Source of the DNA: a virus
Lineage: Duplodnaviria; Caudoviricetes
Virus record (IMG/VR): IMGVR_UViG_3300042922_000711
Location: 1-50,733 of that record
Reading direction: 5' to 3' (one strand)
Length of the DNA stretch: 50,733 nt
The position numbers were made by a program, and so were the translations under genes. This document shows positions 1 through 50,733 of the stretch, in pieces. The notes beneath the pieces were generated by a model. The model was not told where the DNA came from, searched no databases, and worked only from the letters and a program-made list of their open reading frames with translations. Each line of letters starts with the position of its first letter. Within the stretch, counting starts at the first letter, position 1.

Positions 1-79
1 ATTACAAGAATTAGATAATGCTTTAGAAAAAGGATATATAACAGAGCAAGAATACACTGAAACTTTAGCTTTAGTTTAG
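1..79 (+). CDS. 3' end of XkdX-like small tail-associated protein (truncated by window edge)
   Basis: Identical to the 3' part of ORF 42576-42782 (ends ...EYTETLALV*, TAG at 77-79). Confidence 0.8.
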   Translation, partial: LQELDNALEKGYITEQEYTETLALV

Positions 80-99
80 GGAACAAAAGAAAAATTTCG
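1..99 (+). repeat. Exact direct repeat, copy 1 (copy 2 at 42704-42802)
   Basis: Base-by-base comparison: identical for 99 bp, diverges after ...AAAATTTCG; may extend left of the window. Confidence 0.95.
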
Positions 100-106
100 T
101 GTCGCA

Positions 107-132
107 AAAAGGATCTCTTTGAGGTCCTTTTT
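107..132 (+). terminator. Putative intrinsic terminator
   Basis: AAAAGGATCTC-TTT-GAGGTCCTTTTT hairpin plus T run. Confidence 0.6.
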
Positions 133-158
133 ATATTAAAAAATAATTGAGGTGATGT

Positions 159-476
159 ATGGATTTAACTTTTACAAGTGTCTTAACTCTTATGAGCATT
201 CCAAGCGCTTTTACAGGCTTCTGCTTTTGGGTTATTCAAAAGAGCATTAATAAAAAAGAAGAGAAAAGAGATGAGGCTGATAAGGCAAGGGAAAAAAATG
301 AAATTTTATTAATAAGAAGTGTCGGAGCTGCTATCGCCCTGGGTGAAGCAACCGCACATGCAATAAGAGATGGTAAATGTAATGGTGAAATGAGCGCAGC
401 TCTAGAATACGCGCAGAAGGTTAAGCATGAGCAAAAAGATTTTATGAGTGAGCAAGCAGTTAAAAATATGTTTTAA
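159..476 (+). CDS. Holin-like membrane protein (lysis module A)
   Basis: N-terminal hydrophobic helix plus charged tail; GAGGTG RBS; precedes lysis genes. Confidence 0.55.
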   Translation: MDLTFTSVLTLMSIPSAFTGFCFWVIQKSINKKEEKRDEADKAREKNEILLIRSVGAAIALGEATAHAIRDGKCNGEMSAALEYAQKVKHEQKDFMSEQAVKNMF

Positions 477-491
477 GCAGGTGAAAGGCCA

Positions 492-779
492 ATGAAAAAT
501 AATATGCCTATTACAAAGATTAAATACCGCACAGAATTTTCTAAAAAGATTCTCTATGTCGTATGGATTAGCACAACAATAGTTGTAGCATTGGCGTTTG
601 TATTAATGTGGCGTACAGGTGACCTATCACCACTCAGCTACATAGTATCAGGTTTATTCGCTGAAGTTGCAGCAAGCACAGGTTTTTATTATTGGAAAGC
701 AAAAAATGAAAATATGAAGAAAATAGAAGGGAGTATAGAATATGAAAATCAACTGGAAACAGAAATTGACAAGCCGTAA
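492..779 (+). CDS. Two-TM holin-like protein
   Basis: Two hydrophobic segments followed by YYWKAK; lysis context. Confidence 0.55.
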   Translation: MKNNMPITKIKYRTEFSKKILYVVWISTTIVVALAFVLMWRTGDLSPLSYIVSGLFAEVAASTGFYYWKAKNENMKKIEGSIEYENQLETEIDKP

Positions 780-954
780 GTTTTGGGCAGCTTTAACAGG
801 ATTTGTTACAGCCATTTTGGTGGCATTTAAGGTGCCTGATTTGACCGTTGAGCAGGTTGTTGCTATTATATCGGCCTCTGCAACAATGATTGCTTACATC
901 ATCGGTGAAGGCATGGTTGATGCTGCAAGAATCGGAAGTGATAAAGTTGAGTAA
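742..954 (+). CDS. Phage holin
   Basis: WKQKLTSRKFW N-terminus, two TM helices and YIIGEG, typical of Firmicutes phage holins. Confidence 0.75.
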   Translation: MKINWKQKLTSRKFWAALTGFVTAILVAFKVPDLTVEQVVAIISASATMIAYIIGEGMVDAARIGSDKVE

Positions 955-1513
955 ACTTTATGAAGGTAATTGTAAAATAACATCACCATTCGGGCCAAGG
1001 GATTTGGGCAATGGAGATAAACGTGACCATAAAGGCGCTGATTATGTTGGTATAGACAGTAAGAAAATTATTGCTCCGACAAATGGAAAAATAGTTTCGT
1101 CTCAGATCATTACGAATAAAAGCAATCCAACTTGGGAATGGGGAAATTACGTCAAGATGGACGATTTAAACGGTTTTTATTTGTTCTTTTGCCACTTAGC
1201 GAATAGAAATGTAAAAGCTGGACAAACAATCGCCAAAAGTCAAATGATAGGCTTGGAGGGTGCAACCGGGTATAGCTTCGGAAGTCATTTACACTTTGAA
1301 GTGAGAAGAAAATCTGACAATGTATCAATAGATCCTGAAGAGTACTTTAAAATCCTTGCCGCTTGGGAAGAAAAACAAAAGAAATTAACAGTTACTAAAG
1401 CTACTGAATTGGTGCAGGAAAAAGCAAATTTGGATGATGGAACCATCAACTATTTGCTAAAATATCCTTATGGTGGCGACCTTATGATAAAGCTGGCCGA
1501 AGCCATTAAATAA
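947..1513 (+). CDS. M23-family peptidase endolysin
   Basis: HxxxD (HKGAD) and HxH (HLHF) zinc motifs; TTG at 947 (in frame with ORF 890-1513) overlaps the holin end. Confidence 0.85.
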   Translation: MSKLYEGNCKITSPFGPRDLGNGDKRDHKGADYVGIDSKKIIAPTNGKIVSSQIITNKSNPTWEWGNYVKMDDLNGFYLFFCHLANRNVKAGQTIAKSQMIGLEGATGYSFGSHLHFEVRRKSDNVSIDPEEYFKILAAWEEKQKKLTVTKATELVQEKANLDDGTINYLLKYPYGGDLMIKLAEAIK

Positions 1514-1545
1514 CCGGACATAATATGTCCGGTTATTTTTTTATT
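1511..1545. terminator. Terminator hairpin between convergent genes (homologue at 45607-45640)
   Basis: TAACCGGACA-TAATA-TGTCCGGTTA plus T run. Confidence 0.8.
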
Positions 1546-1738
1546 TTTTGTATTCTATCAGTTCACCTGGTTGACAATCTAACGCAGCACATATTTTGTC
1601 TATTACTTCTAATGATACGAATTTATCCGTATTCAATTTGGCCAGAGTTGCCGAAGATATTCCTGTCATTTTTTGAAGCTCTGTTTTCTTAATATTTTTA
1701 TCTATTAATATTTTTTGAAATTTTTTATAACTTATCAT
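1541..1738 (-). CDS. Xre/Cro-like HTH transcriptional regulator
   Basis: 65 aa with GISSATLAKL...VSLEVIDKICAALDCQPGELIEY HTH pattern; divergent from the recombinase. Confidence 0.85.
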   Translation of the reverse strand: MISYKKFQKILIDKNIKKTELQKMTGISSATLAKLNTDKFVSLEVIDKICAALDCQPGELIEYKK

Positions 1739-1882
1739 TATTTTTAACCCCCTCTAAATTTTCAATACGTATGTTAATTATTTTAATGACGTATGTGAAT
1801 TTAATTGATACGTATGTCAATTATTATATATCTATATCTTTAATAAGTCAAACATTTATTTAATAAACTAAATAAAAATAAC

Positions 1883-1911
1883 TTGACTACCCAAAAATAA
1901 TGTCATATACT
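1883..1911 (+). promoter_or_regulatory. Sigma-A type promoter for recombinase A
   Basis: TTGACT-17 bp-TATACT, framed by inverted repeat CTTTAATAAGT (1838-1848) / ACTTATTAAAG (1936-1946). Confidence 0.65.
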
Positions 1912-1960
1912 TTAATAAATTAAACAAATATTTAACTTATTAAAGAAAGGGGACGTTATA

Positions 1961-2962
1961 TTGGAAGACAACAAGGAATTGGTTATAATCAAAATTTTAT
2001 CCGAATTACAGGAAAAATATGAAATTAATAATGTAGATGTGAAAAACATTCTGGACAGAAATCTATGTGACTATACATTGATTTCCAATGAAACTTCCCT
2101 GATGGCGACAGATCTGCCGGAAAAGATAACTTTCTTTCTAGGCTTAAAAGGCTTAGAGGGGCTTTCCAAACAATCAATCAGCAGATATAAAGATGAATTA
2201 ACTATGTTTCATAGATACGTGATTAAACCTACAAGTCAAATCACAATCAACGATATCAGGCGATATTTCGCGATTATACAATCGGAACGTTCATACTCGA
2301 AAGTCACTATTAACGGCAAAATGAGTGTGCTTAAAAGCTTCTTTGGGACGTTGTACAAGGAAGAAATTATTGAAAAGGATCCGACCGTCCGATTGAAGAA
2401 CATAAAAGTTGATGTGAAATCACTCAGAGAACATTTATCGGTTGAAGAATTAGAAATTATAAGAAATGTTTGTGAAAACATAAGGGAAAAGGCTATTGTT
2501 GAATTTTTAGTTAGTACTGGTGTTAGGGTTTCAGAATTGGTCGAAACAAAACTATCAGATATAAACTGGAATGAAAATTCTCTTGTTGTTCACGGTAAAG
2601 GTGACAAGTACAGGACCGTTTATTTCAGTGTTAAATGTAAATTATTTTTAAAAGAGTATTTAAGAACTAGAAAAGATATACACGATTCATTATTTGTCGG
2701 CGAAAGATTTCCATATGATCCATTGGCCAAGACCGGGGTAGAGAAGCTTATAAAAAGAATTGGTAATCGAACCGCCATAACAAAGAGTATAAGCCCTCAC
2801 GTCTTCAGACATACATACGCAACTTTAGCACTTGCACGAGGCATGGATATAACCATGATTCAACAGTTGCTTGGCCACGAGCAAATAAACACAACTCAGA
2901 TCTACGCGAAAACTAATACCAGGCAATTACAAATTGCATATGAAAAATATATTGCATCATAA
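1961..2962 (+). CDS. XerC/D-like tyrosine recombinase, copy A
   Basis: STGVRVSE (R), HGKG (K), HVFRH, LLGH, TQIYA (Y) all intact; N-terminal core-binding region. Confidence 0.9.
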   Translation: MEDNKELVIIKILSELQEKYEINNVDVKNILDRNLCDYTLISNETSLMATDLPEKITFFLGLKGLEGLSKQSISRYKDELTMFHRYVIKPTSQITINDIRRYFAIIQSERSYSKVTINGKMSVLKSFFGTLYKEEIIEKDPTVRLKNIKVDVKSLREHLSVEELEIIRNVCENIREKAIVEFLVSTGVRVSELVETKLSDINWNENSLVVHGKGDKYRTVYFSVKCKLFLKEYLRTRKDIHDSLFVGERFPYDPLAKTGVEKLIKRIGNRTAITKSISPHVFRHTYATLALARGMDITMIQQLLGHEQINTTQIYAKTNTRQLQIAYEKYIAS

Positions 2963-2963
2963 T

Positions 2964-2991
2964 AAAACAGCTTGAAAATCAAGCTGTTTTT
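2964..2991 (+). terminator. Intrinsic terminator
   Basis: AAAACAGCTTGA-AAA-TCAAGCTGTTTT hairpin. Confidence 0.75.
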
Positions 2992-2998
2992 GCGTTTC

Positions 2999-3297
2999 GG
3001 TTGGCAATGTCTACGATTTGCCGACCATGTAGAAGTTTTTGAATATGATTTAAAATAATGATAAATATCAATACGTAAAACAGTTTCCAAAGTATGTTGA
3101 TTTCTCAATTATTTCACGTTATAATAAATAACGTGAAATAACACAAAGTAATTTTAATCAAGTTTATTTCTATAAACGCCGCACGTCGAGACAGTTTTAC
3201 TACTAACGCGTAATTTTAAATGATTTAGGGTAAAAAAATAATTATTTATGTTTGACTTGCCTACCATCTGCCAACGATGATTTTATTTGGTTGGCAA
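2999..3297. other. attP-like attachment region
   Basis: TTGCCNACC-type arm repeats on both sides (2999-3007 rc, 3018-3026, 3257-3265, 3268-3276, 3289-3297 rc); 13-bp-arm inverted repeat 3110-3140; central rlmD-like 3' end; adjacent to the integrase 3' end. Confidence 0.7.
3176..3223 (+). pseudogene. rlmD: Spare 3' end of an RlmD/RumA-type 23S rRNA m5U methyltransferase gene (att replacement segment)
   Basis: Translates TPHVETVLLLTRNFK*, matching the conserved RlmD C-terminal T-x-H-V-E-T-V motif; no gene body upstream. Confidence 0.7.
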
Positions 3298-4518
3298 GTC
3301 ATTATTAACTGCTCGTTCAAAAATATCAACAGTGTCTCTTGACATTTTTTCGGTAACATGCGAATAAGTGTCCATCGTAGTTGCCAATCTGGAATGTCCA
3401 AGTCTGGTTTGAACGTCTTTCATATTAGCACCATTTTCAATTAATGTTGTCGCATGTGTGTGCCTGAGAGCATGGAAGTTGAATTGGATCATCAGCTCAT
3501 AATTTATTATCCTGCTGCAATAACGGATTGTTTCAGGTGTGACATGCCTTCCATCTTGAGCTGTACAAATAAAGTTTATTTTCTCATCCATCGGTTTATA
3601 ATCAGCTGTTCCATCCAGGCAATATATGCGTTGAGTGGATTCTTCAAGGTAATATATTTTATAATATTGCCCAGTTTTAAGCTTGTTTATCATCTGGTCC
3701 TTTTGGTGTTTCTTGAGGATATTGGCCAATGTATCACCAATGGCTATTTTACGAATTGATGTTTGTGTTTTTGTCGTTGAAAAATACCATTGCTTTTTAT
3801 CTTTCTTAATTACCTGTTTATTTACATACACAAATTTATTCTCCAGATCCACATCATCCCATGTCAAAGCGCAGCATTCACTCACTCTGGTTCCGGTATG
3901 GTACGCAATCTGCAAAGGAATATAAAAACTATTGCCTTCCGGGAAGCGCTCAACGATCCTGGCAAAGTCGTCTTGAGTGAGTACCTTTCTGTCTGTTTCA
4001 GCTTTGATATTTTCATTTTTAGGCATCTTCACATATTGCATAGGATTTTCTTTAATAAATTGATATGGGTAGACTGCCGCTTTAAATGATCCAGATAATA
4101 TACCCATCATGTTTTCCAAATAACTTTTAGTAAAACCTCTATTTGATTTTTCATTCATGAATTCCTGAAGAACAAGCGGAGTTATTGATTTTAATTTATA
4201 TGTTCCGATGATTGGTTTGATGTGATTTTCAATAACTTGTTTATATCCTTCCTGGGTGTTGTATCGGCAATTCACTTCAACATAATTTTTCAACCAATAA
4301 TCCATATAGTCTGCAACAGAAATCTCACTTGGTTCAAAGTGAAGTCCGGCATTTTCATACTCGCTGAGCGCTTTTCTTAAAGCAGCTTCAGCTTCTTTTT
4401 TGGTATTACCGCCAACTCTTTCAATTCTTTTTCTTTTACCTTCGACTTTCCCGGTTTCAAAACTATAGTACCACTTATCTCCTCGTTTTCTCACATGACC
4501 TTCCATGTTTTTTACCAT
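3283..4518 (-). CDS. int: Phage tyrosine integrase with arm-binding N-terminus
   Basis: GHVRKRGDKWYY N-terminus, HTGTRVSE, FHALRHTHAT, RLGH, TMDTY; real start may be 4506. Confidence 0.95.
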   Translation of the reverse strand: MVKNMEGHVRKRGDKWYYSFETGKVEGKRKRIERVGGNTKKEAEAALRKALSEYENAGLHFEPSEISVADYMDYWLKNYVEVNCRYNTQEGYKQVIENHIKPIIGTYKLKSITPLVLQEFMNEKSNRGFTKSYLENMMGILSGSFKAAVYPYQFIKENPMQYVKMPKNENIKAETDRKVLTQDDFARIVERFPEGNSFYIPLQIAYHTGTRVSECCALTWDDVDLENKFVYVNKQVIKKDKKQWYFSTTKTQTSIRKIAIGDTLANILKKHQKDQMINKLKTGQYYKIYYLEESTQRIYCLDGTADYKPMDEKINFICTAQDGRHVTPETIRYCSRIINYELMIQFNFHALRHTHATTLIENGANMKDVQTRLGHSRLATTMDTYSHVTEKMSRDTVDIFERAVNNDLPTK

Positions 4519-4533
4519 CCTTTCTTATACTTT

Positions 4534-4816
4534 TGTTGAAAATTGAACAAAATACGCGGTTCAACTTGCGGTTCAAGTTAAAATATATCTTGAACCGCAT
4601 ATTTTATTGATATTTGAACATTTTCCATTTTGCGGTTCAAGTTCAACATTAAATTTCTATTATATATTATATTTTTGAAAAACATTAAATTTTAATGATT
4701 ATTTTCTTAATGCATTAAGAAATAGCATTTCATCTTGAACCATCTTGAACCGCGTTGCAATTACTACATTTCATCTTGAACTTTATCTTGAACCCAAGTT
4801 GAACTCATCTTGAACC
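4534..4816 (-). repeat. Iteron-like array L (GGTTCAAGAT/TTGAAC repeats around an AT-rich palindromic core); candidate origin or regulatory site
   Basis: About 13 GTTCAA/TTGAAC hexamers, core CATTAAA-T-TTTAATG; inverted homologue of 22425-22760. Confidence 0.85.
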
Positions 4817-5232
4817 AATCTCAATCTAATTAATTTCTCATGACAACCAAATATCATTGATAATTGACAAATAGTATAGTCTTTATACTCGGCCAGCTCT
4901 TCATCACTTATTAAAAGATTTACAGCAAACTTATTGGCTTCAACCTCTAATTTATCAACGGATAAAAAGGTATTTTCTTTTAAAAAAGGTGTATTTGATT
5001 TTGGATGTAATAAAGCATGGCCGAGCTCATGAGCAGCAGTAAACATTTGCTTATGTTCAGGTAAATTCTCATTAATATGAATAAATTTCTGTCTGAATGC
5101 AGTGTTGTAATAACCATTAATACTTCCAAGATTTTCATATAGTACCATGATCCCGAGGTTATTAGCAATTTTAAGTGGATTTCTTGTTTCATGCTTTTTG
5201 ATTAATTTAGATATAATTGTCAATTCTGTCAT
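4783..5232 (-). CDS. ImmA/IrrE-family metallopeptidase (anti-repressor)
   Basis: AHELGH zinc motif, EVEANKFA; directly downstream of the repressor. Confidence 0.9.
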   Translation of the reverse strand: MTELTIISKLIKKHETRNPLKIANNLGIMVLYENLGSINGYYNTAFRQKFIHINENLPEHKQMFTAAHELGHALLHPKSNTPFLKENTFLSVDKLEVEANKFAVNLLISDEELAEYKDYTICQLSMIFGCHEKLIRLRLVQDEFNLGSR

Positions 5233-5254
5233 TATTCCCCCTAAAATAGTGTAT

Positions 5255-5710
5255 CTACATCTTATTTTTGTTTGGGTTATATTTACTCTTAGCGACTACT
5301 TTCGCTATTTTTATACTGTTCTCAATGCTGTCCTTTAACAACTCCCTGGTTTCATCGTCTAAAGCTTCTCCATCAAACATTAAAGCGTCCTGAAAGTTGT
5401 CAAGCTGCTCCAGCATGAAATTCATAGTTTTTGCAATATCCCTCTTATCTCTTTTTGAAAATTCTTCATTTCTTTTCACATCATTAGCAAGTTCCTGTTC
5501 ATTTGGAAGATTTCTAAATTCAGTATTTCCCAATAGCCAATCGATGGAAACATCAAAATACTCAGCAATTTTTTGAAGTATATCACCGCTTGGTGATGAT
5601 TTTACCCATTTGGACGTTGCACCATTTCCCAATTTAAGTTCACTTTCCAACCTTCTTTGTGAAATTCCCTTTTCTTTACATAGTGCTTTTACTCGTTCTA
5701 GTAAAGTCAT
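5255..5710 (-). CDS. Phage repressor (ImmR/CI-like HTH)
   Basis: N-terminal HTH (...LQKIAEYFDVSIDWLLG); ATG at 5710 with GGAGG RBS. Confidence 0.9.
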   Translation of the reverse strand: MTLLERVKALCKEKGISQRRLESELKLGNGATSKWVKSSPSGDILQKIAEYFDVSIDWLLGNTEFRNLPNEQELANDVKRNEEFSKRDKRDIAKTMNFMLEQLDNFQDALMFDGEALDDETRELLKDSIENSIKIAKVVAKSKYNPNKNKM

Positions 5711-5735
5711 TGATTTTCCTCCTTTAAAAAATATA

Positions 5736-5912
5736 TAGAAAATTTTCAGCAAAAACTATTGACATGCAGAAAATATTCTGTATAATAAAGGATAAGTACA
5801 GAAAATAATCAGCAGACAAAATGAAATGTGCAGAAAATATTCAATTAAGTGTGGTGCTTATATAATAGAATATTTTCAGTGAATTGTCAATATATCTGCT
5901 GAAAATTTTCCT
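5736..5912. promoter_or_regulatory. Lysis/lysogeny switch: six operators and two face-to-face promoters
   Basis: CAGAAAATATTCTG-like sites at 5736, 5767, 5799, 5831, 5866, 5899; rightward TTGACA-16-TATAAT (5759-5786); leftward TTGACA-17-TATTAT (5890-5862). Confidence 0.8.
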
Positions 5913-5944
5913 TAAATTTAGAAAAAAGGAAGGAAGTGATCTAA

Positions 5945-6142
5945 TTGTATAAGAAAATCAAAGAATTGTGTCGAAACAAGGGAATTTCGATTTACCACTT
6001 AGAAAAGGTTTTGAAGCTTTCTACAGGAAGCATATGCAAGTGGGATAAGTCTGTACCAAGAGCAGATACGTTACAAAAAGTAGCGGAATATCTTGGAGTT
6101 CCGATCAGTTATCTTTTAGATGAAGATAAGCAGCACGATTAA
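5945..6142 (+). CDS. Cro-like HTH protein
   Basis: 65-aa HTH similar to the repressor N-terminus; first early gene. Confidence 0.85.
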   Translation: MYKKIKELCRNKGISIYHLEKVLKLSTGSICKWDKSVPRADTLQKVAEYLGVPISYLLDEDKQHD

Positions 6143-6171
6143 ATGGTGAAGTCATAAGTGAAAGGTGGCGA

Positions 6172-6396
6172 GTGAAGAACTTGGAAGACGTATTATACAC
6201 AGTAACAGAAGTTTCAAAATTAATTAAATCAAATCCAGCGTATGTGTATGAGCTTATCAAAGCTGGTTTGCTTCCAGTCATTAAACTTGGCAGCTATAAA
6301 GTAAGAAAAACAGCATTACTGAGTTTTCTGGAAAAGTACGAAGGTAAGGACCTTACTGATCCAAGTAATGTTACGGACTTAAAAGTAGGTGATTAA
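6172..6396 (+). CDS. Excisionase-like HTH protein
   Basis: LYTVTEVSKLI...VYELIKAGLLPVIKLG pattern. Confidence 0.8.
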   Translation: MKNLEDVLYTVTEVSKLIKSNPAYVYELIKAGLLPVIKLGSYKVRKTALLSFLEKYEGKDLTDPSNVTDLKVGD

Positions 6397-7756
6397 AATA
6401 ACAGAATTAAAGTTATTCCCGCACCAGGAGAAGGCGCTGCAAACAACCAAAGATAAAAATCGTGTAGCTTACTATTTGGATATGGGCCTCGGTAAGACGT
6501 TTGTTGGCTCTGAAAAAGTAAAAGAACTCGGAAATAAAATGAACTTGCTGGTGTGTCAAAAATCAAAAATTGATGACTGGATAAATCATTTCAAAACTTA
6601 TTATTCAGATTATGACATTTGTGATTTGACTTCAAAAAATGGAATGAAAAGCTTTATGTCGTGTGACAGCATGGTTCAAAGTGGACGGTTCAAAATAATT
6701 GGTGTTATCAATTATGAATTAGCCTGGAGAAGACCGCAGCTGTTGAAGTTAAGTGACTATACGTTAATGTTGGATGAATCAAGCTTAATTCAGAATGACA
6801 GCACTAAGCAAACAAAATTCATTCTTCAATTAAATCCTGAAAATGTGATTTTGCTTTCCGGAACACCAACTTCAGGAAAATATGAAAACCTGTTAACACA
6901 GATGAGCTTGCTGGGATGGAGTATCAGTAAAGAACTTTATAACAAGCAATATGTAAATTGGACAAAAATTGATGTAGGCGGTTTTCCTTTAAAAATAGTT
7001 GATAAAGAAGATCCTTACAAGAATGTGGATCGGCTCAAACAAAAGTTGCGCAATCATGGGGCAGTATTCATGAAGACAGAAGAAGCGTTTGAACTTCCTG
7101 AACAAATTGTGGTTCCAATGATGATAAAGACATCTAAAGAATATAAAAAATTTGATAGAAAGTCTTACATAGTCTTTGACACCTGCAATCTACATGAATT
7201 TAAAGATGACAGCGATTTTGAAGGTAATGACATAACGCCGAGAATTGAATTGATTGGAGATACAACCTTTACAAAAAGATTGTACTCAAGGCAATTATGC
7301 GGCCAATACAGCAAAGACAAGTTGGAAGCGTTTGAAGATTTGGCATCGAGCACCCAGGATAGATTGATTGTTTTCTATAACTTCAATGATGAACTGGCAT
7401 CTCTCAGTAAAATCGCAAAGAAATTAGAAAGAGAAGTATCATTTGTGAATGGTTCAGGTAGGTCAATGTATGGTTATGAATATATTGATAACTCAATAAC
7501 ATTTGTTCAGTACCAGGCAGGAGCCATGGGATTGAACCTTCAGAAAGCGAATAAGATTATTTACTTTACGCTTCCGGAAAGGTCGGAGCTATTTGAACAA
7601 AGCAAGAAAAGGATCCACAGGATAGGCCAAGAAAAAACATGTTTTTATTACTTGATGATATGTAAAGACAGCGTGGAAGAAGACATCTATGAAAATCTAA
7701 AGATGAGGAGGGATTACACGGATGAACTATTCAAGGAATACGAGGAGAAGGCTTAA
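6389..7756 (+). CDS. SNF2-like SF2 helicase
   Basis: DMGLGKT Walker A, LDES, LSGTP, GLNLQ, RIHRIGQ motifs. Confidence 0.9.
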   Translation: MIKITELKLFPHQEKALQTTKDKNRVAYYLDMGLGKTFVGSEKVKELGNKMNLLVCQKSKIDDWINHFKTYYSDYDICDLTSKNGMKSFMSCDSMVQSGRFKIIGVINYELAWRRPQLLKLSDYTLMLDESSLIQNDSTKQTKFILQLNPENVILLSGTPTSGKYENLLTQMSLLGWSISKELYNKQYVNWTKIDVGGFPLKIVDKEDPYKNVDRLKQKLRNHGAVFMKTEEAFELPEQIVVPMMIKTSKEYKKFDRKSYIVFDTCNLHEFKDDSDFEGNDITPRIELIGDTTFTKRLYSRQLCGQYSKDKLEAFEDLASSTQDRLIVFYNFNDELASLSKIAKKLEREVSFVNGSGRSMYGYEYIDNSITFVQYQAGAMGLNLQKANKIIYFTLPERSELFEQSKKRIHRIGQEKTCFYYLMICKDSVEEDIYENLKMRRDYTDELFKEYEEKA

Positions 7757-8300
7757 GTTCGAAAGAAACCTATTGATGTCAATGTTGATTGTTTGCCTGG
7801 TTGCTCTTGTAATAAGCGGCTTATCAGAAAAGAAAGCTTACGCTGAAGTTGAGAAATTAAAGACCGAAGTATTGCTGTTGGAAACGGACAACAATAATTT
7901 AGGAAGATGGAATGCGATTTTAGAAGTAGACAACGATATTATGGGCCGACGAATGAATCAATACGAAGAGATACTTCCATACATGTTTTTTTATGAGGGA
8001 GAGTTTGAGATCACATATTACACTTCTGGTCCAGAATCAACCGGTAAAACATCGAGTCACCCAGCGTATGGGGTAACTGCATCCGGAGCAAGTGTTAAAG
8101 AGGGACAAACTGTTGCTGCTGATTGGGATGTGCTTCCTCCAGGCACCAAAGTATTTATCGAAGGTGTTGGGATTAGAACTGTAGAAGACAAAGGCGGGCT
8201 GATAAAAGGAAATTGTATAGACGTCTATGTTGAGGATGTGGAAGTTGCTAGAGAACTAGGCAGACACAAAGCAACAGTCTATGTTTTAGAGGAAAATTAA
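7722..8300 (+). CDS. Membrane-anchored 3D-domain protein
   Basis: N-terminal TM; GVTASG, VAADWDVLPPGT, EDKGG, IDVY 3D-domain motifs. Confidence 0.8.
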   Translation: MNYSRNTRRRLKFERNLLMSMLIVCLVALVISGLSEKKAYAEVEKLKTEVLLLETDNNNLGRWNAILEVDNDIMGRRMNQYEEILPYMFFYEGEFEITYYTSGPESTGKTSSHPAYGVTASGASVKEGQTVAADWDVLPPGTKVFIEGVGIRTVEDKGGLIKGNCIDVYVEDVEVARELGRHKATVYVLEEN

Positions 8301-8321
8301 ACTTGTAAAGAGGAGGAAAAT

Positions 8322-8531
8322 ATGGACCAATATCAAAGTGAATATCACACGACAAACGGTAAGCAGAATTTTTACGTTGGTGAAAATATTGAGGTTGAGT
8401 TGAAGGATGGAAGCAGGGTTTCCGGGAAGGTGCAGTTCATAAGCGGAAGAGGTATTTACTTCCACACTGATGCAAAGAAACCGCTGTATTGCAGGAATGA
8501 TTCGATTAAGTTAATAGCAAGGTTAGGATGA
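8322..8531 (+). CDS. Hypothetical protein
   Basis: GAGGAGG RBS, in operon. Confidence 0.6.
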   Translation: MDQYQSEYHTTNGKQNFYVGENIEVELKDGSRVSGKVQFISGRGIYFHTDAKKPLYCRNDSIKLIARLG

Positions 8532-8697
8532 TTGGATGGACGTAATTTATAAAAATGAGGATAAAAAGTGTGAGTGCTGGAAATGCGAGCTAAAAAATAC
8601 TTGTCAGTACAAAGACAAGTATCAGAGACTTCCAAGAACTTCACCTGGTGCTTTAGGCTTATGTAAAAAACTATAAAAATTAAATAGGAGGCATTGA

Positions 8698-9156
8698 ATG
8701 TTTAAATGTACAATGGGCGGTTGCCCTCAAGGTAAAGACATTTGTTGCGTTAGCTGCAGCAAAAATAATTGTGAATCCAAATGCGAAGAAACCGATAACG
8801 TTTTAAGTTGTGGGTTTGCCAAAGAAATAATCGAAGAAGGTCAAACTGAAGTACAAATTTTTGAAAACCGGTATTTGCAAGTTTTCAAACAAGTAGCAGA
8901 CGTTACAAAAGCTAAAAAAGACCTGGAAGACCAAGAAAAGAAAGTTAAAGAGCAGCTCGAAAAAGCAATGAACGAGTACGGTATTGATTCTATTGACAAT
9001 CAATATTTAAAAATTACAAGAGTTAAAGCAAGTTCATCTGAATCAGTTGACCTAAAAAAGATGGAAGAAAAAGAACCACAGTTATACGCTGAGCTGCTTG
9101 CGGATTATAAAAAAGTTACAAATAAGAAAGCTTACTTGATGTTTAAGGTTAAATAA
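8698..9156 (+). CDS. Hypothetical phage protein (Cys-rich N-terminus, coiled C-terminus)
   Basis: AGGAGG RBS; lies in the replication/recombination block. Confidence 0.65.
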   Translation: MFKCTMGGCPQGKDICCVSCSKNNCESKCEETDNVLSCGFAKEIIEEGQTEVQIFENRYLQVFKQVADVTKAKKDLEDQEKKVKEQLEKAMNEYGIDSIDNQYLKITRVKASSSESVDLKKMEEKEPQLYAELLADYKKVTNKKAYLMFKVK

Positions 9157-9157
9157 T

Positions 9158-9457
9158 ATGAATAAAAAACTTATAAAAAAGATGATTAAGAAAAATCAAG
9201 CATTTGATGGCGTTATTTATGCAGATGGAAACAATGGTGGTGATATATTAGAAATTCACGACAACATGAACGGTACACTTCATCTTACTTCAGGTCATTG
9301 TTGCGTGATGACTATTAACAAAACTGTTCCAGTAGAATTTATAACTGCAATTTTATCAAAAGTGATGTTGGAAAATGATAATGATATTAATAAAGTTATT
9401 GATTCTTTCGATTGGCCAGAGCAGTTTAAACAGAAATTAAAGGATAAGGTTAAGTAA
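9158..9457 (+). CDS. Hypothetical protein
   Basis: Tightly packed between neighbours. Confidence 0.6.
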   Translation: MNKKLIKKMIKKNQAFDGVIYADGNNGGDILEIHDNMNGTLHLTSGHCCVMTINKTVPVEFITAILSKVMLENDNDINKVIDSFDWPEQFKQKLKDKVK

Positions 9458-9870
9458 TGGCATCGGAAAAATTATTCGAAAACCAGGTTAAAAAGTTTCT
9501 TCATGGCGTAGGGATTTATGCGGCAGGAACACCAATTCAAAAAATGACAGTTGAGCAGCGTGGATGGTACTTCAAGGAATGGGGTGGTGGTTACTCAAAG
9601 AGTGGTATTCCGGACTTAATAATTTGCGCTAATGGGTTTTTCATAGCATGTGAGTTAAAAGGTCCAACAGGTAAGCCATCAGAACTTCAAGGTTTAAACG
9701 TGATGAGAATAAACCAGTCAAACGGAATTGCAATGATCCTTTACCCTGAAGGCTTTGAGAACTTTAAAAATATAGTGAAAGGGGTGATGAAGTGCAATTC
9801 TCACATTCAAGAATTGATGTATTTAAAAACTGCAAATACAAGTACAAGCTGCAATATATTGACAAGCTAA
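9457..9870 (+). CDS. VRR-NUC domain nuclease
   Basis: SEKLFE...GIPDL...ELKGPTGKPSELQ motif. Confidence 0.85.
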   Translation: MASEKLFENQVKKFLHGVGIYAAGTPIQKMTVEQRGWYFKEWGGGYSKSGIPDLIICANGFFIACELKGPTGKPSELQGLNVMRINQSNGIAMILYPEGFENFKNIVKGVMKCNSHIQELMYLKTANTSTSCNILTS

Positions 9871-11693
9871 AAGTTTTGCCAAATACGGACGCAATAAACG
9901 CATTATTTCTTGGAACTGCTGTTCATACAGGTGTTGAGAAAGACGCGGAGACAGCAGTAAAAGAATATTACATGTCATATCCAATAATAACGGATGAGCA
10001 TGTAAACGAGGCTATAAAGCTTGAATACTTAATACCAATAGTTAAAGAAATGCTTCCTAAAGGTAAGCATGAGCTTCAGATAATGTCATCTGATTTCATA
10101 GGATACATGGACCTTTTAGTATCAGCAACCGTATTTGAACGAGGTGTTGAATTACCAAATACATATGATTTATATGATTTCAAGTATTCCAACAACGTTA
10201 AAAATTATATGGATTCAGGGCAGCTGCACGAATACAAATACTTCTGGGAGAAACAGAATCCAGGGAAGAAAATAAGAAATATGTACTTTGTGTTTGTTCC
10301 CAAGGTTCAAATTAAACAGAAGAAAACAGAAGATCTATATCAATTCAGGCAAAGAATATTAGCCGAATTACAAAAGACAGAAGTGAAAATTGTCCAGATT
10401 GAATATGATCCAAACAAAGTTATTGAATTTGCGCTTGAAATGAAACACGTATTGGAAACGAAGGAGTTTTCAATGGAAAAAAACTATCTATGTAACTGGT
10501 GTGATTACCAGGCATATTGCGAAAAAGGAGAAGATTACATGATATTACCAAAGAATGAACGAAGAACTGTAGGAAAAATTAGCAAAAAGGTTATATGGTT
10601 ATATGGTGCGCCTTTCAGTGGAAAGACATTCCTGGCCAACAAGTTTCCTGATCCGTTAATGCTAAACACTGATGGAAATATAAAATTCGTCGATTCACCT
10701 TATATTCCAATCAAAGATGTGGTTACCGTTGAAGGCAGAATTACAAAGAGAACCCTGGCGTGGGCAGTTTTGAAAGATACAATTTCAGAGCTTGAAAAGA
10801 AACAAAATGATTTCAAAACAATAGTTGTAGACTTACTTGAAGACACATATGAAGCTTGCCGATTGTTCATGTATGACCAAATGGGAATTACTCATGAATC
10901 AGATGACAGCTTCAGGGCATGGGATAAAGTAAGAACAGAGTTCCTATCAACCTTGAAGAGATTAATCAACATGGATTATGAGAACATCATCCTGATCAGC
11001 CACGAAGACACATCTAAAGATATTACTAAAAAGGGTGGGGACAAGGTTACAGCAATTAAACCGAATCTTCAGGAAAAAACAGCAAATAAAGTTGCAGGCA
11101 TGGTTGATATCGTAGCAAGAGTAATTGCTGATGATAATGTGAGAACTCTAAACTTTAAAACAAATGAAGTCATATTTGGTGGTGGCAGGTTAAATGTAAC
11201 AGCAAACACAATTCCACTTAATTATGACGAACTGATGAAAGTTTATGAAGAAGCCAATTCTGGTGCCAAAGCTGAACCGGAGCAGCCAAGAGAAAAAACT
11301 TCAAGAACCAAAAAAGCTGAAAAAACTGAAGCTGAAAAGGCTGATAAAGAAGTTTTCCAGGAAGATACCTATTTCTATCACCCGGAAAGTGACGCATACT
11401 TCATGTGTAAGAAAGGCGATGAAGTTCCAACAGACGCTGATTTCCAATTATCCAATGAGATAACAAAAGAAGTGTATGAAAATGCAATTGAAAAACTAAA
11501 AGAGATACCGGCTGTAACAGATGAGCCTAAACAGGAAGAAGCTCCAAAAACTAGAACGAGAAGACAAAGAACAGAAGAAGCTGCTCCTGAAGAACAAAAG
11601 ACAGAAGAAAAAGCGCCTCAGGAAGAACAGAAACAAGATACCACTCCTGAGGAACAACCTAAAACGAGAACACGTAAAAAACGTGAGGCGTAG
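9792..11693 (+). CDS. PD-(D/E)XK nuclease fused to a Sak4-like AAA ATPase with an acidic tail
   Basis: FSHSRI...C..KY, GTAVH, YDFK and CNWCDYQAYC in the N-half; YGAPFSGKT Walker A and IVVD Walker B in the C-half; internal RBS plus ATG at 10539. Confidence 0.8.
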   Translation: MQFSHSRIDVFKNCKYKYKLQYIDKLKVLPNTDAINALFLGTAVHTGVEKDAETAVKEYYMSYPIITDEHVNEAIKLEYLIPIVKEMLPKGKHELQIMSSDFIGYMDLLVSATVFERGVELPNTYDLYDFKYSNNVKNYMDSGQLHEYKYFWEKQNPGKKIRNMYFVFVPKVQIKQKKTEDLYQFRQRILAELQKTEVKIVQIEYDPNKVIEFALEMKHVLETKEFSMEKNYLCNWCDYQAYCEKGEDYMILPKNERRTVGKISKKVIWLYGAPFSGKTFLANKFPDPLMLNTDGNIKFVDSPYIPIKDVVTVEGRITKRTLAWAVLKDTISELEKKQNDFKTIVVDLLEDTYEACRLFMYDQMGITHESDDSFRAWDKVRTEFLSTLKRLINMDYENIILISHEDTSKDITKKGGDKVTAIKPNLQEKTANKVAGMVDIVARVIADDNVRTLNFKTNEVIFGGGRLNVTANTIPLNYDELMKVYEEANSGAKAEPEQPREKTSRTKKAEKTEAEKADKEVFQEDTYFYHPESDAYFMCKKGDEVPTDADFQLSNEITKEVYENAIEKLKEIPAVTDEPKQEEAPKTRTRRQRTEEAAPEEQKTEEKAPQEEQKQDTTPEEQPKTRTRKKREA

Positions 11694-11822
11694 TTTTATA
11701 GAAGCATACGTTAATAAAAAAGCTCAGTACCTATAAAACACACAGTTAAATATATAGATTATACATCACGTTAATTCGAAGATACGTGAAAAAAATAAAA
11801 TGATAAGAGGAAGGTAAGAAGA

Positions 11823-12287
11823 ATGGCAGACGTAAAAAACATATGGGACAAATTTGACGAGGCGATAGACACAGAAGGTTTACAAGCTGATGTCAAAGAA
11901 GCGGCAGAAAACGGCAGTGGTAATTACAAAGAGGTTCCCCATGGAACTTATGAAGTTGAAGTTAACAAAATGGAATTGATTGCCTCTAAAAAAGGTGATC
12001 CGATGGTTTCAATCTGGTTTAAGGTACTCGCCGGTGAATATAAAGGCAGCTTAATATTCTTTAACCAGGTAATCACTAAGGGCTTCCAGATTCACATTGT
12101 AGACGAGCTATTAAGAAGCATGGACACAGGTGTTGAGATTGAGTTTGTTAGCTATAAACAGTATGGAAACATGCTTATGGATGTTATGGAAGCGATAGAT
12201 GGACAGCTTGAATTTGCACTTAGTTATCAAGAAGGTAAAAAAGGCTTCAGCACTTATGAAGTAGAAGAAGTATTCGAAGTTGAGTAA
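11823..12287 (+). CDS. Putative single-stranded DNA-binding protein (DUF669-like)
   Basis: YKEVPHGTYEVEV...SKKGDPM pattern, acidic; follows the Sak4-like gene. Confidence 0.65.
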   Translation: MADVKNIWDKFDEAIDTEGLQADVKEAAENGSGNYKEVPHGTYEVEVNKMELIASKKGDPMVSIWFKVLAGEYKGSLIFFNQVITKGFQIHIVDELLRSMDTGVEIEFVSYKQYGNMLMDVMEAIDGQLEFALSYQEGKKGFSTYEVEEVFEVE

Positions 12288-12341
12288 TTGTTGAATAGGG
12301 GGATGAAACAATCCCCCTACAATCAAAACAGGAGGCTTTAA

Positions 12342-12872
12342 ATGATTGATTTAACCAAGTTACCAAGAGCATTGAGGAAATCATCAAGAGTGAGATGGAT
12401 AAGAAAAAATAGTAAAAACATCATTATGACGGACTACTTCATATTGGAAACTGACAAAGAAGTAAAGGGTGCAGCTCTCACGACGCTGATTACTATATTG
12501 GGTAGAAAGCCTGGAGAGGGTGAAGGTCTTGAAGAATATTTAGGCACAAGATGTGGAATGAGCGAAAAAGATATTGAGTTCACCATGGAACTACTAAAAC
12601 CGCGCGTTGACAAAAAGCTCACATATACGGAACTAACATATGAAGCAAGTGAACTTTCAATGACCATATTCGAAGTAGACAAAAATTATGTTTATGTTAA
12701 CAAAATTTACACAGATTTAGTTAATTTATATATTCCAAAAGCTGAGATGTATGGTCGAGATTCAATGAGCCCAGTTTATATCGAAACCGAGAATGAAAAA
12801 ATAATGATTACTCCAATAAGATTGGTCGAAAATCCAAGTTACCTTAAAGTAAAAACAGTAAATTTTTGGTAG
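12342..12872 (+). CDS. Hypothetical protein, C-terminus resembles a beta-clamp domain
   Basis: GGAGG RBS; ...SPVYIE...IMITPIRL end. Confidence 0.55.
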   Translation: MIDLTKLPRALRKSSRVRWIRKNSKNIIMTDYFILETDKEVKGAALTTLITILGRKPGEGEGLEEYLGTRCGMSEKDIEFTMELLKPRVDKKLTYTELTYEASELSMTIFEVDKNYVYVNKIYTDLVNLYIPKAEMYGRDSMSPVYIETENEKIMITPIRLVENPSYLKVKTVNFW

Positions 12873-14582
12873 GTGATATTGATGTTATTCCTAGATTTTG
12901 AAGTATTTAAGCATGATTGGCTTGTTGTGATTGTTGACATGAACAAGAGACAAGAATATGTCATCATTAATGATCCTGAAGAATTAGAAAGAATTCACAA
13001 GCAGAATATAGACGACATTTGGGTTGGATTTAATATCAGACATTATGACCAATACATATTTAGAGGTATACTTTGTGGATTTGATCCGAAGAAAATTAAT
13101 GATTACATAATAGTACAAGGCAGGCCGGGTTGGAAATTTTCATCATTGTTCAAAAACATTAAACTAATAACTTATGACGTTATGCTGGGCAATGACAGAG
13201 GTTTAAAAGCGTTTGAGGGCTTTATGGGTAACAACATTAAAGAATCAAGTGTACCTTTCGATATAGACCGTAAATTGACTCCAGAAGAGATTGCAGAAAC
13301 AGTTAAGTATTGTCGGCATGACGTTGACCAACTCATTGAAGTGTTCATTGAAAGAAAAGAAGAGTTCGAAGCCACAAGAGAGTTGGTCAAGATTTTCAGA
13401 TTACCAATAGAATCATACGGTAAAACAAAGGCTCAGCTTGTAGCTGAAATATGTGGCGGCATGGGTAAGAGATTTGAAGATGATGAATTTGAATTCCCGG
13501 TTGTCCAATGTGTTCAAGAAAATTTGAAAAAATACAGATTTGTTCTTGAGTGGTATAGGAATCCTGAAAACCATGATTATACAAAAAGCCTTGACTGCAT
13601 AATTGCGGGTGTGCCCCACGTGTTTGGCTGGGGTGGAATACATGGAGCTGAAAAGAAAAACACGGTATTTGGTGACCTGCTGAACGTCGATGTTACAGCT
13701 TATTACCCGGCAATACAGTTGCGATATAAGTTTGGTTATAGAAATATGTCAAAGCCTGAGAACTTTGAAAAAATCCACAATGAGAACTTACGGCTGAAAG
13801 CTTCAGGCGATAAAAAGGCAAGATTACCTTTTAAGATTGCAGACAATAGTATATCCGGACAGCTCAAGGATCCAATGAGCAAACTGTTTGATCCACTGAT
13901 GAATAACGCGGTTTGCGTTAATGGACAATTAATGCTCCTGCTCCTGATTGAAATGATTGAACCACATGCGCAGCTCATTCAGTCAAATACAGATGGTATT
14001 CTGATGAAGCTGAATGACATTGATGATTACGGTTTGATTGATGATATCGTCTACGAATGGGAATGTTTGACCGGAATGAAAATGGAATTTGAACTGTTTA
14101 AGAAAGTGTTCCAGAAGGATGTTAATAATTACATTCTCATTGATGAAAAAGGAAAAGTTAAAACAAAAGGTGGATATGTTAAGAAGCTCAGCAAGATAGA
14201 TTATGATTTGCCAATTATCAACAAAGCGCTGGTTGAGTACATGGTTAATAACGTGCCGGTTGAGAAGACAATTAATGAATGTGATGACTTAAAAGAGTTT
14301 CAGTTGGTTTCAAAGATTACAAGTAAATATACTCACATACTGCACGGCGATAAAGTTTTAAAAGAGAAATGCATAAGAATATTTGCTTCAAAAGATAAAT
14401 CGGATGCAGGAGTTCAAAAGGTTCACGCCATAACCGGAAGACCGGCCAAGATATCAAACTCACCGTTAAGCTGCTTCATACACAATGATGAAGTCAATGG
14501 TGTAAAAGCGCCGAAGAAACTGGATAAGGAATGGTATATAAACATGGCAACAAAGAGATTACAAGATTTTGGGGTGATGTAA
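12873..14582 (+). CDS. Family-B-like DNA polymerase with N-terminal exonuclease-like domain
   Basis: LDFE ExoI-like; motif A DVTAYYP, motif B KIADNSISG, motif C SNTDG, and KTKG. Confidence 0.85.
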   Translation: MILMLFLDFEVFKHDWLVVIVDMNKRQEYVIINDPEELERIHKQNIDDIWVGFNIRHYDQYIFRGILCGFDPKKINDYIIVQGRPGWKFSSLFKNIKLITYDVMLGNDRGLKAFEGFMGNNIKESSVPFDIDRKLTPEEIAETVKYCRHDVDQLIEVFIERKEEFEATRELVKIFRLPIESYGKTKAQLVAEICGGMGKRFEDDEFEFPVVQCVQENLKKYRFVLEWYRNPENHDYTKSLDCIIAGVPHVFGWGGIHGAEKKNTVFGDLLNVDVTAYYPAIQLRYKFGYRNMSKPENFEKIHNENLRLKASGDKKARLPFKIADNSISGQLKDPMSKLFDPLMNNAVCVNGQLMLLLLIEMIEPHAQLIQSNTDGILMKLNDIDDYGLIDDIVYEWECLTGMKMEFELFKKVFQKDVNNYILIDEKGKVKTKGGYVKKLSKIDYDLPIINKALVEYMVNNVPVEKTINECDDLKEFQLVSKITSKYTHILHGDKVLKEKCIRIFASKDKSDAGVQKVHAITGRPAKISNSPLSCFIHNDEVNGVKAPKKLDKEWYINMATKRLQDFGVM

Positions 14583-14956
14583 TGAGCCTTATAGAAAAAT
14601 GCTGCAAGTACTGTCATCATTTTATAGATGGATCTTGCAGATTAAAAATCATTGCTGAAGCTGAATCAAATATTGATAACGTAATTGAAGATGGTTATTT
14701 AGCTGAAGCAGTCCAAGAAGGTTTTACGGACAAGGAATTTGACGAATTGGACTTAGCACTGCGCGGCTCAGGTCTAAGTGGTACAAAGATAAAAGAAGTA
14801 AAAAGAACATTTTACGATGAATTGGAAAGAATTAAAAATTTATGGATTGAAGATATTTCATACAACGTTGAAACAATGTTACAGAATAAGCTAGAAACTG
14901 AAATTAACTTCATTCCGAAAGACAAGGATGAATTTTATTGCAGATATTGGGAATGA
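14582..14956 (+). CDS. Hypothetical protein (CxxC at N-terminus)
   Basis: ATG overlapping the polymerase stop; in frame with ORF 14531-14956. Confidence 0.6.
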   Translation: MSLIEKCCKYCHHFIDGSCRLKIIAEAESNIDNVIEDGYLAEAVQEGFTDKEFDELDLALRGSGLSGTKIKEVKRTFYDELERIKNLWIEDISYNVETMLQNKLETEINFIPKDKDEFYCRYWE

Positions 14957-14971
14957 AGGCGGTGATAGAAA

Positions 14972-16861
14972 TTGTTTTTCAAGGGTTATGTAGAAACAAA
15001 AGATAAAAAATGCATTGAAAAATTTAAGAATAGAACTGACTTCAAGAATTATGAGCAAGTTAAATCATTACCTGAGTTCGCTGGAATACTTTACGCAGAT
15101 ACGATATTAATTGATATCGACGATGCGGAGCAGAGTGACATTTTGTTTAAGATAGTCAAAGACCTGAAGCTTAAATGCAGAGTTTACAAGACAACCAGGG
15201 GGAAGCATTTCTTATTTAAGAATAAAGGCGTAGAGACAAATAAAACAAAGACACCATTGGCGATAGGTATAACATCGGACATCAAGATTGGAGCAAGAAA
15301 TTCATATTCGGTTCTGAAGTTTGACAACAAGGAAAGAAAAATAATATATGACACGGCCAAGAATGAAGAAGCCCAGGACCTTCCAAAATGGTTATTACCC
15401 ATAAGAACAAAAATGGACTTCTTGAACATGGAAGCAGGTGACGGAAGAAACCAGTCATTATTCAATTATATTTTGACACTACAAAGTAATGATTTCAGCG
15501 TAGAAGAATCCAGGGAATGTATTCGTATTATCAATCAACATGTGTTGAAAACACCATTAAGTGAGTCGGAGCTTGAGATAATACTGAGAGACGATGCGTT
15601 TGCAAAACCTGTATTCTTTAAAGGTACAGCTTTTCTGTTTGATAAGTTCGCAACGTATTTGAAGAATAATAATCACATACTGAAGATTAATAATCAGCTG
15701 CACCTTTACAGAGACGGAATATATGAGAATGGTCAAGAAGAAATTGAATGCGAAATGATTAAGCACATTCCAAACTTAAACAGAACTAAACGGTCGGAGG
15801 TAATGGCGTATTTGAACATTATGATTAGGCACAACACACCAGCTACGACAGCAAACTTAATAGCATTCAGAAACGGTGTTTACAACATAACTGATGATTC
15901 GTTTAGTGAATTTAAGCCGGAACACATAATCACGAATAAGATTGACTGGGATTATAACTCAAACACATATTCAGAGCTTGTTGATAAAACTTTGGACAAG
16001 ATAGCATGTAAGGATCCTGATGTTCGAATGCTGCTGGAAGAGGTAATCGGTTATTGTTTTTACAGGAGAAATGAGCTCGGCAAAGCGTTCATACTGATAG
16101 GTGATAAGTCAAATGGTAAATCGACATTCCTGGACATGGTTAAGACGCTGCTGGGAGAAAACAACATTGCAGCACTGGACCTTAAGGAGCTTGGAGACAG
16201 ATTTAAAACAGCTGAACTTTTCGGAAAGCTGGCCAACATCGGTGATGATATTGGTGATGAGTTTATAGCGAATGCAGCAGTATTTAAAAAGCTTGTTACT
16301 GGGGACAGATTGAACGTTGAAAGAAAAGGACAGAATCCATTTGATTTTAACAATTATTCTAAGATGTTATTTTCGGCCAACAACATTCCAAGAATTAAGG
16401 ACAAGACCGGCGCAGTACTCAGGAGATTAACCATCATACCTTTTGACGCTAAGTTCTCAGTTGATGATCCTGATTACAGACCATATATCAAATATGAATT
16501 AAGGGACCAGGAGTGCATGGAGTATTTAATCCTTCTTGGTATCAAAGGCTTAAAAAGGATACTTGCCAATCAGAAGTTTACACAGTCAACCAGGGTTGAA
16601 AGAGAGCTACAGGAGTACGAAGAAACAAACAATCCTGTTGTTGGATTCCTTAAGGATACGGATGAAGATGAGATTGATAATGAGCCAACAAAAAATGTTT
16701 ACAAGAAGTACCAGGAGTATTGTGTAGCAAATAATCTTCAACCTGTATCGCATATTGAATTTTCAAAACAGATTAACAGGATATTGAACCTTGAAATAGT
16801 GGACAAGAAGATAGATGGCAAAAAGTTCAGAATCTTCATAAAGAAAGAAGAGGAAGCATGA
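14972..16861 (+). CDS. AEP primase - SF3 (P4/D5-type) helicase
   Basis: DIDD and TTRGKH primase motifs, GDGRN PriCT-like segment, GDKSNGKST Walker A, SANNIP motif C. Confidence 0.9.
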   Translation: MFFKGYVETKDKKCIEKFKNRTDFKNYEQVKSLPEFAGILYADTILIDIDDAEQSDILFKIVKDLKLKCRVYKTTRGKHFLFKNKGVETNKTKTPLAIGITSDIKIGARNSYSVLKFDNKERKIIYDTAKNEEAQDLPKWLLPIRTKMDFLNMEAGDGRNQSLFNYILTLQSNDFSVEESRECIRIINQHVLKTPLSESELEIILRDDAFAKPVFFKGTAFLFDKFATYLKNNNHILKINNQLHLYRDGIYENGQEEIECEMIKHIPNLNRTKRSEVMAYLNIMIRHNTPATTANLIAFRNGVYNITDDSFSEFKPEHIITNKIDWDYNSNTYSELVDKTLDKIACKDPDVRMLLEEVIGYCFYRRNELGKAFILIGDKSNGKSTFLDMVKTLLGENNIAALDLKELGDRFKTAELFGKLANIGDDIGDEFIANAAVFKKLVTGDRLNVERKGQNPFDFNNYSKMLFSANNIPRIKDKTGAVLRRLTIIPFDAKFSVDDPDYRPYIKYELRDQECMEYLILLGIKGLKRILANQKFTQSTRVERELQEYEETNNPVVGFLKDTDEDEIDNEPTKNVYKKYQEYCVANNLQPVSHIEFSKQINRILNLEIVDKKIDGKKFRIFIKKEEEA

Positions 16862-17049
16862 GAAAAATAGATTTTGTAAATTACAGATATGCAATTATAA
16901 TTGACGGCTATGTTTACAAAGATTATGCGTCCATTGAAGAGCTCAAACGAGGTATTGATAGATTCTACCAAAGAAGGTACAAGCCAGTTCCATTTAGGCT
17001 TGCTAAGTTACAAATAACTACAGTTGAGGTTGAAAATATAAATTTATAG
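16858..17049 (+). CDS. Hypothetical protein
   Basis: ATGA overlap, GAGG RBS. Confidence 0.55.
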   Translation: MRKIDFVNYRYAIIIDGYVYKDYASIEELKRGIDRFYQRRYKPVPFRLAKLQITTVEVENINL

Positions 17050-17058
17050 GAGGTTCCG

Positions 17059-17256
17059 ATGAAAAAGTATGTTGTAGAAATGAGTTATATTTTAGGAGTA
17101 ACTTTAAATGTGAAAGCAGAAAACAAAGAGTATGCGATAGAAAAGGCAAAGGAAATTGTTAGAAATGATATTACTGTTATTGATACAGGTTGCGACATCG
17201 AAGATGTTGGGGATATAGAGTTTGAACAAGTTAACTTTGTAAAAGAGGTGAAATAA
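17059..17256 (+). CDS. Hypothetical protein
   Basis: AGGAGG RBS. Confidence 0.6.
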   Translation: MKKYVVEMSYILGVTLNVKAENKEYAIEKAKEIVRNDITVIDTGCDIEDVGDIEFEQVNFVKEVK

Positions 17257-17257
17257 G

Positions 17258-17839
17258 ATGGAAAAAGCTTTTATCATATCAAAAGACAGTAAGTATCACA
17301 AGGACTTAGATAATTACATTGAGTTATGTAATCAGCAGAAGGATTTTATAAATAAGTATTTCGGTGAAAAAGGAATTGAAGCCAACACATATAGAATTAG
17401 TGGGAACGGCAGTGTAAACTCACCATTTGAAGACTGGGAAAAAGATGAAATAAGTCTTAGCATTGGAGCTACAAATAATGATTCAACCAAGTTCGGAAAA
17501 GCACTTTGTAAGAAAAATGAGCATGGATTATGCAGTTTTAACAAAAAGTCTGAAATAAGTAAGGATTTTGCAAAGAGATGTATTGAAGAAAAAGTTGTCA
17601 TAAATTTATGGGAACCGAGGATATCAAATTATTTTGAAAGTATCAGCTTTAGAGGGTGCCGTTATCACAGAATCATTCATCAGGACATAATGTACATGAA
17701 AATCGATAGCAATCACCTGGATGATAAAGAAGTTCCGGACGGATTTACAGAAATTAAACTAAGTGAATTTTACACCAAGTTAGAAGAATATAACGAATCT
17801 ACGAAGGGGGATAACGATGAAAGTAAAAATAATAAATAA
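17258..17839 (+). CDS. Hypothetical protein
   Basis: GAGGTG RBS, in operon. Confidence 0.65.
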   Translation: MEKAFIISKDSKYHKDLDNYIELCNQQKDFINKYFGEKGIEANTYRISGNGSVNSPFEDWEKDEISLSIGATNNDSTKFGKALCKKNEHGLCSFNKKSEISKDFAKRCIEEKVVINLWEPRISNYFESISFRGCRYHRIIHQDIMYMKIDSNHLDDKEVPDGFTEIKLSEFYTKLEEYNESTKGDNDESKNNK

Positions 17840-18248
17840 TAGCGGTTTTCCGCTTCCAAAATATGAGACACCTGGTGCAGCTGGATTTGACATAAAAGCT
17901 TCGATAAAAAATGAGGATGTAATCAAGCCCAGGGAAACTGTAATTGTGCCAACTGGTTTATATGTGGCCATACCGCAAGGTTATGAGCTTCAGATAAGAG
18001 GTAGAAGTGGATTAGCAATGAAATATGCTATAGGTATTACGCATGGCGTGGGCACTGTGGATTCGGATTATAGAGGTGAAATAAAAATCTTTTTAACAAA
18101 TCATGGAGCTTTACCTTTTGAAATAAAACCAGGCGACAGAATAGCCCAAGGGATAATTGCTCCAGTAATTCAGGCCGAATGGGAAGAAGTTGAAACACTT
18201 GATGAAACAAAGAGAGGAGCTGGTGGATTTGGAAGCACAGGAAAATAA
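17817..18248 (+). CDS. dut: Trimeric dUTPase
   Basis: AAGFDI, RSGLA, GTVDSDYRGE, RIAQ, RGAGGFGSTG motifs. Confidence 0.95.
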   Translation: MKVKIINNSGFPLPKYETPGAAGFDIKASIKNEDVIKPRETVIVPTGLYVAIPQGYELQIRGRSGLAMKYAIGITHGVGTVDSDYRGEIKIFLTNHGALPFEIKPGDRIAQGIIAPVIQAEWEEVETLDETKRGAGGFGSTGK

Positions 18249-18534
18249 AGCTATTGAGATAATTAACGATGTCACATGGCAAGATGGTGGTAGGCATTAT
18301 GGCGAAGTTGAAGAAGCTAGACGGTTAGCCATATCGGCACTTGAAAAGCAGATACCTAAAAACCCTATTAAGAAAGAAGAGCAGTATAAAAAAATAACAG
18401 TTGAGATTTATTATTGTCCAATTTGTAATGAAGAGGTTAGCAGGCGGTCAAAGTCTTCGTATTTATGCAAAACACCATATTGCGATGAATGTGGTCAAAA
18501 AATAGATTGGTCGGAGGCTCAAAATGCAGAATGA
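18190..18534 (+). CDS. Zinc-ribbon phage protein
   Basis: ALEKQIPK...CPIC...CDECGQKIDW. Confidence 0.7.
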   Translation: MKHLMKQREELVDLEAQENKAIEIINDVTWQDGGRHYGEVEEARRLAISALEKQIPKNPIKKEEQYKKITVEIYYCPICNEEVSRRSKSSYLCKTPYCDECGQKIDWSEAQNAE

Positions 18535-18829
18535 TCAGTTTACTGAAGTAGTTCAAGAGCAAATAACAAGATGTTTAACAACGTTAGATTGTAAAAACAA
18601 TGAGTACGGAACAGAAGACAGATTACATAATTTTAAAGTTGCAGCAGTTCTCCAGGATGTTATACCAACTCAAGCCCTGGCAGGCATGATGGCGAAGCAC
18701 ACGGTTAGTGTTTATGATATGTGCCGGGACGGAAGCAGAGATTTAGCATTATGGAATGAGAAAATAACCGACAATATTAATTACTTATTGCTGCTCAGGG
18801 CGTTGGTTGAAGAGGAAGGAGTGGATTAA
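18524..18829 (+). CDS. Putative nucleotide-modification-associated / MazG-like helical protein
   Basis: KNNEYG...HNFK...DNINYLLLL pattern. Confidence 0.5.
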   Translation: MQNDQFTEVVQEQITRCLTTLDCKNNEYGTEDRLHNFKVAAVLQDVIPTQALAGMMAKHTVSVYDMCRDGSRDLALWNEKITDNINYLLLLRALVEEEGVD

Positions 18830-18831
18830 GC

Positions 18832-19062
18832 GTGAAAAATACATTAGGGGATTTGAATAATCATTTGTTTGCTCAACTTGAGCGTCTCGGGGATGAGGAT
18901 CTAAAAGGTGAAGCTCTTAAAGAAGAAATGGATAGAGCTAAATCAATTGGCTATGTGGCCAAGCAGATTATAGATAACGCATCTTTAGTTTTAGAAGCGC
19001 AAAAGATGATGGATGATAAAATGAACGCCGATTTAAAATTGCCTAAGATGTTGGAGGGATAG
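18832..19062 (+). CDS. Conserved phage protein preceding HNH
   Basis: MKNTLGDLNNHLFAQLERL pattern. Confidence 0.7.
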   Translation: MKNTLGDLNNHLFAQLERLGDEDLKGEALKEEMDRAKSIGYVAKQIIDNASLVLEAQKMMDDKMNADLKLPKMLEG

Positions 19063-19065
19063 AAA

Positions 19066-19665
19066 TTGCATTTCTACACAACAAATGAAATCGAGTATCT
19101 TAGAGAAATTACGCCAAGAAGAACGAACAAAGAAATCACTGAAATGTTCAATAAGAAATTCAATTTGAATTTATCCAGAAAAGCTATCTCCGGAACTAGG
19201 AAAAGATTTGGATTCTTAACAGGTTCAGATGGGCGTTTCGAAAAAGGTCACGTACCCGCCAACAAAGGATCTAAAGGGCTCTGGAAAGGTGGTGAGAAAA
19301 CTCAATTTGCTAAAGGTCATAAACCTCACAACTGGGTACCGATTGGATCCGAGAGAATAACCAAAGACAATTACATCCAAGTCAAGATTCAAGAGGGTAA
19401 ATTTCAAAAGAACTGGAAAGGTAAGCATATCTTAATCTGGGAAGAGCATAACGGTCCGGTACCGCCGGGCCACGGTGTAATATTTGGGGATGGGAACAAT
19501 CGTAATTTTAATATTGATAATTTAATTCTAGTTTCCAGGCACCAGCTATTAGAATTAAATAGAAATAATCTCATTCAAAAGGATGCTGACCTGACGAGAA
19601 CTGCTTTATTAATAACAGACTTAAACATAAAAATGAATGCGCGAAAAAAGAAGGCGGTGAAGTGA
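19066..19665 (+). CDS. HNH endonuclease
   Basis: KHILIWEEHNGPVP...IFGDGN..N..IDNL; FxKG repeats. Confidence 0.8.
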   Translation: MHFYTTNEIEYLREITPRRTNKEITEMFNKKFNLNLSRKAISGTRKRFGFLTGSDGRFEKGHVPANKGSKGLWKGGEKTQFAKGHKPHNWVPIGSERITKDNYIQVKIQEGKFQKNWKGKHILIWEEHNGPVPPGHGVIFGDGNNRNFNIDNLILVSRHQLLELNRNNLIQKDADLTRTALLITDLNIKMNARKKKAVK

Positions 19666-19821
19666 TGAAATATTGCAGATTTACCAATGATGAATGTATC
19701 TTTAAAGATACTGATATTGATTGCAAAAGGTGTGCCTGGCGTGTTGATACCTGTATAATGTGCGGTGAAGTTATTCCTGAAGGTAGACAAGTTTGTATCA
19801 ATTGTGAAGAGAAGGTGAAAA

Positions 19822-20034
19822 ATGGCAAATAAGAATCCAAGACTTAATGACAGCGGATTACCTGATCCAACGGCATATGAAGCATTAAAGCCGATAATCA
19901 AGAACGATAATGACGTGGATAAAACAGCGCACAGCTTGATTAATACTTTGAAGTTTATTGTTGACTGGGCCGGGTTCGAGTTCATCGGAAGAATAAGAGT
20001 TAAACATAAGAAAACAGGAAGGGAATTCAAATAA
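19822..20034 (+). CDS. Hypothetical phage protein
   Basis: GLPDPTAYEA pattern; AGGTG RBS. Confidence 0.65.
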   Translation: MANKNPRLNDSGLPDPTAYEALKPIIKNDNDVDKTAHSLINTLKFIVDWAGFEFIGRIRVKHKKTGREFK

Positions 20035-20216
20035 TGAAAAAACTGATAGAAGAATTCCTCATAATATGCGGTTTGTGTGTAGTAGTTTTAATATTCTGGC
20101 AAAGGCTAGAATTGTCAACGATGGGTGAAATAACATACAGAAAAGTGGATGACATAATAGCTTCAATTTTAACTTTCTCGTTGTATATAAATCTCAAAAA
20201 TTGGAAAAGGGGATAA
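20034..20216 (+). CDS. Small membrane protein
   Basis: Two hydrophobic stretches; TAATG overlap. Confidence 0.55.
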   Translation: MKKLIEEFLIICGLCVVVLIFWQRLELSTMGEITYRKVDDIIASILTFSLYINLKNWKRG

Positions 20217-20223
20217 GAGGATT

Positions 20224-20754
20224 ATGGAAGAAAGATTTGAAAAGTTTGAAGGTTTGATGGGAAATAAAGTAACAGATAAATTCAAGGAATGGCTCATTGA
20301 AAATGGTTTTTTCACAGCTCCAGCTTCGGCAGGACATCATGGAGCATATGAGGGCGGATTGTTTGACCACTCTTACGCGGTAACTGAAACCTTGGTCAAG
20401 CTAACAAAGGATTTGAACTTACACTGGAATGTTCCAAGCTCACCTTATATTGTGGGAATGTTTCATGACTTATGTAAAATAGACGCATATAAACGTAAGT
20501 TATTCCCACTCAATAGTAGCGAGTTTGAGTATAACAAAGATGTTTTACTTCCTGGCCATGGTGAGAAATCAATAATATATCTTCAACAGCAAATGACCAT
20601 CACCGAAGAAGAGATAATGTGTATCAGGTGGCACATGGGGGCATTTGACGATAAAGAAAACTGGAAGTATTACTCAGCAGCTGTCAACAAATATCCAAAT
20701 GTTTTATATACTCACACTGCTGATATGATTGCTTCACAGATCCTGGGAGTTTAA
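20224..20754 (+). CDS. HD-domain phosphohydrolase
   Basis: TAPAS..HH...GGL..HS, FHDLCK, RWHMG, HTAD. Confidence 0.85.
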   Translation: MEERFEKFEGLMGNKVTDKFKEWLIENGFFTAPASAGHHGAYEGGLFDHSYAVTETLVKLTKDLNLHWNVPSSPYIVGMFHDLCKIDAYKRKLFPLNSSEFEYNKDVLLPGHGEKSIIYLQQQMTITEEEIMCIRWHMGAFDDKENWKYYSAAVNKYPNVLYTHTADMIASQILGV

Positions 20755-20759
20755 AGCAA

Positions 20760-21593
20760 GTGAAGATATTAAGTTGCGGGGCAGGAATGCAGTCAACAGC
20801 GTTGGCGTTGATGTCGTGCGAGAATAAATCAAAAGGAAATATTCATCCACTTGTTCCAATCTATGATGCAATTATATTTTGCGATCTCGGGAAAGAACCA
20901 CCTTGGGTTTATGACCAGGTCAAATTCATAATGAATGCATGTGACGCGGTTGGAATTCCATTCTATATTTTGGACACCCATCTTTATGATGATTATGTCG
21001 ATAATTTTGGAAAGAACAGAGTGGTTTCAATACCATTTTGGACAGTTGATGAAGATGGAAAGAAAGGAAAGATGATGCGAAACTGCACATTGGATTATAA
21101 AATTAATGCTATTCAGAAGTTTGTGAAACATGAACTGTTGGGTTACAAGAAGTATGAAAGAATTAAGCCACACGATATTAAAGCACATGAAATGCACATT
21201 GGTTTCAGCGTGGAAGAAAAAAGCAGGTGTAGCGAAAACCCACATAAAATGTTCGTTAATAAATTTCCATTGATTGAGCTTCAACATGAACGAAAACATA
21301 ACTTTGCATACATCAAGGATGTTTGGGGATTAGAAACAAAAGCAAGTGCTTGTAACATTTGTCCGTTTCATAGGAATTATTTCTTCAAACATCTAAAAGA
21401 GAATCATCCGAAAGAGTATCAAGAAGTTATTAAACTGGATCATATCCTTGAAGAAAGACAGCCTGATACAAAAATTAGAAGTAAACTTTATATTTCGAGA
21501 TCAAGAAAGAGAATCAAAGATTTGACAGATGAAGAATGTAATGATGTAGAGACATTTCTTTACAAAGAGCAAATAATTTGGAATGGATTTTGA
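20760..21593 (+). CDS. PAPS-reductase-like / adenine-nucleotide alpha-hydrolase protein
   Basis: LSCGAGMQST PP-loop-like start, FCDLGKE, CTLDYKI, SACNICPF. Confidence 0.7.
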   Translation: MKILSCGAGMQSTALALMSCENKSKGNIHPLVPIYDAIIFCDLGKEPPWVYDQVKFIMNACDAVGIPFYILDTHLYDDYVDNFGKNRVVSIPFWTVDEDGKKGKMMRNCTLDYKINAIQKFVKHELLGYKKYERIKPHDIKAHEMHIGFSVEEKSRCSENPHKMFVNKFPLIELQHERKHNFAYIKDVWGLETKASACNICPFHRNYFFKHLKENHPKEYQEVIKLDHILEERQPDTKIRSKLYISRSRKRIKDLTDEECNDVETFLYKEQIIWNGF

Positions 21594-21718
21594 TAAGGGG
21601 AGTGTAATTATGAAAAAGCTTAAATATTATTACCAATGCGCGAAGTGGTTGTGGAAGAACAGAAATTGGACGGGCTCCAGACAGAAGTACAGAGCAATGG
21701 AAAGGGAGTTGAAGAAGT

Positions 21719-21931
21719 ATGAATAACAGTGTAGTGTGCGTGCCAAGTAAATCAGTTAAATATTTAGAAAATATAATGCTTGTAAATGAGATGCTGCGTG
21801 AAAGCGTTGAGAAACAAAACACATATAGAGCGTTCAACAAGCTTAAAAAACGCACCGTTAAAAAGTCAGCTAACCCTAAAAAGAAGGCCAAGAGGAAAAT
21901 TAAGCAAGCAAGTCAGAAAAGGAATAGGTGA
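21719..21931 (+). CDS. Small basic hypothetical protein
   Basis: GGGAG RBS; Lys-rich C-terminus. Confidence 0.45.
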   Translation: MNNSVVCVPSKSVKYLENIMLVNEMLRESVEKQNTYRAFNKLKKRTVKKSANPKKKAKRKIKQASQKRNR

Positions 21932-21935
21932 CACC

Positions 21936-22217
21936 ATGACGCGTGAAGACATAATAAGCATTATAAGGCAGGCAATGGACCTTCTTGACCTAAGAGTCAA
22001 AGGAAGAGTGATAATAACACCTTGCGCAGTTGGTGATTACATCAGGACAAAATACGACGATGAAGTTTTAAGAGTTGACGGATTCACAACATATGGTGAT
22101 GACTTAAAAGTTTGGTGCGAAGGTGAAAGCGAAAATGAAGATTATACAGAATTTGAGCTTAGTGAAATAACAGAATTTATTCCAAGGGAGAAATATAATG
22201 AAACCAATAAGAACTAA
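21936..22217 (+). CDS. Hypothetical protein
   Basis: AGGTG RBS before ATG (MTREDIIS...) within ORF 21786-22217. Confidence 0.55.
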   Translation: MTREDIISIIRQAMDLLDLRVKGRVIITPCAVGDYIRTKYDDEVLRVDGFTTYGDDLKVWCEGESENEDYTEFELSEITEFIPREKYNETNKN

Positions 22218-22464
22218 TACAGCAAACAGGACTTACACCGGGGAAGGCTGCATACCATTACCAGCTACAGCGATACAATACAGTGATGGAAAGGTAGGGG
22301 TAGAGACGTGCTTTGAACTCACAGATGAGGAATTGGAGCAGGTGCAGAAGTCAAAGCACATATATGTAACCTTTGCCGGACAGTCAATTATACCGTTTAT
22401 GGTGCATACCGAAACTCACACAGCGGTTCAAGATGAGTTCAAGATGGTTCAAGATGAAAAATAG
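22198..22464 (+). CDS. Hypothetical protein whose C-terminus is encoded by array R
   Basis: GGGAG RBS; ends AVQDEFKMVQDEK. Confidence 0.6.
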   Translation: MKPIRTNTANRTYTGEGCIPLPATAIQYSDGKVGVETCFELTDEELEQVQKSKHIYVTFAGQSIIPFMVHTETHTAVQDEFKMVQDEK

Positions 22465-22760
22465 TCATCTTGAACCGGTTCAAACGAAGTAGCAGTAATG
22501 GTTGTGTGTCTCGGGTTCAAGATGGTTCAAGATACTTTTGAGTTCTTTATATATAGGGTGTAAAATCATTAAAATTTAATGATTTTCAAAAATATAATAT
22601 ATAGTATAAAAACTAAGTTGAACTTGAACTGCAAAATTTAACAATCAGCAAGCATATTGAAATTTAAACAAAATTAGCGGTTCAAGATTAAGTTTAAAAA
22701 TAGGGTTGATCTTGAACCCATCTTGAACCAAGTTGAACCTGTTGAAATTTCAACAAATAT
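22425..22760 (+). repeat. Iteron-like array R; candidate replication origin
   Basis: About 13 GTTCAA/TTGAAC hexamers in mostly opposite orientation on either side of the 25-bp palindrome AAAATCATTAAA-A-TTTAATGATTTT (22562-22586). Confidence 0.85.
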
Positions 22761-22782
22761 CAATAGAAAGGGTATTGAATTA

Positions 22783-23349
22783 ATGTCGAAAAAATCAAAA
22801 ATTATAGAAAAAGACGATAAAACAATAGAGAATTACATAGATGAAACGGTGAAAAAAACTGTAGCAGAAATTAAGCGACAAAGCATGTTGAAAAACAACA
22901 GACAAACACCATTTCAGAAGACAGAAACGCTTTTATATAATTATAACAATTATAAATCGGCCATAAAAGACAAGTACGAGCAGATTAATAGTATTCAATG
23001 CTTAGGTATTTCGAAGAAGTCTTCGAGTATAACATCATATTCATCAGGTCCAATATACGATATTAAAGATGATGATGATAAAGCAGAAGAGCAAATTATT
23101 TCAATAATAAACAGCATAAGAATTACTGAGAACTTTATCAAAATAATTGATTATGCAATTGATACTCTGAAGGATGATGAGTATTCGGACATAATAAGGC
23201 TAAAGTACTTTGAAGAAAAGAGCCGGGAAGAAATTGCAGAAATATTTGATTGTGATCCTTCGACAATCAGCAGAAATAAAAATAGGCTTATAAATTTGTT
23301 GCAGATCAGATTATTTTCAGATGAGGTTATCTGTCAATTATTTAATTAA
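22783..23349 (+). CDS. Late transcriptional activator (ArpU/RinA-like, sigma-70 region 4 HTH)
   Basis: IIRLKYFE..SREEIAEIF..D.STISR C-terminal HTH; last gene before terminase; GAAAGGG RBS. Confidence 0.75.
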   Translation: MSKKSKIIEKDDKTIENYIDETVKKTVAEIKRQSMLKNNRQTPFQKTETLLYNYNNYKSAIKDKYEQINSIQCLGISKKSSSITSYSSGPIYDIKDDDDKAEEQIISIINSIRITENFIKIIDYAIDTLKDDEYSDIIRLKYFEEKSREEIAEIFDCDPSTISRNKNRLINLLQIRLFSDEVICQLFN

Positions 23350-23405
23350 TGCACAAACCGTGCAATATTGACGCACTTGACGTGTATTAATATTAATTAT
23401 AAAAT
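23350..23405 (+). promoter_or_regulatory. Putative late promoter
   Basis: TTGACG-17-TAAAAT (23377-23405) preceded by three (T/C)GCA(C/A) repeats at about 11-bp spacing. Confidence 0.55.
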
Positions 23406-23523
23406 GTTATTAGTTAATATTATAAATAATATTATAAATAATATTAAATTTCAAAACACCCGTGAGGGTGTTTTTTCTGTTTGAAAGAGCGCACGCCTCC
23501 TAAAATAAAGATGCGCTCTTTTA

Positions 23524-23557
23524 ATATTACCCTCTGCATCGATGCAGAGGGTAATAT
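23524..23557. repeat. Perfect 34-bp palindrome
   Basis: ATATTACCCTCTGCATC|GATGCAGAGGGTAATAT, no spacer. Confidence 0.95.
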
Positions 23558-23640
23558 ATATCATTGAGGCTAGGGGAGCGTAAGCGTGGGAGCTGATATA
23601 TTAAAGATTATAGTTTAAAATAGAAAGGTAGGTGAGCCGA

Positions 23641-24174
23641 ATGGCTAAAGGCAAGTACGAATACTGGTTAACACCTGAAGGCTTGCTTAAACTTGAAGCC
23701 TGGGCTAGAGACGGGTTAACTGATGAACAAATAGCGTCAAATATGGGTATAACAAGAAAAACATTGTTTAATTGGAAAGAGAAGTATTTACCCATTTTAC
23801 ACACCCTAAAAAGGGGTAAAGATGTTGTTGATATCGAAGTTGAAAATGCACTGTTAAAACGTGCTTTAGGTTATTCGTATGAAGAAAAGACTTGGGAACC
23901 AGTGACAACATACAGAAAAGAGTTTGATGATGACGGAAATGAAATACAGATTCCTGAAATAAGAGAAGTACTCACAAAGAGAGTCTTAAAACATCAGGTC
24001 CCGGATACAACAGCACAAATCTTTTGGTTGAAGAATAGGAAACCTAAAGAATGGAGAGATAAACAAGAGTTACAATATTCAGGCGAAGTGAACATTACTG
24101 ATCCATACGATGAGTTGACAGTTGATGAATTAAAAAAATTAGTAAAATTATGTGATGAGAATGAAGAAGCCTAA
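23641..24174 (+). CDS. terS: Terminase small subunit
   Basis: WARDGLTDEQIA HTH, VENALLKRALG, PDTTAQIFWLKNR; precedes TerL. Confidence 0.85.
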   Translation: MAKGKYEYWLTPEGLLKLEAWARDGLTDEQIASNMGITRKTLFNWKEKYLPILHTLKRGKDVVDIEVENALLKRALGYSYEEKTWEPVTTYRKEFDDDGNEIQIPEIREVLTKRVLKHQVPDTTAQIFWLKNRKPKEWRDKQELQYSGEVNITDPYDELTVDELKKLVKLCDENEEA

Positions 24175-25561
24175 TGGTATAAAAATTAAGAAGTCATTAG
24201 CAAGAAAAGATTTTTTTTCGTATTGCAACATTAAAGCGCCTGATTTTTATAAAGATAATAGAAAATACCTCATTGAGTTCTGCAAGGACCTCCAGGAGTT
24301 TTATGAATCCGATGATGAGGTCGGTATAATTAATTTACCGCCTCGACATGGTAAGTCAAGAACGGCAGGGCTGTTTGTTGAATGGATCCTGGGGAATCAC
24401 CCGGAAGAAAAAATAATGACAGGCTCATACAATGAAACACTGTCAACTATGTTTTCGAAGAGTGTTAGAAATAACATCCAGGAAGAGAAAGCAGATGAAG
24501 ATAAAATTGTTTATTCTGATATCTTCCCGGAAACAAAGATAAAACGTGGTGATGGAGCCATGAACTTATGGAGCTTGGAAGGTGGATATAATAATTACCT
24601 GGCCACATCTCCAACCGGTACAGCTACAGGATTTGGTTGTTCACTGATGATTATAGATGACTTAATTAAATCAGCTCTGGAAGCAAACAACGCTGATGTG
24701 CTTGAAAAGCACTGGGAATGGTTTACTAATACAATGCTGTCACGTCTTGAAGAAGGTGGCAAGATACTCATTGTAATGACCAGGTGGCACAGTTTAGATT
24801 TAGCCGGAAGAGCTTTAAAGCACTTCACTGAAGTTGGTGCAAAGATTAAGCACATAACCATGAAAGCAATCCAGGATGATGGTTCAATGCTTTGTCCTGA
24901 AATACTCTCCAAGAGATCTGCTGAGAATAAGAAAAAAGCCATGGGGCTTGATATATTCAGTGCCAACTACCAGCAGGAGCCAATTGACATTAAAGGTCGA
25001 TTATATACAAGCTTCAAGACTTACAAAGAGCTGCCTAAAGATGAAAAGGGTAACTTGGTATATACAGCAATTAAGAACTACACAGATACAGCTGACACAG
25101 GCGATGACTTCTTGTGCAGCGTTGATTATATAGAATACAGAAAAGAAGCTTATGTTATTAACGTGCTTTACACGAAAGACGGCATGGAAATAACAGAGCC
25201 GGCAACTGCTAAGATGCTCCATGAAGACAATGTGGATATAGCTGACATTGAATCAAATAATGGTGGTAGAGGGTTCGCGCGTTCGGTGGAACGCATACTG
25301 AAAGAAAAACATAAGAGTAATAAAACAAGAATTCAACCTTTCCATCAATCTAAGAATAAACAATCAAGGATCCTTTCCAATGCAACCTGGGTAATGGATC
25401 ATATTTATTTTCCGATAAATTGGGCTGATAAGTGGCCTGAATATTATGAAGCAATGAGCAAGTACCAGAAGGAAGGTAAGAACCTTCACGATGATGCTCC
25501 GGACTGTACAACCGGCATTGCTGAAAAGATAGGACAAGGTAATACATTTAGTTTTGACTAA
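24152..25561 (+). CDS. terL: Terminase large subunit
   Basis: PPRHGKS Walker A, IIDD Walker B, MTRW, YQQEP, HDDAPD. Confidence 0.95.
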   Translation: MMRMKKPNGIKIKKSLARKDFFSYCNIKAPDFYKDNRKYLIEFCKDLQEFYESDDEVGIINLPPRHGKSRTAGLFVEWILGNHPEEKIMTGSYNETLSTMFSKSVRNNIQEEKADEDKIVYSDIFPETKIKRGDGAMNLWSLEGGYNNYLATSPTGTATGFGCSLMIIDDLIKSALEANNADVLEKHWEWFTNTMLSRLEEGGKILIVMTRWHSLDLAGRALKHFTEVGAKIKHITMKAIQDDGSMLCPEILSKRSAENKKKAMGLDIFSANYQQEPIDIKGRLYTSFKTYKELPKDEKGNLVYTAIKNYTDTADTGDDFLCSVDYIEYRKEAYVINVLYTKDGMEITEPATAKMLHEDNVDIADIESNNGGRGFARSVERILKEKHKSNKTRIQPFHQSKNKQSRILSNATWVMDHIYFPINWADKWPEYYEAMSKYQKEGKNLHDDAPDCTTGIAEKIGQGNTFSFD

Positions 25562-25595
25562 CAAATAAAAATACTCTTGCAAGAGGTGAAAAACA

Positions 25596-27065
25596 ATGTT
25601 TGATTTCAATATATTCAACATTAAGAATGCTGCTAAGACTTCAATGACAAGATTGGAATTCTTTGAAGCTGAAATAAAGAAGTTTAAGAGCTCACAAAAG
25701 AGAAAAGATATGTTTACCGGGGAAAGGTATTACAGTGGTGAACATGATATCTTGAACAGAAAAAGAGAGATAATTGGTGAAGATGGTTCGCTCGTTGAAG
25801 TTTATAATCTTCCTAACAACAGGATAGTGGACAATCAGTATGCCAAGATGGTTGACCAGAAGACTAATTATTTTCTGGGTAAGCCTATAACCTTTAAGAC
25901 CGATAATAAAGAATATTCTAAGCAGCTGGAAGTTATATTCAATAAAAAGTTCCAAAGAACACTTAAGAACTTGGGTGAAAGCTCATTCAATGGTGGTATT
26001 GCTTATTTATATCCATATTATAACGATAAGGGCGATATAGCATTCAAAATATTCTATCCGAATGAGGGGCTACCGTTCTGGAAGGATGCAGAGCATACAG
26101 AGCTTGACTGCTTCATTCGTATTTATCCGGTAGAAGCTTATGAGGGTGCAAGAGATGTTATAATTGAAAAGGTTGAAATATATACTACTGAGGGAATTGA
26201 AAGATATGTCTTAAAGGACAACAAGTTAATTGCTGATGTGGAAGAACCTTCATCCACTCATTTCAAGGTTGAAGATACTGAAGGTAAAGAGTCCGGATTG
26301 AACTGGGAAAGAGTTCCAGTTATAGCTTTCAAATATAACAACAAAGAAATTCCATTAATCAAACGTGTTAAATGCTTGCAAGATGGTATCAACACAATTA
26401 TTTCCGACTTTGAAAACAACATGCAGGAAGATGCACGAAATACAATACTGATTCTTAAGAACTATGATGGAACTAACTTAGGTGAGTTCAGACGTAACCT
26501 GGCACAGTTCGGAGCTGTTAAAGTTAAGACAGTTGATGGTGCCGATGGAGCAGTTGACACGTTAGAAATTAATGTTAATGCTGAAAACTACAAAGTAATT
26601 CTTGATATATTTAAAAAGGCATTGATTGAGAATGCCAGGGGTTATGATGCTAAAGATGAAAGGATGAACAACAATCCTAACCAGATGAATATCCAATCAA
26701 TGTATAGTGATATTGACCTGGATGCAAATGGTATGGAAACAGAATGGCAAGCGTCGTTTGAAGAACTATTATGGTTCATTAGCGTACACTTAACTAATTC
26801 CGGAAAAGGTGACTTCACTAACGAACAGGTGGAGGTAATATTCAACCGTGATGTTTTAATCAATGAATCTGAAGCAATTACAAACTGTAAAAACTCAGTT
26901 GGCGTTATCTCAAATGAGACTATTGTTTCTCAACATCCATGGATCAATGACAATGAAGAAGAGTTAAAACGTATCAAAGAGGAAAAGCAAGATGAGATTG
27001 ATAAACTTTATGGTCAAACTCTAATTGATCCTTTAGGCGGTGATGAAGGTGGCCAAGAAGACTAA
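25596..27065 (+). CDS. SPP1-type portal protein
   Basis: RYYSGEHDI, NNRI..N...MVDQK..Y..GKP, WERVP; follows TerL. Confidence 0.9.
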   Translation: MFDFNIFNIKNAAKTSMTRLEFFEAEIKKFKSSQKRKDMFTGERYYSGEHDILNRKREIIGEDGSLVEVYNLPNNRIVDNQYAKMVDQKTNYFLGKPITFKTDNKEYSKQLEVIFNKKFQRTLKNLGESSFNGGIAYLYPYYNDKGDIAFKIFYPNEGLPFWKDAEHTELDCFIRIYPVEAYEGARDVIIEKVEIYTTEGIERYVLKDNKLIADVEEPSSTHFKVEDTEGKESGLNWERVPVIAFKYNNKEIPLIKRVKCLQDGINTIISDFENNMQEDARNTILILKNYDGTNLGEFRRNLAQFGAVKVKTVDGADGAVDTLEINVNAENYKVILDIFKKALIENARGYDAKDERMNNNPNQMNIQSMYSDIDLDANGMETEWQASFEELLWFISVHLTNSGKGDFTNEQVEVIFNRDVLINESEAITNCKNSVGVISNETIVSQHPWINDNEEELKRIKEEKQDEIDKLYGQTLIDPLGGDEGGQED

Positions 27066-28095
27066 TAAGTACTGGCAGCGTAGATTTTTAATGATTAAAG
27101 AAGCTCAAGAGAAAAAAGATAAAAAGCTTTATAATGATATTATCCATGAGTTCAAGCTCACATCGAGAAAGATTGATGATGAAATAAATAAGTGGTATGG
27201 CCGATTTGCGGTCAATAATGAAATATCATTTACCGAAGCTAAAAAGATGCTCAATATTGATGAGCTTGAAGAGTTTCACTGGACGGTTCAAGAATACATA
27301 AAACTTGGTAAAGAAAATGCCATGAATCAACAGTGGATGAAAGAGCTCGAAAATGCTTCAGTTAAGGTCCATATATCAAGATTGCAGGTGCTTAAATTTC
27401 AAGTGCAACATCACATCGAAGTGCTTCATGATAAGCAGCTTAAGGATGTTGATATTCTTTTAAGAAATACATTTGAAGACACCTATTATCACACAGCGTA
27501 TGAAATACAACGCGGTTTTAATTTAGGATGGAATCTTCATCAGTTCAGTAATGAAGAGCTGTCAAACGTCATATTTAAGCCCTGGACAGTAGATAACAAA
27601 ACATTCAGTGATAGAATATGGGTGAATAAGCAGGACCTGATAAGCACACTGCACAGGGAAATGACTCAAAGTATAATCCGGGGTGAAGGTCCTAAAAACA
27701 TAATAGCAGCCGTGAGGGAATTACTTGGAGCTGAAGACAAAAGGAAAGCAACATACAAAGCTGGAAGATTAGTAATGACTGAATCAGCATTCTTCTCAAG
27801 CGCAGCTCAACAGAAATGCTTTAATGATCTTGACGTGGAAAAGTTTGAAGTTGTTGCAACCTTGGATGGCCGTACTTCTGAAATATGCCAGGACATAGAC
27901 GGTGACATATTCGACATGAAAGATTATGAAATTGGTGTTACTGCACCGCCATTTCATGTTTGGTGCAGGACAACAACTGTTCCATACTTTGAAGATAACT
28001 ATACTGAAAGAGCTGCCAGAGGAGTTGACGGAAAAGTATATTATGTAGACGGAAACATGAAATATGCTGAATGGAAAGAATTATTTGTAATATAG
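27040..28095 (+). CDS. Minor capsid / MuF (SPP1 gp7-like) protein
   Basis: FSDRIW, RLVMTE, ATLDGRTS..C, PPFHVWCR. Confidence 0.9.
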   Translation: MMKVAKKTNKYWQRRFLMIKEAQEKKDKKLYNDIIHEFKLTSRKIDDEINKWYGRFAVNNEISFTEAKKMLNIDELEEFHWTVQEYIKLGKENAMNQQWMKELENASVKVHISRLQVLKFQVQHHIEVLHDKQLKDVDILLRNTFEDTYYHTAYEIQRGFNLGWNLHQFSNEELSNVIFKPWTVDNKTFSDRIWVNKQDLISTLHREMTQSIIRGEGPKNIIAAVRELLGAEDKRKATYKAGRLVMTESAFFSSAAQQKCFNDLDVEKFEVVATLDGRTSEICQDIDGDIFDMKDYEIGVTAPPFHVWCRTTTVPYFEDNYTERAARGVDGKVYYVDGNMKYAEWKELFVI

Positions 28096-28105
28096 GAGAC
28101 AGTTT

Positions 28106-28192
28106 ATGTTGAATGTTATATCGTCTGGTTTAATAATTTTAGTTTTTATACTTTGGGCAATTGCTGCTATAATTGTAATTCTAAAATATTGA
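28106..28192 (+). CDS. 28-aa hydrophobic peptide (not in ORF track)
   Basis: AGGAG RBS; MLNVISSGLIILVFILWAIAAIIVILKY*. Confidence 0.5.
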   Translation: MLNVISSGLIILVFILWAIAAIIVILKY

Positions 28193-28244
28193 TTTGTAAT
28201 ATAGTTAAATATTGGCTATAATATTACCAAAGGGAGGTAATATT

Positions 28245-28589
28245 ATGAATTACGTTATAGCTGGGGATTATCCGGGATGGTTGATACAACCTGGTGGATT
28301 TAAAGGTGGTATTGTATTGGCACAAGGATTTAAGAAAATCAGAGTTAACAAAGAAACTGTTGAATCATATGAACTTGTAACGGACGAACATAGAAGGTCG
28401 GCTGCAAGCGGAGCCGTTAAAGGCCTCATTGGTGGAGCGTTGCTTGGTCCAGTGGGAGCTTTAGCCGGTGGGCTTAGTGCCAAGGAAAAAGGAACTTATC
28501 AGGTGGCTGTACAGTTCAAAGATGACAAGAAAAGCTTATTCAACATGGATGAAAAACTATATAAATTATTAATACAAACTATGTTTTAA
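28245..28589 (+). CDS. Moron-like gene with glycine-zipper segment
   Basis: Own promoter TTGTAA-17-TATAAT (28194-28222), GGGAGG RBS, GLIGGALLGPVGALAGG, downstream hairpin terminator. Confidence 0.7.
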   Translation: MNYVIAGDYPGWLIQPGGFKGGIVLAQGFKKIRVNKETVESYELVTDEHRRSAASGAVKGLIGGALLGPVGALAGGLSAKEKGTYQVAVQFKDDKKSLFNMDEKLYKLLIQTMF

Positions 28590-28726
28590 ATTAAATAAGA
28601 ATAGTCCCTGCAAAGCCTCTCATTGAAGCGTAACAGCGCAGGTCTGACTCCGGAGCAATCCGGGGTTTTTTATTACAATAATATAGGAGGTGAAGTTAAC
28701 GTTGAAGAAAATACTAAAGAAAGGTT

Positions 28727-28860
28727 AGGTGATCCTCTTATCTCCCTGAAGACTTGGGTTAAAGGTCTTATTTTTATGTTTAAAATTCGTCACTTTGGTA
28801 TTACGGACGTTAACTGTTAAGACAAATAACGTGGACTGAACCACGAAAAAATAATGTATT
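28727..28860 (+). promoter_or_regulatory. Structured leader upstream of the scaffold gene (candidate GP20-type RNA motif)
   Basis: Hairpins AAGAC..GTCTT, CGTC..GACG, CGTGG-ACTGAA-CCACG; RNA motifs are described upstream of Phage_GP20 genes, but membership was not verified. Confidence 0.4.
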
Positions 28861-28877
28861 TGAAAGGATGAAAGAAA

Positions 28878-29486
28878 ATGAGAAAAGAAGAATTAATAGC
28901 ATTAGGACTTGATGAAGCTACAGCAGTAAAAGTTGAAAAAGCTTCAACAGAGGAATTAAAGACATTTATTCCTAAGACGAGATTTGACGAAGTAAACACA
29001 GAGAAAAAGAAGCTTGAAGATGATGTCAAAGACAGAGATAAACAACTTGAAACTTTGAAGACTTCAACAGGGGATGTAGAAGCTTTAAAAACACAAATCA
29101 CAACTCTTCAGGCTGAGAACAAGACAAAAGATGAAACTCACGCTGCTGAATTAAAACAGCTTAAAGCTGAAAATGCAATTAGCGCAGCACTTGCAACATC
29201 AAAAGCTAAGAATCCAAAAGCAGCAAGAGCGCTTCTCGATATTGATTTAAAAAAAGTTGAATTCAACGATGATGGAACAATCAAAGGCCTTGATGATCAG
29301 ATTAAGAAGTTGACTGAAGCAGAAGATTCTAAGTTCTTATTTGACACTGAATCTAAACCAGGTAAACCAAAATTTAAAGGTGTTAATCCAGGTGAAGGAA
29401 AAGGCGGAGCTGGAGCTGGAACAGAAGGCGAACCTACTTCACTTGCCGAAGCAATTAAGCTTAAACTATCCAGCAACAACGAATAA
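28878..29486 (+). CDS. Capsid scaffolding protein (Phage_GP20-like)
   Basis: FIPKTRFDEVN, AKNPKA, GLDDQI...FLF; precedes the capsid gene. Confidence 0.85.
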   Translation: MRKEELIALGLDEATAVKVEKASTEELKTFIPKTRFDEVNTEKKKLEDDVKDRDKQLETLKTSTGDVEALKTQITTLQAENKTKDETHAAELKQLKAENAISAALATSKAKNPKAARALLDIDLKKVEFNDDGTIKGLDDQIKKLTEAEDSKFLFDTESKPGKPKFKGVNPGEGKGGAGAGTEGEPTSLAEAIKLKLSSNNE

Positions 29487-29518
29487 AAAATATAAAAGAG
29501 TGAAGGGAGAACACTTAT

Positions 29519-30475
29519 ATGGCAGTAACATTGGCGCAAGCTAAACTTAACGTTCAAGACGATTTACAATCAATGGTTATAGACGAATTTGCGAAAAGCA
29601 ATTTCTTGTTTAATAACATGACATTTGATGATGTTGTATCACCTACAGGTGGAGGGGCAACTCTCACATACGGTTATACCAGATTAATTACACAACCAAC
29701 GGCAGACTTCAGAGCTGTAAATACTGAATATGCTCCTCAGGAAGTAACAAAACAAAGATACACTGTTGACCTTAAGGTGTTTGGTGGAAGCTTCCAGGTT
29801 GACCGTGTTATCGCAAACATGGGTGGTATTGTTGATGAAGTAGCACTTCAAATGCAACAGAAAATTAAAGCTGCTGCTGCCTTGTTTAACGACACAGTTA
29901 TCAATGGAGACTCTGCTATTGACGTGGATGCATTTGACGGCCTTGAAAAAGGACTTACAGGATCATCAACTGAATACAATACAGTGGCAGCAATAGACCT
30001 TTCTACTTCTGCTCTTGTAACAGCAAACTACATGTATTTTCTTGACATGCTTGATGAGTTCATTGGTGGACTGGACGGAACACCTTCTTTCCTTGGTGGT
30101 AACACTAAGATGATTGCTAAGTTAAGAGCAATTGCAAGAAGAGCAGGAATGTACCAGGTAACAAAAGACAACTTCGGACAGCAGGTTGAATACTATGGAA
30201 ATATTCCATTTGTAGACTTCGGAGCCAAAGCAGGCTCAAATAATCCTGTTGTTACTGTAGATGGCGTTTCAGGTGAGACTTCATTGTTTGCTGCAAGATT
30301 AGGGCTTGATGGTTTCCATGCTGTTTCAATGGCTGGTGTGGCACCTGTTCAATCCTGGTTGCCTGATTTCAAAACTTCAGGAGCAGTTAAGACTGGTGAA
30401 GTTGAAATGGTTGCAGCTGTAGCATTGAAAGCTACTAAAGCAGCTGGTGTTTTCAGAAAAATTAAAGTTCAATAA
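29519..30475 (+). CDS. Major capsid protein
   Basis: MAVTLAQAK...VIDEF, FDGL; position after scaffold. Confidence 0.85.
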   Translation: MAVTLAQAKLNVQDDLQSMVIDEFAKSNFLFNNMTFDDVVSPTGGGATLTYGYTRLITQPTADFRAVNTEYAPQEVTKQRYTVDLKVFGGSFQVDRVIANMGGIVDEVALQMQQKIKAAAALFNDTVINGDSAIDVDAFDGLEKGLTGSSTEYNTVAAIDLSTSALVTANYMYFLDMLDEFIGGLDGTPSFLGGNTKMIAKLRAIARRAGMYQVTKDNFGQQVEYYGNIPFVDFGAKAGSNNPVVTVDGVSGETSLFAARLGLDGFHAVSMAGVAPVQSWLPDFKTSGAVKTGEVEMVAAVALKATKAAGVFRKIKVQ

Positions 30476-30480
30476 TCTAT

Positions 30481-30515
30481 GAACCAGTCAACTTATGTGA
30501 CTGGTTCAATTTCTT
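30481..30515 (+). terminator. Hairpin after the capsid gene
   Basis: GAACCAGTCA-ACTTATG-TGACTGGTTC. Confidence 0.55.
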
Positions 30516-30524
30516 TATGAAAGG

Positions 30525-30914
30525 ATGAGAGTAATGGCAAAGATATATAGTCCAAATAAACAGTATGTTGGTATTTCAGCAGGTGTTACATTCGTTAAAG
30601 GTGTAGGTGAAGCCACAGATGAATACCTGATAGACTGGTTTAAGAAACACGGTTATGAAGTTGAAGAAGATTTAAAAGTTCCTGATCCAGATGATAGTGA
30701 TCCAGATGACCATGATCCAGGCGCTCCGGGAGAAGTAAATGAAGGTGACTTAAATCCTGATGTTACCAGCCCAGGGACCATTGATTTAGAAACTTATTCA
30801 GTTGAAGAATTAACCAAATTTGCTGAAGATAACGGCATCGACATTGGAAAGGCGACTTCAAAAGAAGGAATACTGAAGAAGATACAAGAAGCAGCTGAAA
30901 AAATAGAAGAATAG
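30525..30914 (+). CDS. Head-associated protein with acidic linker and Rho-N-like C-terminus
   Basis: SVEELTKFAEDNGIDIG..K..ILKKI. Confidence 0.65.
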   Translation: MRVMAKIYSPNKQYVGISAGVTFVKGVGEATDEYLIDWFKKHGYEVEEDLKVPDPDDSDPDDHDPGAPGEVNEGDLNPDVTSPGTIDLETYSVEELTKFAEDNGIDIGKATSKEGILKKIQEAAEKIEE

Positions 30915-30927
30915 GATGTGATAATCA

Positions 30928-31323
30928 ATGTTAACTGATATCACAGAAAGATTATTGTCGCTCGGTTACACAGTTGTTCAGGGTGATAGTTGGGTACTCG
31001 ACTATATAAGCAGCAAGGTTGAAAGTAGCATAAAAGGTGATTGTGGTGTTTATGATCCTTTAACGCTGGCAATAAAAATACCTGATGAATTACATCAAAT
31101 TGCAGTTGATAGGGTTTGCGGAGAGTTCTTGCATAGTAAAAAGGCATCCGGAGCTCTTGTTGGATTTGATTTGACTGCTGCTGTTAAAACAATTCAGGAA
31201 GGCGATATAAAGGTTGATTTCGGCGGTTCATTAACACCTGAACAAAGGTTGGACGCATTGATTAATTATTTGTTAAATCAAGGGAAGGGCGATATCGCTT
31301 CGCATAGGAAAATAAAATGGTAA
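30928..31323 (+). CDS. Head-tail connector protein
   Basis: Synteny; VKTIQEGDIKVDF. Confidence 0.7.
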   Translation: MLTDITERLLSLGYTVVQGDSWVLDYISSKVESSIKGDCGVYDPLTLAIKIPDELHQIAVDRVCGEFLHSKKASGALVGFDLTAAVKTIQEGDIKVDFGGSLTPEQRLDALINYLLNQGKGDIASHRKIKW

Positions 31324-31697
31324 TACCTGAAAAGACAGTTACTGCTGTAAGAGCAGCTATCGAATCAATGTATGATGGTAAATGCACCGTAACAGAATAT
31401 AACCCTGTCACGGATCCCGTCACCAAGATTACCAAACATGTTGAAGATAATGTTCATACCGATAAACCTTGTCACTTATCTTATAAAAATATAATCAATG
31501 CAAATTCAACTGCGACAGGCTCAATTTTGACTCAAATAATAAAATTATTCATTGCACCTGAGGTGGCAATTAAACCAGGTTCAAAGATTACCGTGACACA
31601 AAACGGTATCACAACGGAATATAAGGATAGTGGTGAGCCTGCTATATATAGCACTCATCAGGAGATTGTTCTTAAATTGTTTGATGGGTGGTCTTAA
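31317..31697 (+). CDS. Head-tail adaptor/closure protein
   Basis: Synteny; PCHLS...KLFIAPE..IKPGSKI. Confidence 0.65.
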   Translation: MVIPEKTVTAVRAAIESMYDGKCTVTEYNPVTDPVTKITKHVEDNVHTDKPCHLSYKNIINANSTATGSILTQIIKLFIAPEVAIKPGSKITVTQNGITTEYKDSGEPAIYSTHQEIVLKLFDGWS

Positions 31698-32206
31698 CAA
31701 TGGCTAAGTGGGGAAAGGTTGATTATAAGCAGCTTAAAAGGCTCCAGAAGAACCTTGATAAGCTTGCCGGTGTAGACCTGGATAAATTCATTAACGACAT
31801 AGCGAAAGAACTGGCTGCAAGGCTTCTTGCAAAAGTTATTAAAAGAACACCTGTTGGTGAATATTCTGATACTGGTATGATGGGTGGAACCTTAAGACGT
31901 GGGTGGACCTCTGAAACTGAACAGGAAGCTGAAGCAACTGCCGTATTTGGTGGTGGAAATGCTGCTAAAACATATGCGAACTCACTTAAAGTTGAGCGGG
32001 TTGGAAATGTATATCAGATTGAAATAGTAAATCCGGTTCACTATGCGTCCTATGTTGAGTTTGGCCACAGAACAAGGAATCATAAAGGCTGGGTAAATGG
32101 CAGATTTATGTTGACCGTATCTGAGCAGGAACTTGAAGCACAGGCGCCACAGATCATAGAAAAGAAATTAATAAAATACTTAGGGGAGGCATTCGATGTT
32201 AAATGA
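31688..32206 (+). CDS. HK97 gp10-family neck protein
   Basis: RTPV...GTLRRGW, YASYVEFGHR. Confidence 0.85.
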   Translation: MVLTMAKWGKVDYKQLKRLQKNLDKLAGVDLDKFINDIAKELAARLLAKVIKRTPVGEYSDTGMMGGTLRRGWTSETEQEAEATAVFGGGNAAKTYANSLKVERVGNVYQIEIVNPVHYASYVEFGHRTRNHKGWVNGRFMLTVSEQELEAQAPQIIEKKLIKYLGEAFDVK

Positions 32207-32624
32207 TATTATAATTGCAATTTCAAAGAAGCTGAACCTTGAATTTGGCGACACTTATAAAATTCACGATGAATCAGTAAAGCAGGGTTTGACTGAACCT
32301 TGTTTTTTTATTGTGCTTTTAAACACAGCACAAACGCAAGTAATTGGAAAAAGGTATTTCAGAACACAGCCATTTGACATTCATTATTTTCCAAGTACAG
32401 CTGATAAGAACACAGAAATGAATGATGTTGCTGACAGATTGAATGATGCCATGGAATTTATAACGCTTGGGAATGGTGACAAGCTTCATGGCACAGGTAT
32501 TAATCATCAGATTGTTGATGAGGTTCTGCATTTCTTTGTTAGTTATAATATGCACGTTCACAAAGTGGAAATTCCTTCTGATTACATGGAAAATGTAGCA
32601 GTCAATAACGAGGTGATCCAATGA
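32196..32624 (+). CDS. Tail terminator (XkdJ-like)
   Basis: QGLTEPCFFI, FDIHYFP, VLHFF; synteny. Confidence 0.7.
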   Translation: MLNDIIIAISKKLNLEFGDTYKIHDESVKQGLTEPCFFIVLLNTAQTQVIGKRYFRTQPFDIHYFPSTADKNTEMNDVADRLNDAMEFITLGNGDKLHGTGINHQIVDEVLHFFVSYNMHVHKVEIPSDYMENVAVNNEVIQ

Positions 32625-32785
32625 AAGAGATAGAAACAAAATTTACAAAAGAGCAGTTGCTTAAAAGCAAAAAATATACTGACAGAAAAGACATTGTAAA
32701 TGTTCTTTTGAAAGATGGCCAAACGTACAGCTTCAGTGAAGTTGACGCATTAATTAAAAAATACATGAAAGGTAAGGTGAAATAA
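32621..32785 (+). CDS. Small conserved protein before the sheath (54 aa, not in ORF track)
   Basis: GAGGTG RBS, ATGA overlap, MKEIETKFTKEQLLKSKKY...; stop overlaps the sheath ATG. Confidence 0.7.
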   Translation: MKEIETKFTKEQLLKSKKYTDRKDIVNVLLKDGQTYSFSEVDALIKKYMKGKVK

Positions 32786-34092
32786 TGGCATTAGGTGGCG
32801 GAACTTTTGTGACTCAAAATAAAGTACTTCCGGGTGCTTACATCAATGTTATTTCAGCAGCAAGAGCCTCAGCTTCAATTTCTGACCGTGGTATTGCTGC
32901 AATGGGATTGGAACTTGATTGGGGACCTGATGGAGAAATATTTGAAGTTACTAACGGAGACTTCCAAAAAGACTCCTTGAAAATCTTTGGTTATGCTTAC
33001 ACTGATCCAAAGATGAAAGGCCTTAGAGATTTATTCAAATACACTAAAACTCTTTTCGCCTATAAACTGACAGGCGGAGGAGCTAAAGCAACAAATACTT
33101 TTGCCACTGCTAAATACGCAGGGGTGAGGGGTAATGATTTAAAGATTGCTATATCGGCAAATGTTGATGTGCCGACTGATTTCGATGTAAAAACTTACAT
33201 TGGAACACAGCTGATTGACACCCAAACGGTGACCACAGCAGCTGAACTTGTATCAAATGACTTTGTTGACTTTAAACCGGCAGCAGTGCTCGCTGTTACA
33301 GCTTCAACACCACTGGCAGGTGGAACAAACTTGGCAGTTGACGGAACGGCCCATCAAGCATTCCTTGATAAAGTTGAATCATATTCATTCAATGTATTAG
33401 GCGTTGTTTCGGTTGACTTGGTTACTAACCAATTATATTCTGCTTTCTGCAAGAGATTGAGAGATGAGCAGGGCATTAAATTCCAGGTTGTAACTTATTC
33501 TAATCCGGTAGATTATGAAGGCAACATCAACGTTAAAAATATGGTCACTGATGTTGGTGCGAGTGCAGCTTCACTTGTTTACTGGGTAACTGGTATAAGC
33601 GCAGCATGTGAAGTCAATAAATCGAACTTAAACAAGAAATATGATGGTGAATATACAGTTGATACTAATTACACTCAAGCGCAGCTTGAAACGGCAATTA
33701 AGGCTGGAGAATTCACTTTCCATAAGGTTGGCACGGATGTTCGTGTATTGAGTGACATAAATTCACTTGTGACAACTTCGGACACCAAGGGTGACATCTT
33801 CAAAGAGAACCAAACAATCAGGGTGGTTGACCAGATAGCAAATGACATTGCTTTATTGTTCAACACCAAATATCTTGGAACTGTACCGAATGACGCTTCC
33901 GGACGTATTTCATTCTGGAATGATGTTGTAACTCATCATAGAGAACTTCAAAGAATCAGAGCTATTGAAGACTTTGAAGCAGATCATGTGACAGTTGAAC
34001 AGGGGTTAACTAAAAAAGCTGTAGTAGTTAATGGCGTTGTAACCATTGTAAATGCAATGGCTCAATTGTACATGACTGTTGTAGCTCAATAA
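32785..34092 (+). CDS. Tail sheath protein (XkdK-like)
   Basis: MALGGGTF..QNKVLPGAYIN, DINSL, NQTIRVVD. Confidence 0.95.
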   Translation: MALGGGTFVTQNKVLPGAYINVISAARASASISDRGIAAMGLELDWGPDGEIFEVTNGDFQKDSLKIFGYAYTDPKMKGLRDLFKYTKTLFAYKLTGGGAKATNTFATAKYAGVRGNDLKIAISANVDVPTDFDVKTYIGTQLIDTQTVTTAAELVSNDFVDFKPAAVLAVTASTPLAGGTNLAVDGTAHQAFLDKVESYSFNVLGVVSVDLVTNQLYSAFCKRLRDEQGIKFQVVTYSNPVDYEGNINVKNMVTDVGASAASLVYWVTGISAACEVNKSNLNKKYDGEYTVDTNYTQAQLETAIKAGEFTFHKVGTDVRVLSDINSLVTTSDTKGDIFKENQTIRVVDQIANDIALLFNTKYLGTVPNDASGRISFWNDVVTHHRELQRIRAIEDFEADHVTVEQGLTKKAVVVNGVVTIVNAMAQLYMTVVAQ

Positions 34093-34109
34093 GGAAGGAG
34101 TTGTAAAGT

Positions 34110-34577
34110 ATGCAGACAATGAACGCTAAAGATGCAGTAAGCGCTTCCCTTGCCGAATGTTTTGTAACAATAGACGGTAATAGATATAACTTCATGCAAG
34201 CTATAAACCTTGAAGCAAACATGGAAAAGGTAAAGAGTCAAGTTCCGATATTGGGAAAGACCGGAAAAGGCAATAAAGCAACTGGTTGGACTGGTTCAGG
34301 TAATGCGACATTCCATTATAACACCTCTATATTCAGGGAATTATTGTACAGATACAAAAACACAGGCGAAGAAATATATTTCGATATCCAGGTTACAAAC
34401 GAAGATCCTTCTTCAGCTGTTGGAAGACAGACAATAATTTTGAAAGATTGCAATATAGACGGTGGATTGTTGACAAGGTTTGACGCAGACGCAGAATATC
34501 TTGATGAAAGTCTTGATTTCACGTTTGAGGACTGGGAAATGCCTGAAAAATTTACTAATTTGGCAGGTATGCTATAA
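34110..34577 (+). CDS. Tail tube protein (XkdM-like)
   Basis: NEDPSS..GRQ, DFTFED; follows the sheath. Confidence 0.9.
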   Translation: MQTMNAKDAVSASLAECFVTIDGNRYNFMQAINLEANMEKVKSQVPILGKTGKGNKATGWTGSGNATFHYNTSIFRELLYRYKNTGEEIYFDIQVTNEDPSSAVGRQTIILKDCNIDGGLLTRFDADAEYLDESLDFTFEDWEMPEKFTNLAGML

Positions 34578-34598
34578 AATTTGAAAGGATGATGAATA

Positions 34599-35027
34599 AT
34601 GAGTAATTTAAGTGCTTTCTTGGCGGGTAACGCGTTAAAGAATGAAAATGTAAAATATGCAGCTTCTAACAGGTTTGTCGATGAAAACGGCAAACCTATG
34701 TTATGGGAAATTAAATCTATAACAAGTGAAGAAGATGAAATCATAAGAAAACAATACACGAAGCAAGTTCCTGTTCCTGGTGCCAAGAATCGATTTATGC
34801 AAGATTTCGATGCTAACGGATATCTGGGAGTTATGGCTGCAAGATGTACTGTATTTCCTAATCTTAACGATGCAGAGCTTCAGGACAGTTATAAGGTAAT
34901 GGGAGCAGAAAAGCTTTTGAAGGTGATGTTGAAGCCTGGCGAATATCAAGACTATTTGAAAAAAATACAAGCAGTTAACGGCTTTGATGTGCCAATGGAT
35001 GAGGTTATAGAAGAGGCAAAAAACTAA
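34599..35027 (+). CDS. Tail assembly chaperone (XkdN-like)
   Basis: VFPNLNDAELQDSY...LKPGEY; ends EAKN* on a slippery A AAA AAC. Confidence 0.85.
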   Translation: MSNLSAFLAGNALKNENVKYAASNRFVDENGKPMLWEIKSITSEEDEIIRKQYTKQVPVPGAKNRFMQDFDANGYLGVMAARCTVFPNLNDAELQDSYKVMGAEKLLKVMLKPGEYQDYLKKIQAVNGFDVPMDEVIEEAKN

Positions 35028-35224
35028 TACGTGAAGGTGATGCTGACGCTATTGTAGCTCACTATTGCCTTCACAAATTACATATGCTTCCGAGCAAATA
35101 CGAAAGTTTGCCACGTCGTGAGAAAGCATTTATAATTGCTTCTATTCAAGTCAAGAGTGATGACGAGAAAAAAGAAAATGACAAAATTAATAAAGAAAAA
35201 AGAAAGACTAGAAAAAGAAGATAG
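35018..35224 (+). CDS. -1 frameshift extension of the tail chaperone
   Basis: Heptamer AAAAAAC at 35018-35024; -1 frame open for 66 codons (LIREGDAD...EKAFIIASI...) to TAG at 35224. Confidence 0.8.
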   Translation, partial: KKLIREGDADAIVAHYCLHKLHMLPSKYESLPRREKAFIIASIQVKSDDEKKENDKINKEKRKTRKRR

Positions 35225-35274
35225 GGTTTAGATCATGATTTAAACCCTGTTTTTATTTAAAGGTAGGTGAGACA

Positions 35275-37098
35275 GTGGCAACAATAAGAACCGCTATTCA
35301 AATACAAAATGGTATGACACCTGCATTGAAAAGCATGAACAGTGCTTTAAACATGGTTTTAAGTAGCTTTGAATCTCTTCAAAGTGTAAGTGGTAATTCC
35401 ATAGATACTGCCAGTATTAAAGCTGCAAGAGCTGAACTTAATAAATCCGAAATTGCAATAAATTCGGTTGAACAGGAAATAAGAGAAGCTGCTGAAGCAC
35501 AGAATCAATTAAACGATAAAATGAATCACGGTTCAAGTGCGGCGAACAATCTGTTAAGGGGCATTGGTAGAATTGCCGGAGCTGCTGGAGTTGCATTTGG
35601 TATAAAAGGTATTACAAACTTATCTGACACAATGACTTCGACAACAGCAAGACTCAAGATGATGAATGACGGCTTGCAGACTACCGAAGAACTTCAACAA
35701 ATGATATATCAGTCTGCTGATAATTCAAGGGCTAAATATGTTGATACGGCTGCAGCTGTTGCTAAACTTGGTGTGCTTGCCGGAGATGCTTTTGGTTCAA
35801 CAGAAGAAATTGTTGCATTTGCTGAACAGATGAATAAACAGTTTGTTATTGGTGGCGCAAGTGTTCAGGAACAAACATCTGCAATGTATCAATTAACACA
35901 AGCCATGGCAGCTGGTAAGCTACAAGGTGATGAATTTAGGTCCATTATGGAAAATGCTCCAATGTTAGCTCAAAGTATTGCTGATTATATGGATATACCT
36001 AAAGGCGAATTAAAAGAAATGTCATCAGATGGTGTTATAACAGCGGATATTATAAAAAATGCTCTATTCAGCGTAGCAGATGAAACAAATGCTAAGTTTG
36101 AAGAAATGCCAATGACCTGGGCGCAGGTGGGAAACGAAGTTGCAAATACGATGCTTCAGGTATTTGATCCGGTCATCCAAGGAATTGGTGAAGGTGCTCA
36201 ATGGGTAGGTGACAATTGGGAAAATCTTCAACCTTTGTTTTTCGGTGTTGCTGCTGGTGTCACTGCTTACGCTGTGGCAATGGGTATCAGTAACGCTGTA
36301 ACGTGGTTGGGGGTGGCAGCAAATAAGGCATTGATAGTAACTATGCTCACAAATCCATATACATGGGTTGCGGTAGGAATAGGACTTGTTGTGGCAGCAA
36401 TATATAAATGGGTTCAATCCGTAGGTGGTATTTCAATTGCCTGGATGATTGCAAAGGACAAAATTTTATACGCCTGGGACTTAATTGGAGTGGGTGTTAT
36501 GACCGGTGTTTATGGGATAGCTGACTTCATGGGCTTCATGAAGGTTGCTGTTTTGACTGAGCTTCAAGGAATGGTGAATGATGCTATTGATATTGTTAAC
36601 ACGTTCATAACCGCAGTTAATAAAATACCTGGCGTCGCGTTTGATACTCTGGACCACATGACTTTTGCAACCACAGCTCAAGTTGAGTTTGAAGCAGAAC
36701 AGCGTGGAAGAGCTGACGCGCTTAAAAATTTAAAGTATGATGCCAATCTGAATCATTCCATGAGACAGATGGAAATTGACATAGCAAGAGAGAACGCAGC
36801 TGCTCAGGCTAATAACTCAGGGATAGACTATGCAGGCCTTTACAATAATACTTATGATACAGCTGAGAACACTTCCAAAATAGCAGACAGCATGGAGATA
36901 TCTGAAGAAGAGTTAAAATATATAAGAGATATGGCCGAACGTGAGACTGTAAATAGATTCACAACTGCTGAAGTAAAAGTTGAAATGACCAACAATAATA
37001 ATATTAATTCTGATATGGACATCGACGGCATTATAGACCAATTTGCGGAAAAATTAGAAGAAAGTATAACCACAATAGCTGAGGGGGTGCATGAATAA
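35275..37098 (+). CDS. Tape measure protein
   Basis: QLTQAMAAGKLQGDEFRSIMENAP tape-measure motif; Ala/Gly-rich with hydrophobic segments. Confidence 0.9.
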   Translation: MATIRTAIQIQNGMTPALKSMNSALNMVLSSFESLQSVSGNSIDTASIKAARAELNKSEIAINSVEQEIREAAEAQNQLNDKMNHGSSAANNLLRGIGRIAGAAGVAFGIKGITNLSDTMTSTTARLKMMNDGLQTTEELQQMIYQSADNSRAKYVDTAAAVAKLGVLAGDAFGSTEEIVAFAEQMNKQFVIGGASVQEQTSAMYQLTQAMAAGKLQGDEFRSIMENAPMLAQSIADYMDIPKGELKEMSSDGVITADIIKNALFSVADETNAKFEEMPMTWAQVGNEVANTMLQVFDPVIQGIGEGAQWVGDNWENLQPLFFGVAAGVTAYAVAMGISNAVTWLGVAANKALIVTMLTNPYTWVAVGIGLVVAAIYKWVQSVGGISIAWMIAKDKILYAWDLIGVGVMTGVYGIADFMGFMKVAVLTELQGMVNDAIDIVNTFITAVNKIPGVAFDTLDHMTFATTAQVEFEAEQRGRADALKNLKYDANLNHSMRQMEIDIARENAAAQANNSGIDYAGLYNNTYDTAENTSKIADSMEISEEELKYIRDMAERETVNRFTTAEVKVEMTNNNNINSDMDIDGIIDQFAEKLEESITTIAEGVHE

Positions 37099-37748
37099 TG
37101 TATAGTTTTTATTTAGACGGCGTACAATTACCGATTGCACCTTCTAAGCTTACCATAAAAATCAAGAACCAAAATAAGACGTTAAACCTCATAAACGATG
37201 GTGAAGTTAATCTGCTAAAAACAGCCGGATTGACTGAAGTCAATTTTGACGCAAGATTCCCTCAGGTGAGATATCCTTTTGGCGTATATCCAAATGGTTT
37301 TAGAACGGCAGAATTTTTCTTAAATAAACTTGAAACGCTGAAACAAGGTAGGGAGCCTTTTCAATTTGTCGTTTCTAGGATGTCCCAGGGCGGAGATCTT
37401 CTGTTTGATACGAATTTAAGGGTGTCGATTGAAGATTATGACATTGAAGAAAGTGCAGCTGAAGGCCTGGATGTAATAGTATCAATTAAGTTGAAACAGT
37501 ACAAGTATTTCGGAAAGAAAACACCGATTATAAAGACCACACCAACAAAGACAACCCTATCGGTTACAGATAAAAGAACTGTCACAAGAGCAATACCCAA
37601 GACTTATACAGTCCAGCCGGGAGACTCTCTTTGGAAGATATGTAAAAAAGAATTGGGTGATGGTTCAAAGTATAATGAAATAGCTTCACTGAACAGCATT
37701 GCCAACGCCAATTTGATTTATCCAGGGCAGGTGATACGTTTTGGATAA
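37098..37748 (+). CDS. LysM-containing tail protein (XkdP-like)
   Basis: C-terminal YTVQPGDSLWKI...NLIYPGQ LysM. Confidence 0.9.
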   Translation: MYSFYLDGVQLPIAPSKLTIKIKNQNKTLNLINDGEVNLLKTAGLTEVNFDARFPQVRYPFGVYPNGFRTAEFFLNKLETLKQGREPFQFVVSRMSQGGDLLFDTNLRVSIEDYDIEESAAEGLDVIVSIKLKQYKYFGKKTPIIKTTPTKTTLSVTDKRTVTRAIPKTYTVQPGDSLWKICKKELGDGSKYNEIASLNSIANANLIYPGQVIRFG

Positions 37749-38703
37749 GATAGATTTAATAATTCAAAATGGTAACTCAATACAAATACCAGCCCTGGAA
37801 GAGCCTATTGCTTGGGAAACTACAAGAGCTGGCGCACCTGGTAAATTGACTTTTACAGTAGTCAAGGATCCTACTCTTAACTTCCAGGAAGGTAATCCGG
37901 TATCTTTTAAAAAAGACGGTAAAGATGTGTTTTATGGCTTCATCTTCACCAAGAAAAGAAATAAAGGTCCAACAATCGAAGTCACGGCTTATGATCAGCT
38001 CAGGTATTTTAGGAATAAAGATATATATATAATTGAGAATGAGACTGCTAGTGATTTCCACAAGAGGCTTATATCCGACTTCCAACTAAGAGCTGGCACC
38101 ATTGAAGACACGAAATATGTTATTCCTTCAAGGACGGAAGCCAACAAGACATTGTTTGATATGTCTCAAAACACATTGGATATAACTCTCACGAATACAA
38201 AAGAGATGTTTGTATTGTATGATGACTTCGGCAAGCTGGCGCTTAAAAATATCAATTCTATGAAGGTTGATTTTCTTGTTGACGATGAAACAGGTGAAGA
38301 TTTTGATTATACTTCATCAATTGATTCTCAAACTTATAATAAAATTAAATTAGCTTATGACAACACGAAAACGGGAAAAAGAGAAATTTATATTGCCAAC
38401 GAACCAAATAATATAAATAACTGGGGCGTGCTGCAATATTTTGAAATGATCGAAGAGCAAACAAACGGACAAGTAAAAGCCGATGCGCTATTATCCCTTT
38501 ACAACCGAAAAACAAGACATTTGAAGCTTAAAAATATAATAGGGGATGTAAGAGTCAGGGGTGGTAGTTTGATTGTCGTAAATCTCAATTTAGGGGATAT
38601 AACTGTCAAGAATTACATGATGGTTGAGAACGCAAAGCATAATTTCAAACACGGCGAACACTTCATGGATTTGACTGTTAGAGGCGGTGATTTTATTGCG
38701 TAA
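37741..38703 (+). CDS. Baseplate hub (XkdQ-like)
   Basis: AYDQLRY, YDDFGKL, WGVLQYFE; synteny. Confidence 0.85.
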   Translation: MDKIDLIIQNGNSIQIPALEEPIAWETTRAGAPGKLTFTVVKDPTLNFQEGNPVSFKKDGKDVFYGFIFTKKRNKGPTIEVTAYDQLRYFRNKDIYIIENETASDFHKRLISDFQLRAGTIEDTKYVIPSRTEANKTLFDMSQNTLDITLTNTKEMFVLYDDFGKLALKNINSMKVDFLVDDETGEDFDYTSSIDSQTYNKIKLAYDNTKTGKREIYIANEPNNINNWGVLQYFEMIEEQTNGQVKADALLSLYNRKTRHLKLKNIIGDVRVRGGSLIVVNLNLGDITVKNYMMVENAKHNFKHGEHFMDLTVRGGDFIA

Positions 38704-39136
38704 CATGAATGATGTGACTAAATTATTTAAACGTGCTGCCGTTGACGCAACTATGGCATCTGATCCAATGGCACTCGTGGTCGGTACTGTATTAAGTATT
38801 GCACCTCTTAAAGTGAATATTGAACAGAAGTTAACTTTAGGGGCAGCACAATTGCTTTTAACGAACAATGTTGTTGACCATGATGTAAGTGTAACAATTG
38901 ACTGGTCAACTGAAGAAATAACGCATAATCACGGCTATAGTGGCGTAACCGGTACGAGTGATTTGCACACCCATAGTTACAGTGGAGCAACTCAGGACAA
39001 CACTCATGGCCACGCTGTAACCGGCACTAAGATAATAAAAGTACACAATGCGTTAAAAGCTGGTGATATGGTGATGCTCTTGAGAATGCAGGGTGGACAA
39101 AAATATTTAGTAATTGATAAGGTGGTGGTAGCTTGA
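38687..39136 (+). CDS. Spike-like protein (XkdR/DUF2577-like) with His-rich insert
   Basis: LKAGDMV.LLR.QGGQKY; three HxH motifs. Confidence 0.75.
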   Translation: MILLRNMNDVTKLFKRAAVDATMASDPMALVVGTVLSIAPLKVNIEQKLTLGAAQLLLTNNVVDHDVSVTIDWSTEEITHNHGYSGVTGTSDLHTHSYSGATQDNTHGHAVTGTKIIKVHNALKAGDMVMLLRMQGGQKYLVIDKVVVA

Positions 39137-39531
39137 TTCCAGTAGTTGATGATCTACAACCTGATTTTGAAATAGAAACACAGCCTAGTAAGGCTTTTAA
39201 AATAAATTTTGATAAGCATAGGATGATTGGCTTCACAGATGGAATTGAAGCTGTCATACAGGCCATATTTTTAATTTTAAACACAGAAAGATATGAACGT
39301 GTAATATTCTCTTGGGATTATGGAATTGAGCTTGTTGACCTATTTGGACAGCCGATTCCTTTTGTTTTACCTGAGCTTAAAAGACGTATTACAGAAGCGC
39401 TCCTGCAAGATGACAGAATTGAATCTGTTGATAATTTTAACTTTGAAATTAGCAAAAGACAGGTCAATGTTAACTTTAATGTGGGGACGATATTTGGCAC
39501 CATAAACACAGAAAAGGTGGTGAACGTGTAA
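39133..39531 (+). CDS. Baseplate wedge (XkdS-like)
   Basis: TERY..IFSWDYGIEL, EALLQDDRI. Confidence 0.85.
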   Translation: MIPVVDDLQPDFEIETQPSKAFKINFDKHRMIGFTDGIEAVIQAIFLILNTERYERVIFSWDYGIELVDLFGQPIPFVLPELKRRITEALLQDDRIESVDNFNFEISKRQVNVNFNVGTIFGTINTEKVVNV

Positions 39532-40587
39532 ATGTTCGAAAATAAAACTTTTGATAGTATATTACAAGATATGCTCTCCAAGGTTAACAATTCTTTTGAT
39601 AAAAGAGAAGGCTCACCAATATACTTGGCTCTTGCTCCGGCTGCGGTAGAGCTTCAACAAACTTATATTAACCTGGATGCGCTGCTTGCAGAAACTTTTG
39701 CAGATACAGCTTCAAGACGGTATTTGATTAAAAGAGCAGCGGAAAGAGGACTTGCTCCTGAGTCTGCTACAAAAGCAGTGTCAAGAGCAACTTTCAATAT
39801 GGACGTGCCAATAGGTTCAAGATTTAGCCTGGACAATTTAACCTTCGTGGCCATTGAAAAAATAGACAACTATAATTATAAGTTACAGTGTGAAACAGCA
39901 GGAGCACAAGGAAATATACTCGGAAGACTGTTGCCGATTGATTACATTGCCGGCTTAACGACAGCAGAGTTGGTTGAAGTGCTGATACCTGGCGCCGATG
40001 AAGAAGAAACTGAAGTATTCAGGCAGCGTTATTATGACGATTTAGAAACTCAGGCATTTGGGGGGAACCAAGCTGACTACAAACAAAAAACAAAAGAACT
40101 CGCTGGTGTTGGTGGAGTTAAAGTTTATCGTGCTTGGAACGGTGGTGGTACAGTTAAGCTTGTGATTATTGACAGTGTATTTAATAAGCCAACTGTTGAA
40201 TTAGTGGATGCGGTACAAACAGAAATGGATCCTGTTGTTAATCAAGGAGCCGGATTAGGTATTGCACCAATTGGTCATGTTGTTACAATTGAAGCAGTAT
40301 CCGAATTAATAATAAATGTTAGCTCTACAATAACCCTGGCTTCAGGATATGTTTGGGTGGATGTTGAAACTTACATTCAAGACGCGATTAATAGTTACTT
40401 CTTGGACCTCAAGAAGACCTGGGAAAATGAAAATGCACTTGTTGTTAGAATAAGTCAAGTTGAAAGTGCTATCCTTAAAGTAACAGGGGTTGTTGATGTT
40501 ACCGGAACAACTTTAAATGCTGGTTCCATTAATCTTATATTAACTGATGTTCAAATACCGGTATTAGGGGCGGTGACTAACATATGA
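39532..40587 (+). CDS. Baseplate J protein (XkdT-like)
   Basis: DKREGS, CETAG..GN, GGNQADY, APIGH. Confidence 0.9.
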   Translation: MFENKTFDSILQDMLSKVNNSFDKREGSPIYLALAPAAVELQQTYINLDALLAETFADTASRRYLIKRAAERGLAPESATKAVSRATFNMDVPIGSRFSLDNLTFVAIEKIDNYNYKLQCETAGAQGNILGRLLPIDYIAGLTTAELVEVLIPGADEEETEVFRQRYYDDLETQAFGGNQADYKQKTKELAGVGGVKVYRAWNGGGTVKLVIIDSVFNKPTVELVDAVQTEMDPVVNQGAGLGIAPIGHVVTIEAVSELIINVSSTITLASGYVWVDVETYIQDAINSYFLDLKKTWENENALVVRISQVESAILKVTGVVDVTGTTLNAGSINLILTDVQIPVLGAVTNI

Positions 40588-41120
40588 GTTTAAAAGATTA
40601 TTGGATTGACGAAATACAAAAGGTTCAAGAATTCCAGGCCATAGCTGATGCAATAGATCCTGAAATAACTGATATAAATACTGAGACTGAAAATCTTCTT
40701 GATGATCAGTTTATCCAGGACGCAACTGAGAACGGAATAGCTAGAAGAGAAAAAATGTTAAATATTCAGCCATTCGCTGATGATACTTTAGAAACTCGGC
40801 GCTTCAGAGTGGGTGTAAAGTGGAATAATCAGCTTCCATATACGTATAGACAGTTAGAAAAGAAACTTACAGATTTAGTTGGTTTAAATGGCTATACTAT
40901 TGTTTTAGATAATGGAGCTTATACTTTAACTGTTAGAGTTAGTTTAGGACAAAAGAGAATGTTACAAGATGCTGAACGTATGGTAGATAACATGTCACCA
41001 CAAAATTTAGTTTTAACGGTTGACTTGTTATATAACAAATATAGTGATTTAGCCGGTTATACCTATAATTATTTAGCAACAAAGACATATGACCAATTAA
41101 GAAATGAGGTGTTATATTGA
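40584..41120 (+). CDS. Baseplate protein (XkdU/YmfQ-like)
   Basis: ATENGIARREK...DTLETRR; synteny. Confidence 0.8.
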   Translation: MSLKDYWIDEIQKVQEFQAIADAIDPEITDINTETENLLDDQFIQDATENGIARREKMLNIQPFADDTLETRRFRVGVKWNNQLPYTYRQLEKKLTDLVGLNGYTIVLDNGAYTLTVRVSLGQKRMLQDAERMVDNMSPQNLVLTVDLLYNKYSDLAGYTYNYLATKTYDQLRNEVLY

Positions 41121-42256
41121 ATTATACAACTAAAGGATTTAAGCTCCCGGAAGGCTCTGAATTTTATGAGTTAGATCATGCAAATTTCAATGCTCAAAAA
41201 TCAAATGATTTGATAGTTGAATTGGAAAATTCGAGACCTAAAAAAACATTAGATAATATTTCTTATTATGTTGATGCGGTAAACGGTAGTGACGCAAATG
41301 ACGGTTTAACTCAGGCTACGGCATTTCAGCATATTTACAAAGCAATCGGAATGCTGCCACAGGTAATAAACAATGATGTTGCTATTTACGTTTATGGCGG
41401 AACGTATAATGAAATAGTATCTTTAAAAGGAATTGTGGGCGGTGGTAAAGTTACTTTACAGAGTATGAATGGTCCTATTATCACTCAAGTCCTATGGGTT
41501 ACTAATTGTACTGTAGAAGTAAGTATCGCAGGTATTACAGTGAATAGTGCTGGTTATTTATCGGAGTGTGTGCTAATAAAAAATTGTACAAGTGTTTCAT
41601 TATCAAATACTACTATTAATGGTGTAAATGTAACTCATCCAAGCGCAGTAGGTATTTTGTGCTATAAAGCGCAAGTAGGACTGTTGAATTGTACAATTAG
41701 CAACATGACAAATTGCGGTGTATTCGCACATATGAACTCGTTTGTTTCCTCACAGAGCTGTTCAGGGGTCGGAAATGCGGTAGGACTTAAAGCTTCTGAT
41801 GGGATAATCTTCAAATTAGGAACACAGCCAAGCGGCACAACTGCCCAAGAAACATTTAACGCAGGACAGATTTTCAGTCAAGATGTTGAGGAACGAATTA
41901 ACTCTTTGGATGCCAATAAAGCTAATAAAGTACAAGAAGATTGGATTACAGCTACTTTGCAAAATGGATGGACAACAGTTGACATGTATACGGCTAAATA
42001 TATGAAAGATGAATTTGGCTTTGTGCATTTGAAAGGCGAGGTCAAAGATGGTGCACTAGCTACAACAATATTGACATTACCGCCTGGATACAGACCTGAA
42101 GAGGGGGCTTTCTCTATTGGAATATTTTGCAAAAGTGGCACATCTAAAATGCTTACAGATGTTAACATTTATGCGGATACAGGCGAATTGAAAATTTGGA
42201 CAGGTGGAACAACACAAGTAATTTTAAATGGTATAACGTTTAAGGCAGGTGCTTAA
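41117..42256 (+). CDS. Tail fibre / receptor-binding protein
   Basis: Short anchor, YYVDAVNGSDANDG plus beta-helix-like middle, C-terminal WITATLQNGW...GFVHLKG...LPPGYRP domain. Confidence 0.8.
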   Translation: MNYTTKGFKLPEGSEFYELDHANFNAQKSNDLIVELENSRPKKTLDNISYYVDAVNGSDANDGLTQATAFQHIYKAIGMLPQVINNDVAIYVYGGTYNEIVSLKGIVGGGKVTLQSMNGPIITQVLWVTNCTVEVSIAGITVNSAGYLSECVLIKNCTSVSLSNTTINGVNVTHPSAVGILCYKAQVGLLNCTISNMTNCGVFAHMNSFVSSQSCSGVGNAVGLKASDGIIFKLGTQPSGTTAQETFNAGQIFSQDVEERINSLDANKANKVQEDWITATLQNGWTTVDMYTAKYMKDEFGFVHLKGEVKDGALATTILTLPPGYRPEEGAFSIGIFCKSGTSKMLTDVNIYADTGELKIWTGGTTQVILNGITFKAGA

Positions 42257-42258
42257 AA

Positions 42259-42561
42259 ATGAAAAAAGAAGTGTTTGAAGTAGATACAAACGGTTATATA
42301 TCAAAAAAATATATTAAAGTGTTTGATGAGCAAGGAAATTGCTTAGAAGAGTTAGCAGAAAATACTATTGTAACTGAAATACCAGAGGGTTTATATCGAC
42401 CAAAATGGACAGGTATAGAATGGATTGAAGATATGTCACAAGAAGAAATTGACATATTGAACAATCAACCACATGAACCAACAGAAACAGAAAAGCTACA
42501 ACAAGAATTAGCGAGCACTAATGCTATGCTACTTGAATTTATGGAATCTATGTTGATGTAG
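42259..42561 (+). CDS. Tail fibre chaperone-like protein
   Basis: PEGLYRPKWTG.EW, PTETEKLQ; synteny. Confidence 0.65.
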   Translation: MKKEVFEVDTNGYISKKYIKVFDEQGNCLEELAENTIVTEIPEGLYRPKWTGIEWIEDMSQEEIDILNNQPHEPTETEKLQQELASTNAMLLEFMESMLM

Positions 42562-42575
42562 AAGGGAGAAATAAA

Positions 42576-42782
42576 ATGGCAATAAACAATTTATTAGTAA
42601 AGGCTTATGCAGTAAATATTTACAAATACGGAAACAGGAAATTTGCAACAATTCCAACAGAATACATTGAACCTGTAAAACAGTATGCAGCTACAAATTT
42701 CACATTACAAGAATTAGATAATGCTTTAGAAAAAGGATATATAACAGAGCAAGAATACACTGAAACTTTAGCTTTAGTTTAG
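42576..42782 (+). CDS. XkdX-like small protein
   Basis: KGYITEQEY C-terminus; last tail-module gene. Confidence 0.7.
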   Translation: MAINNLLVKAYAVNIYKYGNRKFATIPTEYIEPVKQYAATNFTLQELDNALEKGYITEQEYTETLALV

Positions 42783-42802
42783 GGAACAAAAGAAAAATTT
42801 CG
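42704..42802 (+). repeat. Exact direct repeat, copy 2 (of 1-99)
   Basis: Direct comparison. Confidence 0.95.
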
Positions 42803-42874
42803 GTGTGGAAATATGTGTAAACGTGTGGTAATATAAATACATAAGCACATAGGGAACAAAACGAGGTGGATTAA

Positions 42875-43189
42875 GTGAATTATAAAAAATCATGTGATAT
42901 AAAAATTTGGTATTGGAATTACAGAGATAAAGACAATAGGTATTCACAAGATAATAAGAAAATACATTTTGAAATACTGCAAAATAATGAAAGACAAATG
43001 CTGTTAAATTACCAGATACCAAAGTTTTTAGATGGCAATAAGTTGGTAGATGAATTTTTAGCAAGCAAATTTGCAACACTAAGTTTCTTGCCGTCACTTA
43101 ATTATAATCAAGATTTTAATACGTACAGCTTAAAAGAAGAATTAATAAATTTAATCAAGGGCGATTGTGACTACAGGGTTTTTGATTAG
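42875..43189 (+). CDS. Hypothetical accessory protein
   Basis: GAGGTG RBS, GTG start, AT-rich. Confidence 0.6.
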   Translation: MNYKKSCDIKIWYWNYRDKDNRYSQDNKKIHFEILQNNERQMLLNYQIPKFLDGNKLVDEFLASKFATLSFLPSLNYNQDFNTYSLKEELINLIKGDCDYRVFD

Positions 43190-43220
43190 AAAAAAGAGGG
43201 CTTAATTAGTCCTCTTTTTC
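43189..43220. terminator. Bidirectional terminator
   Basis: GAAAAAGAGGGCT...AGTCCTCTTTTTC between convergent genes. Confidence 0.65.
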
Positions 43221-43373
43221 ATGTGTTGACAGGTATTCTTTAAGTGCTAAAGAGATAAGAGAAGACATGGTACGTTCTTCTTTCTGGCAGAATTTAATCA
43301 TTCTGTCCTGAAGCTCCTCATCCATAGTTATGTTCATTTTAAGTTTTTTCTTATCTTCTGTAAGTTTAGCCAC
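43206..43373 (-). CDS. Ribbon-helix-helix (CopG-like) protein, 55 aa (not in ORF track)
   Basis: MAKLTEDKKKLKMNITMDEELQDRMIKFCQKEERTMSSLISLALKEYL...; GGGGGTGA RBS; promoter TTGACA-17-CATAAT (43420-43392). Confidence 0.8.
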   Translation of the reverse strand: MAKLTEDKKKLKMNITMDEELQDRMIKFCQKEERTMSSLISLALKEYLSTHEKED

Positions 43374-43546
43374 AAAATCACCCCCGTACTTATTATGGTG
43401 GTATTTTGTTCCCTTGTCAATAAAAAGTTATACAAACGTTGATATTTCAACAATTTTAGAAATAGAATAATTTCGTTTACTAGAGACTTTAATATGAGGT
43501 CTCTTTTTTAATACAAAATAATAGTCCATGAGACTTAAAAAGGAGA

Positions 43547-43819
43547 GTGAACATGAATATAGCAGCAGTAAAACAAGCTTTTACATCAAAGTATGATGAA
43601 CAGATCCGCACAATAAGCAAAGAAAAAGAAGTTGACATGAGTGTTGCAATGGACATTCTTGTTGCTCATGTGAGAAATAGAAATAAGTCGGAAGAACAAT
43701 TATCAAACACTGCGTACTACTATAACTTCACAGGATGTGAAAATTTGAATTATGAAGAACTGGATGAGGAAATCAAGGCTTTAGAAGACAATTTCATAAT
43801 TCCTAAGGTAGTAGAATAA
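43547..43819 (+). CDS. Hypothetical accessory protein
   Basis: AAGGAG RBS; own terminator at 43818-43838. Confidence 0.6.
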   Translation: MNMNIAAVKQAFTSKYDEQIRTISKEKEVDMSVAMDILVAHVRNRNKSEEQLSNTAYYYNFTGCENLNYEELDEEIKALEDNFIIPKVVE

Positions 43820-43853
43820 AGAGGGGAAACCCTCTTTTAATTTGAGGTGACTA

Positions 43854-44075
43854 ATGAATAGTGAAATCATAGTTGCACTTATTGCCTTGTTTGGCACAGC
43901 ACTAGGTACAGGTGGAGGTATTGTTGTATCTAGCAAATTAACTAACTATCGAATAGAGCAGCTTGAAAAAAAGGTTGATAAGCATAATACGATAATAGAA
44001 AGAACATTTGTACTTGAAGAGCAGATAAAAGTTGCTAATCATAGGATTTGTGATTTAGAGGAAAAGGAGAAATAG
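43854..44075 (+). CDS. Holin-like (XhlA-type) protein, lysis module B
   Basis: N-terminal TM; YRIEQLEKKVDKHN. Confidence 0.75.
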   Translation: MNSEIIVALIALFGTALGTGGGIVVSSKLTNYRIEQLEKKVDKHNTIIERTFVLEEQIKVANHRICDLEEKEK

Positions 44076-44076
44076 T

Positions 44077-44307
44077 ATGAGTGAAATAAAAGAAGAAACA
44101 TTAGAAATGCTTCAGCCAGTCGAAAGAGAATTAACATTTTTACAAAGGCTTGCAAGACTTTTAAGCGTAAAAAGTTTAGTAACTGTAATTTTAACAAGTG
44201 TATTTGCTTATTTATCAATCATAGGCAAAGTAGAACCTCAACAGTTTATGACTATTTTTACTACAATTATAGCTTTTTACTTTGGGACTCAAGCAAAGAA
44301 GGAGTGA
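44077..44307 (+). CDS. Holin
   Basis: Two TMs; IIAFYFGTQ. Confidence 0.75.
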   Translation: MSEIKEETLEMLQPVERELTFLQRLARLLSVKSLVTVILTSVFAYLSIIGKVEPQQFMTIFTTIIAFYFGTQAKKE

Positions 44308-44311
44308 TATT

Positions 44312-45565
44312 ATGAATTACTTAGTAATATTGGATGCTGGCCATGGCTTGGATACATCAGGTAAGAGAACGCCTCTCTTTCCTGATGGCTCTTTCATGCG
44401 TGAAAATGAATTTAATCGTTCAGTCGTAAGAAAGATAGATGCTATTTTGGAAAAGTTTGAAAATATAGATGTGGTATTTACAACAACAGAAAAAAGAGAA
44501 ATTGGCTTACAAGAGAGAGTAATTAGAGTCAATGACTTGTATGACAAAGTAAAGAGCCTATATGATAAAATCGTCTTGGTATCGGTACATGCAAATGCAC
44601 TAACCGGATCATGGGGAACACAAAACGGAACATCAACATATCATTATCCCGGCAATCAAGTTGATAAAGAATTTGCTACAGTGATTAATAATAATTTAAT
44701 TGCTAAGACAAAGTTATTTAACAGGGGAGTATTGGAAGGTAATTTTCAAATAGTAAGGGAAGTCAAAATGCCTGCTTGCCTTTGCGAATGTGCTTTTATG
44801 GATAATTTGACAGAGGCAAAATTATTATTAACTGATGAATTCAGACAAGCATGTGCAGAAGGCATTAAAAGCGGTTTAATCGAATATTTTGGAATGAACA
44901 AGCAAATAGTCAATGTTGAATATTCTGCAACTACAAACGGCCCATATCAACTTAAGGGTAATGCAGAAGACTTTGGTGTAAAGATAGTTAATAAAAAAAA
45001 TACTGCTATTGAAGAACCCTTTTGCACAAATGGTACTTTCTTTTGGAATGATACTTTAGGAGCAAAGTATTCAACAAGTATTTTATATGCAGACGGTGTA
45101 ATTTATCAAAACTATGCAAATCACCTTCCTTGTGCTCAAAACGTATTTATAGTTTTTAAAGACGGCAGAGTAAAAATGATGAAGCTAAGAAATCTAAGCG
45201 AATTAAACTTAGATACTGTTCGTATTGCAATAGGCGGTATTGGGTTAAGGAATACGCAAGATGCTACATTCAAATATGATCCAGCAGCAGAAGGATTTGC
45301 CGGTGCCTACTCAGATGTGCTGAGAAGAACCAATAAGACGGTTATAGGATATAATGTTAAAGAAAATAAAATATGTTTGATGTGCCGAAAAAATATTATA
45401 CATAGTAGCACACTATATGATTTATTGGAACTTGTAAAAGATTGCGAATTTGATATTGCTTTATCAGTAGATGGTGGAGGCTCATCATTCATGAACAATG
45501 CTGATGAAATGGTCCTTAGTGGGGATGGAAGGGTTATTCATAATATAATTGGCTTTGGACTTTAG
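44312..45565 (+). CDS. Endolysin: Amidase_3 plus phosphodiester-glycosidase (NAGPA-like) domain
   Basis: LDAGHG, E..FN, SVHANA, CECAFM in the N-half; NGTFF, RT..TVIG, SVDGGGSS in the C-half; ATG 44312 after AAGGAG. Confidence 0.8.
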   Translation: MNYLVILDAGHGLDTSGKRTPLFPDGSFMRENEFNRSVVRKIDAILEKFENIDVVFTTTEKREIGLQERVIRVNDLYDKVKSLYDKIVLVSVHANALTGSWGTQNGTSTYHYPGNQVDKEFATVINNNLIAKTKLFNRGVLEGNFQIVREVKMPACLCECAFMDNLTEAKLLLTDEFRQACAEGIKSGLIEYFGMNKQIVNVEYSATTNGPYQLKGNAEDFGVKIVNKKNTAIEEPFCTNGTFFWNDTLGAKYSTSILYADGVIYQNYANHLPCAQNVFIVFKDGRVKMMKLRNLSELNLDTVRIAIGGIGLRNTQDATFKYDPAAEGFAGAYSDVLRRTNKTVIGYNVKENKICLMCRKNIIHSSTLYDLLELVKDCEFDIALSVDGGGSSFMNNADEMVLSGDGRVIHNIIGFGL

Positions 45566-45606
45566 GAGGTGATCCTATATCTAGTATGGTGATGCTGCCA
45601 TAAATA

Positions 45607-45640
45607 TAACCGGACATTCTGTGTCCGGTCTTTTTTATTT
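45607..45640. terminator. Terminator hairpin between convergent genes (homologue of 1511-1545)
   Basis: ACCGGACA-TTCTG-TGTCCGGT plus T run. Confidence 0.8.
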
Positions 45641-45883
45641 TTTGTACATATACCAGGTGTTAGTCTTAACCCCATACTTTAATTCGTAAATGGCACTGCC
45701 TTTATGCTGACATACAAACATAATATTGTTATTCCCAAAATTTTTGTCTTCGTATACTTTCAAAATCTTTTCTACCATTACCGGCTCATCTTCATACCAG
45801 AATTTGACCGGCTCAATTTTTCCGTCAGAGTGGAAGATGGCCATAACTTTAATAGGTTCATTTATAATTTTCAAAATAATCAC
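45635..45883 (-). CDS. Small hypothetical protein
   Basis: GAGGTG RBS; DGKIEPVKF...YELKY....W pattern. Confidence 0.65.
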   Translation of the reverse strand: MIILKIINEPIKVMAIFHSDGKIEPVKFWYEDEPVMVEKILKVYEDKNFGNNNIMFVCQHKGSAIYELKYGVKTNTWYMYKK

Positions 45884-46154
45884 CTCAAAAATATATTATC
45901 ATATAATCGCAAAAACTCCAGTAGAAAATCTAAAAACCTATCGAATAGTATAGCCATATAATAACAAAACTAAACTGTTAATATAAATAATCGACAACAT
46001 AAATAACGTTGCGTAAAACTCGATTTGTGACTTACAGATATAAAAACGTCATTTTAGAAACCACGTTCTATACGGAAAACTAAAAAGATAATGAAATATA
46101 GAAAATATACCCTCTGGGTGGTTCCTGTAGAGAAACGATTTTAATTCCATTTAT

Positions 46155-46343
46155 TCAAATCCATTTAAAATAAATCCATTTTATCAATTCTATTTCATTT
46201 TCATTAAAATCTTTCTCGGAATGGTTAAGCCAAGGGGCCATCGGCGATTCTATAATCACTTCTTTTACAGAAATCCGTTTCTTTTTCAATTTTTTCTGGA
46301 TTTTTTAAAAAATTTCTGAAATGTGGTAAGCTTGCTTACCCAT
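46155..46343 (-). pseudogene. Possible disrupted small gene (MGKQAYHISEIF*KIQ...KWI*)
   Basis: 63 codons with one internal TAA; its first 13 nt are duplicated at 47476-47464 just after the hydrolase stop. Confidence 0.4.
46331..46343 (+). repeat. 13-bp direct repeat CTTGCTTACCCAT (second copy 47464-47476) flanking recombinase B
   Basis: Exact match at both positions. Confidence 0.9.
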
Positions 46344-46430
46344 GATTACCCATGAAAAAATTATTTAAAAAATACTTGATTTGTAATTCTATTTTTCCTT
46401 AAAATGCCTGAAACAATTAAGGAGGCATTG

Positions 46431-47432
46431 ATGGAAGATAGTAAGGAATTAATCATCATAAAAATTTTGAGTGAATTGCAGGAAAAGTATCAGATAAACA
46501 ATATTGATGTGAAAAACATTTTGGAAAGAAATTTGGAAAATTATAGCCTGATTTCTAATGAGACTGCATTGATGGTGTCAGATCTGCCGGAGAAGGTAAG
46601 GTTCTTCATCGGCTTGAAATCACTGGAAGGATTGTCGAAGTTGTCACTGAAGAGATACCAGGAAGAACTGGCCATGTTTCAAAGGTATGTCAAAAAGCCG
46701 GTAAGCCAGATAACTGTTAATGATATCAGAAGATATTTTGCGATGATTCAAAGCGAAAAAGAATATCAGAAAATAACTATTAATGGAAAACTGAGTATAT
46801 TGCGAAGTTTTTTCGGGACACTATATAAAGAAGAAATGATTGAAAAGGATCCTACTATTAGACTGAAAAATATCAAAGTTGATGTGAAGTCTTTGAGGGA
46901 CCATCTCACAGCGGAAGAGTTGGAGATAGTAAGGAACGCCTGCAGCAATATCCGGGAGAAGGCAATAGTTGAATTTCTTTATAGTACCGGCTGCAGGGTG
47001 TCGGAAGTCACTAATACGAAGATTTCAGATTTAAACTGGAATGAGAACAGTCTTATGGTCCATGGCAAGGGAGACAAATTCAGAATTGTTTATTTCTCGG
47101 TTAAGTGCAAAATTTATTTGAAAGAATATCTTGAAAAAAGGAATGGAGAAAGCGAATTGCTTTTCGTTGGTGAAAGAAAACCGTACATCCCACTTAACAA
47201 ATCCGGCATTGAAAAGATTATCAAGAAGATTGCTGCCAGGACAAACATAAAGAAAAGCATTTATCCGCACATCTTCAGGCACACATTCGCAACTCTGGCA
47301 CTACAAAGAGGCATGGATATCACGCTCATTCAGCAATTATTGGGCCATACCGAAATCAATACAACGCAGATTTATGCTAAGACAAGCACTAAGCAGTTGC
47401 AAATTGCGTACGAAAAATTCATTGCAGCATAA
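46431..47432 (+). CDS. XerC/D-like tyrosine recombinase, copy B (paralogue of 1961-2962)
   Basis: AAGGAGG RBS; STGCRVSE, HGKG, HIFRH, LLGH, TQIYA; same length (333 aa) and colinear with copy A. Confidence 0.9.
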   Translation: MEDSKELIIIKILSELQEKYQINNIDVKNILERNLENYSLISNETALMVSDLPEKVRFFIGLKSLEGLSKLSLKRYQEELAMFQRYVKKPVSQITVNDIRRYFAMIQSEKEYQKITINGKLSILRSFFGTLYKEEMIEKDPTIRLKNIKVDVKSLRDHLTAEELEIVRNACSNIREKAIVEFLYSTGCRVSEVTNTKISDLNWNENSLMVHGKGDKFRIVYFSVKCKIYLKEYLEKRNGESELLFVGERKPYIPLNKSGIEKIIKKIAARTNIKKSIYPHIFRHTFATLALQRGMDITLIQQLLGHTEINTTQIYAKTSTKQLQIAYEKFIAA

Positions 47433-47457
47433 AGCCGGGGATTCCGGCTTTTTTTAT
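47431..47457 (+). terminator. Intrinsic terminator
   Basis: AAAGCCGG-GGATT-CCGGCTTT plus T run. Confidence 0.75.
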
Positions 47458-47485
47458 GGCTGTCTTGCTTACCCATTATTTCTCA

Positions 47486-47908
47486 CTATTTTTCTATCCC
47501 ATATAATCGCTTTCCGAATTTCTTTTTACTCATAGGATAAAGAATTTGCACCTTTCCATTTGTAAGATCACCAAGTATATGCGATAAAAATCCAAGAGTG
47601 AAGCCTGCCAAAATCGCATTAATTCCCCACAACAAAGTTGCAATAATAAACATAATTGTCATTATAAAGATACTGTGAGTTATAGTTCTATGACCGATAC
47701 ATTCGAAAATGGGCTCACTTATAAAATTAAATCTATGGCCAAGAAAACTATTTGGTGTGTCAATGTCCGGATATAATGCTCCCAAGAGCAAAGCAGGGTA
47801 AAATAGTATCAATTCAACTAGAGCAAAGTCAAGCAAGAAATAGTCTAATGCTATACCTATTATTAAAGCAACTGATAAGTGCTCTTGATAGTTGTCGAAA
47901 ACAATCAC
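47486..47908 (-). CDS. YdjM-like membrane metal-dependent hydrolase
   Basis: GALYPDID, GHRTITHS, SHILGD motifs with TM helices. Confidence 0.85.
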   Translation of the reverse strand: MIVFDNYQEHLSVALIIGIALDYFLLDFALVELILFYPALLLGALYPDIDTPNSFLGHRFNFISEPIFECIGHRTITHSIFIMTIMFIIATLLWGINAILAGFTLGFLSHILGDLTNGKVQILYPMSKKKFGKRLYGIEK

Positions 47909-48006
47909 CTTCTTTTAATATTAATTAATATTTTTTATGTAACATTTCCAAATAGCAGTCATATTATACACTATGATTTAATATTATTTACCAAGGAGGT
48001 GTAAAT

Positions 48007-48180
48007 ATGGCAAAACCTATATATCTAACTTTTAAGAGAGAAGAAGAAATAATATATGATTGGATATGTTCGCATTCTAATAAAGGAGGTTATATCAAAG
48101 ATTTAGTCAAGGCTGATATGGAAAAGCAAAAAAAGAGCAATCAGAAAGTTATGAAAGGTTTTTTAACATTAGAAGAATAA
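48007..48180 (+). CDS. Small RHH-like DNA-binding protein, 57 aa (not in ORF track)
   Basis: AAGGAGGT RBS; MAKPIYLTFKREEEIIYDWI...YIKDLVKADM. Confidence 0.65.
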   Translation: MAKPIYLTFKREEEIIYDWICSHSNKGGYIKDLVKADMEKQKKSNQKVMKGFLTLEE

Positions 48181-48290
48181 TAAATGCTCCCCAACCGCCT
48201 GCAAGCTGATATAGGGAGCAAACACAAGAGTGTGTTTTTATTATGCTATCAAAAAGGCGGTTCAATGTCTGTCGAATTCTAGGAGGAAAT

Positions 48291-48509
48291 ATGAGAAATG
48301 GAAAATATTATGAAAGACTAGAGAAAAAACAAGATAAATTATATAAACAAATGGATGCTGAATTTAAAAATATAATGAAAAAATATGGAGAAGAAACAGA
48401 AGACGGCATTCTAATTGATTTTAAAAGCATTGATAAGGAAAGTTTGCAAAATTTTAAAAATAAATATGGCAAGTATTATAAGAAATGGCATGGCGATATC
48501 TTAAAATAA
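48291..48509 (+). CDS. Hypothetical protein
   Basis: AGGAGG RBS before ATG 48291. Confidence 0.6.
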   Translation: MRNGKYYERLEKKQDKLYKQMDAEFKNIMKKYGEETEDGILIDFKSIDKESLQNFKNKYGKYYKKWHGDILK

Positions 48510-48537
48510 AATTTAACATTAATATTGGGAGGCAAAG

Positions 48538-48726
48538 ATGGGATTTTTATACAAGACTTTTGAAAATGCGTGCTATAAAGGAATACATGAGGCCAACAAG
48601 GAAGGTATCAGACAGTTAAGAGAACAGGTCGCAGAGGGAAATATATCCAAGGAATACTTTAATAACCTAGTTTACGGTACAAACGATAAAGAGGAAATTA
48701 GAAGAAAAAGGAAAAACATCTGGTGA
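48538..48726 (+). CDS. Hypothetical protein
   Basis: GGGAGG RBS. Confidence 0.6.
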   Translation: MGFLYKTFENACYKGIHEANKEGIRQLREQVAEGNISKEYFNNLVYGTNDKEEIRRKRKNIW

Positions 48727-48885
48727 TAAAACACGCGGCACAGAACTGCATTCCGCTCACGCTTCATATGTTCTTACAAGTTATAATTTAACTTGTCCAA
48801 TAGTTACAATATATCGCAAGAACAGGTTCTTTGGCCATGAACAAATCAAAGAACAAATTATGGAACACTTATAAGGAGGTTTAAT

Positions 48886-50091
48886 ATGTTAGAATTAGTT
48901 ACAATGGCTGCTGTCAGTTTTGCAGGAGGATACATTATTGATGATTACTTAAGCAGAAGAAATTGGATGGCAATATTTAAAAGTACAGGATTATATATTG
49001 AAAATAAATATCCGGAAGTTAAGAGAACTGAAAATAATAAAATAGGCAAGAGATACATTTTCAAGGTACCATATGGCTTATGCTTGAGTGATTTTGAAAA
49101 GAGAATAGAAGAATTAGAAATGGCTTTACATGAACCTATAAAGTGCGATTTAACGAACGATTATAATATTGCCATACAAATATACCACCTTGCATATAAA
49201 AAGATTTACAAACTAGTAAGCAACTTGTTAAAGACTAATGATTTAGTATTCCCTATAGGTATGACTTTAACCACAGAAGGAGAGGAAAATGTTAGTTTAG
49301 AATTCAATAGAAGTAATAGTCACATGTTAGTTTGTGGAGGTACTGGTAAGGGAAAAACAGCATTTATGCAAAATTTAATAGCACAAGCAATGCTAAAAAG
49401 AAATCTGGAAGTCTACATATGTGATTTAAAAGCAACTGGATCCTATAATGTATTTAAGAACTGTTTTAATTTGAAAGAGCTTGTTAAAAGTGACACTGAG
49501 ACTGTAAGAATATTAAAAAAGATTTTAAACATTATGCAGCAACGGTACAAAAAACTTGATGAGCACAATTTAAATGATGCAGGTGAATATAACGAAAAAT
49601 TCAAAAATGAAAAAATGAATCGAATTATACTTGTTATTGAAGAATTTGTTATATTGAGCAAAAACAAAAAGGTAATAGATCTATTAAATATATTGTTGGC
49701 TCAGGCTTCAGGAGCAGGAATTCATATATTTCTAACAGTTCAAAGACCAGATGCAAAGACACTTGATACCAGGCTGAAAAATAACTTATCTTACACAGTA
49801 GCATTTAAGGCTAAAAATTCAAGCAGTTCAGAAACCTATCTTGATAAAGGCGATTATAGAGCAGCCACTGATCTTCGCAAACCAGGTGAAGCAATTCTAG
49901 TAAAAGACGATGAAGATATCTATTTTAAATCTTATTTTTCCACTAATGAAGAAATTGAAAATTTAGTTAAAAAGACATATGTAAAAAAGAAAACTGAAAG
50001 CAATGTTATTGAACTGCCAAAAGCCGAGCCTCAAAAGGAAGAACCGGATGAAGCACCTGGCGATCCAGAGCCGGAGGATGATGTTTTATGA
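48886..50091 (+). CDS. FtsK/SpoIIIE-domain ATPase
   Basis: HMLVCGGTGKGKT, DLK, LVIEEF, VQRPDA; N-terminal hydrophobic segment. Confidence 0.9.
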   Translation: MLELVTMAAVSFAGGYIIDDYLSRRNWMAIFKSTGLYIENKYPEVKRTENNKIGKRYIFKVPYGLCLSDFEKRIEELEMALHEPIKCDLTNDYNIAIQIYHLAYKKIYKLVSNLLKTNDLVFPIGMTLTTEGEENVSLEFNRSNSHMLVCGGTGKGKTAFMQNLIAQAMLKRNLEVYICDLKATGSYNVFKNCFNLKELVKSDTETVRILKKILNIMQQRYKKLDEHNLNDAGEYNEKFKNEKMNRIILVIEEFVILSKNKKVIDLLNILLAQASGAGIHIFLTVQRPDAKTLDTRLKNNLSYTVAFKAKNSSSSETYLDKGDYRAATDLRKPGEAILVKDDEDIYFKSYFSTNEEIENLVKKTYVKKKTESNVIELPKAEPQKEEPDEAPGDPEPEDDVL

Positions 50092-50600
50092 CAGAAAGAG
50101 ATTTGCAAATAGTTGATTTTGTTTCAAAATGTCCCTGCAACTCGGCAACTTTACATAAGATTTTCTTTCCCGGTAAGAGTATGAGAATGGCAAATAAGCG
50201 ACTGTTTAAACTGTTCCAATATGGATATATAAACAGAACAAGAGACAGTAGCTGGGATAATTATACTTACTTTCTTAGTAAGAAACCAACGCAGTTAATT
50301 CATTCTGATTGCATGGCCAGAAGTTATTTATGGCTGCTTGAAAAAGGGTACACAATTTATAGTTATGAATTTCAAAAACAATACGGAAAAGTAAGACCAG
50401 ATTTAACAGCAGATATTGAGAAAAACGGCAAAAGGGGAATCGTTGCTGTTGAAGTGGAGTTATCAAATAATGATTTTAATAAGAAAATTAAAAGTTATGA
50501 AGAGCAAGAATTTTTTAAGAGTATGATATTAGTAAGTAACTATAACAGAAAAAGTGAGCATGTTAAAATCACTAATGTAAATATAAAAGAGCTGCCTTAG
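50088..50600 (+). CDS. Replication-relaxation (Replic_Relax)-like protein
   Basis: MTERDLQI wHTH start, RPD...VEVE nuclease-like motif; coupled to FtsK. Confidence 0.7.
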   Translation: MTERDLQIVDFVSKCPCNSATLHKIFFPGKSMRMANKRLFKLFQYGYINRTRDSSWDNYTYFLSKKPTQLIHSDCMARSYLWLLEKGYTIYSYEFQKQYGKVRPDLTADIEKNGKRGIVAVEVELSNNDFNKKIKSYEEQEFFKSMILVSNYNRKSEHVKITNVNIKELP

Positions 50601-50733
50601 AGCAATAATAGGTATCATTTAACTAGATATACGTACCTGCTGGTTGCAGGAGACAGTATGGTATTTCTCATGGGTCCGCTGTTTCCTACGGCTGCAACAA
50701 CTATGAAGTTGTTGTCTATAGCCCTGTTTGCAG

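Follow-up and report, generated by a model that had tools for sequence, protein, structure and literature searches.

Twin origin-like iteron arrays border the early region of a temperate phage and co-vary with the wing of its primase-helicase in relatives

The window, meaning the whole 50,733-nucleotide stretch of Caudoviricetes DNA analysed here, contains two repeat arrays of similar build, A and B, separated by 17.9 kb (Table 1). Two divergent operons each end in one of them. Leftward, the order is repressor-ImmA, array A and int, and the 3′ end of the ImmA ORF overlaps the last iterons of the array. Rightward, the Cro and replication genes lead into array B and the late regulator, which is followed by TerS, TerL and portal. 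Homologues of the last ORF of the rightward operon also adjoin arrays in relatives. Array A is 283 nt long and array B 336 nt, and the similarity between them reaches the ribosome-binding region of the downstream gene.

Table 1. Positions of the two arrays, their parts and the neighbouring or associated genes in the window
Feature	Position	Strand	Remarks and basis
Array A, lysogeny-side copy of the putative origin	4534..4816	-	on the minus strand: left iteron block, AT-rich centre, right iteron block; points to int
AT-rich centre of A, 88 nt	4647..4734	.	imperfect palindrome at about 4679-4701
Promoter-like TTAAAA-18-TATAAT in centre of A	4695..4666	-	motif match
Array B, copy of the putative origin at the early/late border	22425..22760	+	points to late sigma-like gene
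Iteron blocks of B	left 22425-22530, right 22618-22738	+	hexamer positions
AT-rich centre of B, 87 nt	22531..22617	.	perfect 12-1-12 palindrome, 22562-22586
Promoter-like TTAAAA-18-TATAAT in centre of B	22569..22598	+	motif match
Primase-helicase, 629 aa, proposed initiator for both arrays	14972..16861	+	Pfam, PHROG 864, PDB 7OLA
Beta-hairpin wing codons, residues 607-624, LEIVDKKIDGKKFRIFIK, proposed iteron reader	16790..16843	+	AlphaFold, co-variation
Tyrosine integrase with arm-binding domain, downstream of A	3283..4518	-	domain and PHROG searches
ImmA-like metalloprotease	4783-5232	-	leftward operon 4783..5752, ends in array A
HTH repressor	5255-5752	-	same leftward operon as the ImmA-like gene
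Last ORF of the rightward early operon	22198..22464	+	3′ end overlaps first iterons of B
Sigma-70 region-4 type late regulator, downstream of B	22783..23349	+	start taken as ATG 22783

The original prediction described the two arrays as inverted copies of each other, and a repeat search together with local alignment bears this out. Three ungapped inverted repeats pair 4627-4721 with 22543-22637 (95 nt, 80% identity), 4578-4621 with 22654-22697 (44 nt, 77%) and 4745-4781 with 22447-22483 (37 nt, 76%). Local alignment of array A with the reverse complement of array B gives 84% identity over 288 aligned columns, and the longest exact run common to both is 23 nt. The identical start claimed for the two copies is present as the shared 18-mer GGTTCAAGATGAGTTCAA. 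The core quoted for both is found in the arrays with one mismatch, and the AT-rich palindrome, likewise ascribed to both, is perfect in B and imperfect in A.

The predicted number of GTTCAA/TTGAAC hexamers, about 13 per array, is also correct, with 13 in 4543-4815 and 13 in 22426-22738. As anticipated, in both arrays they run mostly in one direction on one side of the AT-rich spacer and in the opposite direction on the other. Across the window this hexamer occurs 78 times, against 43.2 expected. The iteron GGTTCAAG occurs 19 times, 15 of them inside the arrays (A 7, B 8), whereas 100 shuffled sequences contained it 1.43 times on average and never more than 6 times. Both arrays have the features of the SaPI-type layout, namely a length of about 300 bp, opposed iterons and an AT-rich centre.

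The proposed initiator is encoded between the arrays. The SF3 primase-helicase assigned to this phage in the original prediction is recovered through Pfam D5_N, DUF5906 and Pox_D5, PHROG 864 and PDB 7OLA. The match to 7OLA has an E value of 5.3e-45 and covers residues 219-605; 7OLA and 7OM0 are structures of SaPI5 PriRep5, as the cited descriptions identify them (PMC9371898; bioRxiv 10.64898/2026.10.17.759575). By its PDB 7OLA and Pfam matches, the protein belongs with the self-loading SF3 helicases of the Rep/PriRep family. Its primase domain gives only a weak PriCT_1 match, and there are weak Cdc6_C/RFX winged-helix Pfam matches. Residues 500-629, modelled with AlphaFold at a mean pLDDT of 83.1, fold as a winged helix in which residues 607-624 form the wing, with strands at fragment positions 108-115 and 118-125. 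When this C-terminal domain model was searched with Foldseek, no PDB hit passed the threshold of E 0.001; an RFX DNA-binding domain came closest, at E 0.03. The window also encodes a DUF669 SSB-like protein and a fusion of a PD-(D/E)XK nuclease with AAA_24. The label ‘PolB’ was not confirmed for the ORF at 12873-14582, which matches PHROG 1252 ‘DNA polymerase’ but neither a Pfam family nor any PDB chain.

Variation among relatives points to the helicase wing as the candidate reader of the iterons. An array detector run after 86 full-length helicase genes found an array in 60; at 8 helicase loci with 5-10 kb of sequence after the gene, it found none. All 35 helicases with a D-[KR]-[KR] wing accompany GTTCAAG iterons, and the 25 with other wings accompany about 12 iterons other than GTTCAAG; these are related sequences whose counts overstate independent events, and the tree suggests switches on the order of 6-15. 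The alternative iterons include TGTAACA, CGTAACA, GTCAAGATGT, AATTCAAG, AGTAGGC and GCGGAACA, and further AGCTACAG, GGACAGGC, GGTAACAC, GTACAAGA and GACAAGTT. On a helicase tree built without the last 60 residues, non-GTTCAAG types are nested within the GTTCAAG group, with 9 changes, at least 6 of them forced by well-supported branches. The helicase cores of locus L136 and loci L135/L138 are only about 0.01 changes per site apart, yet their wings and iterons differ. At two loci (L043, L060), small proteins resembling only helicase residues 572-628 adjoin arrays and have the same wing type. We propose that the C-terminal wing specifies iteron binding, a prediction drawn from this co-variation; in PriRep5, according to the cited accounts, the wing reads iteron bases (PMC9371898; bioRxiv 10.64898/2026.10.17.759575).

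Other candidate iteron binders were considered. Beside GTTCAAG arrays, the integrase, the repressor (ImmR/ImmA or S24), the late regulator (sigma-like or DUF1492) and the terminase all vary in type, and none of the four tracks the iteron.

Whether related prophages keep both copies with co-varying iterons, a check attached to the original prediction, is answered positively by many Bacillota prophages. Complete genomes of Sporomusa and Ihubacter carry twin copies with matching iterons, GTTCAAGTT in Sporomusa, where the copies are 99% identical over 337 nt, and GTCAAGATGT in Ihubacter. Both copies likewise share TGTTACA in the relative G001 and GCGGAACA in G014, and 14 of 22 records with GTTCAAG pairs have two clusters 13.7-17.4 kb apart. 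The late-side position of B is occupied by arrays in 39 of 40 helicase-anchored relatives, and the position of A, between integrase and repressor operon, also holds such arrays in relatives. Measured from iteron to iteron, the gap across the centre is 91-109 nt long in 32 of the 35 late-side arrays; on the lysogeny side it is 92-111 nt long in 20 of 21. The lysogeny-side copy of G001 is the shorter of its two: it has 5 iterons in 130 nt, and the late-side copy has 7 in 255 nt. In the near-complete relatives G037, G033 and G036 a single GTTCAAG array was seen, so the second copy is not indispensable.

Placement relative to the helicase gene also varies. In nine relatives (L055, L163, L166, L167, L168, L169, L177, L179, L104), the array starts at the helicase stop codon or no more than 120 nt from it. 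The window departs from this layout of an origin directly after rep, with B 5.6 kb downstream of the helicase stop and A 10 kb upstream. The copies are inverted in most genomes and direct in G014, where the repressor-int module runs in the same direction as the early genes. In the genomes compared, each copy keeps one polarity relative to the incoming operon and the following gene. The pair is inverted because each copy ends one of two divergent operons with its polarity retained.

We consider it probable, at roughly 0.7, that each array is a replication origin of the SaPI/PICI type or, failing that, a complete initiator-binding site of origin type. This corresponds to one of the two options in the original prediction, an origin system for the SF3 primase-helicase, and it is favoured by the array anatomy, the homology to PriRep5, the wing co-variation and the arrays that directly follow the helicase gene in relatives. 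The primase-helicase would recognise GGTTCAAG(A/G/T)T iterons through the beta-hairpin wing of its C-terminal winged helix, and its hexamers would assemble on the two opposed iteron blocks. The AT-rich centre of about 90 nt would then be melted, and the helicase would load itself and prime. The phage would carry two complete origin copies, one ending each divergent operon. Judging from sequence comparison, the arrays may be bound, melted and fired in this way, and both copies may fire.

A division of labour between the copies is possible, though we lean against it. One would fire, and the other would serve as an initiator-bound roadblock to the fork, switching theta replication to concatemer formation, or as a partner for looping or handcuffing. 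The phage SPP1 offers a precedent in the cited account, with two alike origins about 13 kb apart that are both bound by gp38, replication starting at oriL and gp38 at oriR proposed to stall the fork and trigger a mode switch (PMC6316719). The shorter lysogeny-side copies of some relatives, such as G001, and the single arrays of some near-complete ones fit such a division, and the recombination set of the window (the nuclease and the SSB-like protein) could restart stalled forks. However, the full origin layout and centre length kept in 20 of 21 lysogeny-side arrays would be unneeded in a mere binding site, and each copy in the window has 13 hexamers. It is improbable, in our estimate, that the copies work as a pair in which a fork from one meets initiator at the other, or the near-identical inverted pair recombines while the genome replicates, so that theta replication turns into rolling-circle or double rolling-circle synthesis and yields concatemers for headful packaging. 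If they did, a large family of Bacillota phages would have an origin-encoded switch of replication mode, and flipped genomes like the contig G005 would be its footprint. Rather improbable, too, is that the arrays are promoter/operator cassettes which control int and the late regulator jointly and start no replication, with the C-terminal domain of the helicase or some other regulator bound to them. Both lie directly upstream of, and point to, a gene, with similarity up to its ribosome-binding region; the TTAAAA-18-TATAAT motif falls in the most conserved part of both centres and faces that gene, and relatives with other iterons retain a TATAAT-like box on the downstream side. Yet promoter-like matches in region A, taken as a whole, are not above chance (10 found, 9.6 expected), and the downstream gene varies among several integrase kinds, a membrane protein and a lysin-side gene. 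In SaPI-like layouts, arrays of this type come straight after the helicase gene, and they match characterised SaPI origins in size, in the opposition of their iterons and in a centre about 90-105 nt long. A promoter within an origin is, moreover, compatible with origin function.

The other option in the original prediction, that crossover between the arrays inverts the 18-kb immunity-plus-replication cassette, is not supported by these comparisons, and we regard it as very unlikely. Such a crossover, site-specific or homologous, would act as a switch or as a concatemer route like that of 2-micron or HSV. It would agree with an inverted pair that has a conserved, palindrome-bearing centre. The contig G005 holds a hybrid array, its left part 97-98% like lysogeny-side arrays and its right part 99% like late-side arrays reversed, and it joins ImmA straight to late genes, as inversion would. 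This is the only recombinant junction seen; however, 11 kb of replication genes are missing from G005, in whose source metagenome the copies are near-identical, and an arbitrary assembler path explains it equally well. No single recombinase family accompanies the arrays. The recombinases beside the lysogeny-side array are tyrosine integrases of different families or large serine recombinases, or there is no integrase at all. The XerD-like enzyme suggested as catalyst has no counterpart in the compared relatives with twin arrays, where it gives only 22-26% matches to their own integrases. The direct copies of G014 also argue against inversion, as does the standard gene order at all 39 judgeable loci among the 40 helicase-anchored ones and in both complete bacterial genomes. 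In the single run containing the window, contigs span both arrays in the standard order and show no strand-changing joint, though rare forms escape contigs. Exact matches between the window copies do not exceed 23 nt. The Sporomusa copies would suit homologous recombination well, and recombination of this kind between near-identical copies is possible in some lineages.

Several known systems share parts of this arrangement. The satellite phage P4 encodes alpha, a primase-SF3 helicase whose C-terminal domain binds iterons, and has iteron sites at ori and crr that lie kilobases apart; crr is a pair of direct repeats needed in cis and is not known to form another complete origin with an AT-rich centre. 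By this general description of P4, the likeness lies in the primase-SF3 helicase and the two iteron sites, and the difference in the second full origin proposed here. HSV carries copies of oriS, which lies between promoters, in the inverted repeats that flank U_S, and the yeast 2-micron plasmid has FLP/FRT inverted repeats. In both, the sites lie in long repeats of identical sequence, and inversion of the segment has been documented, whereas the window copies are 84% alike, isomers were not observed and the copies of G014 are direct.

SaPI origins, as the cited sources describe them, are about 300 bp long, and their iterons, at least two per side and opposite in direction, flank an AT-rich middle region that measures 102 bp in SaPI5 (PMC9371898; bioRxiv 10.64898/2026.10.17.759575). 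The arrays resemble those of SaPI/PICI elements, so far as described there, in their length of about 300 bp, in opposed blocks of 5-7 nt iterons that enclose an AT-rich centre, in a primase-fused SF3 helicase as initiator, with iteron reading by the wing of its C-terminal winged helix (predicted here), and in an array directly after the helicase gene in several relatives. They differ from those satellites in belonging to a full temperate myovirus-type phage, in their iteron (GGTTCAAG versus TGCAACC in SaPI5) and in forming two complete copies, neither adjoining the helicase gene, at the cassette borders upstream of int and the late regulator. SPP1 likewise has two alike sites, oriL and oriR, kilobases apart (about 13 kb on a circular genome) for one origin-binding protein, such binding being predicted for our phage; its origins combine repeats with an AT-rich unwinding element, and one lies in an intergenic stretch among late genes (PMC6316719). 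Unlike the phage studied here, SPP1 is virulent, its gp38 is separate from a DnaB-type helicase and loader, and oriL lies inside gene 38; relative orientation and a link to int or a late regulator are not part of the system as far as that account describes it (PMC6316719).

The twin arrangement was not found described in a search of full-text literature, a scope that leaves subscription journals mostly outside. SaPI-type origins with self-loading helicases are a minimal model of origin recognition studied only in one-origin satellites with the origin beside rep. The same system now appears, apparently duplicated at both borders of the early region, in temperate phages that form a wide family across Clostridia, Negativicutes and Bacilli. 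The second copy may be a second origin, a theta-to-sigma roadblock or a coupling of replication to int and late-gene expression. About a dozen natural wing-iteron pairs could help in planning swaps of specificity and in designing orthogonal replicons. In the AT-rich centre, a TATAAT-like box is kept, always on the side of the downstream gene, an observation that is also compatible with a promoter cassette.

The window is a 50,733-bp IMG/VR virus record, the genome of a temperate phage with a contractile tail, in which two related arrays stand at opposite ends of the early region, one on the lysogeny side (array A) and one at the border with the late genes (array B). The original prediction of twin inverted iteron arrays bracketing this region is borne out. 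Comparison of A with B returns inverted repeats of 95, 44 and 37 nt at 76–80% identity, a gapped local alignment spans 288 columns at 84% identity, and each array carries 13 GTTCAA/TTGAAC hexamers. The octamer GGTTCAAG occurs 19 times in the window, against an expectation of 1.4, with 15 of these copies inside the arrays.

Features of the window that flank or lie between the two arrays
Feature	Position	Orientation	Remarks
Tyrosine integrase (int)	3283-4518	minus	
Array A	4534-4816	minus	occupies the gap between int and ImmA
ImmA-like protease	4783-5232	minus	
HTH repressor	5255-5752	minus	
Early operon	from 5945	rightward	Cro-like protein, SNF2 helicase, PD-(D/E)XK-AAA_24 protein, DUF669 SSB-like protein, DNA polymerase, D5-type primase-helicase
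D5-type primase-helicase	14972-16861	rightward	in the early operon
Array B	22425-22760	plus	fills the interval from the last early ORF to the late regulator
Late regulator, sigma-70 region-4 type	22783-23349		followed by TerS, TerL, portal, sheath and baseplate genes

Both arrays share one layout. Read toward the downstream gene, mostly forward iterons are followed by an AT-rich spacer of 87–88 nt and then by mostly reverse iterons. The most conserved stretch of the arrays lies within the spacer and carries a palindrome, which in B is a perfect 12-1-12 repeat, and the similarity between A and B extends to just short of the int and late-regulator start codons. The array centres contain a conserved promoter-like element that faces int in A and the late regulator in B. 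This element hints at a coupling of origin activity to the expression of int and the late regulator; a sigma-70 promoter scan finds matching sites in both centres, but its count for region A is at chance level. Among the early genes, a PolB had been proposed. The 569-aa product of 12873-14582 is indeed assigned to the DNA polymerases by its match to PHROG family 1252 (E 7e-159), but its placement in polymerase family B rather than A is not confirmed, as sequence searches matched it to neither a Pfam family nor a PDB chain.

Arrays of this kind recur as a conserved element throughout a large phage family. A 19-mer taken from the arrays was found in 62 stretches of IMG/VR contigs, and 61 of these hold a cluster of at least five hexamers in the same layout as the window arrays. 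Neighbouring genes place the arrays in two main positions: about 30 separate the early operon's end from a late regulator, TerS and TerL, and about 25 are found at the repressor operon's outer end, usually with an integrase adjoining. A few directly adjoin the primase-helicase gene, or a small gene resembling only its last 57 residues. BLAST comparison with INPHARED phage records gave no match to either array.

Most relatives keep both copies, and the iterons of the two co-vary, the comparison put forward as a test with the original prediction. The 19-mer search of IMG/VR placed two arrays about 15–17 kb apart on six contigs. A 98% complete phage record (G001) has two inverted arrays 14.6 kb apart with TGTTACA in both, and in the complete Ihubacter chromosome 17.5 kb separates two arrays that both carry GTCAAGATGT. 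The complete chromosome of Sporomusa acidovorans DSM 3132 has a pair 14.2 kb apart, with 99% identity between the two arrays over 337 nt. A scan of 24 further records for GTTCAAG pairs gave matches in 22; 14 of these have two clusters 13.7–17.4 kb apart, three more probably do, and five have a single cluster, three of them in records that are 95–100% complete. The second copy is not universal. The full layout is kept in lysogeny-side arrays, where the iteron-to-iteron distance across the centre is 92–111 nt in 20 of 21 cases, and the corresponding distance in late-side arrays is 91–109 nt in 32 of 35. Twin centres are more alike within than between genomes, as a modest trend only: within-genome identity is at least 0.76 in 8 of 11 genomes, and between genomes the median is 0.68 and the 95th percentile 0.83. 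Together with the identity of the two Sporomusa centres, this likeness indicates that sequence exchange between copies happens in some lineages.

The protein most closely tied to the arrays is the primase-helicase, a sequence homologue of SaPI5 PriRep5 (PDB 7OLA, E 5.3e-45). The AlphaFold model of its residues 500–629 (mean pLDDT 83.1) ends in a helix-helix-hairpin arrangement, the hairpin of residues 607–624 forming the wing that is the proposed reader of the iterons. A Foldseek search with this C-terminal domain model returned nothing at E 0.001 or better, the top matches being the winged helices of RFX (E 0.03) and Orc1/Cdc6. Among 86 full-length relatives of the primase-helicase, drawn from viral contigs and bacterial genomes, 60 have an iteron array 3′ of the helicase gene. 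Less than 3 kb of DNA lies past the gene in 18 of the other 26, and in the remaining eight, with 5–10 kb past the gene, no array was found by the detector used. The array starts at the helicase stop codon or within 120 nt past it in nine loci, in a SaPI-like arrangement.

Wing and iteron vary together across these proteins. A wing beginning D-[KR]-[KR] is accompanied by GTTCAAG iterons in 35 of 35 proteins, and the remaining 25 of the 60 have different wings and different iterons. VVVKRIGNKT occurs with TGTAACA, VNKTINKKK with GTCAAGATGT, SRQQRVNGKK with AGTAGGC, KDARVNGRKT with GCGGAACA and YPTRIGGQQV with AGCTACAG. The window protein separates the wing from the helix that precedes it. This helix, SKQINRILN, is common to the TGTAACA group, yet the wing is of the DKK type and the iterons are GTTCAAG, which points to the wing as the determinant of iteron type. 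On a tree of the primase-helicase core, from which the last 60 residues were omitted, other iteron types are nested inside the GTTCAAG group. The iteron label changes nine times on this tree, at least six changes being forced by well-supported branches, and cores only about 0.01 changes per site apart differ in wing and in iteron. Integrase, repressor, late-regulator and terminase families all vary beside a single iteron type, making them poor candidates for the binding protein.

The orientation of the copies follows from their place in the transcription units. Each array, in the window and in relatives, occupies the 3′ terminus of an operon, where its first iterons overlap the final ORF, and also lies 5′ of another gene, and it has a single polarity toward both neighbours. 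The TATAAT-like box in the centre without exception faces the gene downstream. Since the repressor and early operons diverge and array polarity is fixed relative to the operon, the two arrays come to be inverted. The relative G014 puts this rule to the test: its repressor-integrase module is co-directional with both early and late genes, and its two arrays, which lie 3.7 kb from each other and both have GCGGAACA iterons, are direct repeats. Inversion of the pair is therefore not a conserved feature in itself. The G014 locus (L194 10218-19564) is compact and comprises the primase-helicase, an origin, a sigma-like regulator, TerS, TerL, an HTH repressor, a second origin, directly oriented, an integrase and a Barstar-like gene. 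It has no capsid genes between TerL and the repressor, and it may be a satellite-like element.

The original prediction also considered that the arrays are recombination sites whose crossover inverts the 18-kb early region, with a XerD-like enzyme as catalyst. One contig, G005, is of the kind that such a crossover would produce, having a hybrid array at which ImmA is joined to late genes. Relative to G008 from the same metagenome, about 11 kb of replication genes is missing from it. The two copies in the G005 sample are near-identical over at least 100 nt, so an assembler's arbitrary path through the repeat explains the junction equally well. The wider comparison argues against inversion, as do the direct copies of G014. 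No one kind of recombinase accompanies the arrays. Of 40 helicase-anchored loci with visible ORFs, 39 have a late regulator, TerS and TerL following the array on the same strand, the one exception having a SaPI-like layout, and the ORFs scanned at helicase-anchored loci (49/115) include no recombinase. Both complete bacterial genomes have the standard gene order. The sole sequencing run holding the window, probably the one from which it came, has contigs that pass through A and B in the standard order and include no strand-changing joint; as contigs are blind to rare isomers, this result speaks neither for nor against inversion. The longest exact run common to A and B in the window is 23 nt, and homologous recombination between them should be rare.

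The proposed catalyst fares no better. The XerD-like gene (1961-2962) lies outside the bracketed region, has a 75% identical copy at 46404-47432, and is not conserved, with no close counterpart in the relatives compared. Other site-specific roles were likewise rejected. Integrase arm sites (attP) are disfavoured because the arrays adjoin unrelated integrase types or none and are intact in integrated prophages. A pac or terminase site is at odds with the different terminase families found beside identical iterons, and the same variability, among repressors and late regulators, speaks against repressor operators and late-regulator sites.

An origin system bound by the primase-helicase accords with what is described for related elements. 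SaPI origins are described as about 300 bp long and located just after rep, with opposing sets of 5–7 nt iterons that flank an AT-rich centre (102 bp in SaPI5), and as bound by Rep through its C-terminal winged helix. The reported PriRep5–DNA structure has the β-hairpin wing inserted in the major groove, where it is taken to read the iteron. By its predicted mechanism and by initiator homology, the window element belongs with these SaPI/PICI Rep-PriRep origins. In contrast to them, the window arrays are duplicated and displaced to both borders of a full phage's early cassette, a twin-origin arrangement for which no description was found in the literature searched. Phage SPP1 is described as having two origins of similar build, 13 kb apart and both bound by a single protein. 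One of them initiates replication, and binding of the protein at the other has been proposed to stall the fork and thereby set off the synthesis of concatemers. By analogy, a model in which one array fires and the other stalls the fork is plausible for the twin arrays.

Several further features were observed in the window. An exact 99-nt direct repeat at 1-99 and 42704-42802 forms the 3′ end of a small XkdX-like ORF, and the contig begins exactly at this repeat. Different lysis cassettes follow the two copies, with an M23 peptidase (890-1513) after one and an amidase (44282-45565) after the other, and similar hairpin terminators lie past the cassettes (1510-1547 and 45606-45643). Each segment (159-2962 and 42875-47432) holds one member of the XerD-like pair. 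This arrangement resembles an assembly joint of two related phages, or related prophages in tandem, rather than att sites. A 36-nt inverted repeat (83%, with 38 nt between its arms; 1837-1946) and two 21-nt direct repeats (1765-1828) immediately precede the XerD-like gene at 1961. These repeats are a candidate site for the XerD-like recombinase, distinct from the iteron arrays, and the sequence upstream of the second XerD-like gene is weakly similar to this region.

Small proteins related to the initiator occur elsewhere. Two viral contigs (L043:242-646 and L060:2075-2461) encode proteins of 128–134 aa whose similarity to the primase-helicase is confined to its winged-helix end and which keep the DKK-type wing; each directly adjoins a GTTCAAGAT array and has a Mor-like activator and a small terminase as neighbours. 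These proteins may come from satellites sharing the origin specificity of a helper phage. The Sporomusa prophage also encodes a 239-aa early protein with the winged-helix-end domain (G013 4214012-4214731). Tandem arrays of another kind, with 13–22 copies of a 15-nt unit (AACAGCG plus 8 nt), are absent from the window and lie about 8.5 kb upstream of the helicase gene in relatives (L069:1304-1497, L079:2371-2579, L087:1-492, L093:1483-1815 and others). Their 15-nt period suggests a coding pentapeptide repeat.

Follow-up and report, generated by a model that had tools for sequence, protein, structure and literature searches.

The window, by which we mean the whole stretch of 50,733 nucleotides analysed, carries the border between tail and lysis genes twice. 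The tail module ends with a 68-aa ORF on the plus strand (42576..42782) that falls in no Pfam or PHROG family, and the 3' end of a second copy of this last tail-module ORF (copy A; 1..79, plus strand; identical to 42704-42782) opens the window, where the record starts inside the ORF. The label XkdX-like for the 68-aa ORF is based only on its gene position and a C-terminal motif read by eye, and profile searches of Pfam and PHROGs returned no XkdX match for it. Lysis module A (159..1513, plus strand) consists of a phrog_9428 ORF, a 95-aa ORF, a holin-like 70-aa ORF and an M23 peptidase gene, and lysis module B (43547..45565, plus strand) of a 90-aa ORF, phrog_1863, phrog_13256 and an Amidase_3/NAGPA endolysin gene. 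Beyond the lysis genes, 1.9 kb (A) and 3.6 kb (B) downstream of the junction element described below, lie genes on the plus strand for XerD-like tyrosine recombinases of 333 aa (1961..2962; Pfam Phage_integrase, E 3e-35) and 342 aa (46404..47432; 13-nt direct repeat CTTGCTTACCCAT at 46331 and 47464). A sequence-only reading of this DNA had placed an XerD-like enzyme in both modules, and the two copies are indeed 75% identical; the only domains seen in them were Pfam Phage_integrase and a SAM-like domain.

The same reading had described about 670 bp with two genes, ORF104 and a ribbon-helix-helix (RHH) gene, lying between repeat copies in module B and followed by a degenerate copy and a terminator, and this layout was confirmed. 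ORF104 (42875..43189, plus strand) is an orphan without Pfam or PHROG match, with two homologs of 51-53% identity; a search for its relatives in IMG/VR gave no new locus, a search of the Atlas gave no match, and its AlphaFold model (mean pLDDT 54.6) was too poor for a fold search. Directly before its ribosome-binding site lies a half-site, TAGGGAACAAAA (42850..42861, plus strand), conserved with loci L059, L071 and L085; the promoter scan called no promoter for ORF104, and the candidate is one seen by eye only. The convergent RHH gene (43206..43373, minus strand) codes for a 55-aa Arc/CopG-like DNA-binding protein that matched Pfam RHH_5 (E 3.5e-6; 27.1 bits, above the gathering cut-off of 26) and the PHROG Arc-like repressor (E 2e-6). 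It is preceded by a sigma-70-like promoter (TTGACA, 17 nt, CATAAT; 43392..43420, minus strand; 11 of 12 positions matching), whose spacer contains an inverted half-site, AAGGGAACAAAA (43404-43415). Between the convergent genes, an inverted repeat with 12-nt arms that are 92% complementary (43191..43219) resembles a bidirectional terminator. The cassette has, like a moron, its own promoter-like site and terminator-like hairpin between two modules, and it is absent from loci L001, L061 and L073. Terminator-like hairpins with T-runs also stand after the element in A (106..132, plus strand; predicted by RNAfold, with no call by the consensus scan) and ahead of lysis module B (43482..43512, plus strand; intrinsic type). 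Their similarity, already remarked on from the letters, held up: 120-148 and 43494-43522 agree at 25 of 29 aligned columns, which none of 300 shuffles equalled.

Positions 1-99 of the window are 100% identical to 42704-42802. The identity halts at 99/42802, as had been claimed; the claim that it ends precisely at a 16-mer needs qualifying, since similarity goes on for about 12 nt with one 1-nt indel and the break is not razor-sharp. Likewise, CAAAAGAAAAATTTCG is found at 84-99 and 42787-42802, but this perfect pair is the tail of the 99-nt repeat and not an independent duplication of a 16-bp site. The repeat begins at base 1 of a record that is given as an entire 'genome', so its length was set by assembly. 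Depth and joints were read from the public Logan contigs of run X1, the probable source run, in which a block of 907 bp (41896..42802, plus strand) occurs in two genomic contexts. This block, which contains the distal part of the tail fibre gene, a 100-aa ORF and the 68-aa ORF, had a depth of 30.8, against 14.8 upstream and 11.7 downstream, and independent Logan contigs confirmed both of its junctions. The 99-nt identity within the window is the visible end of this tail-fibre block common to two phage contexts in one sample, and the two contexts are probably tandem prophages. The left edge of the block, 41896, falls in a coding motif that bounds other loci too. In relatives this tail-fibre motif reads TTAAGGAACAAAATAACTCTTTGG, and in the window it is diverged (41885-41912); its likeness to the left arm of the element may be a coincidence, since it is coding sequence. 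The Logan contigs of run X1 held no joint that skips the cassette, and contigs of this kind cannot show rare forms. Megablast of both modules against GenBank phages gave no match. The idea that A is the empty and B the filled form of one site failed, because the downstream lysis genes of A and B are unrelated and A is thus not B's empty allele.

At both borders the junction sequence is a 30-bp imperfect palindrome, formed by TAGGSAACAAAA, the spacer GAAAAA and TTTNGTNNNCTA, and usually followed by a terminator hairpin. The 5-6-5 imperfect dyad noted earlier exists, but it is only the inner part of a 12-6-12 dyad, just as the 16-mer CAAAAGAAAAATTTCG is the inner portion of the palindrome. As in sites of the Xer/dif type, a centre of 6 bp is enclosed by inverted arms of roughly 11 bp each. 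With the arms set 6 bp apart, dyad complementarity reached its maximum of 4.96 in 9 positions, and the other spacings scored 0.65-3.35; this score is descriptive and not a probability because its rows are related sequences. Element copy A (77..106, plus strand) has the left arm TAGGGAACAAAA, GAAAAA and the right arm TTTCGTGTCGCA, and the ORF upstream terminates at its TAG. The left copy of B (42780..42809, plus strand) reads TAGGGAACAAAA, GAAAAA and TTTCGGTGTGGA, a right arm that lacks the usual CTA, and the degenerate right copy of B (43453..43482, plus strand) combines a decayed left arm and GAATAA with the right arm TTTCGTTTACTA, which agrees with the consensus. The 16-mer within this right copy, AAATAGAATAATTTCG, does lie at 43460-43475, but it has 13 of 16 matches and not 14 of 16. 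With up to 3 mismatches to the 16-mer, 2.88 matches are expected by chance across the window, so that by itself the 13/16 copy lacks significance; what lends it credibility is a 14/16 match at the corresponding place in L059 (AAATAGAAAAATTTCG) and its membership in the wider conserved 30-bp element.

The exact 20-mer core of the element, AGGSAACAAAAGAAAAATTT, was found in 25 IMG/VR contigs, and in 23 of them it is preceded by a T that completes a TAG. In these 23 contigs the core follows immediately on the stop codon that closes the last tail gene, the sequences to either side are otherwise dissimilar, and an ORF of at least 24 aa ends on the element's TAG in 18. Only 4 of 136 pairs among 17 such upstream ORFs were similar by BLASTP. 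Mean ungapped nucleotide identity was 0.33 over the 60 nt upstream, 0.35 over the 60 nt downstream and 0.85 in the element, a value that includes the 20 nt fixed by the exact-word search and reflects a uniformity that is partly built in. Furthermore, no ORF of the window matched more than three of five near-complete element-bearing records, and no protein common to the element-bearing phages was found. Each record has one full element and one to three partial copies, at the tail/lysis border. Among relatives of the last tail ORF, TAGGGAAC was present in four of nine IMG/VR loci (L001, L002, L003 and L006); read by eye after the stop codon, it was found in no genome contig (10 of 13 loci being convincing) and in none of the 29 metagenome loci read out of 30. 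The exact 21-mer occurred in none of 401 sampled genomes from the class of one Clostridia MAG. The arrangement of the element also varies, since in L065, L067, L069 and L076 it adjoins the ribosome-binding site of the next gene without a terminator, and in L085 three elements stand in tandem with no genes in between.

These data bear on the reading that there is nothing special here, the 13/16 repeat being chance in AT-rich DNA and the contrast between A and B an assembly artefact. The number of matches expected by chance speaks for it, as does the fact that the repeat opens the contig and, at 99 nt, has a length that resembles an assembler overlap. Nevertheless, L059 has the same cassette layout with the better right copy, the repeat belongs to an element present in 23 other contigs and the junctions of the shared block are confirmed by independent contigs, all of which makes this explanation highly improbable.

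Comparison among relatives showed that empty and filled alleles do exist, as expected from the earlier proposal, but not at one breakpoint, as breakpoint positions differ. Empty sites were found in L001, L061/L068 and L073. L002 and L003 contain a different cassette of 269 bp with a small CxxC ORF, flanked by TAGGGAACAAAA, and L071 has the CxxC cassette without a left element copy. In L059 the same RHH cassette carries a YopX gene in place of ORF104, and this swap is bounded by the half-site and ribosome-binding site on the left and by the hairpin on the right. In addition, a truncated tail gene is fused after the element in L006, and Dit/Tal tail genes follow it in L064. Junctions follow element position 12 in some alleles and positions 22-23 or 31-34 in others, and several element copies stop exactly after ...AACAAAA, at the border of arm and spacer. 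Full sites do not bound every module, as several junctions have half-sites, a degenerate copy or no copy. These alleles support the view that the junction is a genuine and recurrent exchange point, as does the fact that the flanking repeat belongs to a conserved dyad element.

The sequence-only reading had attributed the exchange to integron-like capture by the XerD-like enzyme. Neither part of this was upheld: the recombinase is not adjacent, the cassette genes converge and have their own promoter-like site, the junctions are not uniform, and searches of the whole records of 10 further element-bearing contigs found no close XerD-like homolog. Three of these ten are near-complete (G001, 100%; G006, 92%; G009, 100%), and G001 gave no tyrosine-recombinase match at all, which indicates that phages can retain the element without an XerD-like enzyme. 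A broader version seems to us rather unlikely, although parts of the anatomy agree with it. In this version a tyrosine recombinase, which would be the phage XerD-like enzyme where there is one or else an Xer-type enzyme of the host, uses the element as its core site, and cassettes and whole modules move site-specifically in the style of Xer/dif modules. Within the 12-6-12 dyad the left arm is invariant and the right arm degenerate, and in six or more different contexts a half-site stops precisely where arm meets spacer. Moreover, the arms in B resemble attL and attR: in the left copy the left arm is perfect and the right one odd, and in the right copy the left arm has decayed and the right one follows the consensus. 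The element also lies within 6 kb upstream in 9 of 10 contexts with an XerD-like gene of at least 60% identity (eight IMG/VR contigs and the window's two copies), including L138, where it stands about 50 nt before the recombinase gene, the sole case of the gene next to the element. This nearness is, however, explicable by synteny, as both lie beside lysis genes. Besides the ten records in which no close XerD-like homolog was found, the reading is opposed by junctions that fall at no single position, the L071 cassette lacking a left site, the tandem elements of L085 without genes between, and a spacer that is no freer to vary than the right arm. The element is absent from phiCp-D and TPELB_ph1, whose XerD-like genes (42-44% identical) are the nearest among known phages, and no inverted or direct repeats around the recombinase genes link these to the element. 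A parallel is offered by Tyroviruses, whose structural modules are reported to contain tyrosine recombinases with putative sites of the 11-6-11 type (PMC9703825).

In a more specific form, the palindrome would be a dedicated dif- or lox-like site at which a tyrosine recombinase of phage or host swaps tail-fibre blocks, morons and lysis cassettes between co-resident prophages. Half-sites could then be scars of single-strand exchanges at the arm/spacer border, and phages would have in this system their own equivalent of Xer-dependent dif modules; we regard this form as unlikely.

Another possibility is that the element is chiefly an expression signal at the end of the tail operon, either a regulator site or an RNA hairpin beside the terminator that controls read-through or translation of the following genes, and that the cassette arrived once by illegitimate recombination. 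The inner half-sites would then reflect the cassette genes' use of this regulator. In favour, the phage genomes have a single full element each, which invariably lies at the tail/lysis border, and immediately 5' of the terminator RNAfold repeatedly predicts a hairpin whose loop is 6 nt long. Additionally, the element adjoins a ribosome-binding site in the four loci without a terminator, half-sites lie in the spacer of the RHH promoter and before the ribosome-binding site of ORF104, and the three tandem copies of L085 look like operator arrays. On the other hand, changes in the right arm are mismatches without compensation, so that no covariation upholds the predicted RNA stem, which we rejected, and the RNA family search brought no Rfam family near the gathering threshold. 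The element-bearing phages have no protein in common, so that the analysis yielded no shared regulator. Several independent cassettes and swaps at one spot are not explained by an expression signal by itself, and we consider it quite unlikely as the main account. The promoter scan called no promoter within the element itself. An ECF-sigma promoter there (-35 GGAAC, then AAC-N19-CTAA), the geometry of which had been read by eye, was dropped. The window phage does have a Sigma70_r4_2 protein, but this sigma-like protein has no homolog in any of five near-complete element-bearing records, and no similar ECF-like sequence was found ahead of the terminase genes.

The reading that we prefer, and hold with middling confidence, is that the cassette is a moron sitting in a PeSL-like junction element (PeSL, promoter-early stem-loop) and exchanged by homology-driven recombination. 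Positions 42803-43452 of the window would be a self-contained accessory unit inside the conserved 30-bp palindrome, which in a set of uncultivated phages marks the border of last tail gene and lysis genes. Phages with little else in common have nearly the same element, and this provides a stretch of homology at which the modules on either side, that is tail-fibre blocks, morons and lysis cassettes, are swapped; the half-site with the ribosome-binding site, the terminators and the tail-fibre coding motif may serve as further patches. Such swaps would be driven by host RecA or by the phage's own recombination genes and not by integron-type capture through the XerD-like enzyme. The window phage encodes a DUF669 protein and a fusion of AAA_24 with PD-(D/E)XK, and the AAA_24 part may be a Sak4-type recombinase. 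Recombination of this kind is reported for promoter-terminator cassettes of T4-type phages in passages of the PeSL papers (PMC2839356), and relaxed homologous recombination in temperate phages, as outlined in parts of another report (PMC3945230), provides a precedent. Against homology-driven exchange, a patch of 30 bp is short for homologous recombination, and the exchange itself is deduced by comparing sequences. Why the element is conserved is something that we infer, and homology-driven exchange does not account for its strong conservation in phages sharing almost no proteins, for the dyad with a 6-bp spacer or for the exact stops after ...AACAAAA. Conservation, dyad and arm/spacer stops are features that fit a site recognised by a protein. 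The proximity of the element to the XerD-like gene in 9 of 10 contexts likewise counts against homology-driven exchange.

Phage lysis, accessory and host-range genes are all exchanged at this element, a defined 30-bp palindrome that marks the tail/lysis border in phages sharing almost no proteins. The boundary sequences of lambdoid phages are one case of sequence signals that guide such swaps. Phage genomes are mosaic, and signals of this type are known in few cases, the PeSLs of T4-type phages among them, as presented in parts of PMC2839356. If the element directs exchange, through homology or through a recombinase, it could predict points of cargo entry and the movement of host range between co-resident prophages, and it is small enough for direct tests.

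Among known systems, PeSLs are mobile regulatory cassettes of T4-type phages (PMC2839356; also PMC4122927). As with PeSLs, a short conserved intergenic motif joined to a terminator stem-loop stands here at junctions of insertion, deletion and replacement between related phages, with small genes of unassigned function alongside, and recombination between copies would shuffle modules. PeSLs contain a strong promoter and are repeated many times in a genome, within the hyperplastic regions of virulent T4-like phages, whereas our element has one full copy per genome plus half-sites, lies at the tail/lysis border of temperate phages and is a 12-6-12 palindrome without a called promoter. Tyrovirus gp50, in the portions of PMC9703825 that treat it, is likewise an Xer-like recombinase among late genes, with an inverted-repeat site that has a 6-bp core; its putative 11-6-11 attP follows directly after the recombinase gene in Bacillus phages of 160-170 kb, and these portions describe no cassette exchange, unlike the situation here. 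The Xer-dependent dif modules of Acinetobacter plasmids are similar in that, according to passages of PMC6449649, PMC7399989 and others, short sites with a 6-bp-spacer dyad flank small accessory modules, regulators included. Our setting is a phage and not a plasmid, the sites do not flank every module, and the likeness is one of layout. Integrons consist of IntI, attI and attC, with an adjacent integrase and promoterless cassettes in one orientation that end in an imperfect palindrome of the attC type. The element resembles them in receiving cassettes at one acceptor site that abuts the stop codon of the upstream ORF, with a tyrosine recombinase in some phages; it differs in the recombinase, which lies at a distance and in many cases is missing, in a repeat of 30 bp or half-sites in place of attC, in its non-uniform junctions, and in a cassette with its own promoter-like site, a terminator and convergent genes. 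Lastly, morons of temperate phages are autonomous small transcription units between phage modules that are absent from close relatives, and the cassette described here departs from the usual moron in its insertion point, which is a recurrent, sequence-defined slot common to otherwise unrelated phages.

The exact point at which modules A and B cease to be identical lies within a 30-bp imperfect palindrome (12-bp arms, 6-bp spacer) at the tail/lysis border, referred to here as the junction element. Its arm-length 12-mer, TAGGGAACAAAA, was confined to this locus of the window, with three copies on the plus strand (at 77, 42780 and 42850) and a fourth, carrying one mismatch, on the minus strand (43404-43415), compared with a chance expectation of 0.77. 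A word scan of the IMG/VR collection detected AGGSAACAAAAGAAAAATTT in 25 contigs; two of these matches, in L062 and L081, are probably fortuitous or part of coding sequence. A T precedes the word in 23 of the 25, giving a TAG stop codon, and an ORF of 24-353 aa terminates on this TAG in 18 of those 23. The element is abutted by the ORF's own stop in L071, L074 and L075, and the upstream ORF is 11 aa long in L070 and missing in L064. These upstream ORFs are mostly short and, read by eye, share a similar end motif, with BLASTP similarity in only 4 of 136 pairs. Identity was 85% over the 30-nt element, 20 nt of which are fixed by the search, versus roughly 33-35% in the flanks. Complementarity between the arms, scored on nine left-arm positions not selected by the search, was maximal at a spacer of 6 (4.96/9 versus 0.65-3.35 at other spacers), a score that describes the dyad and is not a probability because the rows are related. 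The partner positions were A30 (23/23), G23 (21/23), T29 (18/23), C28 (16/23) and T24 (14/23). A relaxed scan added the spacer variants CGAATA (L089, L099), GAAATA (L093) and CGAAAA (L006). In L136-L138 the left arm takes a TAA form. Usually a terminator-like hairpin of variable sequence lies 3' of the element; in L065, L067, L069 and L076 the ribosome-binding site of the next gene follows directly. The element-bearing phages are very dissimilar, as any window ORF of at least 50 aa matched at most three of the five near-complete element-bearing records (tblastn, E of 1e-5 or better, at least half of the query covered), and each of these five carries one full element. An origin of the element by chance or artefact is contradicted and, in our view, highly improbable. 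Word-based searches of the literature found no description of the element.

The window is a complete record, a single virus contig of 50,733 bp, and its self-comparison gave one long repeat, exact between 1-99 and 42704-42802, whose length of 99 nt is fixed by the assembly because it starts at base 1. Depth was taken from Logan contigs of the one public run found to contain this DNA (X1, a soil metagenome), which is probably the source sample and hence not independent. The piece spanning 41896-42802 (907 nt) had a depth of 30.8, as against 14.8 and 11.7 for the adjoining pieces (38824-41925 and 42773-43742), indicating that the 907-bp block is present in two contexts of similar abundance. The distal portion of the tail-fibre gene falls within this block, together with two ORFs, one of 100 aa and the other being the last tail ORF (68 aa). 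The window opens with the end of the block, followed by lysis module A and XerD-like gene A; a minus-strand segment then encodes a classical integrase, ImmA and a repressor. A full phage comes next, after which the block recurs and leads through the cassette and lysis module B to XerD-like gene B, YdjM and FtsK/Rep-like genes. We infer two tandem prophages in one genome; alternatively, one circular phage and a further relative may be present.

Several other features were observed in this record. A tail-fibre coding motif at 41885-41912 resembles the left arm of the junction element; it reads GAAGTTAAGGAACAAAATAACTCTTTGG in relatives (re-oriented copies: L063 2449, L069 4286, L070 2686, L074 3854), CTTAGGGAACAAAAATAACTC in L068 (3321) and, diverged, GAGGAACGAATTAACTCTTTGG in the window. 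It marks the left edge of a variable tail-fibre block, and the 907-bp block begins inside it, at 41896. Two tail genes are linked by a 42-nt direct repeat of 71% identity (37660-37701 and 41394-41435). An intergenic cluster of short repeats of GGTTCAAGAT / ATCTTGAACC type (22440-22740), ahead of a Sigma70_r4_2 gene (22723-23349), looks like iterons or operator repeats. Past prophage B (47486-50600), YdjM on the minus strand is accompanied by small ORFs and by genes for an FtsK/SpoIIIE-like ATPase and a Rep-like protein; homologs (34-64% identity) are grouped in record G005, and the region resembles a portion of a mobile element of the integrative mobilisable or conjugative type. A conserved 79-82-aa ORF (45635-45883, minus strand) lies between the endolysin and XerD-like genes, and several IMG/VR contigs (L002, L003, L070) stop within or just past it, pointing to the edge of a prophage or to a break in the assembly.

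In module B, the left copy of the element (42780-42809) has a perfect left arm, the spacer GAAAAA and an unusual right arm. About 40 nt follow, within which a promoter-like stretch was recognised by eye and not called by the promoter scan, then a half-site (42850-42861), a ribosome-binding site and ORF104. Next is an inverted repeat (43191-43219). The RHH gene, on the minus strand, has a promoter-like site (TTGACA, 17 nt, CATAAT; 11/12) that contains an inverted half-site within its spacer. The right copy (43453-43482) has a decayed left arm, the spacer GAATAA and a consensus-like right arm, TTTCGTTTACTA; a terminator starts at 43482 and lysis module B is next. The sequence-only reading, in which A is the empty and B the filled site, had its coordinates right. 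Its third 16-mer copy, given as 14/16, matches at 13/16, a grade with a chance expectation of about 2.9 for the whole window and, by our own arithmetic, about 0.04 within 700 bp. The similarity it saw between the two terminators was borne out (25 matches in 29 aligned columns, a score reached by 0 of 300 shuffles); the lysis genes after them are unrelated. As for the cassette genes, the minus-strand ORF is RHH_5/Arc-like, barely over the Pfam cut-off, and ORF104 is without a family.

Both empty and filled alleles were found in relatives, as that reading had anticipated, but with breakpoints at several positions. In the empty site of L001, homology to module A continues through the element, and the empty sites of L061/L068 and L073 have B-type leaders. 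In L002/L003 the cassette measures 269 bp, holds a CxxC ORF of 50 aa and has TAGGGAACAAAA on both sides, the right copy being a full element. L071 has the same cassette, but its upstream ORF ends in TAA without an element, and the CxxC ORF is followed by element, half-site, 81-aa ORF and terminator. L059 has the window-B layout, except that a YopX protein of 139 aa takes the place of ORF104; the left border of this swap is TAGGGAACAAAA(C/T)GAGGTG(G/A)ATTAA, the right copy, AAATAGAAAAATTTCG, matches at 14/16, and by eye on the alignment the two loci are mostly identical from the right arm of the hairpin, across the RHH gene and as far as the lysis genes. In L006 the ORF after the element matches tail proteins in their C-terminal parts only; another ORF and the lysis genes come after it. 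L085 (= L140; 4065-4161 in L140 coordinates) has three tandem elements, 35 and 32 nt apart start to start and gene-free in between. In L064 (4990-8570), holin and amidase lie upstream of the element and the tail genes Dit and Tal downstream, reversing the usual order; it is possible that its record, G006, combines two prophages. Compared across alleles, homology ends at the left edge of the element or after positions 12, 22-23 or 31-34.

The XerD-like enzyme had been proposed to capture or swap cassettes at this site, a role that the data do not support. Its two copies are 75% identical, and genes of at least 60% identity occur in the IMG/VR contigs L059, L060, L061, L085/L140, L136, L137, L138 and L139. 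Counting the window copies, the element lies within 6 kb upstream in 9 of 10 contexts (L139 is without it), and about 50 nt ahead of the gene in L138. The link fails in the other direction: whole-record searches of 10 other element-bearing contigs, among them the near-complete G001 (100%), G006 (92%) and G009 (100%), revealed no close homolog (only G009 with 34% over 62 residues and G014 with 25%). The one-way link from recombinase to element can be explained by synteny, since both adjoin lysis genes. Among annotated phages, the nearest homologs belong to the Clostridium phage phiCp-D (44%) and the Terrisporobacter phage TPELB_ph1 (42%); they lie between tail and lysis genes, and the element is absent from both phages. 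XerD-like gene B lies between two copies of a direct repeat, exact over 13 nt (CTTGCTTACCCAT) and 86% identical over 22 nt (46331-46352 and 47464-47485); the same pair (6938, 8062) surrounds a 98%-identical gene in L059, and no such pair was found at copy A or in the remaining relatives. Directly upstream of copy A (1837-1946) is a pair of inverted repeats whose 36-nt arms show 83% complementarity and are separated by 38 nt.

We favour homology-driven exchange at the conserved element, at roughly even odds, in which modules would be swapped through homology at the element and other conserved patches would also act as borders. This is based on the varying junction positions, the L071 cassette without a left copy, the truncated gene fused to the element in L006, the use of other patches as borders, the retention of the element without the recombinase, which is thus dispensable for keeping it, and the recombination genes encoded by the phage. 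In addition, there are published precedents, namely exchange at junction cassettes for PeSLs (PMC2839356) and relaxed homologous recombination (PMC3945230). Homology-driven exchange leaves unexplained the strong conservation, the 12-6-12 dyad and the half-sites ending exactly at the arm/spacer border. These points keep alive both site-specific recombination at the element, which we consider unlikely in view of the same variable junctions and missing recombinase, and a purely regulatory role, which seems to us quite unlikely.

With regard to known systems, the integron comparison of the sequence-only reading does not hold, as the window system differs from integrons in the features tested. The junction element is similar to Xer/dif sites in geometry, and by analogy PeSL-type junction cassettes would be closest to it in their way of working. 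What stands is a sequence-defined exchange point common to phages with almost no proteins in common.
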